A stretch of 64,000 nucleotides of DNA. It comes from Alphaproteobacteria bacterium (GTDB taxonomy: Bacteria > Pseudomonadota > Alphaproteobacteria > SP197). The stretch is from the NCBI GenBank assembly GCA_965228895.1, contig OZ245842.1, positions 384,001-448,000 on the forward strand, in the 5' to 3' direction. The notes under the pieces were generated by a model, which searched no databases, was not told the origin of the DNA, and saw only the letters and a program-made list of their open reading frames with translations. The position numbers and the translations under genes are program-made. Within the stretch, counting starts at the first letter, position 1; every line of letters starts with the position of its first letter. Of the stretch, positions 1 to 64,000 are shown in pieces.

Positions 1-1
1 A

Positions 2-385
2 CGGGCGCTCCTCCCAGGTGATGTCGCTGTGCCAACGTCCGGCGAAGCGCGCCTCCTCGTTTTCTTCCGACCTGATCTGCATGATCTCCGGATGGCTTTC
101 GAGGCCGGCCACGAACGGGTTGACGTGGAGATCGCCAAAGGTCCGGCCTAGGGCAACCAGCTCCTCCGGTCCGAGCTGTTGATCGCGAAAAACCAGAACC
201 AGGTGATGAAGCAGCGCTTGGCGCAGCGCGCTTTTCATGTCGTCGGCGAGCGGCTTGGCGAGGTCGACGTCGTCGATCTCCGCGCCCAGTCCGCCGGTCA
301 TAGGCCGAACGGAAAAGAGGCCGTGCTTCGGTGTGACGGCCTGATCGTCATGGGAAAGCGGCGGCAGATAGTCGAAGGCGGTCAT
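2..385 (-). CDS. TauD/TfdA family Fe(II)/2-oxoglutarate dioxygenase (5' part; runs off the window start)
   Basis: Not in the ORF track; translated by hand from ATG at 385 (GGAGG RBS upstream): ...SVRPMTGGLGAEIDDVDLAKPL...LLHHLVLVFRDQ...GRWHSDITWEERP. This is the TauD N-terminus with the HxD iron motif. Confidence 0.9.
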   Translation of the reverse strand, partial: MTAFDYLPPLSHDDQAVTPKHGLFSVRPMTGGLGAEIDDVDLAKPLADDMKSALRQALLHHLVLVFRDQQLGPEELVALGRTFGDLHVNPFVAGLESHPEIMQIRSEENEEARFAGRWHSDITWEERP

Positions 386-399
386 GGCTCGGCCCTCCG

Positions 400-1626
400 T
401 CAGCGGCCGTTGGTAAAGGCGCCTTCGCCGCGCACGGCATCGGCGACCTGTTTGTGAAAGTGGACGGTGCCGATGTCCCAATACGGCGCCAGGCGTCCGC
501 CGTCATACGCATCGCAATGGCGGCCCTCCTGTAGGCGGCGGCAAATGTCTTCGTCCTCGAAGTTGAGGTTCGCCCAGTCGTCGTAAAGCGTCTGGCGGGC
601 ATCCGCGAAGGCCGGCGCTTCAGCACCATCGCCGGCGAAATAGAACCACATGTGCATGTTGGTTTCGCCCGCCGAGACCGGTTCGAACAAGACGAGCTGC
701 ACGTTGGCGGGGTAGATGTTGATGGCGGTATTGGGGAACAGCACGCTGTAGACCATCTTGCTGTGTAGCTGGTTGGGCAGGCCGTGGGGTTTCGGCAAGC
801 CGACGCCGGACTTGTTGCCGAGCTGTCCATCGTCGACATCCTTGAACCAGTACTCCGTCGAGAGATGGCGCCCGGCGATGTCCATCGGCCGGCGCGACGC
901 TTCGTCCCACGACATCGCGTCGTGCAGTGCCGGATGCACCTTAAAGACGTGGTAGTTGTCGCAGTAGTTCTCGACAGCGAGTTTCCAGTTGCAGCTGAAC
1001 GAAAATGTCATGCGGTGGGCGCAGCGAAAGGCGTCGAGGTCGTAACCGTCGAACCGGTCGGCGCCGCCTGTGATGTAGTCTTCGAATGCGGGTGCCTTGC
1101 CGTCCAGGTTGACGAAGATCCAGTCGTGCCACACCGCCGTGCGCACGGGAAACAGGCAAGGCCGCTCGCCGCCGGCGTTACGGCCGTCATTGTGTTTGTC
1201 CGGGCCGTCATAGTTCGGGCGGTTCCTGAGCTCGCCGTCCATGCCGAAGGTCCAGGCATGATAGGGGCAGGTCATGACCGGTTGCCGGGTCACCGACTCG
1301 GTCAGGAGCCGCGCACCACGATGGGGGCAGACGTTGTGGAAGGCGTGGATCTCGCCGTCCTGGGCGTGGCTCACAATGAGTGATCGGCCGGCGACATCGA
1401 CCGGGCGCGCGTCGCCCTTGTTGGCGATATCGCTGACAAGGCCGGCGAGGAGCCAGCTGCGTGGAAAGAGCGTTTTGCGCTCCAGTTCAAAGAACGCTTC
1501 GGAGGTGAAGGCTTCGTTGGGCAGGCCGCGCGTTTCTTCCGTCGGCTTGCCGAAGCCGGCCATCAGCTCGTCCGTCAGAACGGCGTGGGCGTCGCCGTTT
1601 GCGCCATTAGCTCCGTTGAATGTCAT
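400..1626 (-). CDS. Rieske non-heme iron oxygenase alpha subunit (choline monooxygenase/betaine demethylase-like group)
   Basis: Rieske motif CPHRG...CPYHAW; mononuclear iron motif ENYCDNYH...HP and EDxxIC. Start set at ATG 1626 after AGGAG. Confidence 0.92.
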   Translation of the reverse strand: MTFNGANGANGDAHAVLTDELMAGFGKPTEETRGLPNEAFTSEAFFELERKTLFPRSWLLAGLVSDIANKGDARPVDVAGRSLIVSHAQDGEIHAFHNVCPHRGARLLTESVTRQPVMTCPYHAWTFGMDGELRNRPNYDGPDKHNDGRNAGGERPCLFPVRTAVWHDWIFVNLDGKAPAFEDYITGGADRFDGYDLDAFRCAHRMTFSFSCNWKLAVENYCDNYHVFKVHPALHDAMSWDEASRRPMDIAGRHLSTEYWFKDVDDGQLGNKSGVGLPKPHGLPNQLHSKMVYSVLFPNTAINIYPANVQLVLFEPVSAGETNMHMWFYFAGDGAEAPAFADARQTLYDDWANLNFEDEDICRRLQEGRHCDAYDGGRLAPYWDIGTVHFHKQVADAVRGEGAFTNGR

Positions 1627-1661
1627 ATTCAGCTCTCCTGCTCGAAGGCCACGGCCGCTGG

Positions 1662-3740
1662 TCACGGCATGGCGAACGTTTCCGTCAGTTCGACGAGTTC
1701 GCGGTTGAACGGGATGGCATCGCCCAAGGGTTCGCCGAGATCCCGGGCGAAGCGGTGACCGCTGTAGACAGCCGCCGCGATCGTGCCCGGGGCCAAGCCA
1801 TCGCCAATTCGGGTGACGCGGCGTATGCCCGCATCCTTAAGCGCGACGTCGTCGGCCATGAGATTGTGGTAGAGACCATCGTTGGCCAGTGGTGCGGTGA
1901 CCAGCACCGCATGGCCGCAGGCCCGCTCAAACGACTGGCCGCCGAAGATCGGCTTGATCGAGACCGATCCATCGCCGACCTCCGTCACCGCGTGCTTGGC
2001 CAGGACCTCGATGCCCGCATCGTGCATGCGCGTCTGGATGCGGCCAAGCTCCAGGGTGTACTGGGTCCATGTGGAGACATAGGCGCCGGTCGTCACCAGG
2101 GTGACGTCACGGCCATCGGCAGCGAGTTTCTCCGCGATGACGCCGCCCAGATAGTAGTGGTCGTCGTCAAACACGATGACGGGTCCCTCGACCGTGGCGC
2201 CGTCCATGATGTCATCGGGGGTCAGCACGCGTTGGGCGTTTTCGACCGCGCCCGGCATCGGGAACTCGTGATGGCGGCCGCCGCCGTCGCGCCGCCATGT
2301 CGCGCCGGTCGCCGTGGCGACCAGGGAGCAGCCGGTTTCGCGGACTTGGTCGGCATCGAGGCGGCTGTCCATGAAGACCTCGACATTCGGCATCTTCTGG
2401 ATCTGGCCGACGCGCCAGTCGCGCACGCGGCCCCAGGCGGACAGGCCGGGCAGGCGGCTCTCGCGCGCCGACCGGCCGCCGAGTTCGGTGCCGGCCTCCG
2501 CCAGCATGACGTCATAGCCGCGCTGGCCGAGGGCGCGGGCGGCTTCCAGGCCCGCCGGTCCTGCGCCGACCACCAGAACACGGTCGTCGGTGTCTTTCGA
2601 TGCGATGCGTTCGGGGTGCCAGCCCTTGCGCCATTCCTCGCCCTTGGTCGGGTTCTGGGTGCAGCGCATGGGCACGCCCAGATTGTCGCTGGCGACGCAG
2701 ATGTTGCAGCCGATGCACTCGCGAATGTCGTCGATGCGGCCCTCCTCGATCTTCTTGGGCAGGAAAGGATCGGCGATCGACGGGCGTGCGGCGCCGATCA
2801 TGTCGAGCACGCCCTTCTTAATCAGGCTGACCATGCGGTCGGGCGACGTGTAACGACCGACGCCGACCACAGGTTTCGACGTCAGCTGTTTGACGAACTT
2901 GATGTAGGGCTCCTGGAAACCCTCTTCGGCGAAGCGCGAGGTGATGGAGTCGTTATCCCAATCACTACAGTTGACGTCCCAGAGATCGGGCAACTCGCCC
3001 AACATCTCGATGACCTCCTGGCCCTCGCGTTCGGCCAGCATCCCCTTGTCGCCGAGCAGTTCGTCGACGGCAAGGCGCACGACCACGCCCATGGTGTCGC
3101 CGACCGCCTCCTTGGTGTCTTCGATGACTTCACGGAGCAGGCGCGCACGGTTCTCCATCGAACCGCCGTATTCGTCCGTGCGTTGATTGTGGCGCGGCGA
3201 CAGGAAGTGCATGGCCAGCGACAGGTCGTGGCCGGCATAGACGCAGACGATGTCGAAGCCTGCTTTCTTGGCGTTGAGCGCGGCATTGCGGTGCCAGCGC
3301 CGGTAGTCCGCGATGTCCTGCTTGTCCATGGCGCGGGCATGCACGGGATTGATGCCGAGCGCGGGCTTGGCCGAGGGCGCCATCGGCACCTCGCGGCTGG
3401 TCAGGTTTTGGGCGTGATAGCCCATGTGAGTCAGTTCGACACCGGCCAGGCTACCGTGCTCGTGCACCAGATCGGTCATGCGCGCCAGCGTCGGAATGTC
3501 ACGCTCGTCCCACAGGCGGATCTCGCGGCTGGTCTCCGTCGTCGGGTGGATGTCGCATTGCTCGGTGCACAGGACCGCCCAGCCGCCTTCCGCCTTGACC
3601 CCGCGCATCACCGCCATCGCTGTCGGGTGGTTGCGACCCATGCCATTGCAGTGGGGCACCTGATAGAAGCGGTTCCTCGCCGTCACCGGCCCGATCTGGA
3701 CGGGCTCGAACAGGACGTCGTAACGGGGATCACGGCTCAT
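1662..3740 (-). CDS. Trimethylamine/dimethylamine/histamine dehydrogenase family flavo-Fe-S protein
   Basis: N-terminus MSRDPRYDVLFEPVQIGP...NRFYQVPHC carries the covalent-FMN Cys; [4Fe-4S] motif CIGCNIC...C; GAGPAGLE ADP-binding motif; DDDHYYLGG. Start set at ATG 3740. Confidence 0.92.
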   Translation of the reverse strand: MSRDPRYDVLFEPVQIGPVTARNRFYQVPHCNGMGRNHPTAMAVMRGVKAEGGWAVLCTEQCDIHPTTETSREIRLWDERDIPTLARMTDLVHEHGSLAGVELTHMGYHAQNLTSREVPMAPSAKPALGINPVHARAMDKQDIADYRRWHRNAALNAKKAGFDIVCVYAGHDLSLAMHFLSPRHNQRTDEYGGSMENRARLLREVIEDTKEAVGDTMGVVVRLAVDELLGDKGMLAEREGQEVIEMLGELPDLWDVNCSDWDNDSITSRFAEEGFQEPYIKFVKQLTSKPVVGVGRYTSPDRMVSLIKKGVLDMIGAARPSIADPFLPKKIEEGRIDDIRECIGCNICVASDNLGVPMRCTQNPTKGEEWRKGWHPERIASKDTDDRVLVVGAGPAGLEAARALGQRGYDVMLAEAGTELGGRSARESRLPGLSAWGRVRDWRVGQIQKMPNVEVFMDSRLDADQVRETGCSLVATATGATWRRDGGGRHHEFPMPGAVENAQRVLTPDDIMDGATVEGPVIVFDDDHYYLGGVIAEKLAADGRDVTLVTTGAYVSTWTQYTLELGRIQTRMHDAGIEVLAKHAVTEVGDGSVSIKPIFGGQSFERACGHAVLVTAPLANDGLYHNLMADDVALKDAGIRRVTRIGDGLAPGTIAAAVYSGHRFARDLGEPLGDAIPFNRELVELTETFAMP

Positions 3741-3859
3741 GATGCGGTCGTATCCTTCCTTGGGCACGCCATCGGACGGTCTGGCGCCCAAATGCGCGTG
3801 AAATTTTGGTTCAATTGTTTCATGATGTCGAGTGAACGTTGTAACTACAGGAGACGACC

Positions 3860-4636
3860 ATGGCCCAGCCAGCCGTTGCGATCCACAAGGACAAGGCGAT
3901 GGATGCAGAGCGCAACCTGCGCATCGATCTCGCGGCCGCCTTCCGCCTGGCCGACCGGTTTGGCTGGTCCGAGCTGGTGTGGAACCATATGACCGCACGT
4001 TCGCCCGACAATCCCGGCCATTTTCTGATTAATCCCATGGGCGTGCGCTGGGACGAGATCACCGCCTCCATGCTGGTCAAGGTCGACATCGACGGCAATG
4101 TCATCGAAGGCGACGGCCTGGTGCCGAAGGCCGGCTTTGTCATCCACAGCGGCATCTTCGAGGCCCGCCCCGACATCAACGCCGTCGTCCACACCCACAC
4201 CAATGACGGCATCGCCGTCACGGCCCTGGAAGACGGGTTGCAGCCGATCTGTATGGAGGCGCTCTATTTCTACGACAACGCCGGCTACCATGACTTCGAA
4301 GGCACCAGCATGGATCTCGATGAACGAACGCGGCTCGCGAAGAGTCTGGGCGCCAACGAGGCGCTGATCCTCAGAAACCATGGGCTGCTGACCGTTGGGT
4401 CGTCCGTCGGCGAAGCCTTCACCTTGATGTACTGGCTGGAACGCGCTTGCGAAGTGCAGATGAAGGTGATGGCGAGCAACGCGGCCTGGCGGCCGGTTCC
4501 GAAGGCGATGTGCGAACACTACGCGCAACAGGAAACCGAACCGCGCGACATCACCGAGGACTTTCGTCCCGGCGTCCACGAATGGCCGGCCCTGGTGCGA
4601 CTCCTGGATCGAGACGATCCGTCCTATCGCGACTAG
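3860..4636 (+). CDS. Class II aldolase/adducin family protein
   Basis: Motifs NHxTAR, FLINPxG, GFVIHS, HTH and LRNHG; AGGAG RBS. Confidence 0.92.
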   Translation: MAQPAVAIHKDKAMDAERNLRIDLAAAFRLADRFGWSELVWNHMTARSPDNPGHFLINPMGVRWDEITASMLVKVDIDGNVIEGDGLVPKAGFVIHSGIFEARPDINAVVHTHTNDGIAVTALEDGLQPICMEALYFYDNAGYHDFEGTSMDLDERTRLAKSLGANEALILRNHGLLTVGSSVGEAFTLMYWLERACEVQMKVMASNAAWRPVPKAMCEHYAQQETEPRDITEDFRPGVHEWPALVRLLDRDDPSYRD

Positions 4637-5463
4637 CTCGCCGCATCGGCACCGGTTCGGTCAATCTGGTCAGCGCCCAGTTCACGTGTCATCTCAACGA
4701 GTCGGGGGCCGATCTGCTCGCGCATGGTCGACTCGCTGAGAACGAAGGACGGCGCACCGCAGTTGAGCGCCAGTGGTGTTCCGCCGGGAAACCGCAACGG
4801 TACGGCGACGGCGTGGATTTCCGGACGCCAGTCGCCCAAAGAGATGCAGAAGCCGTCGCGTTGCACACTCTCGTTCGCTGCCGTGATGCCGCGCTCGATC
4901 TTGCGTGTCAGAACGCCTTCTGACTGCAGCGTCGTCATGGTGCGGGCCAACGCATCCGTATCGAGCGCGGCCAGATAGGCCCGGCCCATGGCGGTGCGCT
5001 CCATCGGCATCTGGGAACCGAAGGAAAACTTGAGCACCAGCGCGCCCGAACCGGGCACGTGCTCGACATACGTCATCTTGGCGCCGGCCGGCGCGGCAAT
5101 CGCCACCGATGCGCCGGACTGTTCGGCCAGCTCACGCATCAGCGGCCGGGCCCGTTCGCGGATGCTGAGCGTCGACAGCAGGGGTGCGGCCAAGGCGATC
5201 AGGCCGGCGGCGAGGCTATAGGTCCCGGTGCGCTCGGCGTAAGTCAGGTATCCAAGGCGCGTCAGCGTGTTGGTCAGGCGTGAGACCGTCGGTTTTGAAA
5301 GCCCGGTCCGCTCGACGATCTCCGTGTTGCTGAGGTCTGCATCGGCCTCACCGAACGCGCGCAGGATATCGAAGCCGCGCTCCAGCGCGACAACGTATTG
5401 CGGATCGCGGCCCTTCGCCGCGCTCTCGGCCGGTTCGCTCGAATAGTCCCGTCGTCTGCTCAC
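4633..5463 (-). CDS. IclR family transcriptional regulator
   Basis: ALERGFDILRAF...TGLSKPTVSRLTNTL HTH; TAMGRAYLA; C-terminal effector domain. Confidence 0.93.
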   Translation of the reverse strand: MSRRRDYSSEPAESAAKGRDPQYVVALERGFDILRAFGEADADLSNTEIVERTGLSKPTVSRLTNTLTRLGYLTYAERTGTYSLAAGLIALAAPLLSTLSIRERARPLMRELAEQSGASVAIAAPAGAKMTYVEHVPGSGALVLKFSFGSQMPMERTAMGRAYLAALDTDALARTMTTLQSEGVLTRKIERGITAANESVQRDGFCISLGDWRPEIHAVAVPLRFPGGTPLALNCGAPSFVLSESTMREQIGPRLVEMTRELGADQIDRTGADAAS

Positions 5464-5610
5464 GTCATAAACGTCCCCAAGAATCCTGCCAATTGAACCA
5501 GACTCGGCCGAAGAAATCTTGTGAAACTAAATTTTGCTTTATTTCTGAAGTGAAATCTAGAATCATAATTTTCAAACCGGTGTGCCGGTCAATCATCGAG
5601 GGAGGACAAG

Positions 5611-6606
5611 ATGGTCATGCAAGGGGCAAGGAACTGGTTGACGAGCGCGGCTATGGCGCTCGCGTTGGGCGTTTCGGCGCCGGCGGCTCTGGCCGAGGCG
5701 CCGGAATCCGACGAAACCATCAAGCTCGGCGTCAACGAGTGGACGACGCAACAGGTCATCACGCGTGTCGCCCACCAGCTCCTGGAGGAGATGGGCTACA
5801 ACGTCGAATCGGTCACCATCGGCTATTACCCGCAGGTCGAGGCGATGGTTCAGAACGACATTACGGCAACGCTGGAGCTATGGCCCAACAACATTGGCGA
5901 GGGCATTTATGAGGCGCTCGACAACGGCGAACTCGTTCACTTGGGCAACCACGACATCGAAGGCGGCGGCCAGTACTACTATCCCGCCTACATGGAGGAG
6001 CAATGTCCGGGCCTGCCCGATTACAACGCGCTGAAGAACTGCATCGACCTCTTCGTGTCGCCGGATACCGCGCCGTCGGGCCGCTTTGTTGGTTATCCTG
6101 CCGACTGGGGCCAGGTGTTCTATGAAGAGCGGTTCGAGGCGCTGGGTCTGGATCTGGTTCCGATTGCTGCCGGCGGCGAAGGCGCGCTGATTGCGGAGAT
6201 GAAAAGCGCATGGGAGCGCCAGGCGCCGCTCCTGATTCACTTCTGGACCCCGCACTGGGTCTTCAGCGAGTACGACTACAGAGTTCTCGAGATGCCGCTC
6301 GACGACTCGATCACCTACGAAAACTGCTTCAACGACCCGGCCTGGGGGCCGAATCCCGACATGACCCATGACTGCGGCCAGGCACCGCAAAAGGGTATCT
6401 TCAAAGCGGCCAATCCCGGCATCGACGAGACATGGCCGGCCGCCGCGGAGCTGCTGCGGCAACTTTCCTTCACCAACGAGGACGCCACATGGATGCTGGT
6501 CGAGGTCGATCAGGGCGGCCTGAGTCAGGATGAGGCTGCCGCCAAGTGGATCGAAGAGAACCGGGACAAGGTCAACGGCTGGATGGACGCGGCCGCCGGT
6601 TCGTGA
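5611..6606 (+). CDS. Glycine betaine/TMAO-type (ProX/OpuAC/TmoX-like) ABC substrate-binding protein
   Basis: Signal peptide; EWTTQ, LELW, CPGLPD, FWTPHW and A..WI..N...V..W motifs typical of betaine-family binding proteins. Confidence 0.88.
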   Translation: MVMQGARNWLTSAAMALALGVSAPAALAEAPESDETIKLGVNEWTTQQVITRVAHQLLEEMGYNVESVTIGYYPQVEAMVQNDITATLELWPNNIGEGIYEALDNGELVHLGNHDIEGGGQYYYPAYMEEQCPGLPDYNALKNCIDLFVSPDTAPSGRFVGYPADWGQVFYEERFEALGLDLVPIAAGGEGALIAEMKSAWERQAPLLIHFWTPHWVFSEYDYRVLEMPLDDSITYENCFNDPAWGPNPDMTHDCGQAPQKGIFKAANPGIDETWPAAAELLRQLSFTNEDATWMLVEVDQGGLSQDEAAAKWIEENRDKVNGWMDAAAGS

Positions 6607-6639
6607 CCACCGGCACGAAGGTCACCGTCGTTCATTTCT

Positions 6640-6671
6640 GGAGCGGCCCGTTGGGGCCGCTCCCTTTATTT
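6640..6671 (+). terminator. Rho-independent terminator between convergent genes
   Basis: Perfect 10-bp stem GGAGCGGCCC-gttg-GGGCCGCTCC followed by CTTTATTT. Confidence 0.8.
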
Positions 6672-6696
6672 GGCGTTAGATCCGCAGTTGGGGCGA

Positions 6697-7086
6697 TCAG
6701 CCTGGGTCGAGCTTCGGCGCTGCCGCCTTGCAATAGGCCATCTTGCGGATGAGCTTGTCACCGCGGAAATGGAGGAGGTCGAGGCCGCGCAGCTTCACAG
6801 GCTTGCCGTCGACCTCCATGTTGAGCGTCCAGCTCGCCATCACCTTGTCGGTCTCCGGCTCGGCGAAGAAGTCCTCATCGTCGAACCGGATCGCGCCACG
6901 GTCGCCACAGACCAGGGGCACAAAGGCGTCGCGAATCGCGGAGGGTCCGCTGTGGCTGCCGCCGTTGGAGTCTTCGTAAACGGCGTCCTCGGCAAAGAAC
7001 GATGCCACGCTGTCGATGTCCTGGCGGTTGAACGCGTCGACGAACTGCTTCGTCAAGTCCTCAAGTTCCGTGCGGCGATTTGCCAT
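6697..7086 (-). CDS. SnoaL-like/NTF2-fold protein
   Basis: FVDAFNRQDIDSVASFFAEDAVY...G..AIR...GLDLLHFRGDKL; ATG 7086 follows GGAGG. Confidence 0.85.
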   Translation of the reverse strand: MANRRTELEDLTKQFVDAFNRQDIDSVASFFAEDAVYEDSNGGSHSGPSAIRDAFVPLVCGDRGAIRFDDEDFFAEPETDKVMASWTLNMEVDGKPVKLRGLDLLHFRGDKLIRKMAYCKAAAPKLDPG

Positions 7087-7175
7087 GAGCGCCTCCCTCT
7101 CTGTCGTGTCGTTCGTGTCGTGCAATGGGCGCGCCGAGCGCCGCCTGGCACGTTAGCCTGACGTCCCGTTGCCAC

Positions 7176-8294
7176 TCAACTGGCCAATGCTTCCTTGTAG
7201 TGCCGCCACGTGATCGCGTTGAAGTGCTGCGTGGCCTCCTCGCGGGCGTGGACGTAGCGGTTGTAGGGCTGACGCGCGGTCCTGATGTTCGCGTACTGAT
7301 CGGCGGTGATCTCGTTGTCTTCTCGGTAGGTCTGGTCCCAAAGCTCTATCCAGGCATCGACTCTGTCCGGATCGCTGTCGCGGTCGCCCAGATAATGGGT
7401 GACGTGCTGCGTGAGCCCGGGCGCGACGGGCACCATGCCGGTCATGTGAAGGAGGTCGTCGTGTTCGATCAGCACGATGCCGGGAAACACCTGGTAGGAC
7501 CGGAATGTCTGGCTGGTGAGCTGGTTGCTAACGACCTTCGGTTGGGGTTTCCAAGTATTGGTCATGAAGCCGTCGCCGTAGATGGCGTCGGTATCCTCCG
7601 GCGCGGAGCGAAAGGCAGCACCGAAGGACTCGCCGTGAATGTTGGGGCAGTGGTAGCACTCCGTGCCGTTGTCGTACCAGAGCTTCCAGTTTGTCCCGAT
7701 CTCGTAGGTGATCTCCTTACGCATGACATAGCGGTCGGGGTCGGGGCAGAAGTCCTGACCGTCATAGACATCGGCAAAGGCCGAATGACTCTCTCGGAAC
7801 GGGCGAGCGTCGGCGTCCGGATTGACCACGATCGCCGGTCCGAACTGTTCGACGGCAACGGGCATGAGCGAGAGTTTGCTGCGACAGAATCCGGCCTCAG
7901 CTTCGGCGTCTGGTGCGTTGGCCAGTGTGCCGTCCAGATTGTAGGACCAGCCGTGATAGCGGCAGACGAGCCTCAGGCATTTCGACCGGTCATGCTCGGC
8001 CACCGTATAGCCGCGATGGCGGCAGACGTTGAGGAAGGCGCGTAGTTCGCCTTCGCGGTCACGCGTGACGACGATTGGGTACTTGCCCATCTGGCGCACG
8101 ACCACATCGCCGGGTTCGGCGAGTTTGTGGACTGGGCCAAAGTAGAGCCAGTTCTTAGAAAAAATGGCCTCCATCTCGAAGTCGTAGATGGCGGGGTCCC
8201 AGTAGAACCGGGTCGGCAGGCTCCAGTTGGCAGCCAGGCGCGCGTCGACCTCGGCGACATCAATGTCCAAGTTCTGGGCTGCGTTCGCGACCAT
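7176..8294 (-). CDS. Rieske oxygenase alpha subunit, CntA/carnitine-monooxygenase-like
   Basis: CRHRG...CRYHGW; NWKLWYDNGTECYHCPNIH has a Glu bridging residue as in the CntA ECYHC motif; GGAGG RBS. Confidence 0.9.
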   Translation of the reverse strand: MVANAAQNLDIDVAEVDARLAANWSLPTRFYWDPAIYDFEMEAIFSKNWLYFGPVHKLAEPGDVVVRQMGKYPIVVTRDREGELRAFLNVCRHRGYTVAEHDRSKCLRLVCRYHGWSYNLDGTLANAPDAEAEAGFCRSKLSLMPVAVEQFGPAIVVNPDADARPFRESHSAFADVYDGQDFCPDPDRYVMRKEITYEIGTNWKLWYDNGTECYHCPNIHGESFGAAFRSAPEDTDAIYGDGFMTNTWKPQPKVVSNQLTSQTFRSYQVFPGIVLIEHDDLLHMTGMVPVAPGLTQHVTHYLGDRDSDPDRVDAWIELWDQTYREDNEITADQYANIRTARQPYNRYVHAREEATQHFNAITWRHYKEALAS

Positions 8295-8347
8295 AGCCGG
8301 ACCTCCCTTCAGGTTTGTCGGAACAGCCTAATCCTCACTATGAAAAT

Positions 8348-8366
8348 TGTGAACCATATTTTCACG
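8348..8366. promoter_or_regulatory. Putative operator TGTGAA-N7-TTCACG in a divergent promoter
   Basis: 19-bp inverted repeat; similar sites at 8473, 3797, 43406 and 45039. Confidence 0.5.
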
Positions 8367-8472
8367 AAGAGTTTCCGACCATCAGATTCCATGTGATATT
8401 CGGCTCGTTTTCCGGATGTTCAGGGCATCCGCAGCGTGAGCGGCCATGGCCGGAGTGGCGGATTTCGCATTG

Positions 8473-8491
8473 TGTGAAATGAAATTTCATG
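8473..8491. promoter_or_regulatory. Putative operator TGTGAA-N7-TTCATG upstream of the Rieske-Rieske-OYE-OYE operon
   Basis: AT-rich inverted repeat about 20 bp upstream of the 8511 start. Confidence 0.5.
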
Positions 8492-8510
8492 GAATGCTTT
8501 TCACGATGAC

Positions 8511-9710
8511 ATGCAAGACGAACCCATGAAGGTCGACTTGACCAGCGGAAGTGCGCGTATTCGCGAGCTCTTGGGCGAGCCCGCGCTTGAGCGGCTCCAT
8601 GCGGATGTCGCTGGCGGCAGCGGTTTGCCCAACCTGGCCTACATCAGCGCCGAATGGCTCGACCTGGAGCGGCGGCACTTGATGTTTCCGTTGTGGATGC
8701 TGGCGGGCTTTGAAAGCCAGATCCCCGACATCGGCGATGCGCTGCCGGTGACCGTTGCCGGTTGCCCCATCGTGCTGCTGCGTCAGCACGACGGCGGCAT
8801 TCGTGCCTTCCACAACGTCTGCCGCCATCGCGGTGCGGTCATCGTGACAGAACCCTGCCGGGGGCTCGCCGCATTGACCTGCCCCTATCATGCCTGGGCC
8901 TATGGCCTGGACGGCACGATCCGCACACGGCCGCACTTCCATGGCGGTGGCCAGCACGACGTGACAAAAAAGAACAACGGCCGCGCCAACCTCGTCGAGG
9001 TTCGCTGCGACACATGGCGCGGTGTCCTCTTCGTTAACATTGACGGCAACGCGCCATCTCTTGCCGATCACATGGCGCCGATCGACAACCATCTGGACGG
9101 CTGGGCGCCGCAGCCGCTCGCTTATGGCGGCTCGCTGACCTACGACATCGCAGCGAACTGGAAACACGTTCACGAGAACTTTGTCGACGTCTACCACAAG
9201 TTTGCCATCCATCCGGAGCTCTGCGCCTTCGCGCCCTTGGAAAACAGCAATCCCATGGTGCCGATCGCCGATCACATCCTGAAAACATGGCATCTGATCG
9301 CCGAACCCCATGAGGGCCGCGGCAAGGGTCTGCCTTTCTTGCCGGGCTTGCCGGATGTCCTGCATCGCGAAGGCCGCATGTTCACCATGATACCTACGTG
9401 TGACATCAATCTGTGGCCCGACCACATCGCCTTCCTGGTTGCCGAGCCCACGGGACCCGGCACGGCGCGCGAAACCATTCACATTCTGTTCAGCGAAGAG
9501 GCCATGTCGGGGCAATTCGACGACGCGCGACAGAAGGTGATGGACACATGGGACGCACTCAATCGCCAGGACATTGCGCCGCTTGAGTCCATGCAACGCG
9601 GACGCGCCTCGCCGGGCTTCGACGGCGGCAGCCTGTCGCCGTTTTGGGATTCCGGCACCCAGTATCTCGCGTGCCAGATCGCATCGTTGATGGTTGGGAC
9701 GAAGGCATGA
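8511..9710 (+). CDS. Rieske oxygenase alpha subunit (choline monooxygenase-like group)
   Basis: CRHRG...CPYHAW; ENFVDVYH...HP; QD...LESMQRG. Confidence 0.92.
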   Translation: MQDEPMKVDLTSGSARIRELLGEPALERLHADVAGGSGLPNLAYISAEWLDLERRHLMFPLWMLAGFESQIPDIGDALPVTVAGCPIVLLRQHDGGIRAFHNVCRHRGAVIVTEPCRGLAALTCPYHAWAYGLDGTIRTRPHFHGGGQHDVTKKNNGRANLVEVRCDTWRGVLFVNIDGNAPSLADHMAPIDNHLDGWAPQPLAYGGSLTYDIAANWKHVHENFVDVYHKFAIHPELCAFAPLENSNPMVPIADHILKTWHLIAEPHEGRGKGLPFLPGLPDVLHREGRMFTMIPTCDINLWPDHIAFLVAEPTGPGTARETIHILFSEEAMSGQFDDARQKVMDTWDALNRQDIAPLESMQRGRASPGFDGGSLSPFWDSGTQYLACQIASLMVGTKA

Positions 9711-10852
9711 ATGTTGACGATATCTTCGACGCGCGTTTTCGCGAACGGCTGGCGAAGCCGGCCGGTGAGGGCGGTACGTGCCTTCCCAATGTTTGCTACA
9801 CAAACCGTGACTGGCTGGAACTCGAGAACGAACGACTGTTTGCGCGCACCTGGATCTACGCCGGTTGCCTCGATCAGATTTCGAAACCCGGCGATGTTCT
9901 GCCGCTGACCATCGCCGGCAAGCCAATCGTGCTGGTTCACGATCGTAGCGGCGAGATACGCGCGTTTCACAACGTTTGCCGGCATCGCGGTGCGCTCATC
10001 GTGGACGAGCCGTGCCGGGGCAAGACGGTTCTGACCTGTCCCTATCACGCCTGGTCCTACGGTCTGGACGGCAAGCTGCGAAGCCGGCCTCACTTCGGCG
10101 GCGCCGACAACCACGATCGTCCATCGAACGGCGGTGGACCCGATCTGGTGCCGATCCGCATGGCGCGCTGGTTTCGCTTTTTCTTCGTCAATCTCGACGG
10201 CCAGGCGCGAGATTTCGATGACTTCATGGCACCGCTGGCGCGTCGGCTGCCCCATCACGACTTCGACGCGCTGCGCCTCGGCAAGACGCTGGTCTGGGAG
10301 TTCCGTGCCAACTGGAAGATCGTCTTCGAGAACTACTTCGACAACTATCATGTCGGCACGATCCACCCGCGCCTCGACGCCTTTTTGCCCATGACACAGC
10401 GCCGGCCGTTCGAACCGGATGGGCCGCTGCTGCAGTTCGAAGCCTTGTTCGACGATCCGGAGGCAGGCCGGGGGGTTGGGTTGCCATACTATCCGGGCGT
10501 GCCGCCGGAACTCGCGCACTTTGAAGCCGGCTATCATCTCTTCCCCAGCGTCTGCTTTCAGATTTGGCCCGATCAGCTGACGGTCTTTCAGGTATTCCCC
10601 ATGGCGCACGACCACACGATTGAGCATCTGCACATCTTCTTTATCGGAGAAGGCGCCGCTGACCCCGCCTATGGGGCGGCCCGCCAAAGCGTTTACGACA
10701 TGTGGGACGAACTGAACCGCGAGGATATCAACGCCATTGAATGGATGCAGAAGGGCCGCATGTCGCCCGCCTTCGATGGCGGTCGTCTGTCCGGCTATTG
10801 GGACCCCGCCCTGCAGCACTTTGCCCGGCTGACCGTGGATTTGATGTCGTGA
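9707..10852 (+). CDS. Rieske oxygenase alpha subunit (tandem paralog)
   Basis: ATGA overlap with the upstream gene; CRHRG...CPYHAW; ENYFDNYH...HP; EDINAIEWMQKG. Confidence 0.92.
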   Translation: MNVDDIFDARFRERLAKPAGEGGTCLPNVCYTNRDWLELENERLFARTWIYAGCLDQISKPGDVLPLTIAGKPIVLVHDRSGEIRAFHNVCRHRGALIVDEPCRGKTVLTCPYHAWSYGLDGKLRSRPHFGGADNHDRPSNGGGPDLVPIRMARWFRFFFVNLDGQARDFDDFMAPLARRLPHHDFDALRLGKTLVWEFRANWKIVFENYFDNYHVGTIHPRLDAFLPMTQRRPFEPDGPLLQFEALFDDPEAGRGVGLPYYPGVPPELAHFEAGYHLFPSVCFQIWPDQLTVFQVFPMAHDHTIEHLHIFFIGEGAADPAYGAARQSVYDMWDELNREDINAIEWMQKGRMSPAFDGGRLSGYWDPALQHFARLTVDLMS

Positions 10853-12813
10853 GCCACCCGCAGTTCCCGCATCTCTTCTCGCCCATCGAGATACGCGGTC
10901 GCGAGATCAAGAACCGGGTCTTCGTGCCCGGCCACAACACCGCATTGTCGGAAGGTGGCAAGATAGGCGACGCCATGATCGCCTATCACGAGGCGCGCAT
11001 GAAAGGCGGCGTCGGCATGATCATGACCGAGGTCCACTGTGTGCATCCAACCTACATGCCGCCGGGTCGTGCTTGGGCGACAAACGATGAGTGCCTGCCT
11101 GGACTGCGCCGTCTCGCCTTGAAGGGGCGTGACCATGGAGTCAGGATCATCGGTCAGGTGTTCCACCCCGGCCGCGTCGCGGCCGCTTCCGTCGACGGCA
11201 CCAAGATGGTGGCCTACGCGCCGTCGGAAGTGCCTGATGAGATGTACAAGACCGTGCCGACACCGCTTACCTGCGATCTTATCCGCGAGATCGTGGCGGC
11301 CCATGGCGACGGCGCCGCGCGCATGGCCGAGGCAGGATTGGATGGTGTCGAAATCATCTCCAGCATGGGCTATCTGGCCTCCCAATTCATCAATCCCCGT
11401 CTCAACCGACGTGACGACAAGTATGGCGGGTCGTTCGAAAACCGCATGCGTTTCGTGCGTGAGGTCGCCGCCGACATCCGCGCCAAGATCGGCGGCGACA
11501 TGATCCTGGGCCTGCGTATCTCCGCCGACGAGATGGACGAGGAAGGGCTCACCATCGAGGAGTCCCGCGAGGCCTGTGCCGCGCTCGATGCCGATGGCGT
11601 GCTCGACTACCTCAATATTGTTTTGGGCTCGACCGCGACTTACACGGGCTGGCAGCACATCATCCCGCACATGCAGTACGATGCCGGCTACACCGGCAAG
11701 AAGTCCGGCGCGCTCAAGGAAGCCGTCAAACGCGTCCCCGTCATGATCGCCGGCCGCATCAACCAGCCGCAAATCGCCGAACAGATTCTGGCCGAAGGCC
11801 AGGCCGATATGATCGGCATCGTGCGCGGCCATATCGCCGATCCCGACCTGGTGAGAAAAGCCAGTGAAGGACGCGTCGACGACATCCGCGCATGCATCGC
11901 ATGCGACCAGGCATGCATCGGTCACAGGCTCAAGGGTTTCCCGATCTCCTGCATCCAGTTCCCGGAGACCGGCCGCGAACTCTGCTTTGCCGCCAAACCC
12001 AGAGTCGACAGACAGCGCAAGGTGCTGGTGGTCGGCGGCGGGCCGGCGGGCATGAAGGCCGCCGCCGTCGCCGCCGAGCGTGGCCATAGCGTGACATTGA
12101 TGGAGAAGGCGACCCAACTGGGTGGCCAGGCGCTTGTTGCGCAGCTTCTGCCGGGACGCGCCGAGTTCGGCGGTATCGTCACCAACCTCCAGCGGGAGTG
12201 CGAGAGCCACGGCGTCGAGATCCGCCGTGGCGTCAACGTGACGAAGGAGATGGTCAAGGCCGAAGCGCCCGATGTGGTGATCGCCGCGACCGGCGCGACA
12301 GAGCGGCGCCCCGAATTGGAAGGCCTGGATGGCGCGCATGTGGTTGGCGCCTGGGGCGTCGCGCAGGGCACCGCCAATGTGGGTGGCAAGGTCGTGGTCT
12401 ATGACTGGCACGCGAACTGGATCGGGCTTGGCGTTGCCGAAAAACTGGCACGCGACGGCTGTTCGGTTCGGCTTTGCGTCAACGGGCCGATGCCCGGCGA
12501 ACACCTGCCGATGATGGTGCGTGACGGCTGGATGGGCCAGCTCCACAAGTTCGGCGTCGAGGTCATTCCCTATGCCCGGCTCTACGGCGCCGACGACACA
12601 AGCGTCTTCATGCAGCACGTCACGAGCGGCGAGCCGATCATCTGCGATGATGTCGAGACCCTGGTGCTCGCCACGCCGCATAAACGCGAGGCCGGACTGT
12701 GGGAATCACTTCATGACAGCGACTTGGAACTTCATCTGATCGGCGACGCATTGGCGCCACGTACTGCCGAAGAGGCGGTGTTGGAAGGCTTGCGTGCCGG
12801 ATTCGCGGTCTAG
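10849..12813 (+). CDS. NADH:flavin oxidoreductase, OYE barrel plus [4Fe-4S] plus FAD/NAD domain (StcD/DgcA/2,4-dienoyl-CoA reductase-like)
   Basis: GTGA overlap; FPHLFSP..I....KNR; YGGSFENR; CIACDQAC...C; GGGPAGM; IGDALAPRT. Confidence 0.9.
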   Translation: MSHPQFPHLFSPIEIRGREIKNRVFVPGHNTALSEGGKIGDAMIAYHEARMKGGVGMIMTEVHCVHPTYMPPGRAWATNDECLPGLRRLALKGRDHGVRIIGQVFHPGRVAAASVDGTKMVAYAPSEVPDEMYKTVPTPLTCDLIREIVAAHGDGAARMAEAGLDGVEIISSMGYLASQFINPRLNRRDDKYGGSFENRMRFVREVAADIRAKIGGDMILGLRISADEMDEEGLTIEESREACAALDADGVLDYLNIVLGSTATYTGWQHIIPHMQYDAGYTGKKSGALKEAVKRVPVMIAGRINQPQIAEQILAEGQADMIGIVRGHIADPDLVRKASEGRVDDIRACIACDQACIGHRLKGFPISCIQFPETGRELCFAAKPRVDRQRKVLVVGGGPAGMKAAAVAAERGHSVTLMEKATQLGGQALVAQLLPGRAEFGGIVTNLQRECESHGVEIRRGVNVTKEMVKAEAPDVVIAATGATERRPELEGLDGAHVVGAWGVAQGTANVGGKVVVYDWHANWIGLGVAEKLARDGCSVRLCVNGPMPGEHLPMMVRDGWMGQLHKFGVEVIPYARLYGADDTSVFMQHVTSGEPIICDDVETLVLATPHKREAGLWESLHDSDLELHLIGDALAPRTAEEAVLEGLRAGFAV

Positions 12814-12831
12814 CCTCAAGGGCCGCGGCTG

Positions 12832-14796
12832 ATGACCGCGTTCCCCCATCTCTTCGATCCGCTCGAGATCCGCGGCCTCGATCTCAAGAACCGCATCGCC
12901 TTTGGTCCCCATGGCACCAGCCAGGGACGTACACCAGAGACGTTGCCGGACCTTGTCGCCTACCACGAAGCGCGGGCGAAGGGTGGTGTCGGTCTGATCA
13001 TTACCGAAGCCCATACGGTTCATGAAAGTTATGAGGTCCGCCACAGCCTGCTGGCTGTCAGCGACGATGACGCCATCCCCGAACTGCGTGCGATTGCCGA
13101 TGTCGCGCACAAGCATGGCGCGCGCATGTTCGGCCAGCTTTTTCACCCCGGCCGCGCCGTCGCCAACAGAAAGAATGGCGCTCTGCTGGCCGCCTACGCG
13201 CCCTCGGAGATCCCCGACGAACGCCATCACGTCATGCCTGCACCGATGTCTGAGATCATGATCCGCGATGTCATCCGTGCCTATGGCGCCGGCGCACGCC
13301 GTATGGCGGAAGCGGGCCTCGACGGTATCGAATACATGGTGTCGATGGGGTATCTGCCGGCGCAGTTCGTCAACCCGCGCGCCAACCAGAGAACCGATGC
13401 GTATGGCGGCAGCTTTGAGAACCGGTTGCGGTTTCTCACCGAATCACTCGCCGCCGTTCGCGATTCGGTCGGCGACGAAATCGTGGTCGGCATACGAATC
13501 TCCGTCGACGAGCTCGATCACGGTGGCCTCTCACCCGACGAGAGCATCGCCGTTTCCAAGGCGCTCGGTGACGCCGGGTTGATCGACTATGTCAACGTCA
13601 TCGGCGGGTCGGGCGCCTCGGTTGGCGGCGCCGTTCATATCGTACCGCCGATGTTTGTCGATCAGGCCTACCTGGCCGATGACGCGGCACGGCTGAAACA
13701 GACTGTCGGTCTGCCGACCTTGCTGGGCGGGCGCATCAACCAGCCGCAGTCAGCGGAGCAGGTCGTGGCGTCGGGCCAGGCCGACATGGTCTGCCTCGTG
13801 CGGGCCCTTATCTGCGATCCGTTCTTTGCGGCGAAGGCGGGGCGTGGCGAGGCCGATGACATCCGCGCCTGCATCGGCTGCAACCAGGCCTGCATCGGAC
13901 ACCGGCACATGGGCGCGATCGTCTCGTGTATCCAGCACCCGGAGACAGGCCGTGAGCGCACGTTTCCGCACGACAAGTCGAAAGCGGCGGCGTCACGTCG
14001 GATTATGGTCGTTGGCGGCGGTCCCGGCGGCATGAAGGCTGCCGCCATCGCGGCGGAACGTGGGCATGACGTCGCGCTTTATGAGAAGGCAGACCAGCTC
14101 GGCGGGCAGGCTCTGTTGGCACAGATGTTGCCGGAGCGCGTGGAGTTCGGCGGTATCGTCACCAACCTTACGCGCGAAATGGATCGCTGCGGCGTCGCCG
14201 TCAACAAGGGCGTGACGGTCGATGCCGCGATGGTTGAACGCGAGGCGCCTGATGCCGTCATCGTGGCAACCGGCGCGACGCCCTACCTTCCCAAGCTGGA
14301 GGGGCTGGACGAGACCCACGCGGTCGACGCCTGGTCCGTGATCAAGGGCGAAGCCAATGTGGGCGGACGCGTCGTCATCGCCGACTGGCGTTGCGATTGG
14401 GTTGGTATGGGTGTGGCGGAGATGCTGGCCCGCAACGGCTGCCATGTGCGCCTCTATTGCCAGGGCGTCATGCCCGGACAAAACCTGCAGGCCTATCTGC
14501 GCGATCACTGGATAGGGGTCCTGGACAGCCTGGGTGTTGAGACCAGGGCCTACGTGCGTTTGTTCGGCGCCGCCGTCGACAGCGTCTACTTTCAACACAT
14601 GACCAACGGCGAGGCAATTGTCGCCGACGACGTCGAGACCCTGGTCCTGGCGCAAGGCCACAGACGGGAGGCGGTGTTGGCCGAGACACTGGCGCAGTTC
14701 TGGGCCGGCGAGTTGCATGTTATCGGCGATGCGCTGTCCCCGCGCACGGCAGAAGAGGCGGTTATGGAGGGGCTTCAGGCAGCCATGGTGCTCTAA
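12832..14796 (+). CDS. NADH:flavin oxidoreductase, second tandem paralog
   Basis: Same architecture and length (654 aa): YGGSFENR, CIGCNQAC, GGGPGGM. Confidence 0.9.
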   Translation: MTAFPHLFDPLEIRGLDLKNRIAFGPHGTSQGRTPETLPDLVAYHEARAKGGVGLIITEAHTVHESYEVRHSLLAVSDDDAIPELRAIADVAHKHGARMFGQLFHPGRAVANRKNGALLAAYAPSEIPDERHHVMPAPMSEIMIRDVIRAYGAGARRMAEAGLDGIEYMVSMGYLPAQFVNPRANQRTDAYGGSFENRLRFLTESLAAVRDSVGDEIVVGIRISVDELDHGGLSPDESIAVSKALGDAGLIDYVNVIGGSGASVGGAVHIVPPMFVDQAYLADDAARLKQTVGLPTLLGGRINQPQSAEQVVASGQADMVCLVRALICDPFFAAKAGRGEADDIRACIGCNQACIGHRHMGAIVSCIQHPETGRERTFPHDKSKAAASRRIMVVGGGPGGMKAAAIAAERGHDVALYEKADQLGGQALLAQMLPERVEFGGIVTNLTREMDRCGVAVNKGVTVDAAMVEREAPDAVIVATGATPYLPKLEGLDETHAVDAWSVIKGEANVGGRVVIADWRCDWVGMGVAEMLARNGCHVRLYCQGVMPGQNLQAYLRDHWIGVLDSLGVETRAYVRLFGAAVDSVYFQHMTNGEAIVADDVETLVLAQGHRREAVLAETLAQFWAGELHVIGDALSPRTAEEAVMEGLQAAMVL

Positions 14797-14855
14797 CCGC
14801 TTTTTGATTTCGGTATAGCTCAGCCCTACGATGGCGACAGTACTGATCGCAGGCC

Positions 14856-15494
14856 TTGAGGAGTAACAACTTGGCAGCCAAAGCAGCCGTTCTGCCTGAG
14901 GAAACACAAGGCGCGCTGACCTTAGGCGCGGAGATCCGCGCCTTGCGTAAGGTGAAGGGTCTGACGCTGACCGATCTGGCAGAGAAGACTGGCAAATCAA
15001 TTGGGTATCTAAGTCAGGTCGAACGCGACATCACCAAACCGAACGTCAAGGTTTTGCAGGAAATCGCCGATGCGTTGGGCGTCGACAACGGCTGGTTCTA
15101 TCCGCCCGGGGAGAGCGCGGACCCACGTGAGAAAAGGTTCATTGTGCGCGCCCGCAACCGGCGCCAGCTTTCGTATTCGCGCCTCGGTCAGGCCGATTAT
15201 CTCGGCATGAGCGACTATTTGCTGTCGTCAAATCTGGAAGGGCAGCTTGTCATTGGCATCAGCACGCTCCACCCCGGCTGTTCGTCCGGCGATGACGGTT
15301 ACAGCCACGACGGTGAAGAAGCGGGCTATGTCATGGAGGGCCGCCTCGAGCTGACGATTGATGGCGAGACCTTCACGCTGGAAGCGGGCGACAGCTATTC
15401 GTTTCCCAGCCACCACAGTCACCGGTTTCACAATCCGACGTCGCAGAACACGGTCTTCCTGTGGGCCAATACGCCGATCTCGTTTCACTACTGA
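14856..15494 (+). CDS. XRE-HTH plus cupin transcriptional regulator (PuuR-like)
   Basis: LGAEIRALRK...SIGYLSQVER HTH; HDGEEAGYV.EG.L...LEAGDS...H.F.N cupin. Start uncertain (TTG at 14856 or 14871). Confidence 0.9.
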   Translation: MRSNNLAAKAAVLPEETQGALTLGAEIRALRKVKGLTLTDLAEKTGKSIGYLSQVERDITKPNVKVLQEIADALGVDNGWFYPPGESADPREKRFIVRARNRRQLSYSRLGQADYLGMSDYLLSSNLEGQLVIGISTLHPGCSSGDDGYSHDGEEAGYVMEGRLELTIDGETFTLEAGDSYSFPSHHSHRFHNPTSQNTVFLWANTPISFHY

Positions 15495-15563
15495 TTGACA
15501 CGTGCTGTGTCGACACGCCGACACTTGCGTAGGCCATCATGGCAATCGCCTGATTCATCGTTT

Positions 15564-15779
15564 GAATTCCCTGATGCGGCGGAAGATTTCCCAGTTGTAT
15601 CGAGAAAATTCCCTGTTCCGTCGCGTAGGGAATTCGCCGCTAACGTGCTGAAATTGCTGGGGGAACTTCACCAGAAAGCTGGATTTTGGACGGAATACGA
15701 TGAATTTCCCTGTATTTTCCCTGTTAACAGGGAAATCGCGGCAGAGACAGGTTCGCTCGAGACTGCCCGCACCACGACC
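15564..15779. repeat. TTCCCTG-rich palindromic element (probable end or att remnant of a mobile element)
   Basis: Five TTCCC(T/A)G units; hairpin AATTCCCT..AGGGAATT (15607-15634); perfect 20-bp palindrome TTTCCCTGTTAACAGGGAAA (15716-15735); ends with GGTTCG...ACCACGACCA. Confidence 0.65.
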
Positions 15780-15807
15780 ATATTCCATAATGCAGATTAT
15801 GAACTCC
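15780..15807 (-). other. dif-like XerD/XerC recombination site 1
   Basis: ATATTCCATAA-TGCAGA-TTATGAACTCC matches the 11-6-11 architecture of E. coli dif (reverse complement ATTTAACATAA-TATACA-TTATGCGCACC). Confidence 0.7.
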
Positions 15808-16013
15808 TTGGCCTGAGCGTGCAGCTGACGGTCCAAGGCATTCTAGTCTTTTCGTCCAGAGACGATTTCTCCGGTGCAGGTTCAAATCAGCCCGCATCCG
15901 AACACGATGCCAGACCGGTGTACAAGCGGTCGAATGGCAACGTCGGCTTCGGGCCCAAGTTGCCGACTTGCTGCATCGTGCCGGATGTCTGGACGCAGAT
16001 GTCGTCGAAGTGG

Positions 16014-16922
16014 CTAACCTCTACGCGGTCTCCTGAGATCGTCGTTCAGCATGTCAATGAAGCGGCGGACCCGCGGCTCCAACAGGCGTTTGTGGGGGTA
16101 AAGCGCGATGATGGGTACCGTGCCGAAATCGACCTGCGGCAGAACATGTTCAAGTCGACCATCTGCCATGTCCGTGCTCACCAAAAGCCGCGGCAACAAT
16201 GCAATTCCAAGCCCGGCCAGAGCAGCTTCGCGCAGGGCTTCGGCACTATCAAGGCGGAGGCGAACACGCCCTTGGACGCGGGCCCAACTGCCATCCACCT
16301 CCTTAAGGTACCAGCCTTGCCTATCCCCTCGACTTGCAAACTGAAGCAGCTCGTGAACACCTAGTTGTTCTGCTGTCAAAGGCCTATCGGATCCCGAAAA
16401 ATAGGCTGGGGCCGCGCAAAGAAGCGCTACGTCGACCAAAAGCGTTCGCGTTATGAAGCTTTGGTCAGGTGAGCGCACACCGATACGGATCGCCAGGTCG
16501 AAGCCTTTCTCTATGATGTTGTCGACCCGGTCCGAGAAACTCATCTCGATCTGAGTTTCGGGCCAGCGCTCTAGAAATCGGCGAACAGTCGGCAGCAGCA
16601 GTCTGCGTCCAAGGGCGTCAGGCGCAGTGACTCGCAGCGTCCCGCGAGGGACACCGCGGTTACCCGCGATACTATTGTCAACGTCCTCAATCGCCGCGCG
16701 GATGGCCAGACCATGTTCGTAAAGGCGCTGGCCTTCCTCCGTCAGGTCAAGCGCGCGGGTGGTGCGGTTTAGGAGCCGCGCGCCGTAACCGTCCTCCAGC
16801 CGCGCAATCGCCTTTCCTGCAGTCGAGCGCGACAAGCCGAACGCCTTGCCGCCGGCGACGAAACTTCCGCTTTCGACAACTGAAAGGAACACGAGGATAT
16901 CGTTCACCTTCGATCCGATCAT
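16014..16922 (-). CDS. LysR family transcriptional regulator (CrgA-like)
   Basis: FLSVVESGSF...LE...GARLLNRTTR HTH; PRGTLRV; GFDLAIR. Confidence 0.95.
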   Translation of the reverse strand: MIGSKVNDILVFLSVVESGSFVAGGKAFGLSRSTAGKAIARLEDGYGARLLNRTTRALDLTEEGQRLYEHGLAIRAAIEDVDNSIAGNRGVPRGTLRVTAPDALGRRLLLPTVRRFLERWPETQIEMSFSDRVDNIIEKGFDLAIRIGVRSPDQSFITRTLLVDVALLCAAPAYFSGSDRPLTAEQLGVHELLQFASRGDRQGWYLKEVDGSWARVQGRVRLRLDSAEALREAALAGLGIALLPRLLVSTDMADGRLEHVLPQVDFGTVPIIALYPHKRLLEPRVRRFIDMLNDDLRRPRRG

Positions 16923-17024
16923 GGCACCCTCTTTGTGGACTGTTAATCGCTTCTATCACGAAACCAATTCGTCAATTGTTATCGCTATATGTGCTGACAT
17001 GACAGTTGATGAAAGGAGAGAGAC

Positions 17025-17432
17025 ATGTCCGCTTCAGTTGTTCGCATGAATCCGAAGACCCTGCCTGATACCGGCAAAGTCGGATACTCGCAGATCTCCA
17101 TCGCACAACCCGGGCGCTTAGCCTTCGTGTCCGGCCAGGTGGCCTGGCCCGACGAGGGCGGCGATGTTCCCGGATCGTTGGCCGAGCAGACCGCTATTGT
17201 GATCAAAAACCTGAATGGTGCTTTGGATGCCCTTGAGGCTACCCCTGACGACATTGTCCAGATGCGCGTCTATGTGACCGACTTGCGGTCCGAGACACGA
17301 GAGATCGCAATGACAGAGATCTTGCGCTTTCTCGAGGGCGCACAGCCCAGTCTCACAGGCATTGGCGTCGCCGCTCTGGCAGCACCTGACCTTCAGATCG
17401 AAGTTGAAATGGTGGTGCAGGTCGCAGCCTGA
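17025..17432 (+). CDS. RidA/YjgF/YER057c family protein
   Basis: GYSQ...FVSGQV...EQT...NL...V..LA.P...IEVE. Confidence 0.9.
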   Translation: MSASVVRMNPKTLPDTGKVGYSQISIAQPGRLAFVSGQVAWPDEGGDVPGSLAEQTAIVIKNLNGALDALEATPDDIVQMRVYVTDLRSETREIAMTEILRFLEGAQPSLTGIGVAALAAPDLQIEVEMVVQVAA

Positions 17433-17592
17433 CACCGATCGAGGAGGGCACAATGACGACTGCACCCTCCAAACTCGACCTTGTTCGAAGCCGACGTGAC
17501 GGGCTGGTGACCATCGCTGCCACTTAAGCTGCCGCCACACTCCCGGACACGGCTTCACTCAAACTGAACCTGACCTGAAAGGGCCTGCTGAA

Positions 17593-18423
17593 ATGTCTAG
17601 CATCACCACCACCGACGGAACTGAAATCTTCTATAAGGACTGGGGTCCGAAGGACGCTCAACCCATCGTGTTCCACCACGGCTGGCCGCTAAGCAGCGAT
17701 GACTGGGACAACCAGATGCTGTTCTTCGTTTCAAAAGGCCACCGCGTCATTGCCCATGACCGTCGCGGGCATGGGCGGTCGAGCCAGACCGACGTCGGCC
17801 ATGGCATGGAGACCTATGCCGCGGACGTGACCGAACTTGTCATGGAACTGGATCTGACAAACGCGGTTCACATCGGCCACTCGACGGGTGGCGGTGAAGT
17901 CGCGCGGTACGTGGCCCGGGCGCAACCCGGTCGTGTTGCCAAAGCAGCACTGCTTGGGGCGATCCCGCCCTTGATGCTGAAGACCGACGCAAACCCCAAC
18001 GGCATTCCGATGGAGATTTTTGACGGCTTCCGCACCGCACTTGCGGCAAACCGATCGCAGTTCTTCCTCGATGTTCCGTCGGGGCCCTTCTTCGGCTTCA
18101 ACCGCGAAGGCTCTGAGATTAGCCAGGGTTTGATCCAGAACTGGTGGCGCCAGGGCATGATGGGTAGTGCCTCCGCACAATATCAGTGCATCGCTGTGTT
18201 CTCGGAAACCGACCAGACCGCGGACCTCAAAGCGATCAACGTTCCGGTTCTCGTGATGCATGGCGAAGATGACCAGGTCGTGCCCATTGCGAACTCTGCG
18301 CTCAAGGCGGTCAAGCTGCTGAAGAACGGGACGTTGAAGACCTATGATGGCTTGTCACACGGTTTCTTCGCGACGCATCCTGATGAGGTCAACGCCGATC
18401 TGCTGGACTTTGTTGAGAGCTGA
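17593..18423 (+). CDS. cpo: Non-heme chloroperoxidase / alpha-beta hydrolase
   Basis: DGTEIFYKDWGP, HHGWPLSSDDW, HDRRGHGRS, GHSTGGGE nucleophile, HGEDDQVVP and HG catalytic triad. Confidence 0.9.
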   Translation: MSSITTTDGTEIFYKDWGPKDAQPIVFHHGWPLSSDDWDNQMLFFVSKGHRVIAHDRRGHGRSSQTDVGHGMETYAADVTELVMELDLTNAVHIGHSTGGGEVARYVARAQPGRVAKAALLGAIPPLMLKTDANPNGIPMEIFDGFRTALAANRSQFFLDVPSGPFFGFNREGSEISQGLIQNWWRQGMMGSASAQYQCIAVFSETDQTADLKAINVPVLVMHGEDDQVVPIANSALKAVKLLKNGTLKTYDGLSHGFFATHPDEVNADLLDFVES

Positions 18424-18639
18424 CAAAAACCAAATTGCCGGGCAGGAAGGATAGCCGGGCAATGCAACCGTTCGGATTGGAAACCCTCGAGGCAAGACGG
18501 CCATCACCTTACTTCGGCGTATTGTTTGGTCCCATACCGATGCCTACGAAACGGTTCTCTCCCGAACTTGCCGTTGTTCGAAACGCCGCCTGCTCGTAGT
18601 GATGGTGGCGAGCCAGCGATCTAAATTTGCACCGTGTGT

Positions 18640-18667
18640 ATTTTCCGTAATGCAGATTATGGGGCCG
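18640..18667 (-). other. dif-like XerD/XerC recombination site 2
   Basis: ATTTTCCGTAA-TGCAGA-TTATGGGGCCG; same spacer and orientation as site 1. Confidence 0.65.
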
Positions 18668-18847
18668 GCAAGATGTCCGAATGGCGACGAAGAGCGGACA
18701 TGGCGCTTCGCGGTGCCCTGTGTCCGCTGATAGCTAGGAACAGACATTAAGTAATGTCTGCATTGGGCAACAACAAAGACATGCCAGCTCTTCCCACGAA
18801 CAACTCCGTCCGCCGATTGAGACCTGACCTGCAGTTTGGTCGGTCGA

Positions 18848-21046
18848 CTAGAGGGGAGGCACCGGCCGCACGCTAACCGGTATGTTGCCCATGCGAGGCT
18901 GACCGGTGTAGCGGTCGACGCCGTCGTCGACACGGAGCAAGCGACCAGAATTCGTGCCGCGTTCGCGGACCTGCTCGTCCTGTTCGTCTGGCAGGCCGCC
19001 ATAAGTTGGCGCCATGGATACGACGCCGGCCCGAAGACTTTCATCAGGTTGCACGATGCTCCGGATCGACCCGTACTCGGAGTGGATCTCGACCAAATCA
19101 CCTGCGGAGAGACCTGCGCGATCGAGATCGTTGGGGTGCATGAAGGCCGGGTTGTAGGGCCATTTGCGCCGCAGCCCATGGAGGTCCTGACCATTCGAGT
19201 TGTAGGTACGGATTAAACGTCCGTTGATGAGGCGATAGGGATAGCGCTCGTCTACCTCGCCGTGATCGGTTTCTACGAAACAGGCCGCTGCTTGCGCAAG
19301 ATCCGCCAACATTTCGGAGTTGGCCGCGTCAAGACGCTCGGTCCAGCCGGCCTCGCGGCCCGTCACCACCATCGACTCGTTGCGGAAGATGGCACCGTGG
19401 GGATGTTTCTTGACTTCGGCGAGCGGTATTCGCGCATCACGCGTCAGAATCTCGAAGAGCGTGTCGGTGCTCGGTCGCGACACCATGTCGAGATCGACCT
19501 TGCCGCCTGTGGAGGTTGTCCCCGGCGCGGCTGCCGGTTCGATTGCGAGGCCGAGGCCCATGCGCTGCGCCAGGGCATAGAAGAACTCCCAGTCCTCAAT
19601 GACGTCCGCGCCTTCGGGAGGCTTGACGAGTGGCGGCGTGTACTGCGCGTAGGCGTCCTTGTACCCCATTCCGGCGGCGTAGAAGCTGAACAGCTCCTGG
19701 GACAAGGTCATGCCCGCCATCTCAAGCGGAAGCTTCGGTGCAATGACATAGTCTGCAAGACGCGCCGTTGCGGAGAACTTGATGTCGATCTGCACCAGCA
19801 GATCGAGTGCCTTGAGTGCACGTACGTTGAGGTCTTGATCGGGAATGGTCAGGGCAGGGTTGCCGGCGACACTGAGGAGGGCGCGAACCTGCCCGTCTCC
19901 CTCAAGCAGGATTTCCTCTGCAAGGGCAGAGGCCTGCAGCCCGCCGTCGCAATTAGCGATATCGCGCACCCGGAGTTGCGGGCCATAACCGTAGCCGCGG
20001 CGGTGCGGCGCTTCCGCCTGTGCGACCGCGGAAAAAGGAGCCGTCAGGGTTCCGGTATGCGTCACGGGATCGCCCGCACGGCTCCACTGCCCGCAGACCG
20101 TGTTGAGGGCGAGGACCAAATACTCAAAGAGCGTGCCCTGACCGTTGAAGCTGGGAGCCGTACCGGCGGTGGCGACGCCGCAGCCCGCAGCAAAAGTCCG
20201 CGCTGCCTCCACCAGATCGGCGACCGGAACACCCGCCCGCTTCGCGACCAACTCGGGCTCGTAGTGCGCCACAGCCGCCCGCAGCGCCTCGAGGCCCGTC
20301 ACGTTTTCTTCGACAAAGTCCGCGTCGTGCAATTCTTCGCGCAGGATCACGTTCAGCATCGCCGCGACCAGGGAGAGGTCGTGGCCAGGCCGGCACTGCA
20401 GATGGATATGCGCGCGTCGAGCCGTCTCGGTCCGGCGCGGATCGATCACGATGAGACGCATTCCCCGGGCGATGGCGGCGGTCAGTTCGCGGCCCGGATT
20501 CGCGATCGGCAGACCCATCTGGAAGGAGACGAGCGGGTTGGCGCCGATCAGGAGGGTCACGTCCCGTGTCTCGAAGGCCGGCGGCGGCGCCTGCCAACGT
20601 CCATGCAGCGCCTGGGCGACGGCCTTGCCCGGCTGGTCGATGGAGTTCGCATCGAACACCAGTGAAGCTCCTATTGCCTCCATGAAGGCGAGTGCGACCG
20701 GCACGGTCGCGGGGTTCACGATGCTGTAGGTGCCCCGATAAAGCGCCACCGAGCGCGGCCCGTGCTCAGCCACGATCTCGCTCAGTCGCCCGGCGATTTC
20801 ATCGACCGCGTCGGAAAACGGTATCGGGCGGAATGTGCCGTCTGGCTTCCGCTTCTGGCTTTGAAGTAGCCGCTCGGGGTGATCCCACTGTTCGGGCACG
20901 TGCTGCCCCTTGATGCAGCAGAAACCCGCATAGGCCGGGTTATCGCGATCGCCACGAACCTTCACCGGGCGTCCGTTCTCGAGCTCCACCAGAACGCCGC
21001 AGCCATTGTCGCAGAAACGACACATCATAGGTTTCGTGGTTCTCAT
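18848..21046 (-). CDS. Molybdopterin-dependent oxidoreductase (DMSO reductase superfamily, single subunit, cytoplasmic)
   Basis: N-terminal CRFCDNGC...C [4Fe-4S] motif; GANP, IDPRRTETA, ADYVI motifs; C-terminal MHP.D...V...GVV molydopterin-dinucleotide domain; no Tat signal. Confidence 0.92.
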   Translation of the reverse strand: MRTTKPMMCRFCDNGCGVLVELENGRPVKVRGDRDNPAYAGFCCIKGQHVPEQWDHPERLLQSQKRKPDGTFRPIPFSDAVDEIAGRLSEIVAEHGPRSVALYRGTYSIVNPATVPVALAFMEAIGASLVFDANSIDQPGKAVAQALHGRWQAPPPAFETRDVTLLIGANPLVSFQMGLPIANPGRELTAAIARGMRLIVIDPRRTETARRAHIHLQCRPGHDLSLVAAMLNVILREELHDADFVEENVTGLEALRAAVAHYEPELVAKRAGVPVADLVEAARTFAAGCGVATAGTAPSFNGQGTLFEYLVLALNTVCGQWSRAGDPVTHTGTLTAPFSAVAQAEAPHRRGYGYGPQLRVRDIANCDGGLQASALAEEILLEGDGQVRALLSVAGNPALTIPDQDLNVRALKALDLLVQIDIKFSATARLADYVIAPKLPLEMAGMTLSQELFSFYAAGMGYKDAYAQYTPPLVKPPEGADVIEDWEFFYALAQRMGLGLAIEPAAAPGTTSTGGKVDLDMVSRPSTDTLFEILTRDARIPLAEVKKHPHGAIFRNESMVVTGREAGWTERLDAANSEMLADLAQAAACFVETDHGEVDERYPYRLINGRLIRTYNSNGQDLHGLRRKWPYNPAFMHPNDLDRAGLSAGDLVEIHSEYGSIRSIVQPDESLRAGVVSMAPTYGGLPDEQDEQVRERGTNSGRLLRVDDGVDRYTGQPRMGNIPVSVRPVPPL

Positions 21047-21313
21047 GAATGTCCTCCGCGGACGACCAATGCCGTTTGCTCTCGCGATGACGGCTGTAGA
21101 ATCTAACGTGAGTGTTTTCGGGTGCTAAGCGTTCTCAAGCGCACAGGACGGTTCCGACAATCAATGATGCCGAACGTGCGGGTTTGTGTTGCTTCACCCA
21201 AGAGGTTCAACGATCGGCATCGCCAGGGCTGCGGCGTTTCCTCGCCCTGTCGCCTTTCCCAAACCTCAGGATGGACCACGTCATCGGGCGAGGATCGCGC
21301 CATCAGATCAGTT

Positions 21314-21739
21314 TCAATAGAATCGACCTTCGACCCAGCTGGTCTCGTAGATCGTATAGACCTTTCGGAACACCTCATGGATTTCCCAGATCATGTCGGA
21401 CTCGGCGGGAACGAAAAAATGGTCGCCGACCGTCAGGTTCATCGCCACACCGGTGTTCGCGTCCGTAAGCGTCGCGCTGCCTTTAACGACGTGGGCGAAC
21501 TCGCTTCCGGGATAGACAACCTTGAACTTTCCAACCGGGCACTCCCACACCCCCGCGCTATAAAGCTGTGTCGGATCGCGAAAGAACACGGTCCCGCGGT
21601 GGTCGTTGGGATTGCCGGCGAGGATATCCTCCGGCGGGAAGTCGGGCCAGGGCTCAAGGGGAATGTTCGCGAGATCCCGGTCGAGCACGGTTGCGGTGTA
21701 CGAACCCATTGGTGTTTGAACAGCGAGAGCATCGCTCAT
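21314..21739 (-). CDS. Cupin domain protein (DUF861/EutQ-like)
   Basis: SAGVWECPVGKF...EF.HV..G...GD.FFVP...WEI...RK.Y. Confidence 0.88.
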   Translation of the reverse strand: MSDALAVQTPMGSYTATVLDRDLANIPLEPWPDFPPEDILAGNPNDHRGTVFFRDPTQLYSAGVWECPVGKFKVVYPGSEFAHVVKGSATLTDANTGVAMNLTVGDHFFVPAESDMIWEIHEVFRKVYTIYETSWVEGRFY

Positions 21740-21768
21740 GATAACTCCTTTCGTTTGACGTCAAACGT

Positions 21769-22899
21769 TCAACCGGCGAGCTGGACCTCTTCATACATCT
21801 TGATGTAGCGGTTCAGGACATCGGGCGGCCACGACTGCCACGGCAGTGCCTTGGCCAGGAATTCCGCGATATCACCGTCAAGGCCCATCGCCTTGAGTAT
21901 CGCCGGATCGACGATGTCGTAGGTCAGGAGGTTCGCGTGGCCGTAGCCGTAGACCTCGATCAGAAACTTGCCGGCTTCGGGTGAATTCCAGGCGTTGATG
22001 AAGTCATAGGCGGCCTGTTCATCACCTTTCCCGTTCGTGGTCATGACAAGCCCACAGGCCCAGGAAATGATCCCACCCTTGGGGTTCAGCATGTACTCGA
22101 CGGGAACGCCGGCCTCCTGGAGACGATAGACCGGCCCGCTCCAGAAGTAAGAGGCGACAACCTCGCCGGACGACATCATGGCCTCGCCGTCCGTCTCGAC
22201 CGTCCAGTAGGAACGCAGCAGCGCCTTCTGGCGCAGCAGGACCTCTTTCATCTGCTCAACCTGCTCGTTGGTGACGTCGGTCGTATCGCGAATACCGAGA
22301 ATCATCGCGGCGAAAGCGACCGCCGCATCGACGGAGTCCCACATCGACAGGCGCCCAGCATGGGATTCGTCAAGCAGAAGCTCCCACGATTTTTCTTCGG
22401 CATAGGCCGGGTCGATCACGTCCGTGCGATAGGCAATCGAGTGGGTACCCCAGTCGTTGGCCACAAAAATCGGTTGTCCGTCCGCCATCGTTCCCGGCAC
22501 ATCCCGAAGCGCCGGGATCAAATCGTCCCAGTACTGCAACCGTGATGTGTCGATCTTGTTGATGACGTCGGCGTCGTACCAGCGCTGAACGACGGTGTTG
22601 CAGGGATGAGCGACATCGGCAGCATAACCCTGGCGCAGCTTGGTGAGAGCCTCCTCCTCGTGGGCAAAAAATGTGACATCGGGCGAGCCGCCGTATTTCT
22701 CCACGTATGCCGGATGCAGTTCGGGAATCTCGTAGCCGGCCCAGGTAAAATAGGTGATCTCCTCAGCACTGCGCGCCAGGCCGGGAACCAGTGGCACGGC
22801 GACGGAAGCGAGCCCGAGCGATGCGAGATAACGGTTAAAGGCGCGACGGTCGGTTCGCGACGCGCGGATGAGATCGTGAAGTCTGCTGCTGTCCACCAA
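21769..22899 (-). CDS. PotD/PotF-type polyamine/amine ABC substrate-binding protein with Tat signal
   Basis: TDRRAF twin-arginine leader; FTWAGYE, WGT..IAY, PKGG..SW and AYDFIN motifs. No cognate permease is adjacent. Confidence 0.9.
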   Translation of the reverse strand: MVDSSRLHDLIRASRTDRRAFNRYLASLGLASVAVPLVPGLARSAEEITYFTWAGYEIPELHPAYVEKYGGSPDVTFFAHEEEALTKLRQGYAADVAHPCNTVVQRWYDADVINKIDTSRLQYWDDLIPALRDVPGTMADGQPIFVANDWGTHSIAYRTDVIDPAYAEEKSWELLLDESHAGRLSMWDSVDAAVAFAAMILGIRDTTDVTNEQVEQMKEVLLRQKALLRSYWTVETDGEAMMSSGEVVASYFWSGPVYRLQEAGVPVEYMLNPKGGIISWACGLVMTTNGKGDEQAAYDFINAWNSPEAGKFLIEVYGYGHANLLTYDIVDPAILKAMGLDGDIAEFLAKALPWQSWPPDVLNRYIKMYEEVQLAG

Positions 22900-22981
22900 T
22901 CGGGTCCTCCCTAAACCGTAGAGCGATCGACGTGGGTGCGATCGTTTCGCGCAGCGTTGCCAATGTGGCGACTTACGTCAA

Positions 22982-23007
22982 TAATTATTTATCAAAATAA
23001 ATAGTTA
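22982..23007. promoter_or_regulatory. Putative TetR/BetI-type operator
   Basis: TAAtTATTTAT-CAAA-ATAAATAgTTA inverted repeat between the divergent SBP and TetR genes. Confidence 0.6.
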
Positions 23008-23261
23008 CTGATAAGCCATATATTGCAATGTGTTGACGGCATCGTGATCGGCATCCATGATCCCTGGCTTGGTCGCTATGACGTGATCAAGCTCGACGGC
23101 TGCAAGGTTTGACGATCCGTCGCGACGGCTTTGATGTGCCGGAAAAGATCGGAATTTTGGTGCTGGGAAAGCCAATGGGAACGAGCAAACGTGTTGGACG
23201 GCGCGTAGAACAAGTCCAAGTCGCCTTGTCGCGAGGCAAGTCGCATTCGTGCGACAAGGCA

Positions 23262-23909
23262 GTGCGATGGCAACGCAAGTCACGGGCCGACCGACGGCAG
23301 AGTCTTATCGACGCGACGATCAGGGTTATCGCCGCATACGGTATCAGCGATTGCAGCCTTGAGCGGGTCGCTGCAGCCGCGGGCGTATCACATGGTCTGA
23401 TCCGGCACTATTTCGGCGGTAAGGGCGCGCTGCTTGTGGCCGCCTATCAGGAGCTTGCTGATACGTTCCTGGCGACGCTCGATGAGGCCGTTCGCGCGTG
23501 CGACGGCGACGCCATGGCTTGCCTGGATGCCTATGTCGAGGTTGTCCATGATCCATTTGTCGTCAGCGAAGACCATGCGCTCTCCTGGTTTGGCCTGTGG
23601 TACGAGGCGCGCAGCAATCCCGAAGTTCATGCCATCAACAGGGAGTTCCAGGCCCAGTACCTCGACTACATAGAGAATCTCGTACGGATGGCCGCGACAG
23701 AGCGAGGCATCGATGTCGATGTCCAACTCGTCGCGCGGGGCTTGGTCGCACTGACAGATGGTCTGTGGCAGGAACTCATGATCGACCACACGGCATTTGG
23801 CACGCAGGTCGCCAAGGAGGTCTGCGATGATTATCTGGCCCGCCATTTCGATCCGGGCTGCAAGGCTAAATCGCGGTCGTTGGCAGGGTCGGCGAGCGTA
23901 AGCCGATGA
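23262..23909 (+). CDS. TetR family regulator, BetI-like
   Basis: RRQSLIDATIRVIA..G...VA..AGVSHGLIRHYFGGK; C-terminal ALTDGLW. Start uncertain (ORF is open from 23109). Confidence 0.88.
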   Translation: MRWQRKSRADRRQSLIDATIRVIAAYGISDCSLERVAAAAGVSHGLIRHYFGGKGALLVAAYQELADTFLATLDEAVRACDGDAMACLDAYVEVVHDPFVVSEDHALSWFGLWYEARSNPEVHAINREFQAQYLDYIENLVRMAATERGIDVDVQLVARGLVALTDGLWQELMIDHTAFGTQVAKEVCDDYLARHFDPGCKAKSRSLAGSASVSR

Positions 23910-23967
23910 CAGCGCTGTCGTTCAAGCGCCACCGGTTCTCACCCACCAACGAGAGAGAGTAGGCACC

Positions 23968-25200
23968 ATGAACGTCATCTCCTGCGGCCCGCGCACCGAT
24001 GACATCTGGCGCACCGTGTCCGACGAGGTTCTGGAGCGGCTGGGCCGCGACACCGCCGAAGCCCGCGGCCTGCCCAACGCCGCCTTCACGGACGCCGACT
24101 TTCTTGAACTGGAGAAGAAGCGTCTGTTCGCGCGCAGTTGGGTCTTTGCCGCCCCGGCGAGCCTGATACCGGGTCACGGCGACGTCCTGCCGCTCAGGAT
24201 CGCCGGTCGGCCCGTGATCCTCGTGCGTGACGGCGACGGTACGGTCCGCGCATTCCACAACGTCTGTCCGCACCGTGGCACCCGTCTCGTGACCGAGGGG
24301 AAGCGCGGTAAGGCGGTGCTTACCTGTCCCTACCACGCGTGGTCCTTCGGCCTAGACGGCACGCTTAATGGCCGTCCACACTATCACGGTCCCAACCAGC
24401 ACGAGACCGGACCCGCCAACGAAGCGGGTCAGCCCTGCCTGTTCGAGATCCGCAGCGCGACATGGCACGACTGGGTTTTCGTGAATCTCGACGGCGAGGC
24501 CGAGCCGTTCGAGTCCTTTATCGCTCCAGTCGAACAGCAGTTCGAGGGATACGACCTCTCCACCTTTCGCCGCGAAGAGCGCGAAATGCGGTTCGAGTTC
24601 GCGAGCAACTGGAAACTCGTTGCCGAGAACTACTGCGACTTCTACCACGTGTTTTCCGTTCATCCCGCGCTTGACGCTGCCATGTCGCCGCAGATGCGGC
24701 GGGCGATGTGGCCGGGCGGCTGCCACATGTTCAACGGCTACAGCTTCGAGGGCAGCGGCATCACCATCGAAGACGAAGCCCTGAATCTGCCCAAGCAGCC
24801 CGGTCTTCCGCCGGACCGAACCAGCAGCATGGTCTTCGGCCTGGTCTTCCCCAATGTCGCGATTAACGTCTACCCTGAGAGCCTGCAGTTCTCGCTGTTC
24901 GAGCCGGCCGGAGTCGACCGCACGATCATGCGCATGTGGTTCTATTACGTGGCAGATGCGGCAGAACATCCCGACTTCGCTGCAGCCCGCGACCGCGTCT
25001 ACAACGAATGGGCAGCGCTGAACGCTGAGGACGAGGGTATCTGCCGGCAGCTTCAGGAAGGCCGCGCATGCGAGGCCTATGATGGCGGCCGGATGGCACC
25101 CTACTGGGACAGCGGAACGATCCATTTCCACAAGCAGATTGCACTCGCGATCCGTCATGAGGGCGCATTTTCTGCGGCAACGTCCACAGGCGATCGGTGA
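23968..25200 (+). CDS. Rieske oxygenase alpha subunit (close paralog of 400..1626)
   Basis: CPHRG...CPYHAW; ENYCDFYH...HP; shares EDE.ICR.LQEGR.C.AYDGGR.APYWD.GT.HFHKQ with 400..1626. Confidence 0.92.
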   Translation: MNVISCGPRTDDIWRTVSDEVLERLGRDTAEARGLPNAAFTDADFLELEKKRLFARSWVFAAPASLIPGHGDVLPLRIAGRPVILVRDGDGTVRAFHNVCPHRGTRLVTEGKRGKAVLTCPYHAWSFGLDGTLNGRPHYHGPNQHETGPANEAGQPCLFEIRSATWHDWVFVNLDGEAEPFESFIAPVEQQFEGYDLSTFRREEREMRFEFASNWKLVAENYCDFYHVFSVHPALDAAMSPQMRRAMWPGGCHMFNGYSFEGSGITIEDEALNLPKQPGLPPDRTSSMVFGLVFPNVAINVYPESLQFSLFEPAGVDRTIMRMWFYYVADAAEHPDFAAARDRVYNEWAALNAEDEGICRQLQEGRACEAYDGGRMAPYWDSGTIHFHKQIALAIRHEGAFSAATSTGDR

Positions 25201-25366
25201 GCCTCCGGGAGCGTTGACGTCTTTGTGAGCGTCGGCGGTCCCGTTCTCGGAGCGGCTGACCAAATATGGACGGTAATGTTAGAACGCCAATCCGACGGAT
25301 CAGCGCTGAGAACCTCTCATCGCGCGCGCCGCGCCGACCCGGCGCGGGCCGCCGGCCCGAACCCGC

Positions 25367-25789
25367 TCAACCGGCCGTGTACGGTGCAACCTCATTGTCG
25401 CGTTGAGGCAGACCGTCCGTAATCTCGTAGTAGCAGCCTTTGCTGCTCGCATAGGCGTGATTGGTCATGTAGAGGGAGTTGGGCTCGTCAACCGATGCTG
25501 CCAAGAGCGCCAAAAAATCGTCGTCGTTGCTTCGCCAGAACAGGGTCGAACCGCAAACCGAGCAAAATCCGCGCTCACCGGCATCAGTCGCACTGAACCA
25601 TGACACGGATTCCGCACCTTCGATCTCTGTTCGGCTGGTCCTGCCATCGACAAAAGCGTAGCGGTGGCCGGATTGCTTCCGGCACTGTGAACAATGGCAT
25701 TCGATTACCTGAGGCCGAACGCCGGCGGCGCGGTAACGCACAGCACCGCAGTAACAGCCTCCGGTCACCTTACATGTCGATTTTTCCAT
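25367..25789 (-). CDS. GFA/CENP-V family zinc protein
   Basis: GGCYCGAVRY, CHCSQCRK, RGFCSVCGS; ATG 25789 follows AGGAG. Confidence 0.9.
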   Translation of the reverse strand: MEKSTCKVTGGCYCGAVRYRAAGVRPQVIECHCSQCRKQSGHRYAFVDGRTSRTEIEGAESVSWFSATDAGERGFCSVCGSTLFWRSNDDDFLALLAASVDEPNSLYMTNHAYASSKGCYYEITDGLPQRDNEVAPYTAG

Positions 25790-26055
25790 CTGGTCTCCTT
25801 GTCGCTCGATTTGGCATTGTGCGAACGCAGTTACAGCAACATCGACGATCCGCGTTCTGCTATGCATGTCGAACGTTGCGATCTGCACGTCCTTCAACTC
25901 ATTGGCTTTTGGCTGTGGCCTTAGCGGATTGCTGATATGACCGAGGTTGCGATTCCGCTTACGTCGATACCTTTCAGTGTTGCACAGCCATTACATCGCC
26001 TGCAAAGATCGGTGGGACTGACCACAGGCAGCACAGCATTGCAGCTAGCCGACAA

Positions 26056-27009
26056 ATGACAGTAGCGAATGACACCGTCCATTGTGGAGGTTGCCTTTGT
26101 GGTGCCATGCGCTATTCCGCAACTTTCGGCGCTTCCAAGACGGCCGCCCATTGCCATTGCGACATGTGCCGCAAGGTGTCTGGTGGCACATTCACAACGT
26201 GGGTCGAGTTTCAGGCCGAGACGTTTAGGATCACCAACGGCGATCCTGTCCGATTTCGGTCCTCCGATCTTGCAGAGCGAATGTTCTGTGGGCGCTGCGG
26301 GTGCCAGCTGACGTTTCACGCGGTGGGTGATCCCAAGGGTCCACCCGGATCGATTTGGATCACGCTTGGCAGCCTTGACAGGCCAGACGCGATTGAACCC
26401 ACTCAGCAAATATTCACAGATAACCAACTCCCTTGGCTGCACCTCAGTGATGCTTTGCCGCAGTGGTCAACGCAGATGCCCTGGATTAGAACGGACGAAG
26501 AGTTACCTCATCAGACAACATCAAACGCAGAAACAACTCACCCCCATGCTGCATCTCGAATGCAGAGCGAAACGCGTGGGGGCGGGTGCCTTTGTGGTTC
26601 AATACGTTACCGCTACGCTTGCGGCGGTACCGAGCGCACCGGTCATTGCCACTGCCACATGTGCCGAAAGTCGACGGGCGCGACACTGGTCAGCTGGACC
26701 TATGTCCCGTCAAAGAGCTTTGATTTTGTCAAAGGTAAACCAACGCGTACTCGGTCATCGCGACTAGCAGAGCGAACATTTTGCGGAACATGCGGCTGCC
26801 ACTTTACGGTTCAGGCAATGAGTGAATCAGACGCCGCTGCGGATGACCTGCGGATCAGTGTTGGTAGTCACGATCGGCCGCAAGACCTCCACCCTTCATT
26901 TCATATGTTTACCAATGAAAAGCTGACCTGTAACCGAACTGATGACGGCCTGAACCGCTGGCCGAATGAGCCTGCCAATCTTTACACGCGAGACGACCAT
27001 GTAAACTGA
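26056..27009 (+). CDS. Tandem double-GFA domain protein
   Basis: Two complete sets of GGCLCG / CHC.MCRK / R.FCG.CG motifs joined by a linker. Confidence 0.88.
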   Translation: MTVANDTVHCGGCLCGAMRYSATFGASKTAAHCHCDMCRKVSGGTFTTWVEFQAETFRITNGDPVRFRSSDLAERMFCGRCGCQLTFHAVGDPKGPPGSIWITLGSLDRPDAIEPTQQIFTDNQLPWLHLSDALPQWSTQMPWIRTDEELPHQTTSNAETTHPHAASRMQSETRGGGCLCGSIRYRYACGGTERTGHCHCHMCRKSTGATLVSWTYVPSKSFDFVKGKPTRTRSSRLAERTFCGTCGCHFTVQAMSESDAAADDLRISVGSHDRPQDLHPSFHMFTNEKLTCNRTDDGLNRWPNEPANLYTRDDHVN

Positions 27010-27119
27010 GATCAAATCGAGAAATGACGTCGAGACGGCCGCTTTGTCCGCGATCCTCGTCGGTCGCGTCGACCCTAGATCTCCGTCCGACCGGCAGTCG
27101 AAACATCAAGGAAGCAGGA

Positions 27120-27941
27120 ATGCCCATGTCCGATCAACCCCACGATAACGAGTACGACGACAACGTGGTCGCATCGCTCCAACTAATCTATGGCGATGGC
27201 TTTATCGCGCCGGGTGGACCGGAGGAAGTTCCTAACATCGTCAAAGGTATCGACCTGAAAGGTAAACTCGTGCTCGATATCGGCTGTGGCATCGGTGGTA
27301 TCGACGTCCTGCTAGCGCGCGACTACGGCTGTGATGTTATTGGCCTTGATGTTGAGGCCCCCTTACTTGGCAGCGCACGCGAGCGCGCGGCATCAAGCGG
27401 CTTGAGCGATCGCATTGAGTTCCGCCTGGTCGAGCCTGGCCCCCTGCCGCTTGATGACCAATGTGTTGATGTTGTCTTCAGCAAAGATGCGTGGATACAT
27501 GTCTCTGACAAACAAGCGCTTCTTTCTGATGTCTATCGCGTACTGCGGCCCGGCGGCTGGGTTCTGGCTGCCGATTGGTGCTGTGGCCCTGATCCCTTTA
27601 GCGCCGACATGGAGTACTTCTTCGAGCTTGAAGGCTTGACCTATCACATGGTGACTCTTGACTACTACGGCAGTGCACTACGCGATTGTGGCTTCGTCGA
27701 CGTTGAATTGAGAGACATTACAGATCGGTTCAAATCTCTGTCGCAGGGTCAGTATGATCGTATTACTGGGCCGTTGGACGGCCGACTGCGCGAGTTGTTA
27801 GGTGACAAAGGCGCCGAGAGAATTGTCGAAAACTGGCGCCAACTCTTTGTCGTCATCGACAACGGCGAGCTGCGGCCAGGGCATATGCGAGCCCGCAAGC
27901 CCGTTCTTTCGCAACAATCAGTGTCCCTGGGATCAGGGTGA
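27120..27941 (+). CDS. SAM-dependent methyltransferase (phosphoethanolamine or sarcosine/dimethylglycine N-methyltransferase-like)
   Basis: YGDGFIAPGG, VLDIGCGIGG, DVVFSKDAWIH, VLRPGG motifs. Confidence 0.85.
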   Translation: MPMSDQPHDNEYDDNVVASLQLIYGDGFIAPGGPEEVPNIVKGIDLKGKLVLDIGCGIGGIDVLLARDYGCDVIGLDVEAPLLGSARERAASSGLSDRIEFRLVEPGPLPLDDQCVDVVFSKDAWIHVSDKQALLSDVYRVLRPGGWVLAADWCCGPDPFSADMEYFFELEGLTYHMVTLDYYGSALRDCGFVDVELRDITDRFKSLSQGQYDRITGPLDGRLRELLGDKGAERIVENWRQLFVVIDNGELRPGHMRARKPVLSQQSVSLGSG

Positions 27942-27962
27942 TCAGCGCGCCGTGACAGTGCG

Positions 27963-29402
27963 TCAGGCAGTAGAAACGTGAATCGCCGGCACACGATCAC
28001 GCCAAGGCTTGGCTTCCTCCAGGTTCTTGGCCAAGGCGAGGAGAACATCGTCCTCACCGAGGCGGCTGACAAACTGGACACCTATGGGAAGGCCATGCTG
28101 AGATGTACATAGCGGCAGGGAGATCGCCGGCTGGCCCGTCGCGTTGAACAGTGCCGTGAAGGTTTCGTGGGGCCCCAACTGGTCGAACATCGTATCCACA
28201 GTCGCGTCAGGTACGTCCGGATCGTACGTGCCGAGTGTCTTTGGTGCGATCGTACATGTCGGCGTCAACAGGACATCGTGGTCCTTAAGGAAAGAACTGG
28301 CTCGGCGTGCGGCGAGATCATAGTGCGCGATTGCGTCGATGAATTGCACTGCCGAGACTTCGCGCCCTGCGACATAGGTGGCCCAGGTCGTGGTCTGGAG
28401 GTTGTGTTCGCTTGGTTTGCGTCCGGTGGCGCGGGCGATGTGCGTGACACCGTGCGCCGTGTAGGCAGACCAGATGAGCTTCTGCGCCGCCAGATAAGGT
28501 TCGTAGTCGATTCTCGGCGCCACTTCGTCGACCAAATGGCCGAGATCGGCGCATAGCTCGGCCACCATGCGCACGGCGTCAGCAACGTCGCCGTCGACGG
28601 GAAGACCGGACCATGCCGTCGTCGTGAAGCCGATGCGCAAGCGCGATGGAGGACGTTCGATTGCCTTGGCATAGGCGTTCGCCGGCGCCGCAATCTCGTA
28701 GGGGTCGCCCAAATCGGGTCCGGCGACCGCGTCAAGCAGCACGGCGCAATCGCGCACGGATCGCGTCAGTGCAAAGCTCGACACCAGGCCGCTGAAGGAG
28801 TCGGCGTCGCCCGGCGCTGTGACGCGGCCGCGCGTCGGCTTGAGGCCTACCAGACCGCAGAACGAGGCGGGCATCCTGATGGAGCCGCCACCATCGCTGC
28901 CGCTAGCGATGGGTACTGCGCCGGCGGCGACAATCGCGGCGCTGCCGCCACTGGAGCCGGCCGCCGAACAGGTGAGGTCCCATGGATTGCACGTACGCCC
29001 GGTCAGGCGGTTCTCAGTCGCGGCGGCGATGGCCAGTTCTGACGTCGTCGTCCGTCCCAGGTTCACCAGACCCACCGCCCTGAAGCGTTGCATGAGGGTT
29101 GTGTCCTGGTCGGCCCGCAGGCCCTCGGCCAGTTCGCATCCCATTTCCGCGAGAACACCCGCTTCCGCCGGAAAATCCTTCACGAGCATGGGTACACCAC
29201 GAAATGGCCCCTTCGGTGGAGCGTTCACCGCTGCGGTTTCGAGACGATCGGCAAATGTCTCGATGACGGCATTCAGTTGCGGATTGACGCGTTCGATGGC
29301 TGACAGTGCGAGTTCGCACAGCTCCAGCGATGTGACCTCCTTGCTGCGAGTAAGCTCAGCCAAGGCCAAACCATCTAAGCGTGCATATTCCTCAGGACTC
29401 AT
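27963..29402 (-). CDS. Amidase signature family enzyme (6-aminohexanoate cyclic-dimer hydrolase-like)
   Basis: GVPMLVKD, GSSGGSAA, GSDGGGSIRMPAS (Ser-cisSer-Lys triad), TGQPAISLP. Start set at ATG 29402. Confidence 0.93.
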   Translation of the reverse strand: MSPEEYARLDGLALAELTRSKEVTSLELCELALSAIERVNPQLNAVIETFADRLETAAVNAPPKGPFRGVPMLVKDFPAEAGVLAEMGCELAEGLRADQDTTLMQRFRAVGLVNLGRTTTSELAIAAATENRLTGRTCNPWDLTCSAAGSSGGSAAIVAAGAVPIASGSDGGGSIRMPASFCGLVGLKPTRGRVTAPGDADSFSGLVSSFALTRSVRDCAVLLDAVAGPDLGDPYEIAAPANAYAKAIERPPSRLRIGFTTTAWSGLPVDGDVADAVRMVAELCADLGHLVDEVAPRIDYEPYLAAQKLIWSAYTAHGVTHIARATGRKPSEHNLQTTTWATYVAGREVSAVQFIDAIAHYDLAARRASSFLKDHDVLLTPTCTIAPKTLGTYDPDVPDATVDTMFDQLGPHETFTALFNATGQPAISLPLCTSQHGLPIGVQFVSRLGEDDVLLALAKNLEEAKPWRDRVPAIHVSTA

Positions 29403-29683
29403 GACAAACGCTTCCGGTCCCTGACGTGAAGGCATGCAAGAGGCGGCCAATCTTGGCGCCAGGTACACTGTAACACTGAATACTCGGCGGGTAGGTCGGC
29501 TAAGTCGATGGCCGCATGTATTGGTCCCAATGTTGGATCATGCAGCGCGTGTATGACTTCGGTGCCTTGCCTTGCCGGTTGGCTATCGCCTAGGCTCTCG
29601 TGAGAGCTACGGAAACGTAGCGGATCCACGAGATCCCATTGTGGCGATCGGGGCATAGGTTCTGATCTCGACAGGCGAGATGG

Positions 29684-30622
29684 GTGCGTGGTTGGGGGGC
29701 GATCTTGAGTCAAGTCTCGACAGTTCATTCCGCGTCGACCAGGACATTCATCTGGGTCTGCATGGGCCCCGTTATCGTCTTCCTGATCATTGTCGCGGTA
29801 GCGCCCGTCACGCTCGCCATCATCGACAGCTTCCGTGAATTATCGCTGACGTCGATCACCAAGCGCGGTCAGTTTGTCGGCCTCGACAACTACCGTGACC
29901 TCATTGGATCGGACGGCAGCTTTTATGAGTCGGTCGCCCATACCGCGATCTTCATGATCGTTGTCGTGCCGATTGAGTTCGCGCTTGGTTTACTGATAGC
30001 GCTTTGGATCAACCGCGAGTTCGCCGGGCGGCGCCTGGTACTGACGATCCTGATGATACCGACCATGATCGCGCCTGTTGTCGTGGGCATGATCTGGCGG
30101 TTCTTCCTGTTGCCGAGCTTCGGGATCCTGACGGTTTACTTGAATCGCCTGGGTTTTTTCGAAGAGACGAGCGTGTTCTCCGGGCCCGTGACGGCGTTTG
30201 CCGCCTTGATGTTGATCGACATCTGGGAATGGACGCCGTTCATCATGCTGATCATGCTGGCCGGCCTCACAGCGCTGCCCAAGCCGCCTATCGAGGCGGC
30301 AACGATTGATGGCGCGTCGCGCTGGCAGATCTTCCGCCACATCCAGTTCCCGCTGTTGATGCCGCTGATCATCGTCGCCGTTATGTTGCGCGCGATCGAC
30401 GCCAGTAAGATATTCGACACAATCTATGTCCTGACCGGCGGCGGCCCCGGCAACGCGACCGAGGTGATCTCGACATTCGCCTACCGCACGAACTTCGTCC
30501 GTTGGGACCTCGGCTATGGGGCAGCGGTTTGCCTGGTCCTCGCCTTCGCATCCCTAATTGTCGCGGCGATCTTCTTCAAGACCGTGAGCGGCAAATCGGC
30601 GCCGGCGGAGAAGACAACATGA
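29684..30622 (+). CDS. Carbohydrate-type (CUT1) ABC transporter permease
   Basis: FVGLDNY, WEWTPF, EAATIDGAS (EAA loop), TGGGPG. Start uncertain. Confidence 0.92.
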   Translation: MRGWGAILSQVSTVHSASTRTFIWVCMGPVIVFLIIVAVAPVTLAIIDSFRELSLTSITKRGQFVGLDNYRDLIGSDGSFYESVAHTAIFMIVVVPIEFALGLLIALWINREFAGRRLVLTILMIPTMIAPVVVGMIWRFFLLPSFGILTVYLNRLGFFEETSVFSGPVTAFAALMLIDIWEWTPFIMLIMLAGLTALPKPPIEAATIDGASRWQIFRHIQFPLLMPLIIVAVMLRAIDASKIFDTIYVLTGGGPGNATEVISTFAYRTNFVRWDLGYGAAVCLVLAFASLIVAAIFFKTVSGKSAPAEKTT

Positions 30623-31434
30623 CCCGGCGCAGCGTCGTTGGCTTTGCCTTGCCACTCGTCGTCTTGCTGGCGGTGGCCTTGCTGCCTTACATCTGGATGT
30701 TGCTTGCCAGCTTCAAGACGCGCAGTGACCTGATCTCTCCGACACCGAAGTGGATTTTCGATCCGACCGGGATCAATTACGCTGAGATCTACTCCAAGGG
30801 TTTTGACGGGTACCTGCTTAACTCGATCATAATCGGGTTTTCGAGTACCGCGCTGACCGTCGTCATCGGGACCCTGGCGGCCTACGGGTTTTCGCGATTC
30901 AAGATCCCGGCCGGGAATCACTTGTTCTTCTACATCCTGGCGACAAGGCTCGGGCCGCCGGTCGCTTATGCCTTGCCGATGTATCTGATCTTCAACCAGC
31001 TCGGCCTGATCAACACCTATGCCGGTGTCATCATGGCCCATGCCACGTTCAACCTGGTGCTGGTGGTCTGGATGATGCGGTCGTTCTTCGATGACGTGCC
31101 GCGTGAGATCGAGGAAGCCGCGTATCTAGACGGCTGCGGGCACTTCCGTGTGCTCTGGCGGATCACGCTGCCGATGACTTTTCCGGGTCTTGTCGCGGTC
31201 TCAATCTTCGTCTTGATCTTCTCATGGAACGAGCTCTTGTTCGCTCTCATCCTGACCGGCGGCGAAACCCGGCCGCTAACGGTGGTCATTCCGTCACTGG
31301 TTCTCCATACCGGCACGCAGTGGGGTCAGGTCGCGGCGGCGTCTGTTGTTCAGAGCATCCCGGTGCTCGTGTTCATCTTCTTCATTCAAAAGCAACTTGT
31401 TCAGGGACTGACCTTTGGCGCTGTCAAAGGATAG
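30619..31434 (+). CDS. Carbohydrate-type ABC transporter permease 2
   Basis: ATGA overlap; EEAAYLDG, SWNELLFA, GLTFGAVKG. Confidence 0.93.
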   Translation: MTRRSVVGFALPLVVLLAVALLPYIWMLLASFKTRSDLISPTPKWIFDPTGINYAEIYSKGFDGYLLNSIIIGFSSTALTVVIGTLAAYGFSRFKIPAGNHLFFYILATRLGPPVAYALPMYLIFNQLGLINTYAGVIMAHATFNLVLVVWMMRSFFDDVPREIEEAAYLDGCGHFRVLWRITLPMTFPGLVAVSIFVLIFSWNELLFALILTGGETRPLTVVIPSLVLHTGTQWGQVAAASVVQSIPVLVFIFFIQKQLVQGLTFGAVKG

Positions 31435-31452
31435 CAGCGACGGCCGGCGGCC

Positions 31453-32535
31453 TCATATCGAACGCAGGCGTTTTCCCGACGCGGCGTCAAACGCCAGAAT
31501 CTTGTCGGGTTTGGCCCGCATGCGGATCCTATCGCCGTAGCGTACGGCATCGTTGCGCGTGACCTTAGCCGTAATCGGTGGGCCTGCAGTCGCCAGTTCC
31601 AGAATCGTATCGGCCCCGAGGTGCTCGACAGCTTCGACGTTGCCCTCGATGGCAATGCCGCCGTCTTCGCCGTCGAGGCTTAGGTGTTCCGGACGTATGC
31701 CAATCACCACGGGACCGCCGGCCGCGGCCGAATGCTCAATGGGAAGGCCGATCTCGAGGTTGCTGGACTTGAACTTCGTTTCGCTGCCGTTCTGTTCGAC
31801 CGTGCCGTCGATCATGTTCATTGTCGGGCTACCGATGAAGCCGGCGACAAACGTGTCATCGGGATCGTCATAGACATCAAGCGGCGTGCCGACCTGCCGG
31901 ATGCCACCCTCGTGCATCACCACGATCCTGTCGCCCATGGTCATCGCCTCGATCTGATCGTGGGTCACGTAAATCATGGTGGTGTCGAGGCGATGGTGGA
32001 GCTTTATGAGTTCGCCGCGCATGGCGACGCGCAGCTTGGCATCAAGGTTCGACAACGGCTCATCGAATAGAAAGACGGCGGGGTCTCTGACAATCGCACG
32101 GCCAAGGGCGACGCGCTGTTGTTGTCCGCCCGACAGCGTCTTGGGTTTGCGCGACAGCTGCTCGGTCAGCCCCAACGTCGCGGCCACCTCATCGACCCGG
32201 CGCTTGATCTCGTCTTGGGGCATCTTCCGAAGCTTGAGTGCAAAGCTCATGTTTTCGGCAACCGTCATATGCGGATAGAGCGCATAGGACTGGAACACCA
32301 TCGCGACATCGCGATCCTTGGCGTGGACGTCTGCAACGTCTGTATCGCCGATGAAGATGCTGCCCGATGTGACCGACTCCAGTCCGGCGACCATTCTAAG
32401 ACTGGTCGTTTTGCCGGAACCGGACGGACCGACCAGCACCACAAACTCGCCACTGCCAATTTCAAGATTGATCGAATCGACGGCGGTCACGTCTCCGAAA
32501 CGCTTGGTCAGGTCTTTGAGGCGGACTTCGGTCAT
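31453..32535 (-). CDS. MalK/UgpC-type ABC ATP-binding protein
   Basis: GPSGSGKT, VFQSYALYPHM, LSGGQQQR, DEPLSNLD, FVAGFIGSP, TOBE tail. Confidence 0.95.
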   Translation of the reverse strand: MTEVRLKDLTKRFGDVTAVDSINLEIGSGEFVVLVGPSGSGKTTSLRMVAGLESVTSGSIFIGDTDVADVHAKDRDVAMVFQSYALYPHMTVAENMSFALKLRKMPQDEIKRRVDEVAATLGLTEQLSRKPKTLSGGQQQRVALGRAIVRDPAVFLFDEPLSNLDAKLRVAMRGELIKLHHRLDTTMIYVTHDQIEAMTMGDRIVVMHEGGIRQVGTPLDVYDDPDDTFVAGFIGSPTMNMIDGTVEQNGSETKFKSSNLEIGLPIEHSAAAGGPVVIGIRPEHLSLDGEDGGIAIEGNVEAVEHLGADTILELATAGPPITAKVTRNDAVRYGDRIRMRAKPDKILAFDAASGKRLRSI

Positions 32536-32693
32536 GACGATATACCCAAATAAGCGAGCTCTACCGCGACGAACAGTGCCACGCCCCAGAACCGGACCTC
32601 ACCGGGCGTCAGCCAATGGCTTCTGGTGTTCCAAACACCGATCAGGAGCTGAAAGGGTGCGCAGACCGCGGCGACAATGACATGCTCCAGCAT
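32532..32693 (-). CDS. Small hydrophobic membrane protein (53 aa)
   Basis: MLEHVIVAAVCAPFQLLIGVW...FWGVALFVAVELAYLGISS; two hydrophobic segments; its stop overlaps the ATPase ATG (ATGA). Confidence 0.55.
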   Translation of the reverse strand: MLEHVIVAAVCAPFQLLIGVWNTRSHWLTPGEVRFWGVALFVAVELAYLGISS

Positions 32694-32695
32694 GG

Positions 32696-32977
32696 CTATG
32701 GTTCCGTGTCGCGGTGCTGAGGTTTGAGCCAGAAGAAAAACGGAATGCTGGCCAGCAACGGGAAGACGAACAGGCCGACGGGCACGACGACGAAAAACGA
32801 CACGCCGAGGTCCAAAAGCAATCCGCAGCCGGCCACCAAAAGAAAGCAATACAAGATGGACCACAGAGACGCACGAAGATTGGGTCGATCGATCAGTGTG
32901 GGCCTCAGCAGTCTTGTTAGACGTTTACGTATTCGATTGCCGATGGGAACAACGATGCCGGCAACATCGTGATTCAT
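32696..32977 (-). CDS. Small membrane protein (93 aa)
   Basis: Basic N-terminus followed by two hydrophobic helices; ends 2 bp before the next ATG. Confidence 0.5.
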   Translation of the reverse strand: MNHDVAGIVVPIGNRIRKRLTRLLRPTLIDRPNLRASLWSILYCFLLVAGCGLLLDLGVSFFVVVPVGLFVFPLLASIPFFFWLKPQHRDTEP

Positions 32978-33083
32978 CGACCTGCAAGGTTCACATACAA
33001 ATTTCCATCGTGCTAGAGTGAACTCAAGTCCAACCGGCAAGGTGAACGCTTGCCGCCAGAAGGACAGGGGGAGGGGCGCCCGC

Positions 33084-34442
33084 ATGGAGCGGTCCGAGCG
33101 GTATGTGAAACTTGACGAGGGCCTCGTCAGCCGCAGGATTTTCTTCGACCCCGATATCTATCAGGTAGAGCTGGAGCGTATCTTTGCACGCTCTTGGTTG
33201 TTCCTGGGTCATGAGTCACAGATCCCCGAACCCGGCGACTATATGACCGCCTATATGGGCGAAGACCCCGTGCTGGTATGTCGTGGCGATGATGGCAAGG
33301 TGAGGGCGTTCCTCAATTCATGCCGGCATCGCGGCATGAAGGTGTGTCGGGCCGACCGCGGCAACGCGCGTCAGTTCACCTGCAGCTTCCACGGTTGGAC
33401 CTATGGCAACATGGGCGAGCTGAAAGGCGTTCCCTTGGGCAAGGATGCTTACGGCGAACGTCTCGACAGGTCGGCTTGGGGACTTCTCGAAGTACCGAAA
33501 CTCACATCCTATGGCGGCTTGATCTTCGGCAACTGGGACGCCGGTGCTGAGAGTCTGGACGGCTTTCTTGGCGAGTTCCGCTGGTACCTCGACGTCATGA
33601 TCGAGCGCCAGATAGGCGGCATCGAGTTTGTACCGGGCGTACAGCGTTACTCGTTGAACGCCAACTGGAAGATCGCGAGCGAGAACTTTGCCGGCGATAC
33701 CTACCACCTGCCGTACTCGCACGGCTCGATGTACAAACTCGACATTCCCCCACTCAATCCGGCGAGCCCCGCCAACAATGACTTTCGTGGCGAGCAAAAC
33801 CGTTACTACAACATCGGCCTCGACAACGGCCACGGCATGACTGGCGTCGTCTTTGGCGGCACCCGCTACGACATCGATCGCGAATTGGCCAAGACCTACG
33901 GGCCGGAGGTCGTCGAGTATGTCGAAGAGTGCCAGCAGCGGTTGATCAAAGCCTTCCCCAAGAGACAGGCTGGCGTCTACGCGCTGTCGTTCAGCAACAT
34001 GTTCCCCAACCTGTCGTTTAACGACTTCAGCGCGCTCAGGCCCATCGGGTTCTATCTTTGGCTGCCCAAGGGCCCCGGTCGTATGGAGGCCTGGAATTGG
34101 TGCGGCATCGACCGTGATGCGCCACAGGTCATCAAGGATCAAGCGCGCCTCGACTTCTCACGCATTCAATCGGTCAGCGGGATCGCGGCACAGGACGACA
34201 CGGAGAACTTCGAACAGGTCACCGAGGCAACTCGTGGCGTCGTCGGCCAGCGTTTGGACTTCAACTACCAGATGAACGTGGGACAGGAGCTGCTGGAGGG
34301 TCCGGAAGACTGTCCCGGTCGCTTCGCACCGTTCATCTCTGAAACCAACCAACTGAACTTCTATGCTCACTGGGCGGAGCTTTTCGACTCCCCCTGGTCG
34401 GGACAATCCCGTGGCCGGTCTCGAGTTGCAGCACAGCATTGA
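33084..34442 (+). CDS. Aromatic ring-hydroxylating dioxygenase alpha subunit (HcaE/BphA-like)
   Basis: WLFLGHESQIP.PGD, CRHRG...CSFHGW, NWK...ENF.GD.YH...SH, QDDTEN. Confidence 0.93.
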   Translation: MERSERYVKLDEGLVSRRIFFDPDIYQVELERIFARSWLFLGHESQIPEPGDYMTAYMGEDPVLVCRGDDGKVRAFLNSCRHRGMKVCRADRGNARQFTCSFHGWTYGNMGELKGVPLGKDAYGERLDRSAWGLLEVPKLTSYGGLIFGNWDAGAESLDGFLGEFRWYLDVMIERQIGGIEFVPGVQRYSLNANWKIASENFAGDTYHLPYSHGSMYKLDIPPLNPASPANNDFRGEQNRYYNIGLDNGHGMTGVVFGGTRYDIDRELAKTYGPEVVEYVEECQQRLIKAFPKRQAGVYALSFSNMFPNLSFNDFSALRPIGFYLWLPKGPGRMEAWNWCGIDRDAPQVIKDQARLDFSRIQSVSGIAAQDDTENFEQVTEATRGVVGQRLDFNYQMNVGQELLEGPEDCPGRFAPFISETNQLNFYAHWAELFDSPWSGQSRGRSRVAAQH

Positions 34443-34908
34443 GCAGTTCCTCTATCGCGAAGTTCGCCTGTTGAGTGAGCTTCGCTACGAGGAATGGCTC
34501 GATCTGTTCACCGACGATGCGCGTTACTGGATGCCGGCACGCGAGACGGTGGCCGATCAGCCCGATGCGGTTGCCGGGGAAGGCGAGATGGCGTTCTTCG
34601 ACGACGACAAAGAGTTTCTGGCCATGCGTATCGAGCGACTGCAGTCATCGCTTGCCCATGCGGAACGCCCACCTTCGCGCATGCGCTACTTCATATCGAA
34701 TGTGGAAATTGACGAGGCTGATGACGGTGACCTCGACGTGCGGTGCAACCTGATGGTCTACCAGTCGCGCCTTGAGCGCACCGAGGTGAGTTACGTCGGC
34801 CGCCGCGAGGACCGGCTTCGCCGTGACGGCGATTCGTGGCGCATCGCGCTTCGCAAAGTGATTCTGGATCAAACACTGGTGCCGAGGACGATGTCGACAT
34901 TCTTTTGA
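34411..34908 (+). CDS. Ring-hydroxylating dioxygenase beta subunit
   Basis: IEQFLYRE.RLL...EWL.LF.DD..YWMP, AE.PPSR, REDRLRR. Start is GTG 34411 or ATG 34363. Confidence 0.92.
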   Translation: MAGLELQHSIEQFLYREVRLLSELRYEEWLDLFTDDARYWMPARETVADQPDAVAGEGEMAFFDDDKEFLAMRIERLQSSLAHAERPPSRMRYFISNVEIDEADDGDLDVRCNLMVYQSRLERTEVSYVGRREDRLRRDGDSWRIALRKVILDQTLVPRTMSTFF

Positions 34909-34950
34909 GGCACCGGCCCTTTCCGGCCGTTGCGTGTACCGGAGAACACC

Positions 34951-37017
34951 ATGACCCGAGACCCACGTTTCGATGTTCTTTTCGAGCCCGTTCAGATCGG
35001 CCCGGTAACCGCACGCAACCGTTTCTTCCAGGTGCCGCACTGCAGCGGGATGGGTCACCTGCTGCCACGATCTGACGCTGCCATGCGTAGCATGAAGGCA
35101 GAAGGTGGGTGGTCGGTGGTCTGCACCGAGCAGTGCTCGTTTCACCCCCATGCGGAAGCAGCACCCTATCCGGAAACCAAGATGTGGGATCAGGACGACG
35201 TCATCCGCATGCGGCATTGGACGGACGCGGTTCATCACCATGGCGCGCTGGCCGGGATCGAACTGGTCAGCAACGCATCAGCGCTGCCCAACTGGTACAG
35301 CCGCGAAATTCCGCTGGGTCCCTCACACACGCCGGCAACCTATAGCCACGACCCCGTCCAGGCGCGCGCCATGGATCTCGATGACATCCGCGAGTTCCGC
35401 CGCTGGCACCGCGACGCCGCGCTACGGTCAAGGGATGCGGGTTTCGATCTGATCTATGTCTATTGCGGTCACGACATTGCCATGCCCATGGACTTCCTGA
35501 CCCGGCGCCGCAACCGCCGCACCGACGCGTACGGTGGCAGCCTGGAGAACCGGGTTCGGCTTTTGCGCGAGCTCATGGAAGACACGCTTGATGCGGTTGG
35601 CGGGGACATGGCCGTGGCGTTGCGTTTCGCTACGGACGAGCTGCTTGGTGACGACGGCGTCACCTGGGAGGACGAGGGCTGCAAGGTCATTGAGATGCTC
35701 GCCGACCTGCCCGACCTCTGGGACGTCAACGTCAGCGATTGGGCGCATGATTCCGCGACATCGCGTTTTAGTTCCGAAAGTTTCCAGGAGCCTTACATCG
35801 CGTTCGTCAAAGGCATGGTGAAAAAGCCGGTCGTGTGCGTCGGACGCTTTACGTCGCCGGATACCATGCTGTCGCTCATCAAGCGGGGTGTGTCCGACTT
35901 TGTCGGCTGCGCGCGTCCCTCCATCGCCGACCCGTTCATTCCGCAGAAGATCGACGAGGGTCGTCTTGACGACATCCGCGAGTGTATCGGCTGCAATATC
36001 TGCGTGACCGGCCAGCACATGAAGACGCCCATGCGTTGCACTCAGAACCCGACCGTGGGCGAGGAATGGCGCCGGGGCTGGCACCCGGAGAGGATCGAAG
36101 CCAAGGGGTCGGATGCATCGGTCCTGGTGGTCGGCGCCGGGCCGGCGGGCCTGGAGTGCGCGTTGGCGTTGGGGCAGCGCGGCTACCGGGTCGGCCTTGC
36201 CGAGGCACGACGCGAGCTTGGCGGACGTGTCAGCGATGAATCCGCGATGCCCGGTTTCTCCGAATGGGCGCGGGTGCGCGACTATCGGGCGTATCAGATC
36301 GAGAAGTTGCACGAGCGTGTCGAGGTGTTCCGCGAAAGCGAGATGTCCGCGGAGTCCGTTCTCGAGGCTGGCTATCAGCATGTCGCGGTGGCGACCGGTT
36401 CGCGCTGGCGCCAGGACGGCATCGGGCGCGCCAACACAGCCGGGCCGATACCGGGCAGCGACGCGGCGCACGTCGTGACGCCCAATGACATCTACGCCGG
36501 TGCGATCCCGGTCTCACCGGTCGTGGTGTTTGATGACGACCACTACTACATGGGCGGCGCGCTCGCCGAGAAACTCCACAACGACGGGCTCAAGGTGATC
36601 CTGGTGACGCCTGCGCCGGTCGTATCGTCCTGGGCGGAAGAAGCGCTCGAACAAGAGCATATACAGTCGCGGCTCGTAGAAATTGGGGTCGAGATTGTCA
36701 CCGGTCACAACCTCGCCGGAATAGGCGCCGACCACGTCGAGGTCGACGGAGTCTATGGCGAAGGCACGCGTCGGATCGATTGTGCGTCGGTTGTCATGGT
36801 GACATCGCGGTTGCCGAACGACGCTCTCTATTACGCGCTCAGGTCATCGCCTGACCGGCTTGGGGATGCTGGCATCCAGTCGGTCAAGCGTATCGGTGAT
36901 GCCCTGGGTCCGGGCATTATCGCTGCGGCCGTATGGAGCGGACACCGTTACGCCCGTGAGCTCGACGGTCCGCCGCCGGGTGATGTCCCGTTCAAGCGCG
37001 AACTCGTTGTCGTCTGA
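34951..37017 (+). CDS. Trimethylamine/dimethylamine/histamine dehydrogenase family protein, second paralog
   Basis: MTRDPRFDVLFEPVQIGP...QVPHC; CIGCNIC...C; GEEWRRGWHPE; DDDHYYMGG. Confidence 0.92.
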   Translation: MTRDPRFDVLFEPVQIGPVTARNRFFQVPHCSGMGHLLPRSDAAMRSMKAEGGWSVVCTEQCSFHPHAEAAPYPETKMWDQDDVIRMRHWTDAVHHHGALAGIELVSNASALPNWYSREIPLGPSHTPATYSHDPVQARAMDLDDIREFRRWHRDAALRSRDAGFDLIYVYCGHDIAMPMDFLTRRRNRRTDAYGGSLENRVRLLRELMEDTLDAVGGDMAVALRFATDELLGDDGVTWEDEGCKVIEMLADLPDLWDVNVSDWAHDSATSRFSSESFQEPYIAFVKGMVKKPVVCVGRFTSPDTMLSLIKRGVSDFVGCARPSIADPFIPQKIDEGRLDDIRECIGCNICVTGQHMKTPMRCTQNPTVGEEWRRGWHPERIEAKGSDASVLVVGAGPAGLECALALGQRGYRVGLAEARRELGGRVSDESAMPGFSEWARVRDYRAYQIEKLHERVEVFRESEMSAESVLEAGYQHVAVATGSRWRQDGIGRANTAGPIPGSDAAHVVTPNDIYAGAIPVSPVVVFDDDHYYMGGALAEKLHNDGLKVILVTPAPVVSSWAEEALEQEHIQSRLVEIGVEIVTGHNLAGIGADHVEVDGVYGEGTRRIDCASVVMVTSRLPNDALYYALRSSPDRLGDAGIQSVKRIGDALGPGIIAAAVWSGHRYARELDGPPPGDVPFKRELVVV

Positions 37018-37081
37018 CATCGAGAACGCCGGCAAGTGACCACGTGTAATTGTGCAAACGAACAACAAGGGAGGAAGTGAT

Positions 37082-38476
37082 ATGATTGGTTTGAGTGTGA
37101 AGCGACTTAGGAACGGCTTGTTGGCCAGTGTCCTTGGTGCTGGTCTTGCTGGCGCATTTGTGCCGGACAGGGCGGCCGCATGGACGCTTGAAGAAGCAGC
37201 GAAACCTTACGCGGGCACCGAGGTGATCGGGATTTGCGACGGCTATTCCCCATGTCTCGCCTATACCGAGATGGCCAAGAAGTTCGAGGAACTGACGGGC
37301 ATCAAGGTAATTCTTGAAGTCGCCGACCTCGAGGCCGTGTGGCGCCAGGTGTTGGCCGATCAGCTGACAGGCGGCCAGTACTACGACATCTTTCCTGCCG
37401 CCAACAACCAGACCGCGGCCTTTGCGGCACCGGGGTTCACCACCGATCTCAACCAGTTCATGAACGATCCGGCCCTGCGCGATCCCAGCGTCAAGGTCGA
37501 GGACTTCGTGCAGGCTCACTTTGAAATTTCCGGCCACTATGAGGACGAGCTGGTTGCTGTCCCCTATCACTACCTGCCGCCCTATGCGGCCTATCGGACG
37601 AGCATCGCCAACGATCCGACGGAACAGGCGAACTTCAAGGCTGAGTACGGCTATGACATGCCGTTGCCGCCCACGACCTGGGAGCAATTCCGTGATCTCT
37701 CCGAGTTCTTCACCCGTGAAGCAGGCGAGACGCTGGCCGGCGAAACGCTAGAGACCAACTTCTACGGTACGGTCGCCGCGTTCAAACGACACCTCACGGT
37801 GTTCTATGACTACGAACGCATCCTGCTCGGCATGGGCGGCGAATACGTGGATGCGGACTTCAACGTGAAGATCGACGACGGCGATGTCGGCGTCAAAGCG
37901 CTCGAATACATGCTCGATCTCAGGCAGTTCGCACCGCCCGGACACACCGAAGCGACGTGGGACACCGAGTACGCCGAGATGTGCAACGGCAACGTTTTCA
38001 TGATCTTTACCTGGGGCGACACGACGCCTTATCTGGAGATCCCCGGTGACTGTCCGGCGTCGGCCGGCGACATGACCTATTTCGTCCACCCCGGCACGAA
38101 TGTCACGGGTGCGTACGGTCAGTCGTGGATCATCCCCAGCAGCGCCCAGCACAAGGAAGCCGCCTGGCTGTTTGTTCAGTGGTTGCTGACCCAGGACGTG
38201 CAGAACGAGTGTCTGCCTTTGGGTTGCCTCGCCGTCAGAAGCGACGTTCTAGGCGATCCGCGCTGGGAGGATGAGTCGTGGGAGAACAGTCAGCGCGAAG
38301 CCATTCACATCTGGCTCGACGAGAACGGCAAGCTCTACGAACTGCCGAACACGCCGAACTGGTTTGTCTGGCAGGACATCATCATCGAGGAGCTAAGCGC
38401 GGCCGGTGCCGATCAGCAGGACGCCGAGACGACGATCGCCAATATCGCGTCACGCATGCGCGAGGCCGCCGAGTAG
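37082..38476 (+). CDS. Carbohydrate-type ABC substrate-binding protein
   Basis: Signal peptide ending in AAA; KFEELTGIKV, PTTWEQF.D..EFF, KEAAWLFVQW. Confidence 0.88.
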   Translation: MIGLSVKRLRNGLLASVLGAGLAGAFVPDRAAAWTLEEAAKPYAGTEVIGICDGYSPCLAYTEMAKKFEELTGIKVILEVADLEAVWRQVLADQLTGGQYYDIFPAANNQTAAFAAPGFTTDLNQFMNDPALRDPSVKVEDFVQAHFEISGHYEDELVAVPYHYLPPYAAYRTSIANDPTEQANFKAEYGYDMPLPPTTWEQFRDLSEFFTREAGETLAGETLETNFYGTVAAFKRHLTVFYDYERILLGMGGEYVDADFNVKIDDGDVGVKALEYMLDLRQFAPPGHTEATWDTEYAEMCNGNVFMIFTWGDTTPYLEIPGDCPASAGDMTYFVHPGTNVTGAYGQSWIIPSSAQHKEAAWLFVQWLLTQDVQNECLPLGCLAVRSDVLGDPRWEDESWENSQREAIHIWLDENGKLYELPNTPNWFVWQDIIIEELSAAGADQQDAETTIANIASRMREAAE

Positions 38477-38602
38477 CCTGCTCGGTGCTGACAAGAGAGT
38501 GGCCCTGTGCGTGGCGCAGGGTCACCTTTTTGTCGACCAACGGTCCATGTCATTTGGGTGATGGTCGTTGGCGATCGTTCGCGGTGACGGGAGGGAAGAT
38601 TG

Positions 38603-38908
38603 ATGTATGAGATCGATCCGGATCGCACGGACTTGATCGAGGAGTTTCGGCGAAGTCCGGGTGGTCCCTACAGTCCGGAACTAGCGTTGTTGGTCAATCG
38701 TCTCCGTCTCAGTCCTTTGGGCGAACGCTACATCCTGGTCTGCACCAGGCGCGGAACGGAGTGGGCCGTCGGCATGATGCCGACACAGCGAGGTCAAGCC
38801 GTCGAACTTCTGAACGGTCTGACCTTCAACGACTACTACGACGCGGCGCGCGAGGTGTTCCGATTGCGCTGGCAGGCCGTTACCGGCAAGGAACTCTCGT
38901 ATGCCTGA
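38603..38908 (+). CDS. dmfA1: N,N-dimethylformamidase small (alpha) subunit-like protein
   Basis: LIEEF...P.G..SPEL..L.NR.R...RY...W...F....A...VF..RW pattern, located directly upstream of the DMFase large subunit. Confidence 0.7.
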   Translation: MYEIDPDRTDLIEEFRRSPGGPYSPELALLVNRLRLSPLGERYILVCTRRGTEWAVGMMPTQRGQAVELLNGLTFNDYYDAAREVFRLRWQAVTGKELSYA

Positions 38909-38935
38909 TTTGATTCGCCGGAGAGAGGCGGAGAC

Positions 38936-41161
38936 ATGAAGAAGATTGTCGGCTACTCGAACGAATGGAGCGTCGCGCCCGGCGATACGCTCGAGGTCAA
39001 GGTCAGCACCTATGGCCCGCAACACTACAGGGCCGATCTCGTACGCGTCATCTGCGGCGACGACGAACCCGATCACGGCATCTATCGCGAAGAGGAGATC
39101 ACGGCGGCGTTCGCCGGCGAATACACGGGCCGCACCCAGATCATGGCGGCGGGGTCGTACGTCGTGGTGCCCGCAGCACCGTCATTGCAGGGTCTGACAA
39201 GCTTTACTGTGCAGGCCTGGATCTTCCCGACCACGCCGTCCAATGGCGAGCAGGGGCTGATCGCCCACGGTACGACTGGCACCAGTGTTGGCTTTGCCTT
39301 GGTTATCGATAAGAACGGCGCACTCGCCTTACGAACTGGCGACGGTGCCGGCGGTGTCTGGGAAACCACGATGGGTGTGGCGCTCGCGGCGCGGCGCTGG
39401 CATCTGGTGGCGGCGGCCTTCGATGGGGAACGCGGGGAGGTTCTGTTACATCAGGTCTCTTCCGGATCTGTCGTCGAGGCTGGCAGTTCGATCTGTTCAA
39501 GCGGCAAGGCGGCGTTTTCGCCGGTCGGCGATGACGATCAGCCGCTTTTGATGGCCGCACTTCCTTCTGACGCCCCTTCAGGCGTGTCGTCGCACTTCAA
39601 CGGAAAAATCGACCGGCCCCGGATTACAGGGCGCGCTCTGTCGTCAGACGAGATTACGACCCTGGCGTGGGACGCCGCGCCGCACGAGCGTGAGTCCGCG
39701 CTTGTCGCGGGTTGGGACTTCTCGCTTGATATTGGTTGCCAAAGCATTAGCGATGTTGGCTTCAACGGCCTTCACGGCCATACGGTCAACCTGCCATCGC
39801 GTGGCGTAAAGGGGTTCAACTGGTCGGGCAGGGAACAGAACTGGCGCCACGCGCCCGATGAATACGGTGCCATACACTTCCACGACGACGATCACTATGA
39901 CGCCGGCTGGGAAACCGACTTCACCTATGTCGTCCCGGACGATTTGAAGAGCGGTGTTTATGCCGCGCGCCTCGCTGCCGAGGATGACGAATGGTACATC
40001 ACGTTCTTTGTCCGGCCGCCCCGTGGCACGGCGACGTCCAGGTTGGCCTTCCTGGCCTCGACCGCGACCTACATGGCGTATTCGAATTATCGCTGGCAGA
40101 TGCACGAACACTACGCGGAGGTCACCGAGAGCTACTGGACGACCCTGGACAAGGGCGACGCTTTCCTTCAGGAACACCCAGAGTTCGGCCTGTCGACCTA
40201 TGACCATCATTTCGATGGCAGCGGCGTGCGTTATGCCTCGCGGCTGCGCCCCGTTCTCAACATGGCGCCCAAGACACCACTGTGGAGCTTCAATCCCGAC
40301 ACACACATCCTGGGCTGGCTCGAAGAGAAGGGGATCGACTACGACGTCATTACCGACGAGGACCTGCACCACGAAGGCGTCGGCTTGTTGGAACCCTATC
40401 GCGCCGTCGTGACCGGGACACACCCGGAATACTACACGACCCCCATGTGGGAGGGGTTGCGCGGGTATCTTTCGCGTGGCGGTCGGCTCGCTTATCTGGG
40501 TGGCAACGGTTTCATCTGGCGCTGCGCGTTTTCCTCCGAACTGCCGGGCGTCCTGGAATTGCGACGGGCGGAAGACGGCATCCGCTACCGCGACGAGGAG
40601 CCCGGCGAATACTACCTGGAGTTCACCGGCGAATACGGCGGTCTATGGCGCCGCCTGGGCATGGCGCCGCAGGCGCTTGTCGGCGTCGGTACGGTGGCGG
40701 TGGGCTTCGATGTCTCCGGGTACTATCGGCGCACGCCCGAAAGCTTCGATTCCCGGGCGGCCTTCATCTTCGATGGCATCGGCGACGACGAGATAATCGG
40801 CGATTTCGGCATCTTGGGTGGCGGCGCCAGCGGGTCGGAAATCGATGCCGTTGATCCGCTGCTCGGCACGCCTGTTCATACGTTGGTCGTGGCAAGCTCG
40901 GAGGGACATTCGGCCAACACGTGGCTGGTGCCCGACGAGACCGGATTTCATCACAGCGCCATGGACGGCCTGCAGAACCCACGCATCAAGGCCGACATGA
41001 CCTTCTTTGAGACGCCCGGCGGTGGCGCTGTCTTCTCGGTCGGCTCGATCGCCTGGGGCGCCAGCCTGCCGCACAACGGTTACGACAATAACGTCGCGCG
41101 GGTATCGGAGAATGTGCTCCGCCGGTTCCTCGAGCCGGAGCCCTTCGCGATATCCGAGTAG
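38936..41161 (+). CDS. dmfA2: N,N-dimethylformamidase large (beta) subunit-like protein
   Basis: GYS..WSV.PG; LamG-like domain; YGAIHFHDDD; TYMAYSN; GLSTYD.H.DGSGV; TGTHPEY; YLGGNGF.W; GGAVFS.GSI.W. Confidence 0.9.
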   Translation: MKKIVGYSNEWSVAPGDTLEVKVSTYGPQHYRADLVRVICGDDEPDHGIYREEEITAAFAGEYTGRTQIMAAGSYVVVPAAPSLQGLTSFTVQAWIFPTTPSNGEQGLIAHGTTGTSVGFALVIDKNGALALRTGDGAGGVWETTMGVALAARRWHLVAAAFDGERGEVLLHQVSSGSVVEAGSSICSSGKAAFSPVGDDDQPLLMAALPSDAPSGVSSHFNGKIDRPRITGRALSSDEITTLAWDAAPHERESALVAGWDFSLDIGCQSISDVGFNGLHGHTVNLPSRGVKGFNWSGREQNWRHAPDEYGAIHFHDDDHYDAGWETDFTYVVPDDLKSGVYAARLAAEDDEWYITFFVRPPRGTATSRLAFLASTATYMAYSNYRWQMHEHYAEVTESYWTTLDKGDAFLQEHPEFGLSTYDHHFDGSGVRYASRLRPVLNMAPKTPLWSFNPDTHILGWLEEKGIDYDVITDEDLHHEGVGLLEPYRAVVTGTHPEYYTTPMWEGLRGYLSRGGRLAYLGGNGFIWRCAFSSELPGVLELRRAEDGIRYRDEEPGEYYLEFTGEYGGLWRRLGMAPQALVGVGTVAVGFDVSGYYRRTPESFDSRAAFIFDGIGDDEIIGDFGILGGGASGSEIDAVDPLLGTPVHTLVVASSEGHSANTWLVPDETGFHHSAMDGLQNPRIKADMTFFETPGGGAVFSVGSIAWGASLPHNGYDNNVARVSENVLRRFLEPEPFAISE

Positions 41162-41274
41162 ACATGGTCCCTTGGGGCCCACGATCGACCCCCGCGATGT
41201 TGCTGTCGTCGGACGCCTCTACTTTGACGAGGACGATGACATGAAGCCAACGTCACATCGACACAGGCGTCAGC

Positions 41275-42531
41275 TCAATCGTCGGTCGAACGTATGGTGC
41301 GAGGCAGCTTCGATAAGACCTCCAGCCCTTCTTCGGTGACCAGGAACGTCTCGATAAAGTTGCAGCCGGTGCCGCCCGGCCAATCCTCCCAGATGTCGTA
41401 CTGGTTTTCATAGTTGAAGACGAGCCCGGGTTGGACCGTCAGTTTGTCGGGCGTCGGACCGAACGTTTCCTCGTTCCAGTGGATCCAGCTGGCGCCCGTC
41501 CAATCGGGTGGGAACGAGATGCCGAGCGGGTAGCCGCCAATCCACCAAGCCTTATCGGTCAGACCGACCTTGTCGATGTAAGCGTGCGCGACCTCGTCAA
41601 CACGCGGCAGCGGGTCGCCGAGCTTGACCTCCCCCAGGATGGCATCAATCGAGCCCGCCGACTTCTCCATGACATCAAGCCAGCGGTCATCCGCCTTGCC
41701 GACGGACAGCGTTCGGCACATGTTGACGTGATAGCGGTGGAGCGATGCACAAAAGTCGAAGTGAACGAGGTCGCCCTGTTTCACCTTGCGATGGGTCGGC
41801 GCGGAATGGTGCGTTCCTGAGCGGACGCCAGAGGCGACCATGGTGTGAATGGTCGGATAGTTGCAGCCTTGGCTCATCAGGCTCGCCATCAGCACGCCTT
41901 CGATCTGGGTCTCCGTCATGCCCGGACGCATCTCGGCCCGCGCGGCCTCAAGCGCCGTATCCGCCATCGCCGCGGCTCGGCGCACAACGGCCATCTCGCG
42001 CGGTGACTTATAGATGCGCAACATCTCGACCAGGAGTGAGGCGTCGACCACCTTGGCACCCTTGTCGCGCAACTTCCCGGCCAGTGTCTCGACCACCTCA
42101 GTGGCGGGTCCCCAACCCCAGAACTGAAGCCCGATCGTACCGCCGGCCAGACCGCGCGCGGCGACCTCGTCGGCGATGATGTCGAAGTCGTCGGCGCCGG
42201 CCATCGGGTCATGGTCGAAGATCACGGCATCGCGTATCTCGGGCACGAGCGAGACAATCGTCGTGTGCGCCGCAGCGTCAAAGAACAGCGTGTCGTCGCT
42301 GTCGGCCCGGATCAGCAAATTGGTCGAATTACGAAGATGATTCCAGATCATGTCATAGCCGGTCAGCCAGTTGATGTCCGGCAACCGGCACAACAACAGC
42401 ACATCGACACCGGCTTTCTTCATAGCATCGCGAACCTGCTTGCGCCGCGCGGCGTATTCCTCCGGCGGGAACGGTTGCTCCCAATCGATCTGGTCGCGCA
42501 GGTATGTCTTTAGCTCCATCTGGTCCCCCAT
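41275..42531 (-). CDS. M24 (pita-bread fold) hydrolase, creatinase/ectoine-hydrolase-like
   Basis: F..EEY..R, WLTGYD, KSPRE, RYH..M.RT, GYPLGISFPPDW, ETFLVT. Several canonical metal ligands are replaced. Confidence 0.85.
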   Translation of the reverse strand: MGDQMELKTYLRDQIDWEQPFPPEEYAARRKQVRDAMKKAGVDVLLLCRLPDINWLTGYDMIWNHLRNSTNLLIRADSDDTLFFDAAAHTTIVSLVPEIRDAVIFDHDPMAGADDFDIIADEVAARGLAGGTIGLQFWGWGPATEVVETLAGKLRDKGAKVVDASLLVEMLRIYKSPREMAVVRRAAAMADTALEAARAEMRPGMTETQIEGVLMASLMSQGCNYPTIHTMVASGVRSGTHHSAPTHRKVKQGDLVHFDFCASLHRYHVNMCRTLSVGKADDRWLDVMEKSAGSIDAILGEVKLGDPLPRVDEVAHAYIDKVGLTDKAWWIGGYPLGISFPPDWTGASWIHWNEETFGPTPDKLTVQPGLVFNYENQYDIWEDWPGGTGCNFIETFLVTEEGLEVLSKLPRTIRSTDD

Positions 42532-42566
42532 ATCCTGGCGTCGCCTGTTGCGACCTTTGCGATCAC

Positions 42567-42929
42567 TCAGGCCGCGATCATGTAGAATTTGCGCAGCGTC
42601 TTCGTGATTTCCCACGTGCACGGTGTTCCCCTGGGGATGAAGAAGGTATCGCCGGACTCATAAGTTTCGGCTTTGCCGTCAGCGTCCGTCACCGTAACCG
42701 AACCGCCCAAAACCGTCATCATCTCGTGGACCGGATAGGCGTCGATCTCTTCCTTACACGGCGCGCATTCCCAAACGCCTGTGAGGATGCTCTCGTCATC
42801 GGACGTATAGGCGTGGGAGATGAGCTCGGTCTGATCGCCGGTCGTGAACGCGTCCGGGCTTGTCAGGTGGGACGGCACCATGCCGCCGGCGTGACCTTCG
42901 GAAATCAGTCGTGCGGGTTTGTTGATCAT
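42567..42929 (-). CDS. Cupin domain protein (DUF861)
   Basis: GVWECAP...HE.M.VL.GSV...GDTFFIP.G..CTWEI...LRKFY. Confidence 0.88.
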   Translation of the reverse strand: MINKPARLISEGHAGGMVPSHLTSPDAFTTGDQTELISHAYTSDDESILTGVWECAPCKEEIDAYPVHEMMTVLGGSVTVTDADGKAETYESGDTFFIPRGTPCTWEITKTLRKFYMIAA

Positions 42930-43144
42930 GACGGTCTCCCGTGTCCCAAGTTTCATATGCGATCGTGTCATCATGATGGACCGTCACCATGCGGGCCTCA
43001 AGGCTGGGTGCCGCCAGGTAGCTTCACTTTGTTGCAGTGCAACCCGACTCGTTTGTCTGTCGGGCCGTCGGGCTCAATGGAACGCATGCATCAGCTACCC
43101 GTTGGATAGGTCACGGATGATGTCATGACACGCGCTATGCGTAC

Positions 43145-43172
43145 TGTTTCCATAATGCAGATTATGGCGCCG
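43145..43172 (-). other. dif-like XerD/XerC recombination site 3
   Basis: TGTTTCCATAA-TGCAGA-TTATGGCGCCG; same spacer and orientation as sites 1 and 2; lies between divergent operons. Confidence 0.7.
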
Positions 43173-43405
43173 TGGTGTGTAAGCGCAGAATTAAGACGTC
43201 AGTCCTGAGCAAAGCTAAGATGATGGTGCTCCCTCCCGTTGGCAGGGACTGATGGGGAATAGTGCCGACCGCGACTTTGGTGCCCTTGAGCACTCGCCGC
43301 TGAATCGTACAAAAGCTTGGGGCAATGCCGATCGCCAATCGCAGAAGCGGCGACTAATCCCGCAAGCGATCTTGTCATGCGACTTTCCTCGACAATCATG
43401 CAATT

Positions 43406-43424
43406 TGTGAATTAAATATTCACA
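43406..43424. promoter_or_regulatory. Operator TGTGAAT-N5-ATTCACA
   Basis: Perfect 7+7 inverted repeat about 30 bp upstream of the DUF35 gene; identical arms occur at 45039. Confidence 0.72.
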
Positions 43425-43455
43425 CGTTGAGTTGATGTCGGGCTCAGGAGGGCAG

Positions 43456-43863
43456 ATGGTCGGGTTGGCGCGGAACGGCCCTGAGGAAAAATTCAAGGCC
43501 TATCTCCGAGAAGGACAGTTCCTGGTCCAGAGGTCCCGACGGTCCGGGCGCATCGTCTTCTATCCACGTGTGGCGGCGCCGGAGACCGGCGAACGTGATC
43601 TCGAATGGACCCCATGCACCGGGTTCGGCACCGTTTACTCGACGACTGTGGTGCGCCGCCGCGCCGAAAAGGGCGGTGATTACAACGTCGCGCTGATCGA
43701 CCTCGATGACGGTTTCCGCATGTTGAGCCGCGTCGAGGCGGTCCCGCCTTCGGAGGTCCAAATCGGCCAGCGCGTGCGGGCGCGGATCGCTGAGATTGAT
43801 GGCGAGCCCGCGATCGTTTTCGATCCGCTGGATGGCGCTGAGGGAGATGATCATGCGCGGTGA
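43456..43863 (+). CDS. DUF35 Zn-ribbon/OB-fold protein (ChsH2-like thiolase partner)
   Basis: FYPR, GTVYSTT, YNVALIDLDDG.RMLSRV, IGQRV. The Zn-ribbon Cys residues are replaced. Confidence 0.88.
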   Translation: MVGLARNGPEEKFKAYLREGQFLVQRSRRSGRIVFYPRVAAPETGERDLEWTPCTGFGTVYSTTVVRRRAEKGGDYNVALIDLDDGFRMLSRVEAVPPSEVQIGQRVRARIAEIDGEPAIVFDPLDGAEGDDHAR

Positions 43864-44992
43864 GGCGGCGATTGTCGGCGTGGGGGTTGCCGGCCTTGGC
43901 GAAGCGCCCGGCCAAAGTGCGATGGAGATTCTTGCTGGCGCTGCTCTGGCTGCCCTCGATGACGCCGGGCTCCGGCCGTCCGACGTCGACGGGCTTTTTG
44001 TCAGCACCACGGCGCATTTCATGCCGACGGCGAGTGCCGCCGAGTATCTCGGCATTCGGCCGCGCTACTCCGATACCAACATGACAGGCGGATCCTCGTT
44101 CGTGGCTCATTTGCTGACCGCGGCGATGGCGCTATCGACCGGGGCCTGTGATGTGGCACTGATCGCTTATGGCAGCAACCAGCGCACATCACTGGGCCGA
44201 TTGCAGATGAACAACGAGCCGTTGCCCCTCGAAACCATATATGGACCGCGCTATCCCATCAGCGGCTACGCGATGATGGCGGCGCGTCACATGCACGAGT
44301 ACGGCACGACCCGCGAGCAACTTGCCGAAGTCGCGGTTGCCGCTCGCGGCTGGGCTGCTCTCAACCCGGAGGCCTTTTGTCGCGATCCGCTGAGCGTCGA
44401 CCAGGTGCTTGAGTCACGCATGATCTCCGATCCGCTGACGCTGTTGGATTGTTGTCTGGTCACCGATGGCGGGGGAGCCCTGGTCCTGGTCCGACGCGAA
44501 CGCGCCGCGGATTTGACGGGCTCTCCAATCCACCTGCTGGGGGCCGGGCTGGCTCACGAGCACCGGCAGATGTCGCAAATGCCCGACCTGACGTCGACGC
44601 TTGCCCGCGATTCAGGCGCGCGCGCCTTCGCCATGGCGCGCTTGGACCGAAGTGAGATCGATCTGCTGCAGCTCTACGACGGCTTCACCATCAACACGAT
44701 CATGTTTCTTGAAGACTTGGGTTTCTGCCCAAAGGGTGAGGGTGGCGGTTTTGTCAGTGGCGGGCGGATTGCGCCAGGCGGCGAGGTCGCGCTCAACACC
44801 AATGGCGGCGGGCTCTCGTGCACCCATCCCGGCATGTACGGCATCTTTCTTATCGTTGAGGCAGTTCGTCAGCTGCGCGGTGTGGCTGGTGAGCGCCAAG
44901 TGAACGACCTTGAAACCGCGCTCGTTCACGGTGTCGGCGGCATGATGTCGACCCACGTGACCGCCGTCCTCGGTACCGACGCCACCATCTGA
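43853..44992 (+). CDS. SCP2/Ltp2-type thiolase-fold protein
   Basis: AAIVGVG, GGSS, DCCLVTDGGGA, YDGFT, NTNGGGLS..HPG, EAVRQLRG...RQV. Confidence 0.92.
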   Translation: MRGEAAIVGVGVAGLGEAPGQSAMEILAGAALAALDDAGLRPSDVDGLFVSTTAHFMPTASAAEYLGIRPRYSDTNMTGGSSFVAHLLTAAMALSTGACDVALIAYGSNQRTSLGRLQMNNEPLPLETIYGPRYPISGYAMMAARHMHEYGTTREQLAEVAVAARGWAALNPEAFCRDPLSVDQVLESRMISDPLTLLDCCLVTDGGGALVLVRRERAADLTGSPIHLLGAGLAHEHRQMSQMPDLTSTLARDSGARAFAMARLDRSEIDLLQLYDGFTINTIMFLEDLGFCPKGEGGGFVSGGRIAPGGEVALNTNGGGLSCTHPGMYGIFLIVEAVRQLRGVAGERQVNDLETALVHGVGGMMSTHVTAVLGTDATI

Positions 44993-45038
44993 CGCCGGCC
45001 AACGTTTGTGACCAGGTGCCTTGCCATATGTCAAAAGA

Positions 45039-45057
45039 TGTGAATATTATATTCACA
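45039..45057. promoter_or_regulatory. Operator TGTGAATAT-T-ATATTCACA
   Basis: Perfect 9+9 inverted repeat 20 bp upstream of the SBP start. Confidence 0.75.
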
Positions 45058-45077
45058 CTTAGCTTTGGGAGGCTGCC

Positions 45078-46679
45078 ATGAAAGACCGTGACGTCATTTT
45101 GAACGCGTTCAAATCCGCCAAATTGTCGCGCCGCGATGCGGGAGCTGCGCTCATGGGTGCGGGCCTAAGCGCCGTGGCTGCCGGGTCGCTGATCGAACGG
45201 GCTATAGGCGAGGCGGTGGCTCAGGAGCCGAAAACAGGCGGGACGTTGCGCGTCGCATCGACGGATTCCCACGCGGGCGACACCATCGACCCGGCGAAGA
45301 TCATTCAGAATATCGACATCATCCGCTCGGGCATCATCTATGAGACGCTCGTCGACTACGTGCCCGGGACCGGCCTTGTGCCCTCGCTCGCGACCTCGTG
45401 GGAGTCGAACAACGACGCCACCGAATGGCGCTTCGTGTTGCGGGACGGCGTCGAGTTCCACAACGGTAAGACAATGACGGCCAGCGACGTCGTTGCCTCG
45501 TTCAACCGTCACCTCGATCCCGACATTGCATCCCCGGCGAACGCCTATCTGGGAGACGTCGAGTCCTTCGCCGCCGACGGCGACGGCACACTCGTTGTGC
45601 GCATGAAGCAGCCCAACGCGGACATCCCTTACCTGTTTTCAGAGTATCACTTCACGGCGCAGCCCGAAGGCGACAACGATTACACAACGGGGGCGGTAGG
45701 AACCGGCGCCTGGCAGCTTCAGGACTTCGAGCCCGGTATCGTCGCAACATTTGTGCGCAATCCGAACTACTGGAAGAGCGGGTTGCCCTACATCGACGAG
45801 ATCGAAACCTTCGGCATCCCGGACAACGCTTCGCGGGTTAACGCGCTGCTTGCCGGTGAAGCCGATATGATCGTGCAGCTCGACCCCCAGCTCATCGGCT
45901 CCGTCGAAGCTGACGCGAACGGTCGCGTCCTAAGCCAGCCCGGCGGCGCGCATCCGACCTATCCCATGTTGGCAAACACGGCGCCCTACAGTGACAACAA
46001 CGTGCGCCTTGCGCTGAAGCATGCGGTCGACAGGGAACGTATGCTGGAGCTTGCGTTCGGTGGCTTCGGCGTCGTCGGACGCGATCATCCGATACCGCAG
46101 CACGACCCCTTCTTCGCGGCGGACGTCGAGCCGCTCGCGCATGATCCCGACAAGGTCGCCTACTACCTCAAGCAGGCGGGCATGGAAGGCGCCAGCTTCG
46201 AGCTCGTTGCCTCCGACGCCAACTTCGGTGGCGCCAATGCCAGCGTCGTCATGGCGGAGTTGATGAACGAGTCGGGCGCGAACGTCACCGTCAAGAAGGT
46301 GCCGTCGGACGGCTACTGGAGCGCGATCTGGATGCAGGCCCCGTGGTGCGGATCGTCGTGGTATGGACGACCCACCGCTGACCTCATGCTCTCCATCGCC
46401 TACATCACGGGTGGCGCGTGGAACGAGAGCTTCTGGTCGAACGAGAAGTTCGACAGTCTCGTGCTCGAGGCCCGCAAGGCGACCGACACGGCCCTGCGGA
46501 CAGAACTCTACCGAGAGTGCCAGATCCTGATGCGCGACGAAGGCTCCACCGTTACGCCCGTCTTCACGAATTGGATGGATGGTTACTCCGCGCGCGTGCG
46601 CAACTTCAACGGCCACCCTTATGGATTCCTTGGCTGGATGAAGTGGAGCGAAGTCTGGCTCGCCGACGCTTCAGCCTAG
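45078..46679 (+). CDS. Peptide/nickel (family 5) ABC substrate-binding protein with Tat-like leader
   Basis: LSRRD leader; GGTLR; LATSWE; LRDGVEFHNG; GTG; RNPNYW; WNES. Confidence 0.93.
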   Translation: MKDRDVILNAFKSAKLSRRDAGAALMGAGLSAVAAGSLIERAIGEAVAQEPKTGGTLRVASTDSHAGDTIDPAKIIQNIDIIRSGIIYETLVDYVPGTGLVPSLATSWESNNDATEWRFVLRDGVEFHNGKTMTASDVVASFNRHLDPDIASPANAYLGDVESFAADGDGTLVVRMKQPNADIPYLFSEYHFTAQPEGDNDYTTGAVGTGAWQLQDFEPGIVATFVRNPNYWKSGLPYIDEIETFGIPDNASRVNALLAGEADMIVQLDPQLIGSVEADANGRVLSQPGGAHPTYPMLANTAPYSDNNVRLALKHAVDRERMLELAFGGFGVVGRDHPIPQHDPFFAADVEPLAHDPDKVAYYLKQAGMEGASFELVASDANFGGANASVVMAELMNESGANVTVKKVPSDGYWSAIWMQAPWCGSSWYGRPTADLMLSIAYITGGAWNESFWSNEKFDSLVLEARKATDTALRTELYRECQILMRDEGSTVTPVFTNWMDGYSARVRNFNGHPYGFLGWMKWSEVWLADASA

Positions 46680-46730
46680 CTTGCGTGTACGCGTCATCAC
46701 CCAAAGATCACCGGTACTGAGGAGAGTGTT

Positions 46731-47534
46731 TTGGAGAACAAGTTCATCGTAAAGAAGGACGAACAGATCGCATGGATCATCTTCGACAGACCGCAGAAGC
46801 TGAACGCCATGCGCAGCGAGGGGTGGCGCGAGTTTGGCCGTCTCCTGTCGGAGCTCTGCGACGACCGAACGCTGCGATGCCTGATTATTGCGGGCGAGGG
46901 CAAGGCGTTCCAGGCCGGCCATGACATCGGACAGATGCTCGAGCACATCGAGGACATGAAGACCGGCGCGTACACGGTTGCCGACCTGCACGAGGGCCAG
47001 AAGGCGCTACAAGAGACAACACGCCTGATCCGCAAGGCCCGATTTCCCGTTATTGCCGCGGTACACGGCTTCGCCGTCGGCGGCGGATGCGAGGTCACGC
47101 TGGCGTGTGATCTCGTCGTCGCCGGCAAATCCACGCAGATGGGATTCCCTGAGGCCAAGGTCGGGGCGACCATTACCAATGGCGGCACTTGGTTGCTGCC
47201 GCGCAAGGTGGGGCTCGCCAAGGCTCGCGAGCTCGCCTTCATGGGTGAGATCGTCGACGCCGAGGAGGCGCTGAAAATCGGCCTCGTCAACCGAGTCGTA
47301 CCCGACGACGATGTGCGGACAGAGGCCGAAAGTATGGCCCGGAAGATCTGCACGATGTCACCGATGTCGGTCCAGTTGCATAAGACCATGCTCGATCGTG
47401 GCCAGGATGCCTCGCTCGAGACCATGCTGAACTTCGAGACTGAATGCCTCGTCGTTGCCTCGATCATGAAGGACCACGTCGAGGGCGTGCACGCGTTCCA
47501 CGAGCGGCGCGATCCCGTCTTCAACGGCGACTGA
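46731..47534 (+). CDS. Enoyl-CoA hydratase/isomerase (crotonase)
   Basis: DRPQKLNA, AF.AG.D, PVIAAVHG.AVGGG.E, FPE. Confidence 0.93.
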   Translation: MENKFIVKKDEQIAWIIFDRPQKLNAMRSEGWREFGRLLSELCDDRTLRCLIIAGEGKAFQAGHDIGQMLEHIEDMKTGAYTVADLHEGQKALQETTRLIRKARFPVIAAVHGFAVGGGCEVTLACDLVVAGKSTQMGFPEAKVGATITNGGTWLLPRKVGLAKARELAFMGEIVDAEEALKIGLVNRVVPDDDVRTEAESMARKICTMSPMSVQLHKTMLDRGQDASLETMLNFETECLVVASIMKDHVEGVHAFHERRDPVFNGD

Positions 47535-47547
47535 GCGCCTGACGCCC

Positions 47548-49158
47548 ATGTTTCTCGATCCACGAGAGCGCCACACGGTTTGCCAGGTCATGGCCGATCG
47601 TGCCCGGCGGCAGGGCGACCGCCCCTTTCTCCTCGGTGAGGAGGGGACGGTCAGCTATCTCGCGTTCGAGGAACGGGCGGTTGCCATGGCGCAGGGACTC
47701 ACGGCGCTGGGCGTTAAGCCGGGCGACACGGTCCTCGTCATGCTTCCGAACGTCATGGGGTTCGTCGTGCTGTGGGCCGCGCTGGCGCGCATTGGTGCGA
47801 TCCAGGTGCCGGTCAACACGGCCTACCGTGGCGGCATCCTTGAGCACATCATGAGCGACTCACAGGCGGCCTTTATGGTGGCCGACACCGAGTACCTGGA
47901 GCAGGTCGGCGAAGCGGCGGCCAAATGCCGCGCCCTCCGCCATGTCATCGTACACGACGGTGACGGCGCCGGCCTTCCGGCGAATCTCGCCACCAGCCAA
48001 TTCGAGGCACTTGAAACGCGTGAGGCCGAGCTGCCGGACCCACCGCGCCCGCGCGATCTGATCGGTGTCATGTACACGTCAGGCACCACGGGCCCATCGA
48101 AGGGTGCGATGATCACCCACGCCCACGCTTATGTTTACGCCCACAACGGCCACGACCGCATGAAGCTTGTGCCTGAGGACGTCTACTTCGCGCCGCTACC
48201 GTTGTTCCACATCGCGGGACAATGGGCGGTGGTTTACGCGGCGATGATCTGCGGTTCTGCGGCGGTCATCACCCGGCGTTTCAGTGTCACCACATTCTGG
48301 CGCGATGCCGTGCGATTCCGCGCCACGGCTGCGTTTCTTCTTGGTGCGATGGCAAACTTTCTGCATCGCCAGTCGCCCGGCGACCATGAGCGCGAGAGCA
48401 GGATCGACCGTATGCTCGTGGTCCCGCTCTTCCCGGAGGTCACCGACTTCGGGAGGCGCCTTGGTGTCCGCGTGGTGACGACCTACGGCTCGACCGAGGT
48501 CAACTCGCCCATGATCGCGTCCTTCGACGCGCCGGACTGGCGCAGCTGTGGGCGGATGAAGGATGACCTCTTCGAGGCCCGCATTGTCGACGATGAGGAC
48601 GAGGAGGTGCCGCACGGTACGGTGGGTGAGCTTGTTGTGCGCCCGCGCCTTCCCTGGATCGTGATGGCGGGCTACTGGGGTCATCCGGACTGGACCGCGG
48701 ATGCTTGGCGCAACCTTTGGCTCCACAGCGGTGATGCCATGTATCGCGACGAAGCGGGCAACTTCTACTTCGTCGACCGCAAAAAGGACGCCATACGACG
48801 GCGCGGCGAGAACATCTCGTCGGTCGAGGTCGAAAACGAGATCAACGCCCATCCCGACGTGCTCGAGAGCGCCGTTTTTGCCGCCTCGTCCGAGCACACC
48901 GAGGACGAGGTCATGGCGGCCGTCGTGGTGAAGCCGGGCGTCGCACTTTGCCCGGAGGCGCTAATCCATTTCCTCGAGCCGCGCATGGCCTACTTCATGG
49001 TGCCGCGCTACCTGGAGATCGTCACGGAGCTGCCGAAGACGCCAACCGGCAAGATCCGCAAGGTCGACCTTCGGCGCCGTGGCCCCACCGCCGCGACCTG
49101 GGACCGTGAACACGCCAAAGTCCCGCTGCGGCAGCTCGACAAGAGGAGGGAACGATGA
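47548..49158 (+). CDS. Acyl-CoA ligase, crotonobetaine/carnitine-CoA ligase (CaiC)-like
   Basis: YTSGTTGPSKG, YGSTE, W.HSGD, DRKKDAIRRRGENISS.EVE, LPKTPTGK. Confidence 0.92.
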   Translation: MFLDPRERHTVCQVMADRARRQGDRPFLLGEEGTVSYLAFEERAVAMAQGLTALGVKPGDTVLVMLPNVMGFVVLWAALARIGAIQVPVNTAYRGGILEHIMSDSQAAFMVADTEYLEQVGEAAAKCRALRHVIVHDGDGAGLPANLATSQFEALETREAELPDPPRPRDLIGVMYTSGTTGPSKGAMITHAHAYVYAHNGHDRMKLVPEDVYFAPLPLFHIAGQWAVVYAAMICGSAAVITRRFSVTTFWRDAVRFRATAAFLLGAMANFLHRQSPGDHERESRIDRMLVVPLFPEVTDFGRRLGVRVVTTYGSTEVNSPMIASFDAPDWRSCGRMKDDLFEARIVDDEDEEVPHGTVGELVVRPRLPWIVMAGYWGHPDWTADAWRNLWLHSGDAMYRDEAGNFYFVDRKKDAIRRRGENISSVEVENEINAHPDVLESAVFAASSEHTEDEVMAAVVVKPGVALCPEALIHFLEPRMAYFMVPRYLEIVTELPKTPTGKIRKVDLRRRGPTAATWDREHAKVPLRQLDKRRER

Positions 49159-50024
49159 CCAGCGAACGCCGCCTGACCGATGCGGAGATCGCCGCGTTCG
49201 AAACCGACGGATTTCTCAAGATCGAGGGCTTCTTCGGTCTTGGCGAGCTTGCGCCGCTGCAAGACTCTCTTAAGGAGGATCCGACCGTCGGTGGTCGTTT
49301 CTTCACCGTGCATGACGGTGATGGCGTCGGCACCCACGACTACATGAGTTGGAGCCGCCACGAGGATGACTATGTCGGCACGGCGACCCGGCTAGCCCGG
49401 GTCGTCCACGCCGCAGAAGACCTGATCGGCGAGCCGGTCTATCACTACCATTCCAAGATGGTGCGCAAACCACCGAGAAGCCCCGGCAAGGTCGACTGGC
49501 ACCAGGATTATGGTGGCTGGTACCAGGAAGGCTGTCTGTTTGCGAAAATGCTGACCTGCGCCGTGGCGGTCACGCGCGCGCCGGCAGAGGCCGGTTGCCT
49601 GCGCATGTTACGGGGTTCTCACACCATGGGGCGCATCGACTGGATCAGCGACGAGACGTCCTATTACACGCTCTACCGACCGCGGCTCGAGGCAATCCTT
49701 GAGCGCTTCGAGCTGGTTGAGCTGGAGATGGAGCCGGGTGACGGACTCTTTTTCCACCCCAATGTTCTCCATACGTCAGCGCCCAACGTGACGAACGCGC
49801 CGCGGACGCTGATGGAGTTCTCCTTTAACGCGCACGCCAACGCGCCGGTGTTCGAGGGCCAGGCTCATCACCAGCCGAAGGCGCTCGTCATCGCCGATGA
49901 CGATGCCCTGGCGGCGGGCCGTTTCGACGGCGTCTTCGGACGTACGCCACTTCACGACATCGACAATCCGAGCGACGAGGGCTACCGCATCTTCCATCGC
50001 GAAGACCTGCCCTCGAAGTCGTGA
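49155..50024 (+). CDS. PhyH family Fe(II)/2OG dioxygenase (ectoine/proline hydroxylase-like)
   Basis: VYHYHSK, WHQDYG.WY, GCL....GSH, GD.LFFH.N.LH.S.PN....R. Confidence 0.9.
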   Translation: MTSERRLTDAEIAAFETDGFLKIEGFFGLGELAPLQDSLKEDPTVGGRFFTVHDGDGVGTHDYMSWSRHEDDYVGTATRLARVVHAAEDLIGEPVYHYHSKMVRKPPRSPGKVDWHQDYGGWYQEGCLFAKMLTCAVAVTRAPAEAGCLRMLRGSHTMGRIDWISDETSYYTLYRPRLEAILERFELVELEMEPGDGLFFHPNVLHTSAPNVTNAPRTLMEFSFNAHANAPVFEGQAHHQPKALVIADDDALAAGRFDGVFGRTPLHDIDNPSDEGYRIFHREDLPSKS

Positions 50025-50038
50025 CCGGAGGTGAAGCC

Positions 50039-50929
50039 ATGACCGAACCCGTGATCGAACGTCTGACCGCCCAAGCCTCGGCCGACGGCATTGCCGATGT
50101 CGTGCTGCGTGACGGTTGCGTCATCATCGAGCGGCTGCTCGAGGAGAGTTTCGTCGACCGCATACTCGAGGAGCTGTCGCCCTGGCTTGATCGCGTGCCG
50201 GAGGGCAGCGGCGACTGGGTTGGCTTCCGGACCCGCCGTCTGCATGGGTTGACGCCGAAATCGGCGGCAATCCGTGAGAACATCTGCAACCCGTTGGTCC
50301 TGGGCGTGATGGAGCGGCTGCTGGGGCCGTGGTGCGACACCTTCCAGCTCAGCTCCTGCTCGACCACAGCAATCGGGCCTGGCGAAAAAGCGCAGGAACT
50401 GCATCGCGACGACCTGATGTTTCCGTTTGAGCATCCGTCGGCGCGCATCCCTTATTGCACCACGTTCTGGGCGCTGTCCGACTTCACCGAGGAGAATGGC
50501 GCGACCCACATGATCCCCGGTAGCCATCGCTGGGACGACGAGCGGATCCCGCGTCACGAGGAGACGGCACGCGCGGTGATGCCGAAGGGTTCGGTGATAA
50601 TCTACACCGGTGCGGTGTGGCACGGCGGCGGCGCCAACGTGACCCGAGACGGGTGGCGCAGCGCGCTCTTCACCAGCTATTCGGTCGGCTGGCTGAAGCA
50701 GGAGGAGGCCCAGTATCTGGTCAATCCGCCGGACATCGCGCGTCACTATCCCGAACGGCTGCAGCGGCTTGTCGGCTATCAAATGCACAACCCGTTTCTC
50801 GGTTGGTACGACCTCCAGGATCCGATCGAGGTTTTGCGCGGCTACGAAGAACTCTCCGCGCCCAACCGTGATCTCTTCGCTGAGGGCGAGACGCGTAGTG
50901 TCATCAGCCGCGACGTGAAGCGCGCGTGA
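50039..50929 (+). CDS. PhyH family dioxygenase (second subfamily)
   Basis: IGPGE.AQ.LHRDD, ALSDFTEENGAT..IPGSH, WHGGGAN. Confidence 0.9.
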   Translation: MTEPVIERLTAQASADGIADVVLRDGCVIIERLLEESFVDRILEELSPWLDRVPEGSGDWVGFRTRRLHGLTPKSAAIRENICNPLVLGVMERLLGPWCDTFQLSSCSTTAIGPGEKAQELHRDDLMFPFEHPSARIPYCTTFWALSDFTEENGATHMIPGSHRWDDERIPRHEETARAVMPKGSVIIYTGAVWHGGGANVTRDGWRSALFTSYSVGWLKQEEAQYLVNPPDIARHYPERLQRLVGYQMHNPFLGWYDLQDPIEVLRGYEELSAPNRDLFAEGETRSVISRDVKRA

Positions 50930-50957
50930 AGCAGCCCCCGAAACCGGAGACCTCGCC

Positions 50958-51809
50958 ATGACGACAGAGATCATCGATGCTCGCGTTCGCCTGCCGCGCC
51001 AGTTCTGGCCCAAAATCGAGGTTCCTGCGGCAATTGCCAATCAGTACGACGCAATTCTGGGCACGGGCGCGACCAAGGCCAAGACCTTCGACGATCTCCT
51101 GGGCGAGATGGAGACCAGCGGCGTCGGTCGCGCGGTGATGCATGCCGAATTCGAAGTCGGCGATCCGGCGGACGCCATGAACCAGGCGGTTGCCAAGATT
51201 GTGCGCGAGCAGGAGGGGCGCTTCCTGGGCGTCGGCGGCGTCTCGCTCGAGCATGTCAACATCAGCCGCATGCTGAGCCAGGTTGAGGAATGCCACGATG
51301 CGGGTTTTGTCGGCGTCGGATTGCAGCCCGCCTTCTTTGGCATGTCGCTCGACGATCGCCGGCTCTATCCGCTTTATGCCCGAGCCCAGCAACTCGGCCT
51401 CATCGTCTTCCTGCACACCGGCGTCAATTACAGCCGCATGCATCCCATGCGTCATGACCAGCCGCTTCTGATCGACGACATCGCGTGCGATTTTCCGGAA
51501 CTTCGGATTGTGGCCTGCCATGCCGGCTGGCCCTGGGTATCGGAAATGGTGGCTGTGGCGCGCAAGCATCCGACGGTTTTCTTGGAGTTTGGCGGTTTGG
51601 CCCCAAAGTACCTTGGTACGGGAGGGACAGGCTGGGAGGTCATGTTCCGTTTTATGAACAGCCTGCTGGGCGATCAGATTCTCTACGGCACTGACTGGCC
51701 GGTCATTGGCATGGAGCGGGCAGTTGGTGAATGGAAGGAACTTGGTCTAAAGGAACAGGTCCTGGAGAAAGCGCTGTCGGGCAACGCCAGCCGGCTGTTT
51801 GAACTGTAA
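50958..51809 (+). CDS. Amidohydrolase_2 family protein
   Basis: IIDAR, LYPLY, HTG, DFPELRIV..HAGWPW, YGTDWP. Confidence 0.9.
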   Translation: MTTEIIDARVRLPRQFWPKIEVPAAIANQYDAILGTGATKAKTFDDLLGEMETSGVGRAVMHAEFEVGDPADAMNQAVAKIVREQEGRFLGVGGVSLEHVNISRMLSQVEECHDAGFVGVGLQPAFFGMSLDDRRLYPLYARAQQLGLIVFLHTGVNYSRMHPMRHDQPLLIDDIACDFPELRIVACHAGWPWVSEMVAVARKHPTVFLEFGGLAPKYLGTGGTGWEVMFRFMNSLLGDQILYGTDWPVIGMERAVGEWKELGLKEQVLEKALSGNASRLFEL

Positions 51810-51877
51810 CCGGATGAGATTGATGCAGAGTTTCATGGAGATGTTGTTGACTAAGAATAGTCGCGCCGAGGTGTTTC

Positions 51878-52717
51878 ATGCGTAAGCGACGCGCGGACGG
51901 CGCCGCGGCGGCAGAGGTCAGCCCGAAATCCGCCGATAAGACCAGCGGACGTGACAGTCAGTTCGGTCAGGGGATAGGACGGGCCTTCGCCATTCTGCGC
52001 TGCTTTCGTGATGGCGAGGTTGGGCTCAGCAACAAGCTCATCGCCGAGCGAACCGGTATGCCCCAGTCGACCGCTTCCCGGCTGGCGTACACCTTGCTTG
52101 AATTGGGTTACCTGACCTACTCCGACGAGGACGCAACCTATCGGCTCGGTCCCGGCGTCGTCTCGCTGGCATCGCCGATCCTCTCGGGGCTTGGCTTTCG
52201 TCAGCGTGCGCGTGAGCTCATGCAGGACTTGGCCAACGAAAGCCAGGCGACTGTTGCTCTCGGTGGGCGGCAAGGGTTGCGTATGGTGTACCTGGAGTGC
52301 CGCCACAGCCGCGATGTCGTGCTGATCAGTTGCGAAATTGGCATGAGCGTGCGCATGGCGACGACCGCTATCGGTCGCGCCTATCTCTATGCCCTGCCCG
52401 AAAAGGAACGCGCGCCGCTGCTTGCCGAGATTGAAACGTCATCGGGCGATGACTGGCCGTCTATCAAGGCGCGCATCGATCAGGGGTTTGCGGACATCGC
52501 CGACTACGGGTTCTGCTTGTCGATCGGCGAGTTCCGTCCGGAGATCAACGTCGTCGCCGCGCCACTTCGCTACGAACCCTCCGGCGATATCTACGGCATC
52601 AACTGCGGCGGTCCGGCAAGTATCGTGACACCCAAGCGTATGGAAAGCCGCATCGGTCCGCGGCTTGTCGAAATCGCACGCGAAATCGCGCTGACGGACG
52701 CCATGGAACAGACATGA
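51878..52717 (+). CDS. IclR family transcriptional regulator
   Basis: RAFAILRCF...TG.PQST.SRL.YTL; TAIGRAYL; INCGGP. Confidence 0.93.
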   Translation: MRKRRADGAAAAEVSPKSADKTSGRDSQFGQGIGRAFAILRCFRDGEVGLSNKLIAERTGMPQSTASRLAYTLLELGYLTYSDEDATYRLGPGVVSLASPILSGLGFRQRARELMQDLANESQATVALGGRQGLRMVYLECRHSRDVVLISCEIGMSVRMATTAIGRAYLYALPEKERAPLLAEIETSSGDDWPSIKARIDQGFADIADYGFCLSIGEFRPEINVVAAPLRYEPSGDIYGINCGGPASIVTPKRMESRIGPRLVEIAREIALTDAMEQT

Positions 52718-52835
52718 CGACGTCCCGTCTCATCAAGGTAAGGACTTGTGCACGCCCAGCGTGGTGCGGCTTCACAGATGTGATTTTGATCATCTTTGAC
52801 CCGATGCACAGGACACCAGCTTGGAGCGCCTTCTC

Positions 52836-53939
52836 GTGAAGGTCACCGCAGCCGTTACGCCGTCTCCGTCGGCGCCTTTCGCGGTCGGCTCCCTTGATCT
52901 GGAAGGTCCCCGGCCCGGTGAGATCCTCGTACGCGTGATCGCCAGCGGCATGTGCCATACCGATTTGGTCGTTCGCGACCAACACTACCCGTTTCCTCTG
53001 CCGGGCGTGCTGGGTCATGAGGGCGCGGGCGTGGTCGATGCGGTAGGAACTGGCGTCGCCAAGGTGCAACCCGGCGATCACGTGGTCATGAGTTACGGCG
53101 CCTGCGGATGCTGCCATCAATGTCTGCAGGGCGAACCCGCATATTGCCAGGACTTTGTCACAGCCAACCTTGGTGCCGTCCGGGCGGACGGCAGTGTGTT
53201 GTATTCGGACAGGGGCAATCCCGTTCACGGGAACTTTTTTCAGCAGTCTTCCTTTGCAACGCACGCCATCTGCCGCGAGCAAAACATCGTTAGGGTACCC
53301 AAAGATGTACCGATCGACATACTTGGACCATTGGGGTGTGGCATCCAGACCGGGGCTGGTGCGGTGATGAACAACTTCAAACCCCGCGCCGGGTCATCGC
53401 TTGTCGTCTTCGGTGCAGGTTCGGTGGGCCTGTCGGCGATCATGGCCGCCAAAGTCGTCGGTTGCGGCAAGATCATCGCCGTCGACGTCAAGCAAAGCCG
53501 TCTCGATATGGCCAAAAAGCTGGGTGCTACCGACACGCTTGATCCCACCCAAGCCGACGATCCCGTCGCCTGGTTGTTGGACGCAACTGAGGGTGGTGCG
53601 GACTTCTCGTTGGAGGCAACCGGCCTGCCGGCTGTCGTACGGCAGGCGGTGGATTGCCTCAATGTTCGCGGCGTATGCGGCGTTGTCGGTGCCCCCGCCG
53701 TCGGTACGGAAGTCAGTCTCGACGTCAACAGTCTGCTCTTCGGGCGCACCGTTCGCGGGATCATCGAGGGCGACAGCATTCCCGATGTTTTCATTCCACA
53801 GTTGATCGAACTGTACGCGCAAGGTCGTTTCCCGTTCGACAGACTGATCAGCTTTTACGACCTCGACGCCATCAATCAGGCGGCAGAGGACAGCGAAACC
53901 GGAGAGGTCATCAAGCCGGTCATTCGCATGCCGAGTTGA
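52836..53939 (+). CDS. Zn-dependent aryl/benzyl alcohol dehydrogenase (XylB-like)
   Basis: CHTD, GHEGAG, C..C..C.......C structural Zn motif, QSSFA, PLGCGIQTGAG, GAGSVG. GTG start follows GGAG. Confidence 0.92.
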   Translation: MKVTAAVTPSPSAPFAVGSLDLEGPRPGEILVRVIASGMCHTDLVVRDQHYPFPLPGVLGHEGAGVVDAVGTGVAKVQPGDHVVMSYGACGCCHQCLQGEPAYCQDFVTANLGAVRADGSVLYSDRGNPVHGNFFQQSSFATHAICREQNIVRVPKDVPIDILGPLGCGIQTGAGAVMNNFKPRAGSSLVVFGAGSVGLSAIMAAKVVGCGKIIAVDVKQSRLDMAKKLGATDTLDPTQADDPVAWLLDATEGGADFSLEATGLPAVVRQAVDCLNVRGVCGVVGAPAVGTEVSLDVNSLLFGRTVRGIIEGDSIPDVFIPQLIELYAQGRFPFDRLISFYDLDAINQAAEDSETGEVIKPVIRMPS

Positions 53940-54034
53940 TGACCGTAAGTTCGTCCTCTCTTTAGCGGGATGCGCCGTTGATGCATGCCCAAACTGGCCG
54001 GAAGGCTCCATTCACAGAACAGGTGAGGCAAACC

Positions 54035-54421
54035 GTGCGACATATCGAGTTGGGTGAAAAGCACAAATCCAGCGGCTACAGCCAGGCGATCGAAGTTGGC
54101 GGTTCCGGCCGGCGACTGCTCATCGCGGGCCAGGTCGGAGTCGATTCCGAAGGCAATCTGCCGGAAGACATCGAGGGGCAGACGAAAGCCTGCTTTCAGA
54201 ACATCTTTGACATCCTCGATGCGGCCGGCATGTCGAAACACGACCTGGTGCGACATGTCGTCTACGCAACGCAGAGCGACAAAGAGACACTCAAGTCATA
54301 TCGAAAGGTGCGCGACGAGATGATGCAGGGGCATCTGATGACCGCCACCTTCGTTGGTATCCAGGCGCTCGCCCATCCGAAACTCTTGATCGAGATCGAA
54401 GCTGAAGCCGTCGCTGACTAG
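54035..54421 (+). CDS. RidA family protein
   Basis: YSQA, IAGQVG, AAGM, LAHP..LIEIEA.A. Start uncertain. Confidence 0.88.
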   Translation: MRHIELGEKHKSSGYSQAIEVGGSGRRLLIAGQVGVDSEGNLPEDIEGQTKACFQNIFDILDAAGMSKHDLVRHVVYATQSDKETLKSYRKVRDEMMQGHLMTATFVGIQALAHPKLLIEIEAEAVAD

Positions 54422-54441
54422 ACACACGAAGGTTTTGCACA

Positions 54442-55230
54442 ATGGCGACGTCAACGTCTCTCAAGTCTCTCTTTGACCTCGGCGATCAAGTGGCGGTCGT
54501 GACGGGTGGCTCGCGTGGCCTGGGTTTCCAAGTGGCTGAGGCCCTTGCCGAATTCGGTGCGAACCTGATGCTGGTAGCGCGCAAGGAGAAAGATCTCCAC
54601 GAAGCGGCAGAGATGCTTCGAGGCTACGATCATCGCGTAGAGTGTATTGCTGCTGATCTGACTGATCCAGCGGCCGCCAAAACGGTTACGACGGCGACAC
54701 TCGATCACTTCGGGCGCATTGACATTCTCGTCAACAATGCCGGAGCCACCTGGGGCGCGCCTGCCGAAGAGTACCCACTTGATGCCTGGCAAAAGCTGTT
54801 GTCGACAAATCTCACCGGGCCCTTCCTGCTGACGCAAGAAATCGGACGACGGGCGATGATCCCATCGAGTTCGGGCTGTGTCGTCAACATTGCCTCCGTT
54901 GCCGGGCTCCAAGGTCATCATCACGCGATGGTGGGCACGATCGGCTACAACGCGACCAAAGGTGCCATGGTGAACTTCACGCGTGCCTTGGCCGCTGAGT
55001 GGGGACAATACGGAATCCGCGTCAATGCCCTTGCCCCCGGCTTCTTCCCGTCGAAGATGACCAAGGCCACACTCGAACGCTATGAGGCGGATCTCATTTC
55101 ACGGACCCCTCTCGGCAAGCTAGGAGGTAATGCGGATCTGAAGGGTGCTGCGCTCCTATTTGCCTCCGACGCGGGAAGTCACATCACAGGTCAGGTCCTG
55201 ACAGTTGATGGTGGCGCTATCGTCGTATGA
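54442..55230 (+). CDS. Short-chain dehydrogenase (gluconate 5-dehydrogenase-like)
   Basis: TGGSRGLG, NNAG, YNATK, APGFFPSKMT. Confidence 0.93.
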   Translation: MATSTSLKSLFDLGDQVAVVTGGSRGLGFQVAEALAEFGANLMLVARKEKDLHEAAEMLRGYDHRVECIAADLTDPAAAKTVTTATLDHFGRIDILVNNAGATWGAPAEEYPLDAWQKLLSTNLTGPFLLTQEIGRRAMIPSSSGCVVNIASVAGLQGHHHAMVGTIGYNATKGAMVNFTRALAAEWGQYGIRVNALAPGFFPSKMTKATLERYEADLISRTPLGKLGGNADLKGAALLFASDAGSHITGQVLTVDGGAIVV

Positions 55231-55362
55231 CGAACGACATGCGCCTATTCGGAACCAGAATTCCGACAGAACCAATGCGCATTTGGCGTGATTGGATCGG
55301 CCACTGCCAATGCATGCGGACCGTCAATATGATGCCTTAGCATCCTCATTGGCGATGGTATG

Positions 55363-55420
55363 TTTCCCTGATCCGCTAGATGAAAATCCCTGTTCGCATG
55401 CGTAGGAATTCGTCGCCAAG
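55363..55420. repeat. Degenerate partial copy of the TTCCCTG element
   Basis: TTCCCTGAT...GAAAATCCCTGTTCGCATGCGTAGGAATTCGTCGC aligns with 15604 GAAAATTCCCTGTTCCGTCGCGTAGGGAATTCGCCGC. Confidence 0.55.
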
Positions 55421-55460
55421 CTTTCGAAAACACTGCAAAAGCTGGAGCAGGAAGCTTGGT

Positions 55461-56632
55461 ATCGGGCACAAATCGCTGAGCCTTTGATTGAGCATCTTGG
55501 CTTCGATCGCCGTCGCGCTTTGGATCGCGCGCGTGAATTGCTTAGCGAACTTGGTATCGCCCGGACTAAGGACGTCGCTTCCGCCTGCCCACACTAGCTC
55601 AGCGGCGGTATGAAGCAGAGGGCGCTGATTGCGGTTGCGCTTAGCTGCGAACCTTCGTTTATCATCCTTGACGAGCCGACGACGGCGTTGGACGTGACAA
55701 TCGAGGCGCAAATCCTCGATATGCTAGCGGACTTGCGGAAACGGCATCACCTAAGTCTGATGTTCATTAGACACAACCTGGCGGTAATACGGCAAGTCTG
55801 CGACAAGGTGTGTGTTCTTTACGCGGGCGAACTCGTGGAGTGGGGCAATGTCGATGAGGTGTTTGACGAACCGTCCCACCCCTACACGAAGGGGCTTCTT
55901 GCATCACTGCCGCGCCTTTCGCCCGAAGCTGAGAAGGAACGCCTGACGTCAATCCCTGGAGGTGTCCCAAGTCTTATCCACGTTCCGCAAGGCTGCATCT
56001 TCGCGTCACGCTGTCCCTATGCTGAACCGGCCTGCCAGGCGCAGGAGCAGTCGTTGCGCGATGTGAGTCCTGAACGCCTATCACGATGCTGGAAGGCGGA
56101 GCAACTGTGGCACCAACCTTGGCCACGCGCGGAGGCCGACAAGGGTGTCGGTGGTGCGCGCTGGACCGGCGACACGCTTGCGGAAGTTGAAGATCTCAGA
56201 AAGGTCTACCGCATCGGCAGCTTCTGGGATCGCCTGAAGCTCAAGCGTACAGAAAGTGGTAGGCTTTCATTCGCAGAACCGCGTCAGATCGTAGCGGTGG
56301 ATCGGGTCTCACTTGAAATCCGTAAAGGCGAGGTGCTTGGCCTCGTTGGTGAGAGCGGGTGCGGAAAGACTACGTTCGGTCGATGCCTCGTTCGCCTGAT
56401 CGAGTCATCGAACGGTCGTGTCGAGTTCGATGGCATGGATGTGCTAGGGGCGAAGCGCGATGGCCTGCGACCTTTCCGACGCAATGCCCAGGTTATCTTT
56501 CAGAACCCAGACTCTTCGCTCAATCCGCGCATGACCATTGAGAACATCATCAGCAGACCACTACGGCTCTTCGATATTGTCGAACCTCACGAAGAACCTC
56601 GTCGCGTGGCTGAGTTGCTTGAGTTGGTCCGT
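55461..56632 (+). pseudogene. Dipeptide/oligopeptide ABC dual-ATPase gene fragment
   Basis: Lacks the first Walker A. AQIAEPL...PH*LSGGMKQR has an in-frame TAG at 55595. The second domain (GESGCGKT, FQNP) breaks off before its LSGG signature. Confidence 0.85.
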
Positions 56633-56722
56633 ACTCCACTTTCGACCCATTCACTCGATCGGCAAGTCTTGTCACAGCCAGTCCTGGACGGACTGCACCA
56701 CGCTTATCTGCGGACGGCATAG
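56633..56722 (+). mobile_element. Integrase-core transposase C-terminal remnant
   Basis: In-frame tail ...SQPVLDGLHHAYLRTA* resembles the P.LGGLHH.Y C-terminus of rve-type transposases. Confidence 0.5.
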
Positions 56723-56731
56723 ATAGCAGGG

Positions 56732-56955
56732 ATAGAGCAAGCAATAGCGAGGCTCAGGAGCGCAAAGTCGCTTCAGGAGTTTGCCTCGATCCACTCTTCA
56801 ATCCGCAATCATTTCAATCAGGAACGCCACATCCACAGACGCCAAGACTTCAAACTCTGCCGCCGATCTGCGATGGCGGAGTGGCGTCAACTCGCTGCCT
56901 GATTGATTCTAATCGAGCGGATTTGTTGGTCAGATAGAATTGCTCTGACAGTGCC
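56732..56955 (+). mobile_element. IS6-family transposase 3' remnant with right inverted repeat
   Basis: Manual translation of 56732-56902: EQAIARLRSAKSLQEFASIHSSIRNHFNQERH...FK..R..AMAEWRQLAA*. Ends in TGACAGTGCC (reverse complement GGCACTGTCA, an IS6/IS26-type end). Confidence 0.8.
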
Positions 56956-56990
56956 GTTTTGTGACTATGCCTTGTGACAAGGCCTTCCTA

Positions 56991-58079
56991 TCAGCCGTTA
57001 GCCTGTTTGTTGCGCAATCCCGTCGGCACTTGGCAAAACGCGCGCTTGAAACAGCGGCTGAAGTGAGAGGCGTCGGCAAAACCGCAGTCATAGGCAATCT
57101 GCGTTACCGTACGCGTCGTGTGGGTTAGCAACCAGCGGCCGTGTTTTAGCCGCATGGTCCGGTAGTAGGTCTGCGGACTAACACCAAAGCTGCGCCGGAA
57201 ACCGCGTTCGAGTTGTCTCACGCTCGATCCCACACGGCCCGCGATATGCCCGATGGCCGGGGGATTGTTCATATGTTGCTCCATGATGAACACCGCCTTT
57301 CTGACCCGATCGTCGAAGACGTGGAAATAGTCATCGACCATTGGCAACTGCGCGTGATCGGGCGACCGGATTTCGTCGATCACCAGGTGAGGCAGTATCT
57401 TGAGCGCCCGGTCCCTGCCGCAGTGGCGTTCGATCAGCATGGCGGCCAGATCGATTGCTGCGGCGCCGCCGGCACAGGTCACGCGGTCCCGGTCGACGAC
57501 GATGATCTCGTCGGTGATGGTCTGTGCGTTCGGAAATTCCAACTCGAATTCGTGGTCATGATAGCCGTGGACGCAGCATCGATAGCCGTCCAACAGGCCG
57601 GCGCGTGCCAGCACGAAGACGCCGGTGCAAACGCCGACTAGCGGCACGCCTTGGCCGGCGGCGCGCCTGAGATAGGCCAGCGTCGCGGCGTCGTACTCAA
57701 GCTCGTCGCTCAGCAACCCGCCGACAACGACCAGATAGTCGAAACGCGCCGGGTCGGCGAAGGTTTCGGTGTGGGTGATCGTAATACCGCAGCTCGACCG
57801 CACCGGGCGCAGATCGGGTCCGACCACCGACCAGCGACACCGCACCTGGCGGCTTCTATCGCCGACATCGCTGGCGATCCTCAACGCATCGACAAATCCG
57901 GCAAAAGCAAGCAGCGTAAATGCGGGCGTCAGGATAAATCCGACCGTGAGATCGGGTGTCACGTTGCCGGCCCGCTCGTCGTCGGCGGCAAGCACCTCCA
58001 TGAAACCCGGTCGATAGTCGCCGGCCTGGTTTTGCTCGGTCGACCGCCGGTTGGAGCGATATCGGCTTGTTTTGCCCAC
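56991..58079 (-). CDS. GlxA-family AraC regulator (GbdR/CdhR/SouR-like)
   Basis: DJ-1-like N-domain (FTLLAFAGFVDALR, GVCTG.F.LA.AGLL) plus AraC HTH (RQLER.F, IA..CGF..ASHFSR). Alternative start at 58001. Confidence 0.93.
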   Translation of the reverse strand: MGKTSRYRSNRRSTEQNQAGDYRPGFMEVLAADDERAGNVTPDLTVGFILTPAFTLLAFAGFVDALRIASDVGDRSRQVRCRWSVVGPDLRPVRSSCGITITHTETFADPARFDYLVVVGGLLSDELEYDAATLAYLRRAAGQGVPLVGVCTGVFVLARAGLLDGYRCCVHGYHDHEFELEFPNAQTITDEIIVVDRDRVTCAGGAAAIDLAAMLIERHCGRDRALKILPHLVIDEIRSPDHAQLPMVDDYFHVFDDRVRKAVFIMEQHMNNPPAIGHIAGRVGSSVRQLERGFRRSFGVSPQTYYRTMRLKHGRWLLTHTTRTVTQIAYDCGFADASHFSRCFKRAFCQVPTGLRNKQANG

Positions 58080-58267
58080 ACCGCGGCTCCCTTACACCTT
58101 GGGCAGCCGGCCAAACACCGGGCGCCGACCGTCAGTCTATGTCGAGTCCATACCGTCGGTCGACTATTGCGTTCTAAGCTGGCGGCCGCGGTGCTCCCAA
58201 GATTTGGCCGGGGCACGATCCACGCTTGCTGTTTGGCCGCCAGGCTCTTGTTGTTGTGGGATATGTC

Positions 58268-59422
58268 ATGAAAATTACCTCGATCGAAGCCTTTCCATTC
58301 CGATTGCCGCCGCGCCGTGAGTTCCGCTGGGCGGGCTTGAAGGTCGATCTTGGCGGTTTTGTTTTCGTGCGTGTTCATAGCGACGATGGACTCTCGGGCA
58401 TCGGCGAAGCGACGCCGCTACCCGATTGGGGCGGCGACTTCAATAGGCGCGGCGGCGAGACGCAGAGGACGGTCGTCGAGATCGTCAAGTCGGTCATCGA
58501 GCCAGTCCTGGTCGGCCTCGATCCGACCGCGATCGAAACCTGCAACGCCGCCATGGACCGGGCTGTGCGCGGCAACAGCTATGCCAAGAATGCCGTCGAT
58601 ATCGCACTGCACGACCTTTGGGGCAAGGCGCTCGGTCAACCGATCTACAAGCTCCTGGGCGGCGCCTTTCGTGACCGGGTGGCGGTAGCCCACATGGTCG
58701 GCATCATGCCCAACGACGATGCGCTCGCCGAGGCCGAAGCAGCGGTTGTCGACGGCATCACCGCATTCCAGATCAAAGGCGGCGAAGACGCGCCCCGCGA
58801 CATTACGCTGATCCATACGTTGCGCGAACGACTGGGGCCCGACATCATGCTCAGGCTAGACATCAACCAGGGATATCGCGACGTTAAGATGGCGATCCAG
58901 GTGCTGGATGCCCTGGCCGACGCAGGCCTCGACTATGTCGAGCAGCCGGCCATCGGCTTTCATGACATGAGCGTGGTGACGGCAAACGTGACCCCGCGTG
59001 TGATTGCCGATGAGACGTGCTGGAACGGTGCCGACGCGCTGGAACTGATCGAGACCCGGGCGGCCGACTGTATCTCGATCTATCTCGCCAAGGCCGGCGG
59101 CATTGCGCCGGCGCGCCAGGTGGCGGCCATCGCGCAGGCTGCCGGCATCGATTGCGATGTCAACGGCTCGATCGAATCGGCGGTCGGCAATGCCGCCAAT
59201 CTGCACGTGGCGCTCGCTATGCCGTCGGTCACCCTGCCGTGTGTCATTCCGGTGAGCGCGCCAGCCGGTCGCCATCCGTGCGATGTCGGCGGTAACTATT
59301 ATAGCGACGACGTTATCGCCGCGCCGTTCGGCTACCAGGAGGGCCGCCTGTTGCCGCTGGACGGTCCGGGCCTCGGTATCGAAATCGACGAGGCCAAGCT
59401 GGAGCGGTTCCGTGAGGATTGA
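58268..59422 (+). CDS. Enolase superfamily, mandelate racemase/muconate lactonizing-type enzyme
   Basis: G.GEA, DIAL.DL.GK, Mg ligands D.NQ / EQP / ADE, GPGLG. Confidence 0.92.
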   Translation: MKITSIEAFPFRLPPRREFRWAGLKVDLGGFVFVRVHSDDGLSGIGEATPLPDWGGDFNRRGGETQRTVVEIVKSVIEPVLVGLDPTAIETCNAAMDRAVRGNSYAKNAVDIALHDLWGKALGQPIYKLLGGAFRDRVAVAHMVGIMPNDDALAEAEAAVVDGITAFQIKGGEDAPRDITLIHTLRERLGPDIMLRLDINQGYRDVKMAIQVLDALADAGLDYVEQPAIGFHDMSVVTANVTPRVIADETCWNGADALELIETRAADCISIYLAKAGGIAPARQVAAIAQAAGIDCDVNGSIESAVGNAANLHVALAMPSVTLPCVIPVSAPAGRHPCDVGGNYYSDDVIAAPFGYQEGRLLPLDGPGLGIEIDEAKLERFRED

Positions 59423-60608
59423 GGCAGGCGAGTTCCGGGCGCGCCAGAAAAACTTCGCCGCGACGTTGATCGCCGCCGGGCTCGACGGCGCCATCGTCGT
59501 GTCGCGCGGCGGCTCGACCCTGGACCGTTATGCCAACGTGCTCTATCTGACCGGCCACTACCAGCACTATAGCTACCTGCCCGAATCGCCGCCGATTTTC
59601 TCAGGCCGGGCGCACAATTGTCTGGTGATCGATGCCGAAGGCGGCAACGTGCTGTGCGTGGCCGTGCCGGAGGTCGACGAGGCAAACGTCGTCGCCGATC
59701 GCATCGCCCATTCCGACCGCTGGGTCGAGACGGTCGCCGTCGCAATCAACGACCTGGGACTGACACACAGCAAGCTCGGCCTGGTCGGCGGCGATGTGCT
59801 GCCCGCCAACCAATGGGACTTGCTGAAGCAGGAATTGCCCGCGGTCCGTTGGTCGGATGTGGAACCGATGCTGAACGAGCTGCGACGCATCAAAAGCCCG
59901 GCCGAGCAGGCGTTGATCCGCGAGGCCTGCCGGATCAACCGGCAGGCGGTGACCGCGTTCTTCGCCGCTGCACGGCCCGGCGCGATGGAAGCCGATTGCG
60001 CGGCCGATGCTCTCGATGTCATCGCCCGACATGGATCCGGTTTTTATTATGCCGCGGTCTCGTCCGGTCCTCACGCTTGGCGCTGGATGACGTCGCCCTT
60101 GCCCGGCTGGTCAAGACGCCAGCTCGAGGCGGGCGACTTGCTGCGCCTCGATCTGGCGAGCGTCTTTGAGGGTTACTTGAGCGATTTTGGCCGCACGATC
60201 GTGGTCGGCGCCACGCCCAGCGACGATCAACGTATGTTGCTCGATGCCCTGCACCAGTCGATTGATTGCGCGATCGATGCGGTGCGTTCCGGTGCGCTGG
60301 TGCGCGACATCGTCGCGGCTGGCGAGCAATCGCTTGAGGACGCCGGCGTTTTGACGGGAGATGTCGCGGAGCCCGGTGTTATGCACGCGTCCTATCCGGC
60401 CCACTGGGGGCACTGCCTGGGACTGGGATGGGAGGAGCCATGGATGGTCGCCGGTAGCGAGGCGGCGATCGAGCCCGGCATGTACGTGGCTATCGAACGG
60501 GCATTGTCACTCGACGGTGTTGGCACCGTGGCGGCGGAGCAGGACCTTCTGGTCGGCGAGCACGCGACGGAGGTTTTGACCGAAGGGTCTGACGGCAGGT
60601 GGTCGTAG
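59412..60608 (+). CDS. M24 family metallopeptidase/amidohydrolase
   Basis: YLTG, IKSPAE, and metal ligands D..., GY.SD..RT, GH..G, IE, EQ. GTG start overlaps the upstream stop. Confidence 0.88.
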   Translation: MRIEAGEFRARQKNFAATLIAAGLDGAIVVSRGGSTLDRYANVLYLTGHYQHYSYLPESPPIFSGRAHNCLVIDAEGGNVLCVAVPEVDEANVVADRIAHSDRWVETVAVAINDLGLTHSKLGLVGGDVLPANQWDLLKQELPAVRWSDVEPMLNELRRIKSPAEQALIREACRINRQAVTAFFAAARPGAMEADCAADALDVIARHGSGFYYAAVSSGPHAWRWMTSPLPGWSRRQLEAGDLLRLDLASVFEGYLSDFGRTIVVGATPSDDQRMLLDALHQSIDCAIDAVRSGALVRDIVAAGEQSLEDAGVLTGDVAEPGVMHASYPAHWGHCLGLGWEEPWMVAGSEAAIEPGMYVAIERALSLDGVGTVAAEQDLLVGEHATEVLTEGSDGRWS

Positions 60609-60741
60609 CGGCAGAGCCGGACAACGTTTGCCGTCGTCTCCGTTCCAAACAATGGCCGCCTCGTTCTAAGCGTGACGTCCCGCCGATCGCTAGACTCGTT
60701 ACCCTATCGACATGTTCACGACGACAGCGGGAGGGTTGATC

Positions 60742-61866
60742 ATGACATCACGTCGTTTGGTTCGGGAGCCGGGTTACCGGCTTGGACGCCGCCAGGTACT
60801 GGCTGGCGCGGCAGGCATCACGTCCGCGTTGGCGTTCGGCCCGCGGGCTTGGGCACTCGACCGTAGCGAGGTCGACGCTGCTTCAGGCACGGTGAAGATG
60901 CTCGTCTGGGAGGGCTATGACAATCCCGACGCCTTCGCCGCGTTAAGCGACATCCAGATCGAGGCGGGTTACTTGGCCGCCAACGAGGACACCATCACCA
61001 AGACCCAACCGGCCGGCGCGTTCGACATGCTGACGATTTACCAGGGCATGGTCGACCCGCTGATGGCGACCGACCGGGTGATGCCAATCGACACGTCCTT
61101 GCTGAACAACTATGGCCAGCTCTATCCCTTCTTCCGAGATTCCGAAGCGTTCCAGCGTGACGGCAAAGTCTATGCCGTGCCTTATGCCTGGGGCTCGATG
61201 GAAGTTCTCTACGATGCCGACAACACGTCGGCGCCAAAGAGCTTTGACGATCTGATGAGCCCGGACCTGACCGGCAAGATCGCCATGGTCGACGACGCCT
61301 ATGCCAGCATCACGACGTTTGCCCGTTATGCCGGTTTCCAGAACGCCAATCGCCTGACCAGCGACGAGCTCGATAAGACCATGGATCTTTTGTTGACGTT
61401 CAAGCCGCAGCTTCTGACCATCGCGCCCAGCTACGGCGAGTTGCCGGCCATGTTCTCGCGCCGCGAGATCCTGGTCTCGGTGCCGGACTGGGTGCCGACG
61501 GCGCTGGCCGCGCGAGACAGCGACGTCAATGTCCAGGCAACGCTGCCGGAGGAAGGCGGACTGAGTTTTGTCGATAGTTGGATGACGGTTGTCGGCGCCG
61601 AGAACGAGGCCGGTGCTTACGCCGTCATGGACCAGGCCATTGGTGCCCAGGCCCAGGCCGTGATCGGCGAATACACGTGGCTTGGCATCGTCAATCCAGA
61701 GGGCGTCTCCTTGATGAGCGACACCATGGCAAACGCTTACAGCTATGATGGGATCGATCAGGTCTTCGCCAAGGCGCCGCTGTTCGCCGGTGTGCCCGTC
61801 GAGTCGGACGAATACACGACGCTCGACGAGTGGCTGGCACGCTGGACCGACTTCAAAGCGGCCTGA
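60742..61866 (+). CDS. PotD-like ABC substrate-binding protein with Tat signal
   Basis: GRRQVL leader; WEGY, YAVPYAWG, PEEG..S.VD. Confidence 0.9.
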   Translation: MTSRRLVREPGYRLGRRQVLAGAAGITSALAFGPRAWALDRSEVDAASGTVKMLVWEGYDNPDAFAALSDIQIEAGYLAANEDTITKTQPAGAFDMLTIYQGMVDPLMATDRVMPIDTSLLNNYGQLYPFFRDSEAFQRDGKVYAVPYAWGSMEVLYDADNTSAPKSFDDLMSPDLTGKIAMVDDAYASITTFARYAGFQNANRLTSDELDKTMDLLLTFKPQLLTIAPSYGELPAMFSRREILVSVPDWVPTALAARDSDVNVQATLPEEGGLSFVDSWMTVVGAENEAGAYAVMDQAIGAQAQAVIGEYTWLGIVNPEGVSLMSDTMANAYSYDGIDQVFAKAPLFAGVPVESDEYTTLDEWLARWTDFKAA

Positions 61867-61934
61867 GGTCACATGATGTCGAGTTGCCTGCATCTTCCCC
61901 CCGCAAGGGGGGAGGACCGGTAACGAGGCAGGGC

Positions 61935-63014
61935 ATGGTTCAGGCAGGCAGTGTCTCGCTCAGAGACGTATCGAAACACTTCGGTGATCTGGTCGCGGTC
62001 CGACATGTCGACCTCGACATCCAGGACGGCGAGTTCCTGACGCTGCTTGGTCCGTCGGGCTGCGGCAAGACGACCCTCTTGCGCATGATTGCCGGTTTCG
62101 AGAAACCGAGCACGGGATCGATCGCCATCGGCGATACCGACATCACCTTCCTGGCGCCCGAGGACCGCCCGCTCAACATGGTCTTTCAACGCTATGCTTT
62201 GTTTCCCCACCTGAATGTCTTCGACAACGTCGCCTATGGCCTGCGTGTCAAGGGCGGCAAATCCGAGGATGTGCGGACGAGCGTCGGGCGTGCGTTGGAG
62301 ATGGTCGACATGGTGGCGTTTGCGGACGCCGACGTGACGCGGCTGTCGGGCGGGCAGTCACAGCGTGTGGCGCTGGCGCGCGCCCTGGTTAACGAGCCTC
62401 CCGTCCTGCTTCTCGATGAGCCGCTGGGCGCCCTAGACCTCCAACTCAGAAAGCGCATGCAGGTCGAGCTGCGTGATATTCAGCACCGCCTGGGGACGAC
62501 CTTCATCTTCGTAACCCACGACCAGGAAGAGGCGCTCGCCATGAGCGGGCGCATCGCCGTCTTCCAGTCGGGCGACCTGATCCAGGTCGGCGCCCCCGAA
62601 GACGTTTACCGCAGGCCCGCCACCCGGTTTGTCGCTTCGTTCATCGGCGAGGGTACGCTGATCGCCGGTGCCGCCGGGCGCAACGGTGGGCGTCTCGTCG
62701 CGCGTCTCGACGGCGCTGCCCGGCCGATCGACATCACGACGAGCCACGCCGACAGTATACCCGACGGAGAAAATGGTGCGGTGTTGATCCGCCCGGAGCA
62801 CCTGCGGCTGGTGGACGCGGCCGAAGGGCGTCTCACTGGGCGCGTGCGCGACCGTATCTTTCTGGGCGCGCAGTACCGCTATTTGGTGATTTTGCCAGAT
62901 GGGTCGGAAGCCAAGGCGGACGCAGCCTTCGGGGTGGCGCCGCAAGCAGGCGACGAGGTGGGCCTCGACTGGGATGACGCCGCCGCCGTTTGGGTCAGGG
63001 AGGGTGCGCCGTGA
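61935..63014 (+). CDS. PotA-like ABC ATP-binding protein
   Basis: GPSGCGKT, VFQRYALFPH, LSGGQ, DEPLGALD, THDQEEA. Confidence 0.94.
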   Translation: MVQAGSVSLRDVSKHFGDLVAVRHVDLDIQDGEFLTLLGPSGCGKTTLLRMIAGFEKPSTGSIAIGDTDITFLAPEDRPLNMVFQRYALFPHLNVFDNVAYGLRVKGGKSEDVRTSVGRALEMVDMVAFADADVTRLSGGQSQRVALARALVNEPPVLLLDEPLGALDLQLRKRMQVELRDIQHRLGTTFIFVTHDQEEALAMSGRIAVFQSGDLIQVGAPEDVYRRPATRFVASFIGEGTLIAGAAGRNGGRLVARLDGAARPIDITTSHADSIPDGENGAVLIRPEHLRLVDAAEGRLTGRVRDRIFLGAQYRYLVILPDGSEAKADAAFGVAPQAGDEVGLDWDDAAAVWVREGAP

Positions 63015-64000
63015 CCGGGCGCCTGGCACGCCTGCTGCCGCTGCCGGCGACGCCGGTTGCGATCTATCTTGTCGTGATTCTGGTCGCCCCGGTTTCGGTC
63101 ATGGCGGTCTACAGCTTCTGGAAGGCAAGCTTCTTTGCCGTCACCCGCGATTTCACCCTCGACAACTACGTGCGCATCGTCGACCAGGCACTCTATATCG
63201 AGCTCATCCTAAGATCCCTCACCATCGGTCTGGTGGTCGCCGCGATCTGCGTGCCGCTGAGTTATCTGCTGGCCTTTGCCGTCACCTTCCGCTTTCCCAA
63301 ATGGGGCAGGGCGATCCTGGTGCTCATCATGCTGTCCATGCTGTCGAGCTATCTGGTACGCATCTACGCCTGGAAGACGATCCTGGGCCCCCAAGGCGCG
63401 ATCAACCAGCTCCTGATGGCGACCGGTTTGATCGACGAACCGCTCGCCTTCTTGCTCTATGGCGACTTCGCGCTGGTCGTCACTTTGACTCACATCTTGG
63501 TGCCCTATGCGGTGTTGCCGATCTATTCGGCGATGCAGAACATCGACCGTCAGACGCTGGAGGCCTCGCGCGATCTGGGCGCAACGTCGACCGGCACGTT
63601 CTGGCGTGTGCTGTTGCCGCAATCGATGACAGGCGTTGTCACCGCCTTCATCTTCTGCTTCATCCTGGCCGCCGCCGATTACGTCACGCCGCAATTGGTC
63701 GGCGGCAAGTCGGGCATGCTGGTCGGACGCGTGATCGCCGATCAGTACGGGCTCGCCGGCAATCCGCCCTTCGGCGCGGCTCTGTCGATCGGCCTGATGC
63801 TTGGGTTCGGTGTCGTCTTGGTGCTGCTTGCCATGCTGCGGCGTTTCCTGGTCCCGGTGTTTCACCGCATCCTGCTGTCGACGGGCCAACATCGGCCGGG
63901 CACGCGCCGCCACGCGTATCGCAGGTCCTGGGGACCGGAGATTGGCACCATCGCCCTTCTGGTCTTCCTCTACGCACCGTTGATCATCGTGTTGGTCTTC
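63011..64000 (+). CDS. PotB-like permease continuing in frame into a PotC-like permease (runs off the window end)
   Basis: Not in the ORF track. GTGA overlap at 63011; FTLDNY, LVR.YAW, EAS.DLGA, P.L.GG. No stop codon before a PotC-like FLYAPLIIVLVF start. Confidence 0.88.
   Translation, partial: MTGRLARLLPLPATPVAIYLVVILVAPVSVMAVYSFWKASFFAVTRDFTLDNYVRIVDQALYIELILRSLTIGLVVAAICVPLSYLLAFAVTFRFPKWGRAILVLIMLSMLSSYLVRIYAWKTILGPQGAINQLLMATGLIDEPLAFLLYGDFALVVTLTHILVPYAVLPIYSAMQNIDRQTLEASRDLGATSTGTFWRVLLPQSMTGVVTAFIFCFILAAADYVTPQLVGGKSGMLVGRVIADQYGLAGNPPFGAALSIGLMLGFGVVLVLLAMLRRFLVPVFHRILLSTGQHRPGTRRHAYRRSWGPEIGTIALLVFLYAPLIIVLVF

What the first reader, a model, noticed from the sequence alone, without database searches (positions are those of the whole stretch)
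15780..43172. Three directly repeated dif-like (XerCD) sites with an identical spacer at module junctions: a possible Xer-driven array of catabolic cassettes
Seen: three intergenic 28-mers, ATATTCCATAA-TGCAGA-TTATGAACTCC (15780), ATTTTCCGTAA-TGCAGA-TTATGGGGCCG (18640) and TGTTTCCATAA-TGCAGA-TTATGGCGCCG (43145). They have the same orientation, the same 6-bp core and divergent outer arms, and each lies where gene content changes. Known: this is the 11-6-11 architecture of dif, and Xer recombination needs matching spacers. A chromosome normally has one dif; pdif modules are usually bounded by inverted sites; IMEX integration leaves direct repeats. Inference: DNA segments of about 2.9 kb and 24.5 kb, carrying only metabolic genes and no phage, Rep or integrase gene, were serially integrated by host XerCD and may be excisable as circles. 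That would be a gene-capture platform with no dedicated integrase.
Basis: partly seen in the sequence, partly recalled or inferred. Interest (0 to 1): 0.85.

Follow-up and report, generated by a model that had tools for sequence, protein, structure and literature searches.

The report
Chromosomal arrays of Xer-type cassette junctions
The three short repeats are real copies of the site where bacteria untangle their chromosomes, and about 18 of them, strung in two long rows, mark the joints between blocks of metabolic genes that differ between related species, so host enzymes may be swapping whole gene blocks here.

Summary
All three 28-mers sit at the stated coordinates (0 of 100 shuffles gave any match). 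They belong to about 18 like-oriented sites in two arrays of this 5.5-Mb genome (345-562 kb and 4.22-4.30 Mb). Each array lies downstream of a tRNA gene (Met, Ser).

The conserved arm, ATTTTCCATAA, is identical to the XerD arm of the genome's own dif candidates. The central TGCAGA is kept in 15 of 18 sites.

At four sites, including window site 3, the left end of an ISMex6-like IS1202-family insertion sequence starts exactly 5 bp beyond the XerC arm. Published work treats this as the mark of Xer sites.

A congener joins the left flank of site 1 directly to a module that lies 51.5 kb away here, and the junction is at the core.

The arrays hold no tyrosine integrase. The genome encodes one XerC, one XerD and two distant integrases.

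Eleven sites also carry a conserved ~230-nt arm on the XerD side, with phased TCCCTG repeats and a tRNA-3'-like end. It is unexplained.

Xer catalysis and circle formation are not shown. I rate this a new variant of Xer-bounded modules/IMEX. Confidence 0.6.

The parts
15570..15779 (+). Conserved ~230-nt 'left element' abutting the XerD arm of site 1. It has phased TCCCTG repeats, the palindrome TTCCCTGTTAACAGGGAA and a tRNA-3'-like terminus (..GGTTCGCTCGAGACTGCCCGCACCACGACC).
   Evidence: nhmmer with a profile of 11 copies hits genome 399570-399807 at E 2.6e-61, and there are 10 near-full copies genome-wide. Alignment. TCCCTG sits at -218, -176, -79 and -68 forward and -58 reverse. Every cluster of this motif in the genome lies at such an element.
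15780..15807 (+). Site 1. Read on +, it is XerD arm ATATTCCATAA, central TGCAGA, XerC arm TTATGAACTCC. In the canonical XerC-to-XerD order it reads on the - strand.
   Evidence: It lies between the 3' ends of convergent genes, a cupin-HTH on + and a LysR on -. It is a breakpoint against congener G002.
15808..18639 (.). Module A (2.8 kb): LysR regulator (16014-16922, -), RidA/L-PSP (17025-17432, +), alpha/beta hydrolase (17593-18423, +).
   Evidence: Pfam. No DNA match at E<=1e-20 in any of the 32 other genomes of the family/order.
18640..18667 (+). Site 2: ATTTTCCGTAA-TGCAGA-TTATGGGGCCG. It has no left element. It lies between the 3' ends of a convergent pair, the hydrolase (+) and a molybdopterin oxidoreductase (-).
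   Evidence: Contigs of two strains bridge it unchanged.
18668..43144 (.). Module B (24.5 kb), amine/amide catabolism and uptake. It holds a Mo-oxidoreductase, a TetR/BetI regulator, two Rieske oxygenases, GFA proteins, a methyltransferase, an amidase, an ABC transporter, an OYE/TMADH-like flavoprotein, an N,N-dimethylformamidase-like protein and an M24 creatinase-like peptidase.
   Evidence: Pfam. Together with module A, 24 ORFs were scanned, 4 had no hit and none hit a mobility family. Congeners hold only paralogue-level matches at 65-72% identity.
43145..43172 (+). Site 3: TGTTTCCATAA-TGCAGA-TTATGGCGCCG. It has no left element.
43178..43330 (+). Remnant of the left end (IRL) of an ISMex6-like IS1202-family insertion sequence. 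It starts TGTAAGCGCAGAATTAAGACGTCAG exactly 5 bp (TGGTG) beyond the XerC arm of site 3. The end coordinate is approximate.
   Evidence: It aligns with the right flanks of sites 345431, 366734 and 4237514. At 4237514 the flank runs into a 112-aa ORF that matches the N-terminus of ISNCY transposases. ISMex6 on CP029174 shows the same geometry: XerC arm, 5 bp, then TGTAGGCGCAAAATTGAGATGACAC. Published rule.
43173..64000 (.). Start of module C, which runs to genome 451361, beyond the window end. It holds an OB-fold/thiolase pair, an SBP_bac_5 transporter and other genes.
   Evidence: Congeners hold only paralogue-level matches.
55346..55485 (+). Truncated copy of the left element (its first ~120 nt) with no adjacent site. 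A fragment resembling an ABC ATPase follows it.
   Evidence: nhmmer E 8.5e-8. Sequence.

Best explanation
The three 28-mers are Xer-type recombination sites, meaning secondary dif-like sites or 'xrs'. They belong to two chromosomal arrays of about 18 directly repeated sites. Each array lies downstream of the 3' end of a tRNA gene. The sites are the junctions between cassette-like DNA modules of 3-44 kb that carry catabolic, transport and metal-handling genes.

Proposed mechanism (inferred). Host XerD binds the invariant arm (TTATGGAAAAT on the - strand) and host XerC binds the variable arm. Because nearly all sites share the 6-bp central region (TCTGCA in XerC-to-XerD order), any two sites can recombine. 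Two directly repeated sites would delete the DNA between them as a circle that carries one site. Such a circle could re-enter at any site of either array. Repeated events would build and reshuffle the arrays without any element-encoded integrase.

The arrays lie 1.7-1.9 Mb from the terminus, where FtsK activation is expected to be rare. Direct repeats would therefore be fairly stable.

Shown here: site anatomy, identity of one arm with the host dif candidates, targeting by an IS family that hunts Xer sites, conservation of the central region, a species-level indel ending at the core, and absence of tyrosine recombinases other than XerC/D in or near the arrays.

Inferred: XerC/D binding, strand exchange, circular intermediates, and any role for the 230-nt left element. 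That element may be an accessory-protein platform.
For: 1. Anatomy. Across 18 sites, each position of the 11-nt left arm is kept in 13-18 sites, the central TGCAGA is kept in 15 of 18 (the other three differ by one base), the inner TTATG is kept in 16-17 of 18, and the outer XerC-arm positions are kept in only 8-11 of 18.

2. Link to the host dif. A spacer-agnostic scan for TTCCATAA-N6-TTATG finds 9 exact matches in the genome. Seven are array sites. The other two, at 2,268,582 (spacer TATATA) and 2,598,520 (spacer TGTAGC), have a shared, canonical-looking XerC arm (..AAAGTCGCATAA) and flank the GC-skew maximum at 2.355 Mb. The invariant arm of the array sites is therefore the arm of the chromosome's own dif candidates. 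It also matches the alphaproteobacterial XerD arms TTATGGAAC../TTATGGAAAAT tabulated by Harmer et al. 2023 (Table 8, section read).

3. The same arm plus TGCAGA plus a canonical XerC arm (TTATGCGACTT) occurs as a single site in an Aquamicrobium MAG and in several metagenome contigs. TGCAGA is thus a natural dif spacer in related lineages.

4. IS1202-family hallmark. At sites 345431, 366734, 427151 (window site 3) and 4237514, a conserved sequence starting TGT (AGT at 4237514) begins exactly 5 bp after the 11-nt variable arm. At 4237514 it runs into a 112-aa ORF that matches the N-terminus of ISNCY transposases (E 5.8e-5). Its tblastn relatives include annotated ISNCY and ISMex6 transposases. 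ISMex6 itself shows the identical geometry and a near-identical IRL. Two papers report that this IS subgroup inserts its IRL 5 bp from the XerC arm of Xer sites and that partial copies keep the IRL (abstracts and sections read).

5. Junction behaviour. In congener G002 contig C4 the order is: tRNA-Met, 5 nt, site, homologue of genome 383.5-399.8 kb, site, homologue of 451.3-463.3 kb, site, unique DNA, site, and so on. The 51.5 kb holding window sites 1-3 is absent, and the join lies within about 35 nt of the core. A Hyphomicrobiales MAG has the same site, with the left element or the IS end, flanking cargo unrelated to this genome.

6. Recombinases. The genome has 4 PF00589 hits: one XerD-like, one XerC-like and two P4-like integrases at 5.26 and 1.23 Mb. 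G002 has 3, none on its array contigs C4 and C9.

7. The sites are not promoter elements. Flanking gene orientation varies, and at least 5 of 18 sites lie between convergent 3' ends, including window sites 1 and 2.
Against: 1. No biochemical or read-level evidence exists. The public runs were available only as contigs and showed no joint between sites. A second strain has the same arrangement.

2. The only species-level indel that touches the window sites ends at two sites that both carry the 230-nt repeat. Homologous recombination between those repeats could have made it. No indel bounded by site 2 or site 3 alone was found.

3. XerC arms are weakly conserved, and 5 of 18 sites have changes in the inner TTATG. 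Some sites may be dead.

4. Three features are classic for integrase-driven genomic islands and are not needed by a pure Xer model: the arrays lie downstream of tRNA genes, the left element ends in a tRNA-3'-like sequence, and it carries phased repeats like arm-type sites.

5. A genome of another family (G030) has the left element (7 of 8 fetched loci), ending at ..CCA with no dif-like site after it. The two features are therefore separable.

6. Three of the genome's 4 large serine recombinase genes lie in or at the heads of the arrays.

7. The IS evidence rests on remnants only. No intact copy was found in this genome or in the MAG loci.
Confidence: 0.6

Rival explanations
1. These are tandem tRNA-anchored genomic islands built by accretion and moved by a dedicated recombinase acting in trans. 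That recombinase would be a tyrosine integrase with an arm-binding domain, now lost or carried by another element, or one of the large serine recombinases. Its att core would span the tRNA-3'-like end and the adjacent sequence. On this view the dif-likeness is incidental. XerCD may bind and attract IS1202-type elements, but it does not move the modules.
For: In G002 the first site lies 5 nt after the CCA end of tRNA-Met. The second array lies downstream of tRNA-Ser(GGA). Left elements end in Met-like (..CACCACCA) or Ser-like (..CACCGCCA + TCTCC..) termini and carry phased TCCCTG repeats like arm-type sites. G030 has the left element with no dif-like site. Three of 4 large serine recombinase genes lie at or in the arrays. 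The junctions of the serine-recombinase element at tRNA-Met imply an attB that covers the tRNA end plus part of the XerD arm (inference).
Against: No tyrosine integrase lies in or near the arrays in two genomes. The serine-recombinase elements join at the tRNA CCA end, not in the dif-like core. All junctions look alike, whereas serine integrases use unlike attP and attB sites (recalled knowledge). Seven of 18 sites, including window sites 2 and 3, have no recognisable tRNA-like end or left element yet keep the 22-nt core. This view leaves the 11/11 identity with the host dif arm and the 5-bp IS1202 geometry unexplained.
Confidence: 0.2
2. The sites are fossils. The ~250-bp repeat (left element plus site) is a dispersed repeat, and module gain and loss between species comes from ordinary homologous recombination between its copies or from unrelated rearrangements. 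The 28-mers are no longer substrates for any site-specific recombinase.
For: The G000/G002 indel ends at two repeat-bearing sites that share about 89% identity over about 86 nt. Several sites carry changes in the inner XerC arm or the central region. No circle or deletion junctions were seen. Two strains share the same arrangement.
Against: The 22-nt core is far better conserved (13-18 of 18 per column) than the adjoining left element, which is 70-89% identical between copies. The core is also kept at 7 sites that have no left element. A 6-bp spacer kept in 15 of 18 sites is what recombination partners need, not what a decaying repeat shows. The IS1202-type ends at four different sites argue that the sites were occupied by Xer proteins when they were hit.
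Confidence: 0.12
3. The palindrome-like 16-mer is the operator of a transcription factor that controls catabolic operons.
For: It has an inverted repeat, CATAAT-GCAG-ATTATG, and lies in intergenic DNA beside regulated-looking catabolic clusters.
Against: Window sites 1 and 2 lie between the 3' ends of convergent genes, and orientation relative to neighbouring genes varies across the 18 sites. All sites in an array share one orientation regardless of gene direction. The asymmetric spacer is conserved. The sites occur only in two arrays rather than across a regulon.
Confidence: 0.02

Closest known systems
IMEX (integrative mobile elements exploiting Xer), such as CTX/TLC/VGJ of Vibrio and the gonococcal genetic island
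   Same: The elements have no integrase of their own. They are flanked by directly repeated dif-like sites, one arm of which may be degenerate. Tandem arrays arise by serial integration. The host XerCD is the presumed recombinase.
   Different: Known IMEX sit at the chromosomal dif in the terminus. They are phages, satellites or conjugative islands with replication or transfer genes (abstracts; otherwise recalled). Here the sites lie 1.7-1.9 Mb from the dif candidates, downstream of tRNA genes. The central region differs from both dif candidates. The cargo is purely metabolic, and no replication, transfer or Xer-activating gene was seen.
pdif/dif modules ('xrs cassettes') and 'dif module islands' of Acinetobacter plasmids and chromosomes
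   Same: Linear multi-module arrays in which Xer-type sites separate gene modules. IS1202-family elements abut the XerC arm at 5 bp. No module-borne recombinase is present (abstracts).
   Different: Acinetobacter modules are bounded by inversely oriented sites with varied central regions, and they were reported not to excise but to drive plasmid cointegration (abstract). They are small and often carry resistance genes. Here all sites in an array are direct repeats with one shared central region, which in principle allows excision. The modules are 3-44 kb and catabolic, the host is an alphaproteobacterium, each array lies downstream of a tRNA gene, and many sites carry a 230-nt conserved arm.
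Plasmid multimer-resolution sites cer/psi (Xer core plus ~180-bp accessory sequences)
   Same: A Xer core is joined to about 200 bp of conserved non-coding DNA with repeated protein-binding-like motifs. The configuration is a direct repeat, which favours deletion.
   Different: In cer/psi the accessory region lies on the XerC side (stated in Siguier et al., Discussion). Here it lies on the XerD side. No match to the element was found in 72,556 plasmid records. ArgR, ArcA and PepA boxes were not examined.
tRNA-targeted genomic islands in tandem (accretion, CIME-like elements)
   Same: Arrays lie downstream of the 3' end of tRNA genes. Junctions repeat a tRNA-3'-like sequence. Members lacking an integrase are flanked by att-like repeats.
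   Different: No integrase lies in or beside the arrays. The invariant repeat is the dif-like 22-mer rather than the tRNA end, and it persists where the tRNA-like part is absent.
Integron cassette arrays
   Same: They work alike as a platform of like-oriented recombination sites separating promoter-poor or self-contained cargo, with the only conserved part of each unit at its 3' end.
   Different: There is no intI and no attC-type folded site (tyrosine recombinase list). The units are operon- to island-sized and carry their own regulators.

Membership tests
Xer recombination site (dif-like, 'xrs') | 11-6-11 layout with inner CATAA / TTATG dyad | tested here: met
   Met in all three window sites. 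Across the 18 sites the inner positions are kept in 16-18.
Xer recombination site (dif-like, 'xrs') | XerD arm matching the host's own dif | tested here: met
   ATTTTCCATAA (reverse complement TTATGGAAAAT) is identical in the two canonical dif candidates at 2,268,582 and 2,598,520 and in 5 array sites exactly. The other array sites differ at 1-4 positions.
Xer recombination site (dif-like, 'xrs') | Recognisable XerC arm | tested here: inconclusive
   The inner 5 nt are kept, but the outer 6 nt are kept in only 8-11 of 18 sites. The dif candidates have AAGTCGCATAA, while the array consensus is roughly CGGCCCCATAA.
Xer recombination site (dif-like, 'xrs') | Host encodes XerC and XerD | tested here: met
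   XerD-like: NF001399 366 bits (cut-off 279) and TIGR02225 323.6 bits (cut-off 329.6). XerC-like: TIGR02224 318.2 bits (cut-off 335.15), so just under the equivalog cut-off.
Xer recombination site (dif-like, 'xrs') | Bound and cleaved by XerC/XerD | not testable with these tools
   Needs EMSA, suicide-substrate cleavage assays or in vivo assays.
Xer recombination site (dif-like, 'xrs') | Targeted by the ISAba32/ISAjo2 subgroup of IS1202 at 5-6 bp from the XerC arm (a published correlate, not a definition) | tested here: met
   Met at 4 of 18 sites in this genome and 2 of 4 in a MAG, as IRL remnants only.
IMEX | Integrated at the chromosomal dif | tested here: not met
   The arrays lie at 0.35-0.56 and 4.22-4.30 Mb. 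The dif candidates lie at 2.27 and 2.60 Mb, and the GC-skew maximum is at 2.355 Mb.
IMEX | No own recombinase and flanked by direct dif-like repeats | tested here: met
IMEX | Extrachromosomal circular or replicative form | tested here: inconclusive
   Contigs of 4 runs showed no joints at the sites, but contigs drop rare forms.
Acinetobacter-type pdif/dif module | Module bounded by inversely oriented XerC/D and XerD/C sites | tested here: not met
   All 14 sites of array 1 are on + and all 4 of array 2 are on -, so they are direct repeats within each array.
cer/psi-type resolution site | Accessory sequences on the XerC side of the core | tested here: not met
   The conserved 230 nt abut the XerD arm. 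The XerC side is variable or holds IS remnants.
Integrase-driven tRNA island | Integrase gene within the element next to an att site | tested here: not met
   None of the genome's 4 PF00589 hits lies in the arrays. G002's array contigs have none.
Integrase-driven tRNA island | Direct repeats derived from the tRNA 3' end | tested here: inconclusive
   tRNA-3'-like termini are present in the left-element-bearing sites and not recognisable at the other 7, including window sites 2 and 3.
Transcription-factor operator | Fixed position relative to promoters of a regulon | tested here: not met
   At least 5 of 18 sites lie between convergent gene ends, and gene orientation varies.

The most novel reading that the evidence does not exclude
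This genus carries an integrase-free platform for capturing operon-sized DNA. Two arrays lying downstream of tRNA genes hold identical-spacer Xer sites. Host XerCD excises, captures and reshuffles circular cassettes of 3-44 kb carrying catabolic, transport and metal genes. A 230-nt cassette-borne arm on the XerD side, with phased TCCCTG boxes and a tRNA-like end, serves as the family's only conserved part, acting as an accessory-factor or activation platform. This would be a functional counterpart of the integron for whole pathways, covering about 6% of the chromosome.
Probability: 0.35. Interest if true: 0.85.

Novelty: new variant of a known kind. Interest (0 to 1): 0.7.

Why it matters
Xer-bounded modules are so far known mainly from Acinetobacter plasmids. 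There the sites are inverted, the spacers differ, and a recent study reports that the modules do not excise. IMEX elements, for their part, are tied to the terminus dif.

This genome shows a third configuration in a marine-type alphaproteobacterium. It has long chromosomal arrays of directly repeated Xer-type sites with one shared spacer. They lie far from the terminus and downstream of tRNA genes. They separate pathway-sized catabolic modules whose content differs between species of one genus.

If XerCD really recombines these sites, the housekeeping dimer-resolution machinery would act as a general tool for assembling pathways. The geometry here would permit true cassette excision and capture, which remains unsettled for dif modules. 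The arrays also give a natural test bed of 18 sites with graded XerC-arm divergence, and an unexplained conserved arm on the XerD side.

Tried and rejected
RNA gene. Rfam at gathering thresholds found nothing in the window, and ARAGORN found no tRNA or tmRNA. RNAalifold on 7 left-element copies gave 0 of 21 pairs with compensatory change. This is uninformative because the region barely varies.

Left element as the right end of the IS1202-type IS. Rejected. The right end of ISMex6 bears no resemblance to it.

Left element as part of the single IS110-family element near site 4251541. Rejected. That IS is single-copy and the element occurs without it elsewhere.

Plasmid origin of the left element. 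No blastn match in 72,556 plasmid records.

XafT-like Xer activator. PF12375/DUF3653 was not found in the genome. The link between that Pfam family and XafT is recalled. The one XafT paper I searched does not contain the term.

Intact IS1202-type transposase next to a site. None in this genome, and none in two MAG loci (4 ORFs).

Circles or deletions in public reads. Four runs were laid on window 9001-29000. All were contigs, and contigs break at the left-element repeat. No joint linked two sites. A second strain (0.91 of the sampled words) bridges site 2 unchanged. This says nothing about rare forms.

Modules A, B and C elsewhere. There was no orthologous DNA in 32 family genomes for module A. 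For modules B and C, G001, G002 and G030 gave only paralogue-level hits.

Metagenome scan with the 19-mer. It returned 12 contigs. None had a left element and none matched this genome's DNA. Five look like single canonical dif sites of other lineages.

G030 islands. I looked for tRNA genes near three left-element loci and found none. The context there is unresolved.

Inter-array movement of a module. The only hint is a 75%-identical 0.9-kb match between G002 C9 and genome 536 kb. That is too weak to use.

Polarity of the sites relative to the replichores as evidence for FtsK. Set aside. The arrays follow the orientation of their tRNA genes, which explains the polarity.

Supplementary files of the IS1202 papers were not opened. 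They list targeted sites by genome and may already include related alphaproteobacterial arrays.

Full report
THE OBSERVATION

The three 28-mers are present exactly as quoted, at window 15780-15807, 18640-18667 and 43145-43172 on the + strand. The shared 19-nt core occurs three times in the window. None of 100 dinucleotide-preserving shuffles gave a match.

The window is bases 384,001-448,000 of a single-contig 5.53-Mb genome with 62% G+C. In the whole genome, the 16-mer CRTAATGCAGATTATG with up to one mismatch occurs 15 times, and the reversed control pattern occurs 0 times. I inspected all 48 rows found at up to three mismatches and kept 18 as array sites. Fourteen lie between 345 and 562 kb, all on +. 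Four lie between 4.22 and 4.30 Mb, all on -. I dropped the following:
- 374114(-), which has no flanking arm.
- Two sites with a different, canonical-looking outer arm, treated below as dif candidates.
- The remaining three-mismatch rows, which lack the arms.

WHICH ARM IS WHICH

Across the 18 sites, each position of the left arm as written on + is kept in 13-18 sites. The central TGCAGA is kept in 15; the other three read TGTAGA, TGCAGG and AGCAGA. [quoted passage not shown] The outer six bases are kept in only 8-11.

A spacer-agnostic scan for TTCCATAA-N6-TTATG gives nine exact matches genome-wide. Seven are array sites. The other two are at 2,268,582 (spacer TATATA) and 2,598,520 (spacer TGTAGC). 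These two share the outer arm ..AAAGTCGCATAA. They flank the cumulative GC-skew maximum at 2.355 Mb, and the minimum is at 5.05 Mb. They are the candidates for the true dif. I cannot say which one is active.

Read in the usual order, they are AAGTCGCATAA-spacer-TTATGGAAAAT. The second arm matches the XerD arms tabulated for alphaproteobacterial targets (TTATGGAACTT, TTATGGAACGT, TTATGGAAAAT) in Table 8 of Harmer et al. 2023 (section read). So the invariant arm of the array sites is the XerD arm, and the variable one is the XerC arm.

AN INDEPENDENT MARK OF XER SITES

At sites 345431, 366734, 427151 (window site 3) and 4237514, a conserved stretch of about 150 nt begins exactly 5 bp beyond the 11-nt XerC arm. 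It starts TGTAGG/TGTAAG, or AGTAGG at 4237514. At 4237514 it continues into a 112-aa ORF whose N-terminus matches the ISNCY transposase model (E 5.8e-5, far below the whole-protein cut-off, as expected for a fragment). By tblastn against plasmids, its relatives are annotated ISNCY transposases, including ISMex6.

On the ISMex6 record itself the layout reads GGTTCCATAA-GATATC-TTATGCGAACA, then 5 bp, then TGTAGGCGCAAAATTGAGATGACAC. That is the same geometry and nearly the same terminal repeat as here.

Two papers report that this subgroup of the IS1202 family inserts its transposase-proximal end 5-6 bp from the XerC arm of Xer sites. Siguier et al. add that partial copies keep that end, and Harmer et al. 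that ISMex6 and ISRel26 do this in alphaproteobacteria (Siguier et al., abstract plus the 'xrs Targeting' and Discussion sections; Harmer et al., abstract and one section). Only remnants exist here. No intact copy was found in this genome or in two loci of a related MAG.

THE SITES ARE JUNCTIONS

A species of the same genus (G002) carries the same sites. On its contig C4, read in the orientation of this genome, the order is:
- backbone homologous to 291-320 kb
- tRNA-Met
- 5 nt
- site
- homologue of 383.5-399.8 kb
- site
- homologue of 451.3-463.3 kb (84% identity over 12 kb)
- site
- 14 kb unique
- site
- 10.5 kb unique
- site, and so on

So the left flank of window site 1 is joined in G002, through one site, to the module that lies 51.5 kb further on in this genome. 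The three modules that contain window sites 1-3 are missing from G002. In a three-way alignment, the G002 junction follows the flank of site 1 up to about 35 nt before the core. It follows the flank of site 451362 from about 20 nt after the core.

Modules A, B and C were not found as orthologous DNA in other genomes searched. Module A was searched in the other 32 genomes of the family. Modules B and C were searched in the two congeners and G030, which gave only 65-75% paralogue hits. A Hyphomicrobiales MAG has four exact sites, two with the left element and two with the IS end. Their flanking cargo does not match this genome.

CARGO AND RECOMBINASES

Of 24 ORFs scanned between sites 1 and 3, 20 hit Pfam families and 4 hit none. 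The families are all regulators, oxidoreductases, Rieske oxygenases, an amidase, a dimethylformamidase-like protein, transport components and the like. None is a recombinase, transposase, phage or replication family. The largest ORF from each of ten other modules gave nine metabolic, transport or metal-handling hits and one with no hit.

The genome has four PF00589 matches:
- an XerD-like protein at 1.05 Mb
- an XerC-like protein at 0.85 Mb
- two P4-like integrases at 5.26 and 1.23 Mb

G002 has three, none on its array contigs.

There are four large serine recombinase genes, and three of them lie in or at the heads of the arrays. The one at 322-324 kb belongs to a 23-kb element with a terminase remnant, a ParB-methylase and defence-like genes. 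That element lies between tRNA-Met (321,892-321,968) and the first site at 345,431. A homologous gene lies beside tRNA-Ser(GGA) at the head of the second array. Both elements begin with ACTAG, at the CCA end of tRNA-Met and 6 nt after the CCA of tRNA-Ser. They do not begin in the dif-like core, so these enzymes did not make the module junctions. This last step is inference.

THE UNEXPLAINED PART

Ten sites carry a near-full conserved element of about 230 nt directly against the XerD arm, and an eleventh (4224340) carries a partial copy. Window site 1 has a full copy. Sites 2 and 3 have none.

The element contains two to six copies of TCCCTG/CAGGGA at conserved positions: about -215, -194, -173, -76 and -65 forward, and -55 reverse. 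The genome-wide density of the motif is 0.27 per kb. All ten clusters of three or more copies within 260 nt in the genome lie at these elements.

The element ends in a sequence resembling a tRNA 3' end. One type (..GACTGCCCGCACCACCA) resembles the tRNA-Met end that precedes the first site in G002. A second type (..CACCGCCA followed by G/TTCTCC and about 12 more bases) resembles the end and downstream bases of tRNA-Ser. Both types occur in both arrays.

A genome of another family (G030) has 11 matches to the query. In 7 of 8 fetched loci the element ends at ..CCA and no dif-like site follows.

The element is not in Rfam, shows no covariation, has no plasmid match, and does not resemble the right end of ISMex6. 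It lies on the XerD side, whereas the accessory sequences of cer and psi lie on the XerC side (stated in the Discussion of Siguier et al.).

Among 29 tRNA-Met loci of the family, only G002 has an intact dif-like site right after the CCA. One further genome (G041) has a degenerate one followed by an IS1202-like end. This genome has the serine-recombinase element there.

WHAT IT MOST LIKELY IS

The anatomy fits secondary Xer sites that separate cassette-like modules. So do the identity of one arm with the host's dif candidates, the kept central region, the IS1202-type ends at the canonical 5 bp, the lack of any other tyrosine recombinase nearby, and the species-level junction at the core.

Because the sites are direct repeats with one shared spacer, recombination between two of them would release the intervening DNA as a circle bearing one site. 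The reverse reaction would insert it at any site. This differs from Acinetobacter dif modules, whose flanking sites are inverted and which were reported not to excise (abstract). 'dif module islands' on an Acinetobacter chromosome have been described (abstract).

It also differs from IMEX, which sit at the terminus dif. A passage in Miele et al. 2022 reports about 20% excision per generation for a cassette between two dif1 sites at the dif locus, and very little change at lacZ, where FtsK rarely acts (passages seen). That would explain why arrays far from the terminus persist.

None of the catalytic steps is shown here.

RIVALS

1. An integrase-type system working on a larger att region that includes the tRNA-like end. 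The tRNA position, the arm-like repeats and G030 favour this. The missing integrase, the sites that lack the tRNA-like part, and the unexplained dif identity count against it.

2. Passive repeats, with homologous recombination making the indels. This is possible for the one indel seen. It does not explain why the core is so much better kept than the 70-89% identical flank, nor why the core persists at sites without that flank.

3. A transcription-factor operator. This is excluded in practice by position and orientation.

LITERATURE LIMITS

Two full-text searches returned no description of directly repeated, same-spacer Xer-site arrays downstream of tRNA genes in alphaproteobacteria. This is a statement about those two searches only. 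The supplementary tables of the IS1202 papers were not seen.

VERDICT

I rate it a new variant of a known kind, with interest 0.7.

Noticed in passing
genome 321,892-345,430 (outside the window, upstream of it): A ~23-kb element lies between tRNA-Met and the first array site. It carries a large serine recombinase, a terminase remnant, a ParB-like methylase, an AAA_15 ATPase plus UvrD helicase pair (Gabija-like by recall) and a PIN protein. It starts with ACTAG right at the tRNA CCA end. G002 lacks it.
   Followed up: partly
genome 4,308,819-4,310,838: A second, homologous large serine recombinase gene points at tRNA-Ser(GGA) at the head of the second array. Its element also begins ACTAG, 6 nt after the CCA. 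A third serine recombinase gene lies about 0.9 kb from site 4295113.
   Followed up: partly
genome 2,268,582 and 2,598,520: There are two dif candidates with identical XerC and XerD arms but different spacers (TATATA and TGTAGC). They lie 330 kb apart on either side of the GC-skew maximum at 2.355 Mb. Which one resolves dimers, and what lies between them, was not examined.
   Followed up: no
window 55346-55485: A truncated copy of the left element has no site beside it. It is followed by sequence that reads like the LSGG signature region of an ABC ATPase with no proper gene start. This looks like a rearrangement scar inside module C.
   Followed up: no
window 10741-12813, 12832-14796, 34930-37017; genome 548,510-550,621: Several paralogous OYE-like flavoproteins with a second pyridine-nucleotide-disulphide oxidoreductase domain (the trimethylamine/histamine dehydrogenase type, by recall). 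The two congeners hold many further 65-69% identical copies.
   Followed up: no
G030 (another family of the class), e.g. L063-L069: Homologues of the left element occur in 7 of 8 fetched loci, on + at 0.42-0.46 and 1.97 Mb and on - at 4.29-4.50 Mb. They end at ..CCA and are not followed by a dif-like site. Four copies continue into a shared sequence with reverse-oriented CAGGGAA boxes. No tRNA gene was found nearby.
   Followed up: partly
window 18668-43144: Module B combines an N,N-dimethylformamidase-like protein, an amidase, two Rieske oxygenases, three GFA-domain ORFs, a methyltransferase and an ABC importer under a TetR/BetI-type regulator. It looks like a pathway for methylated amides or amines.
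   Followed up: no
right flanks of window site 2 (18668-18760), genome 463,558 and G002 sites 96083/110059: A second recurring right flank follows the XerC arm (..GCAAG ATGTCCG.. / ..GACAAGACGTCC..) and includes short hairpins. It may be the end of another element that targets these sites.
   Followed up: no
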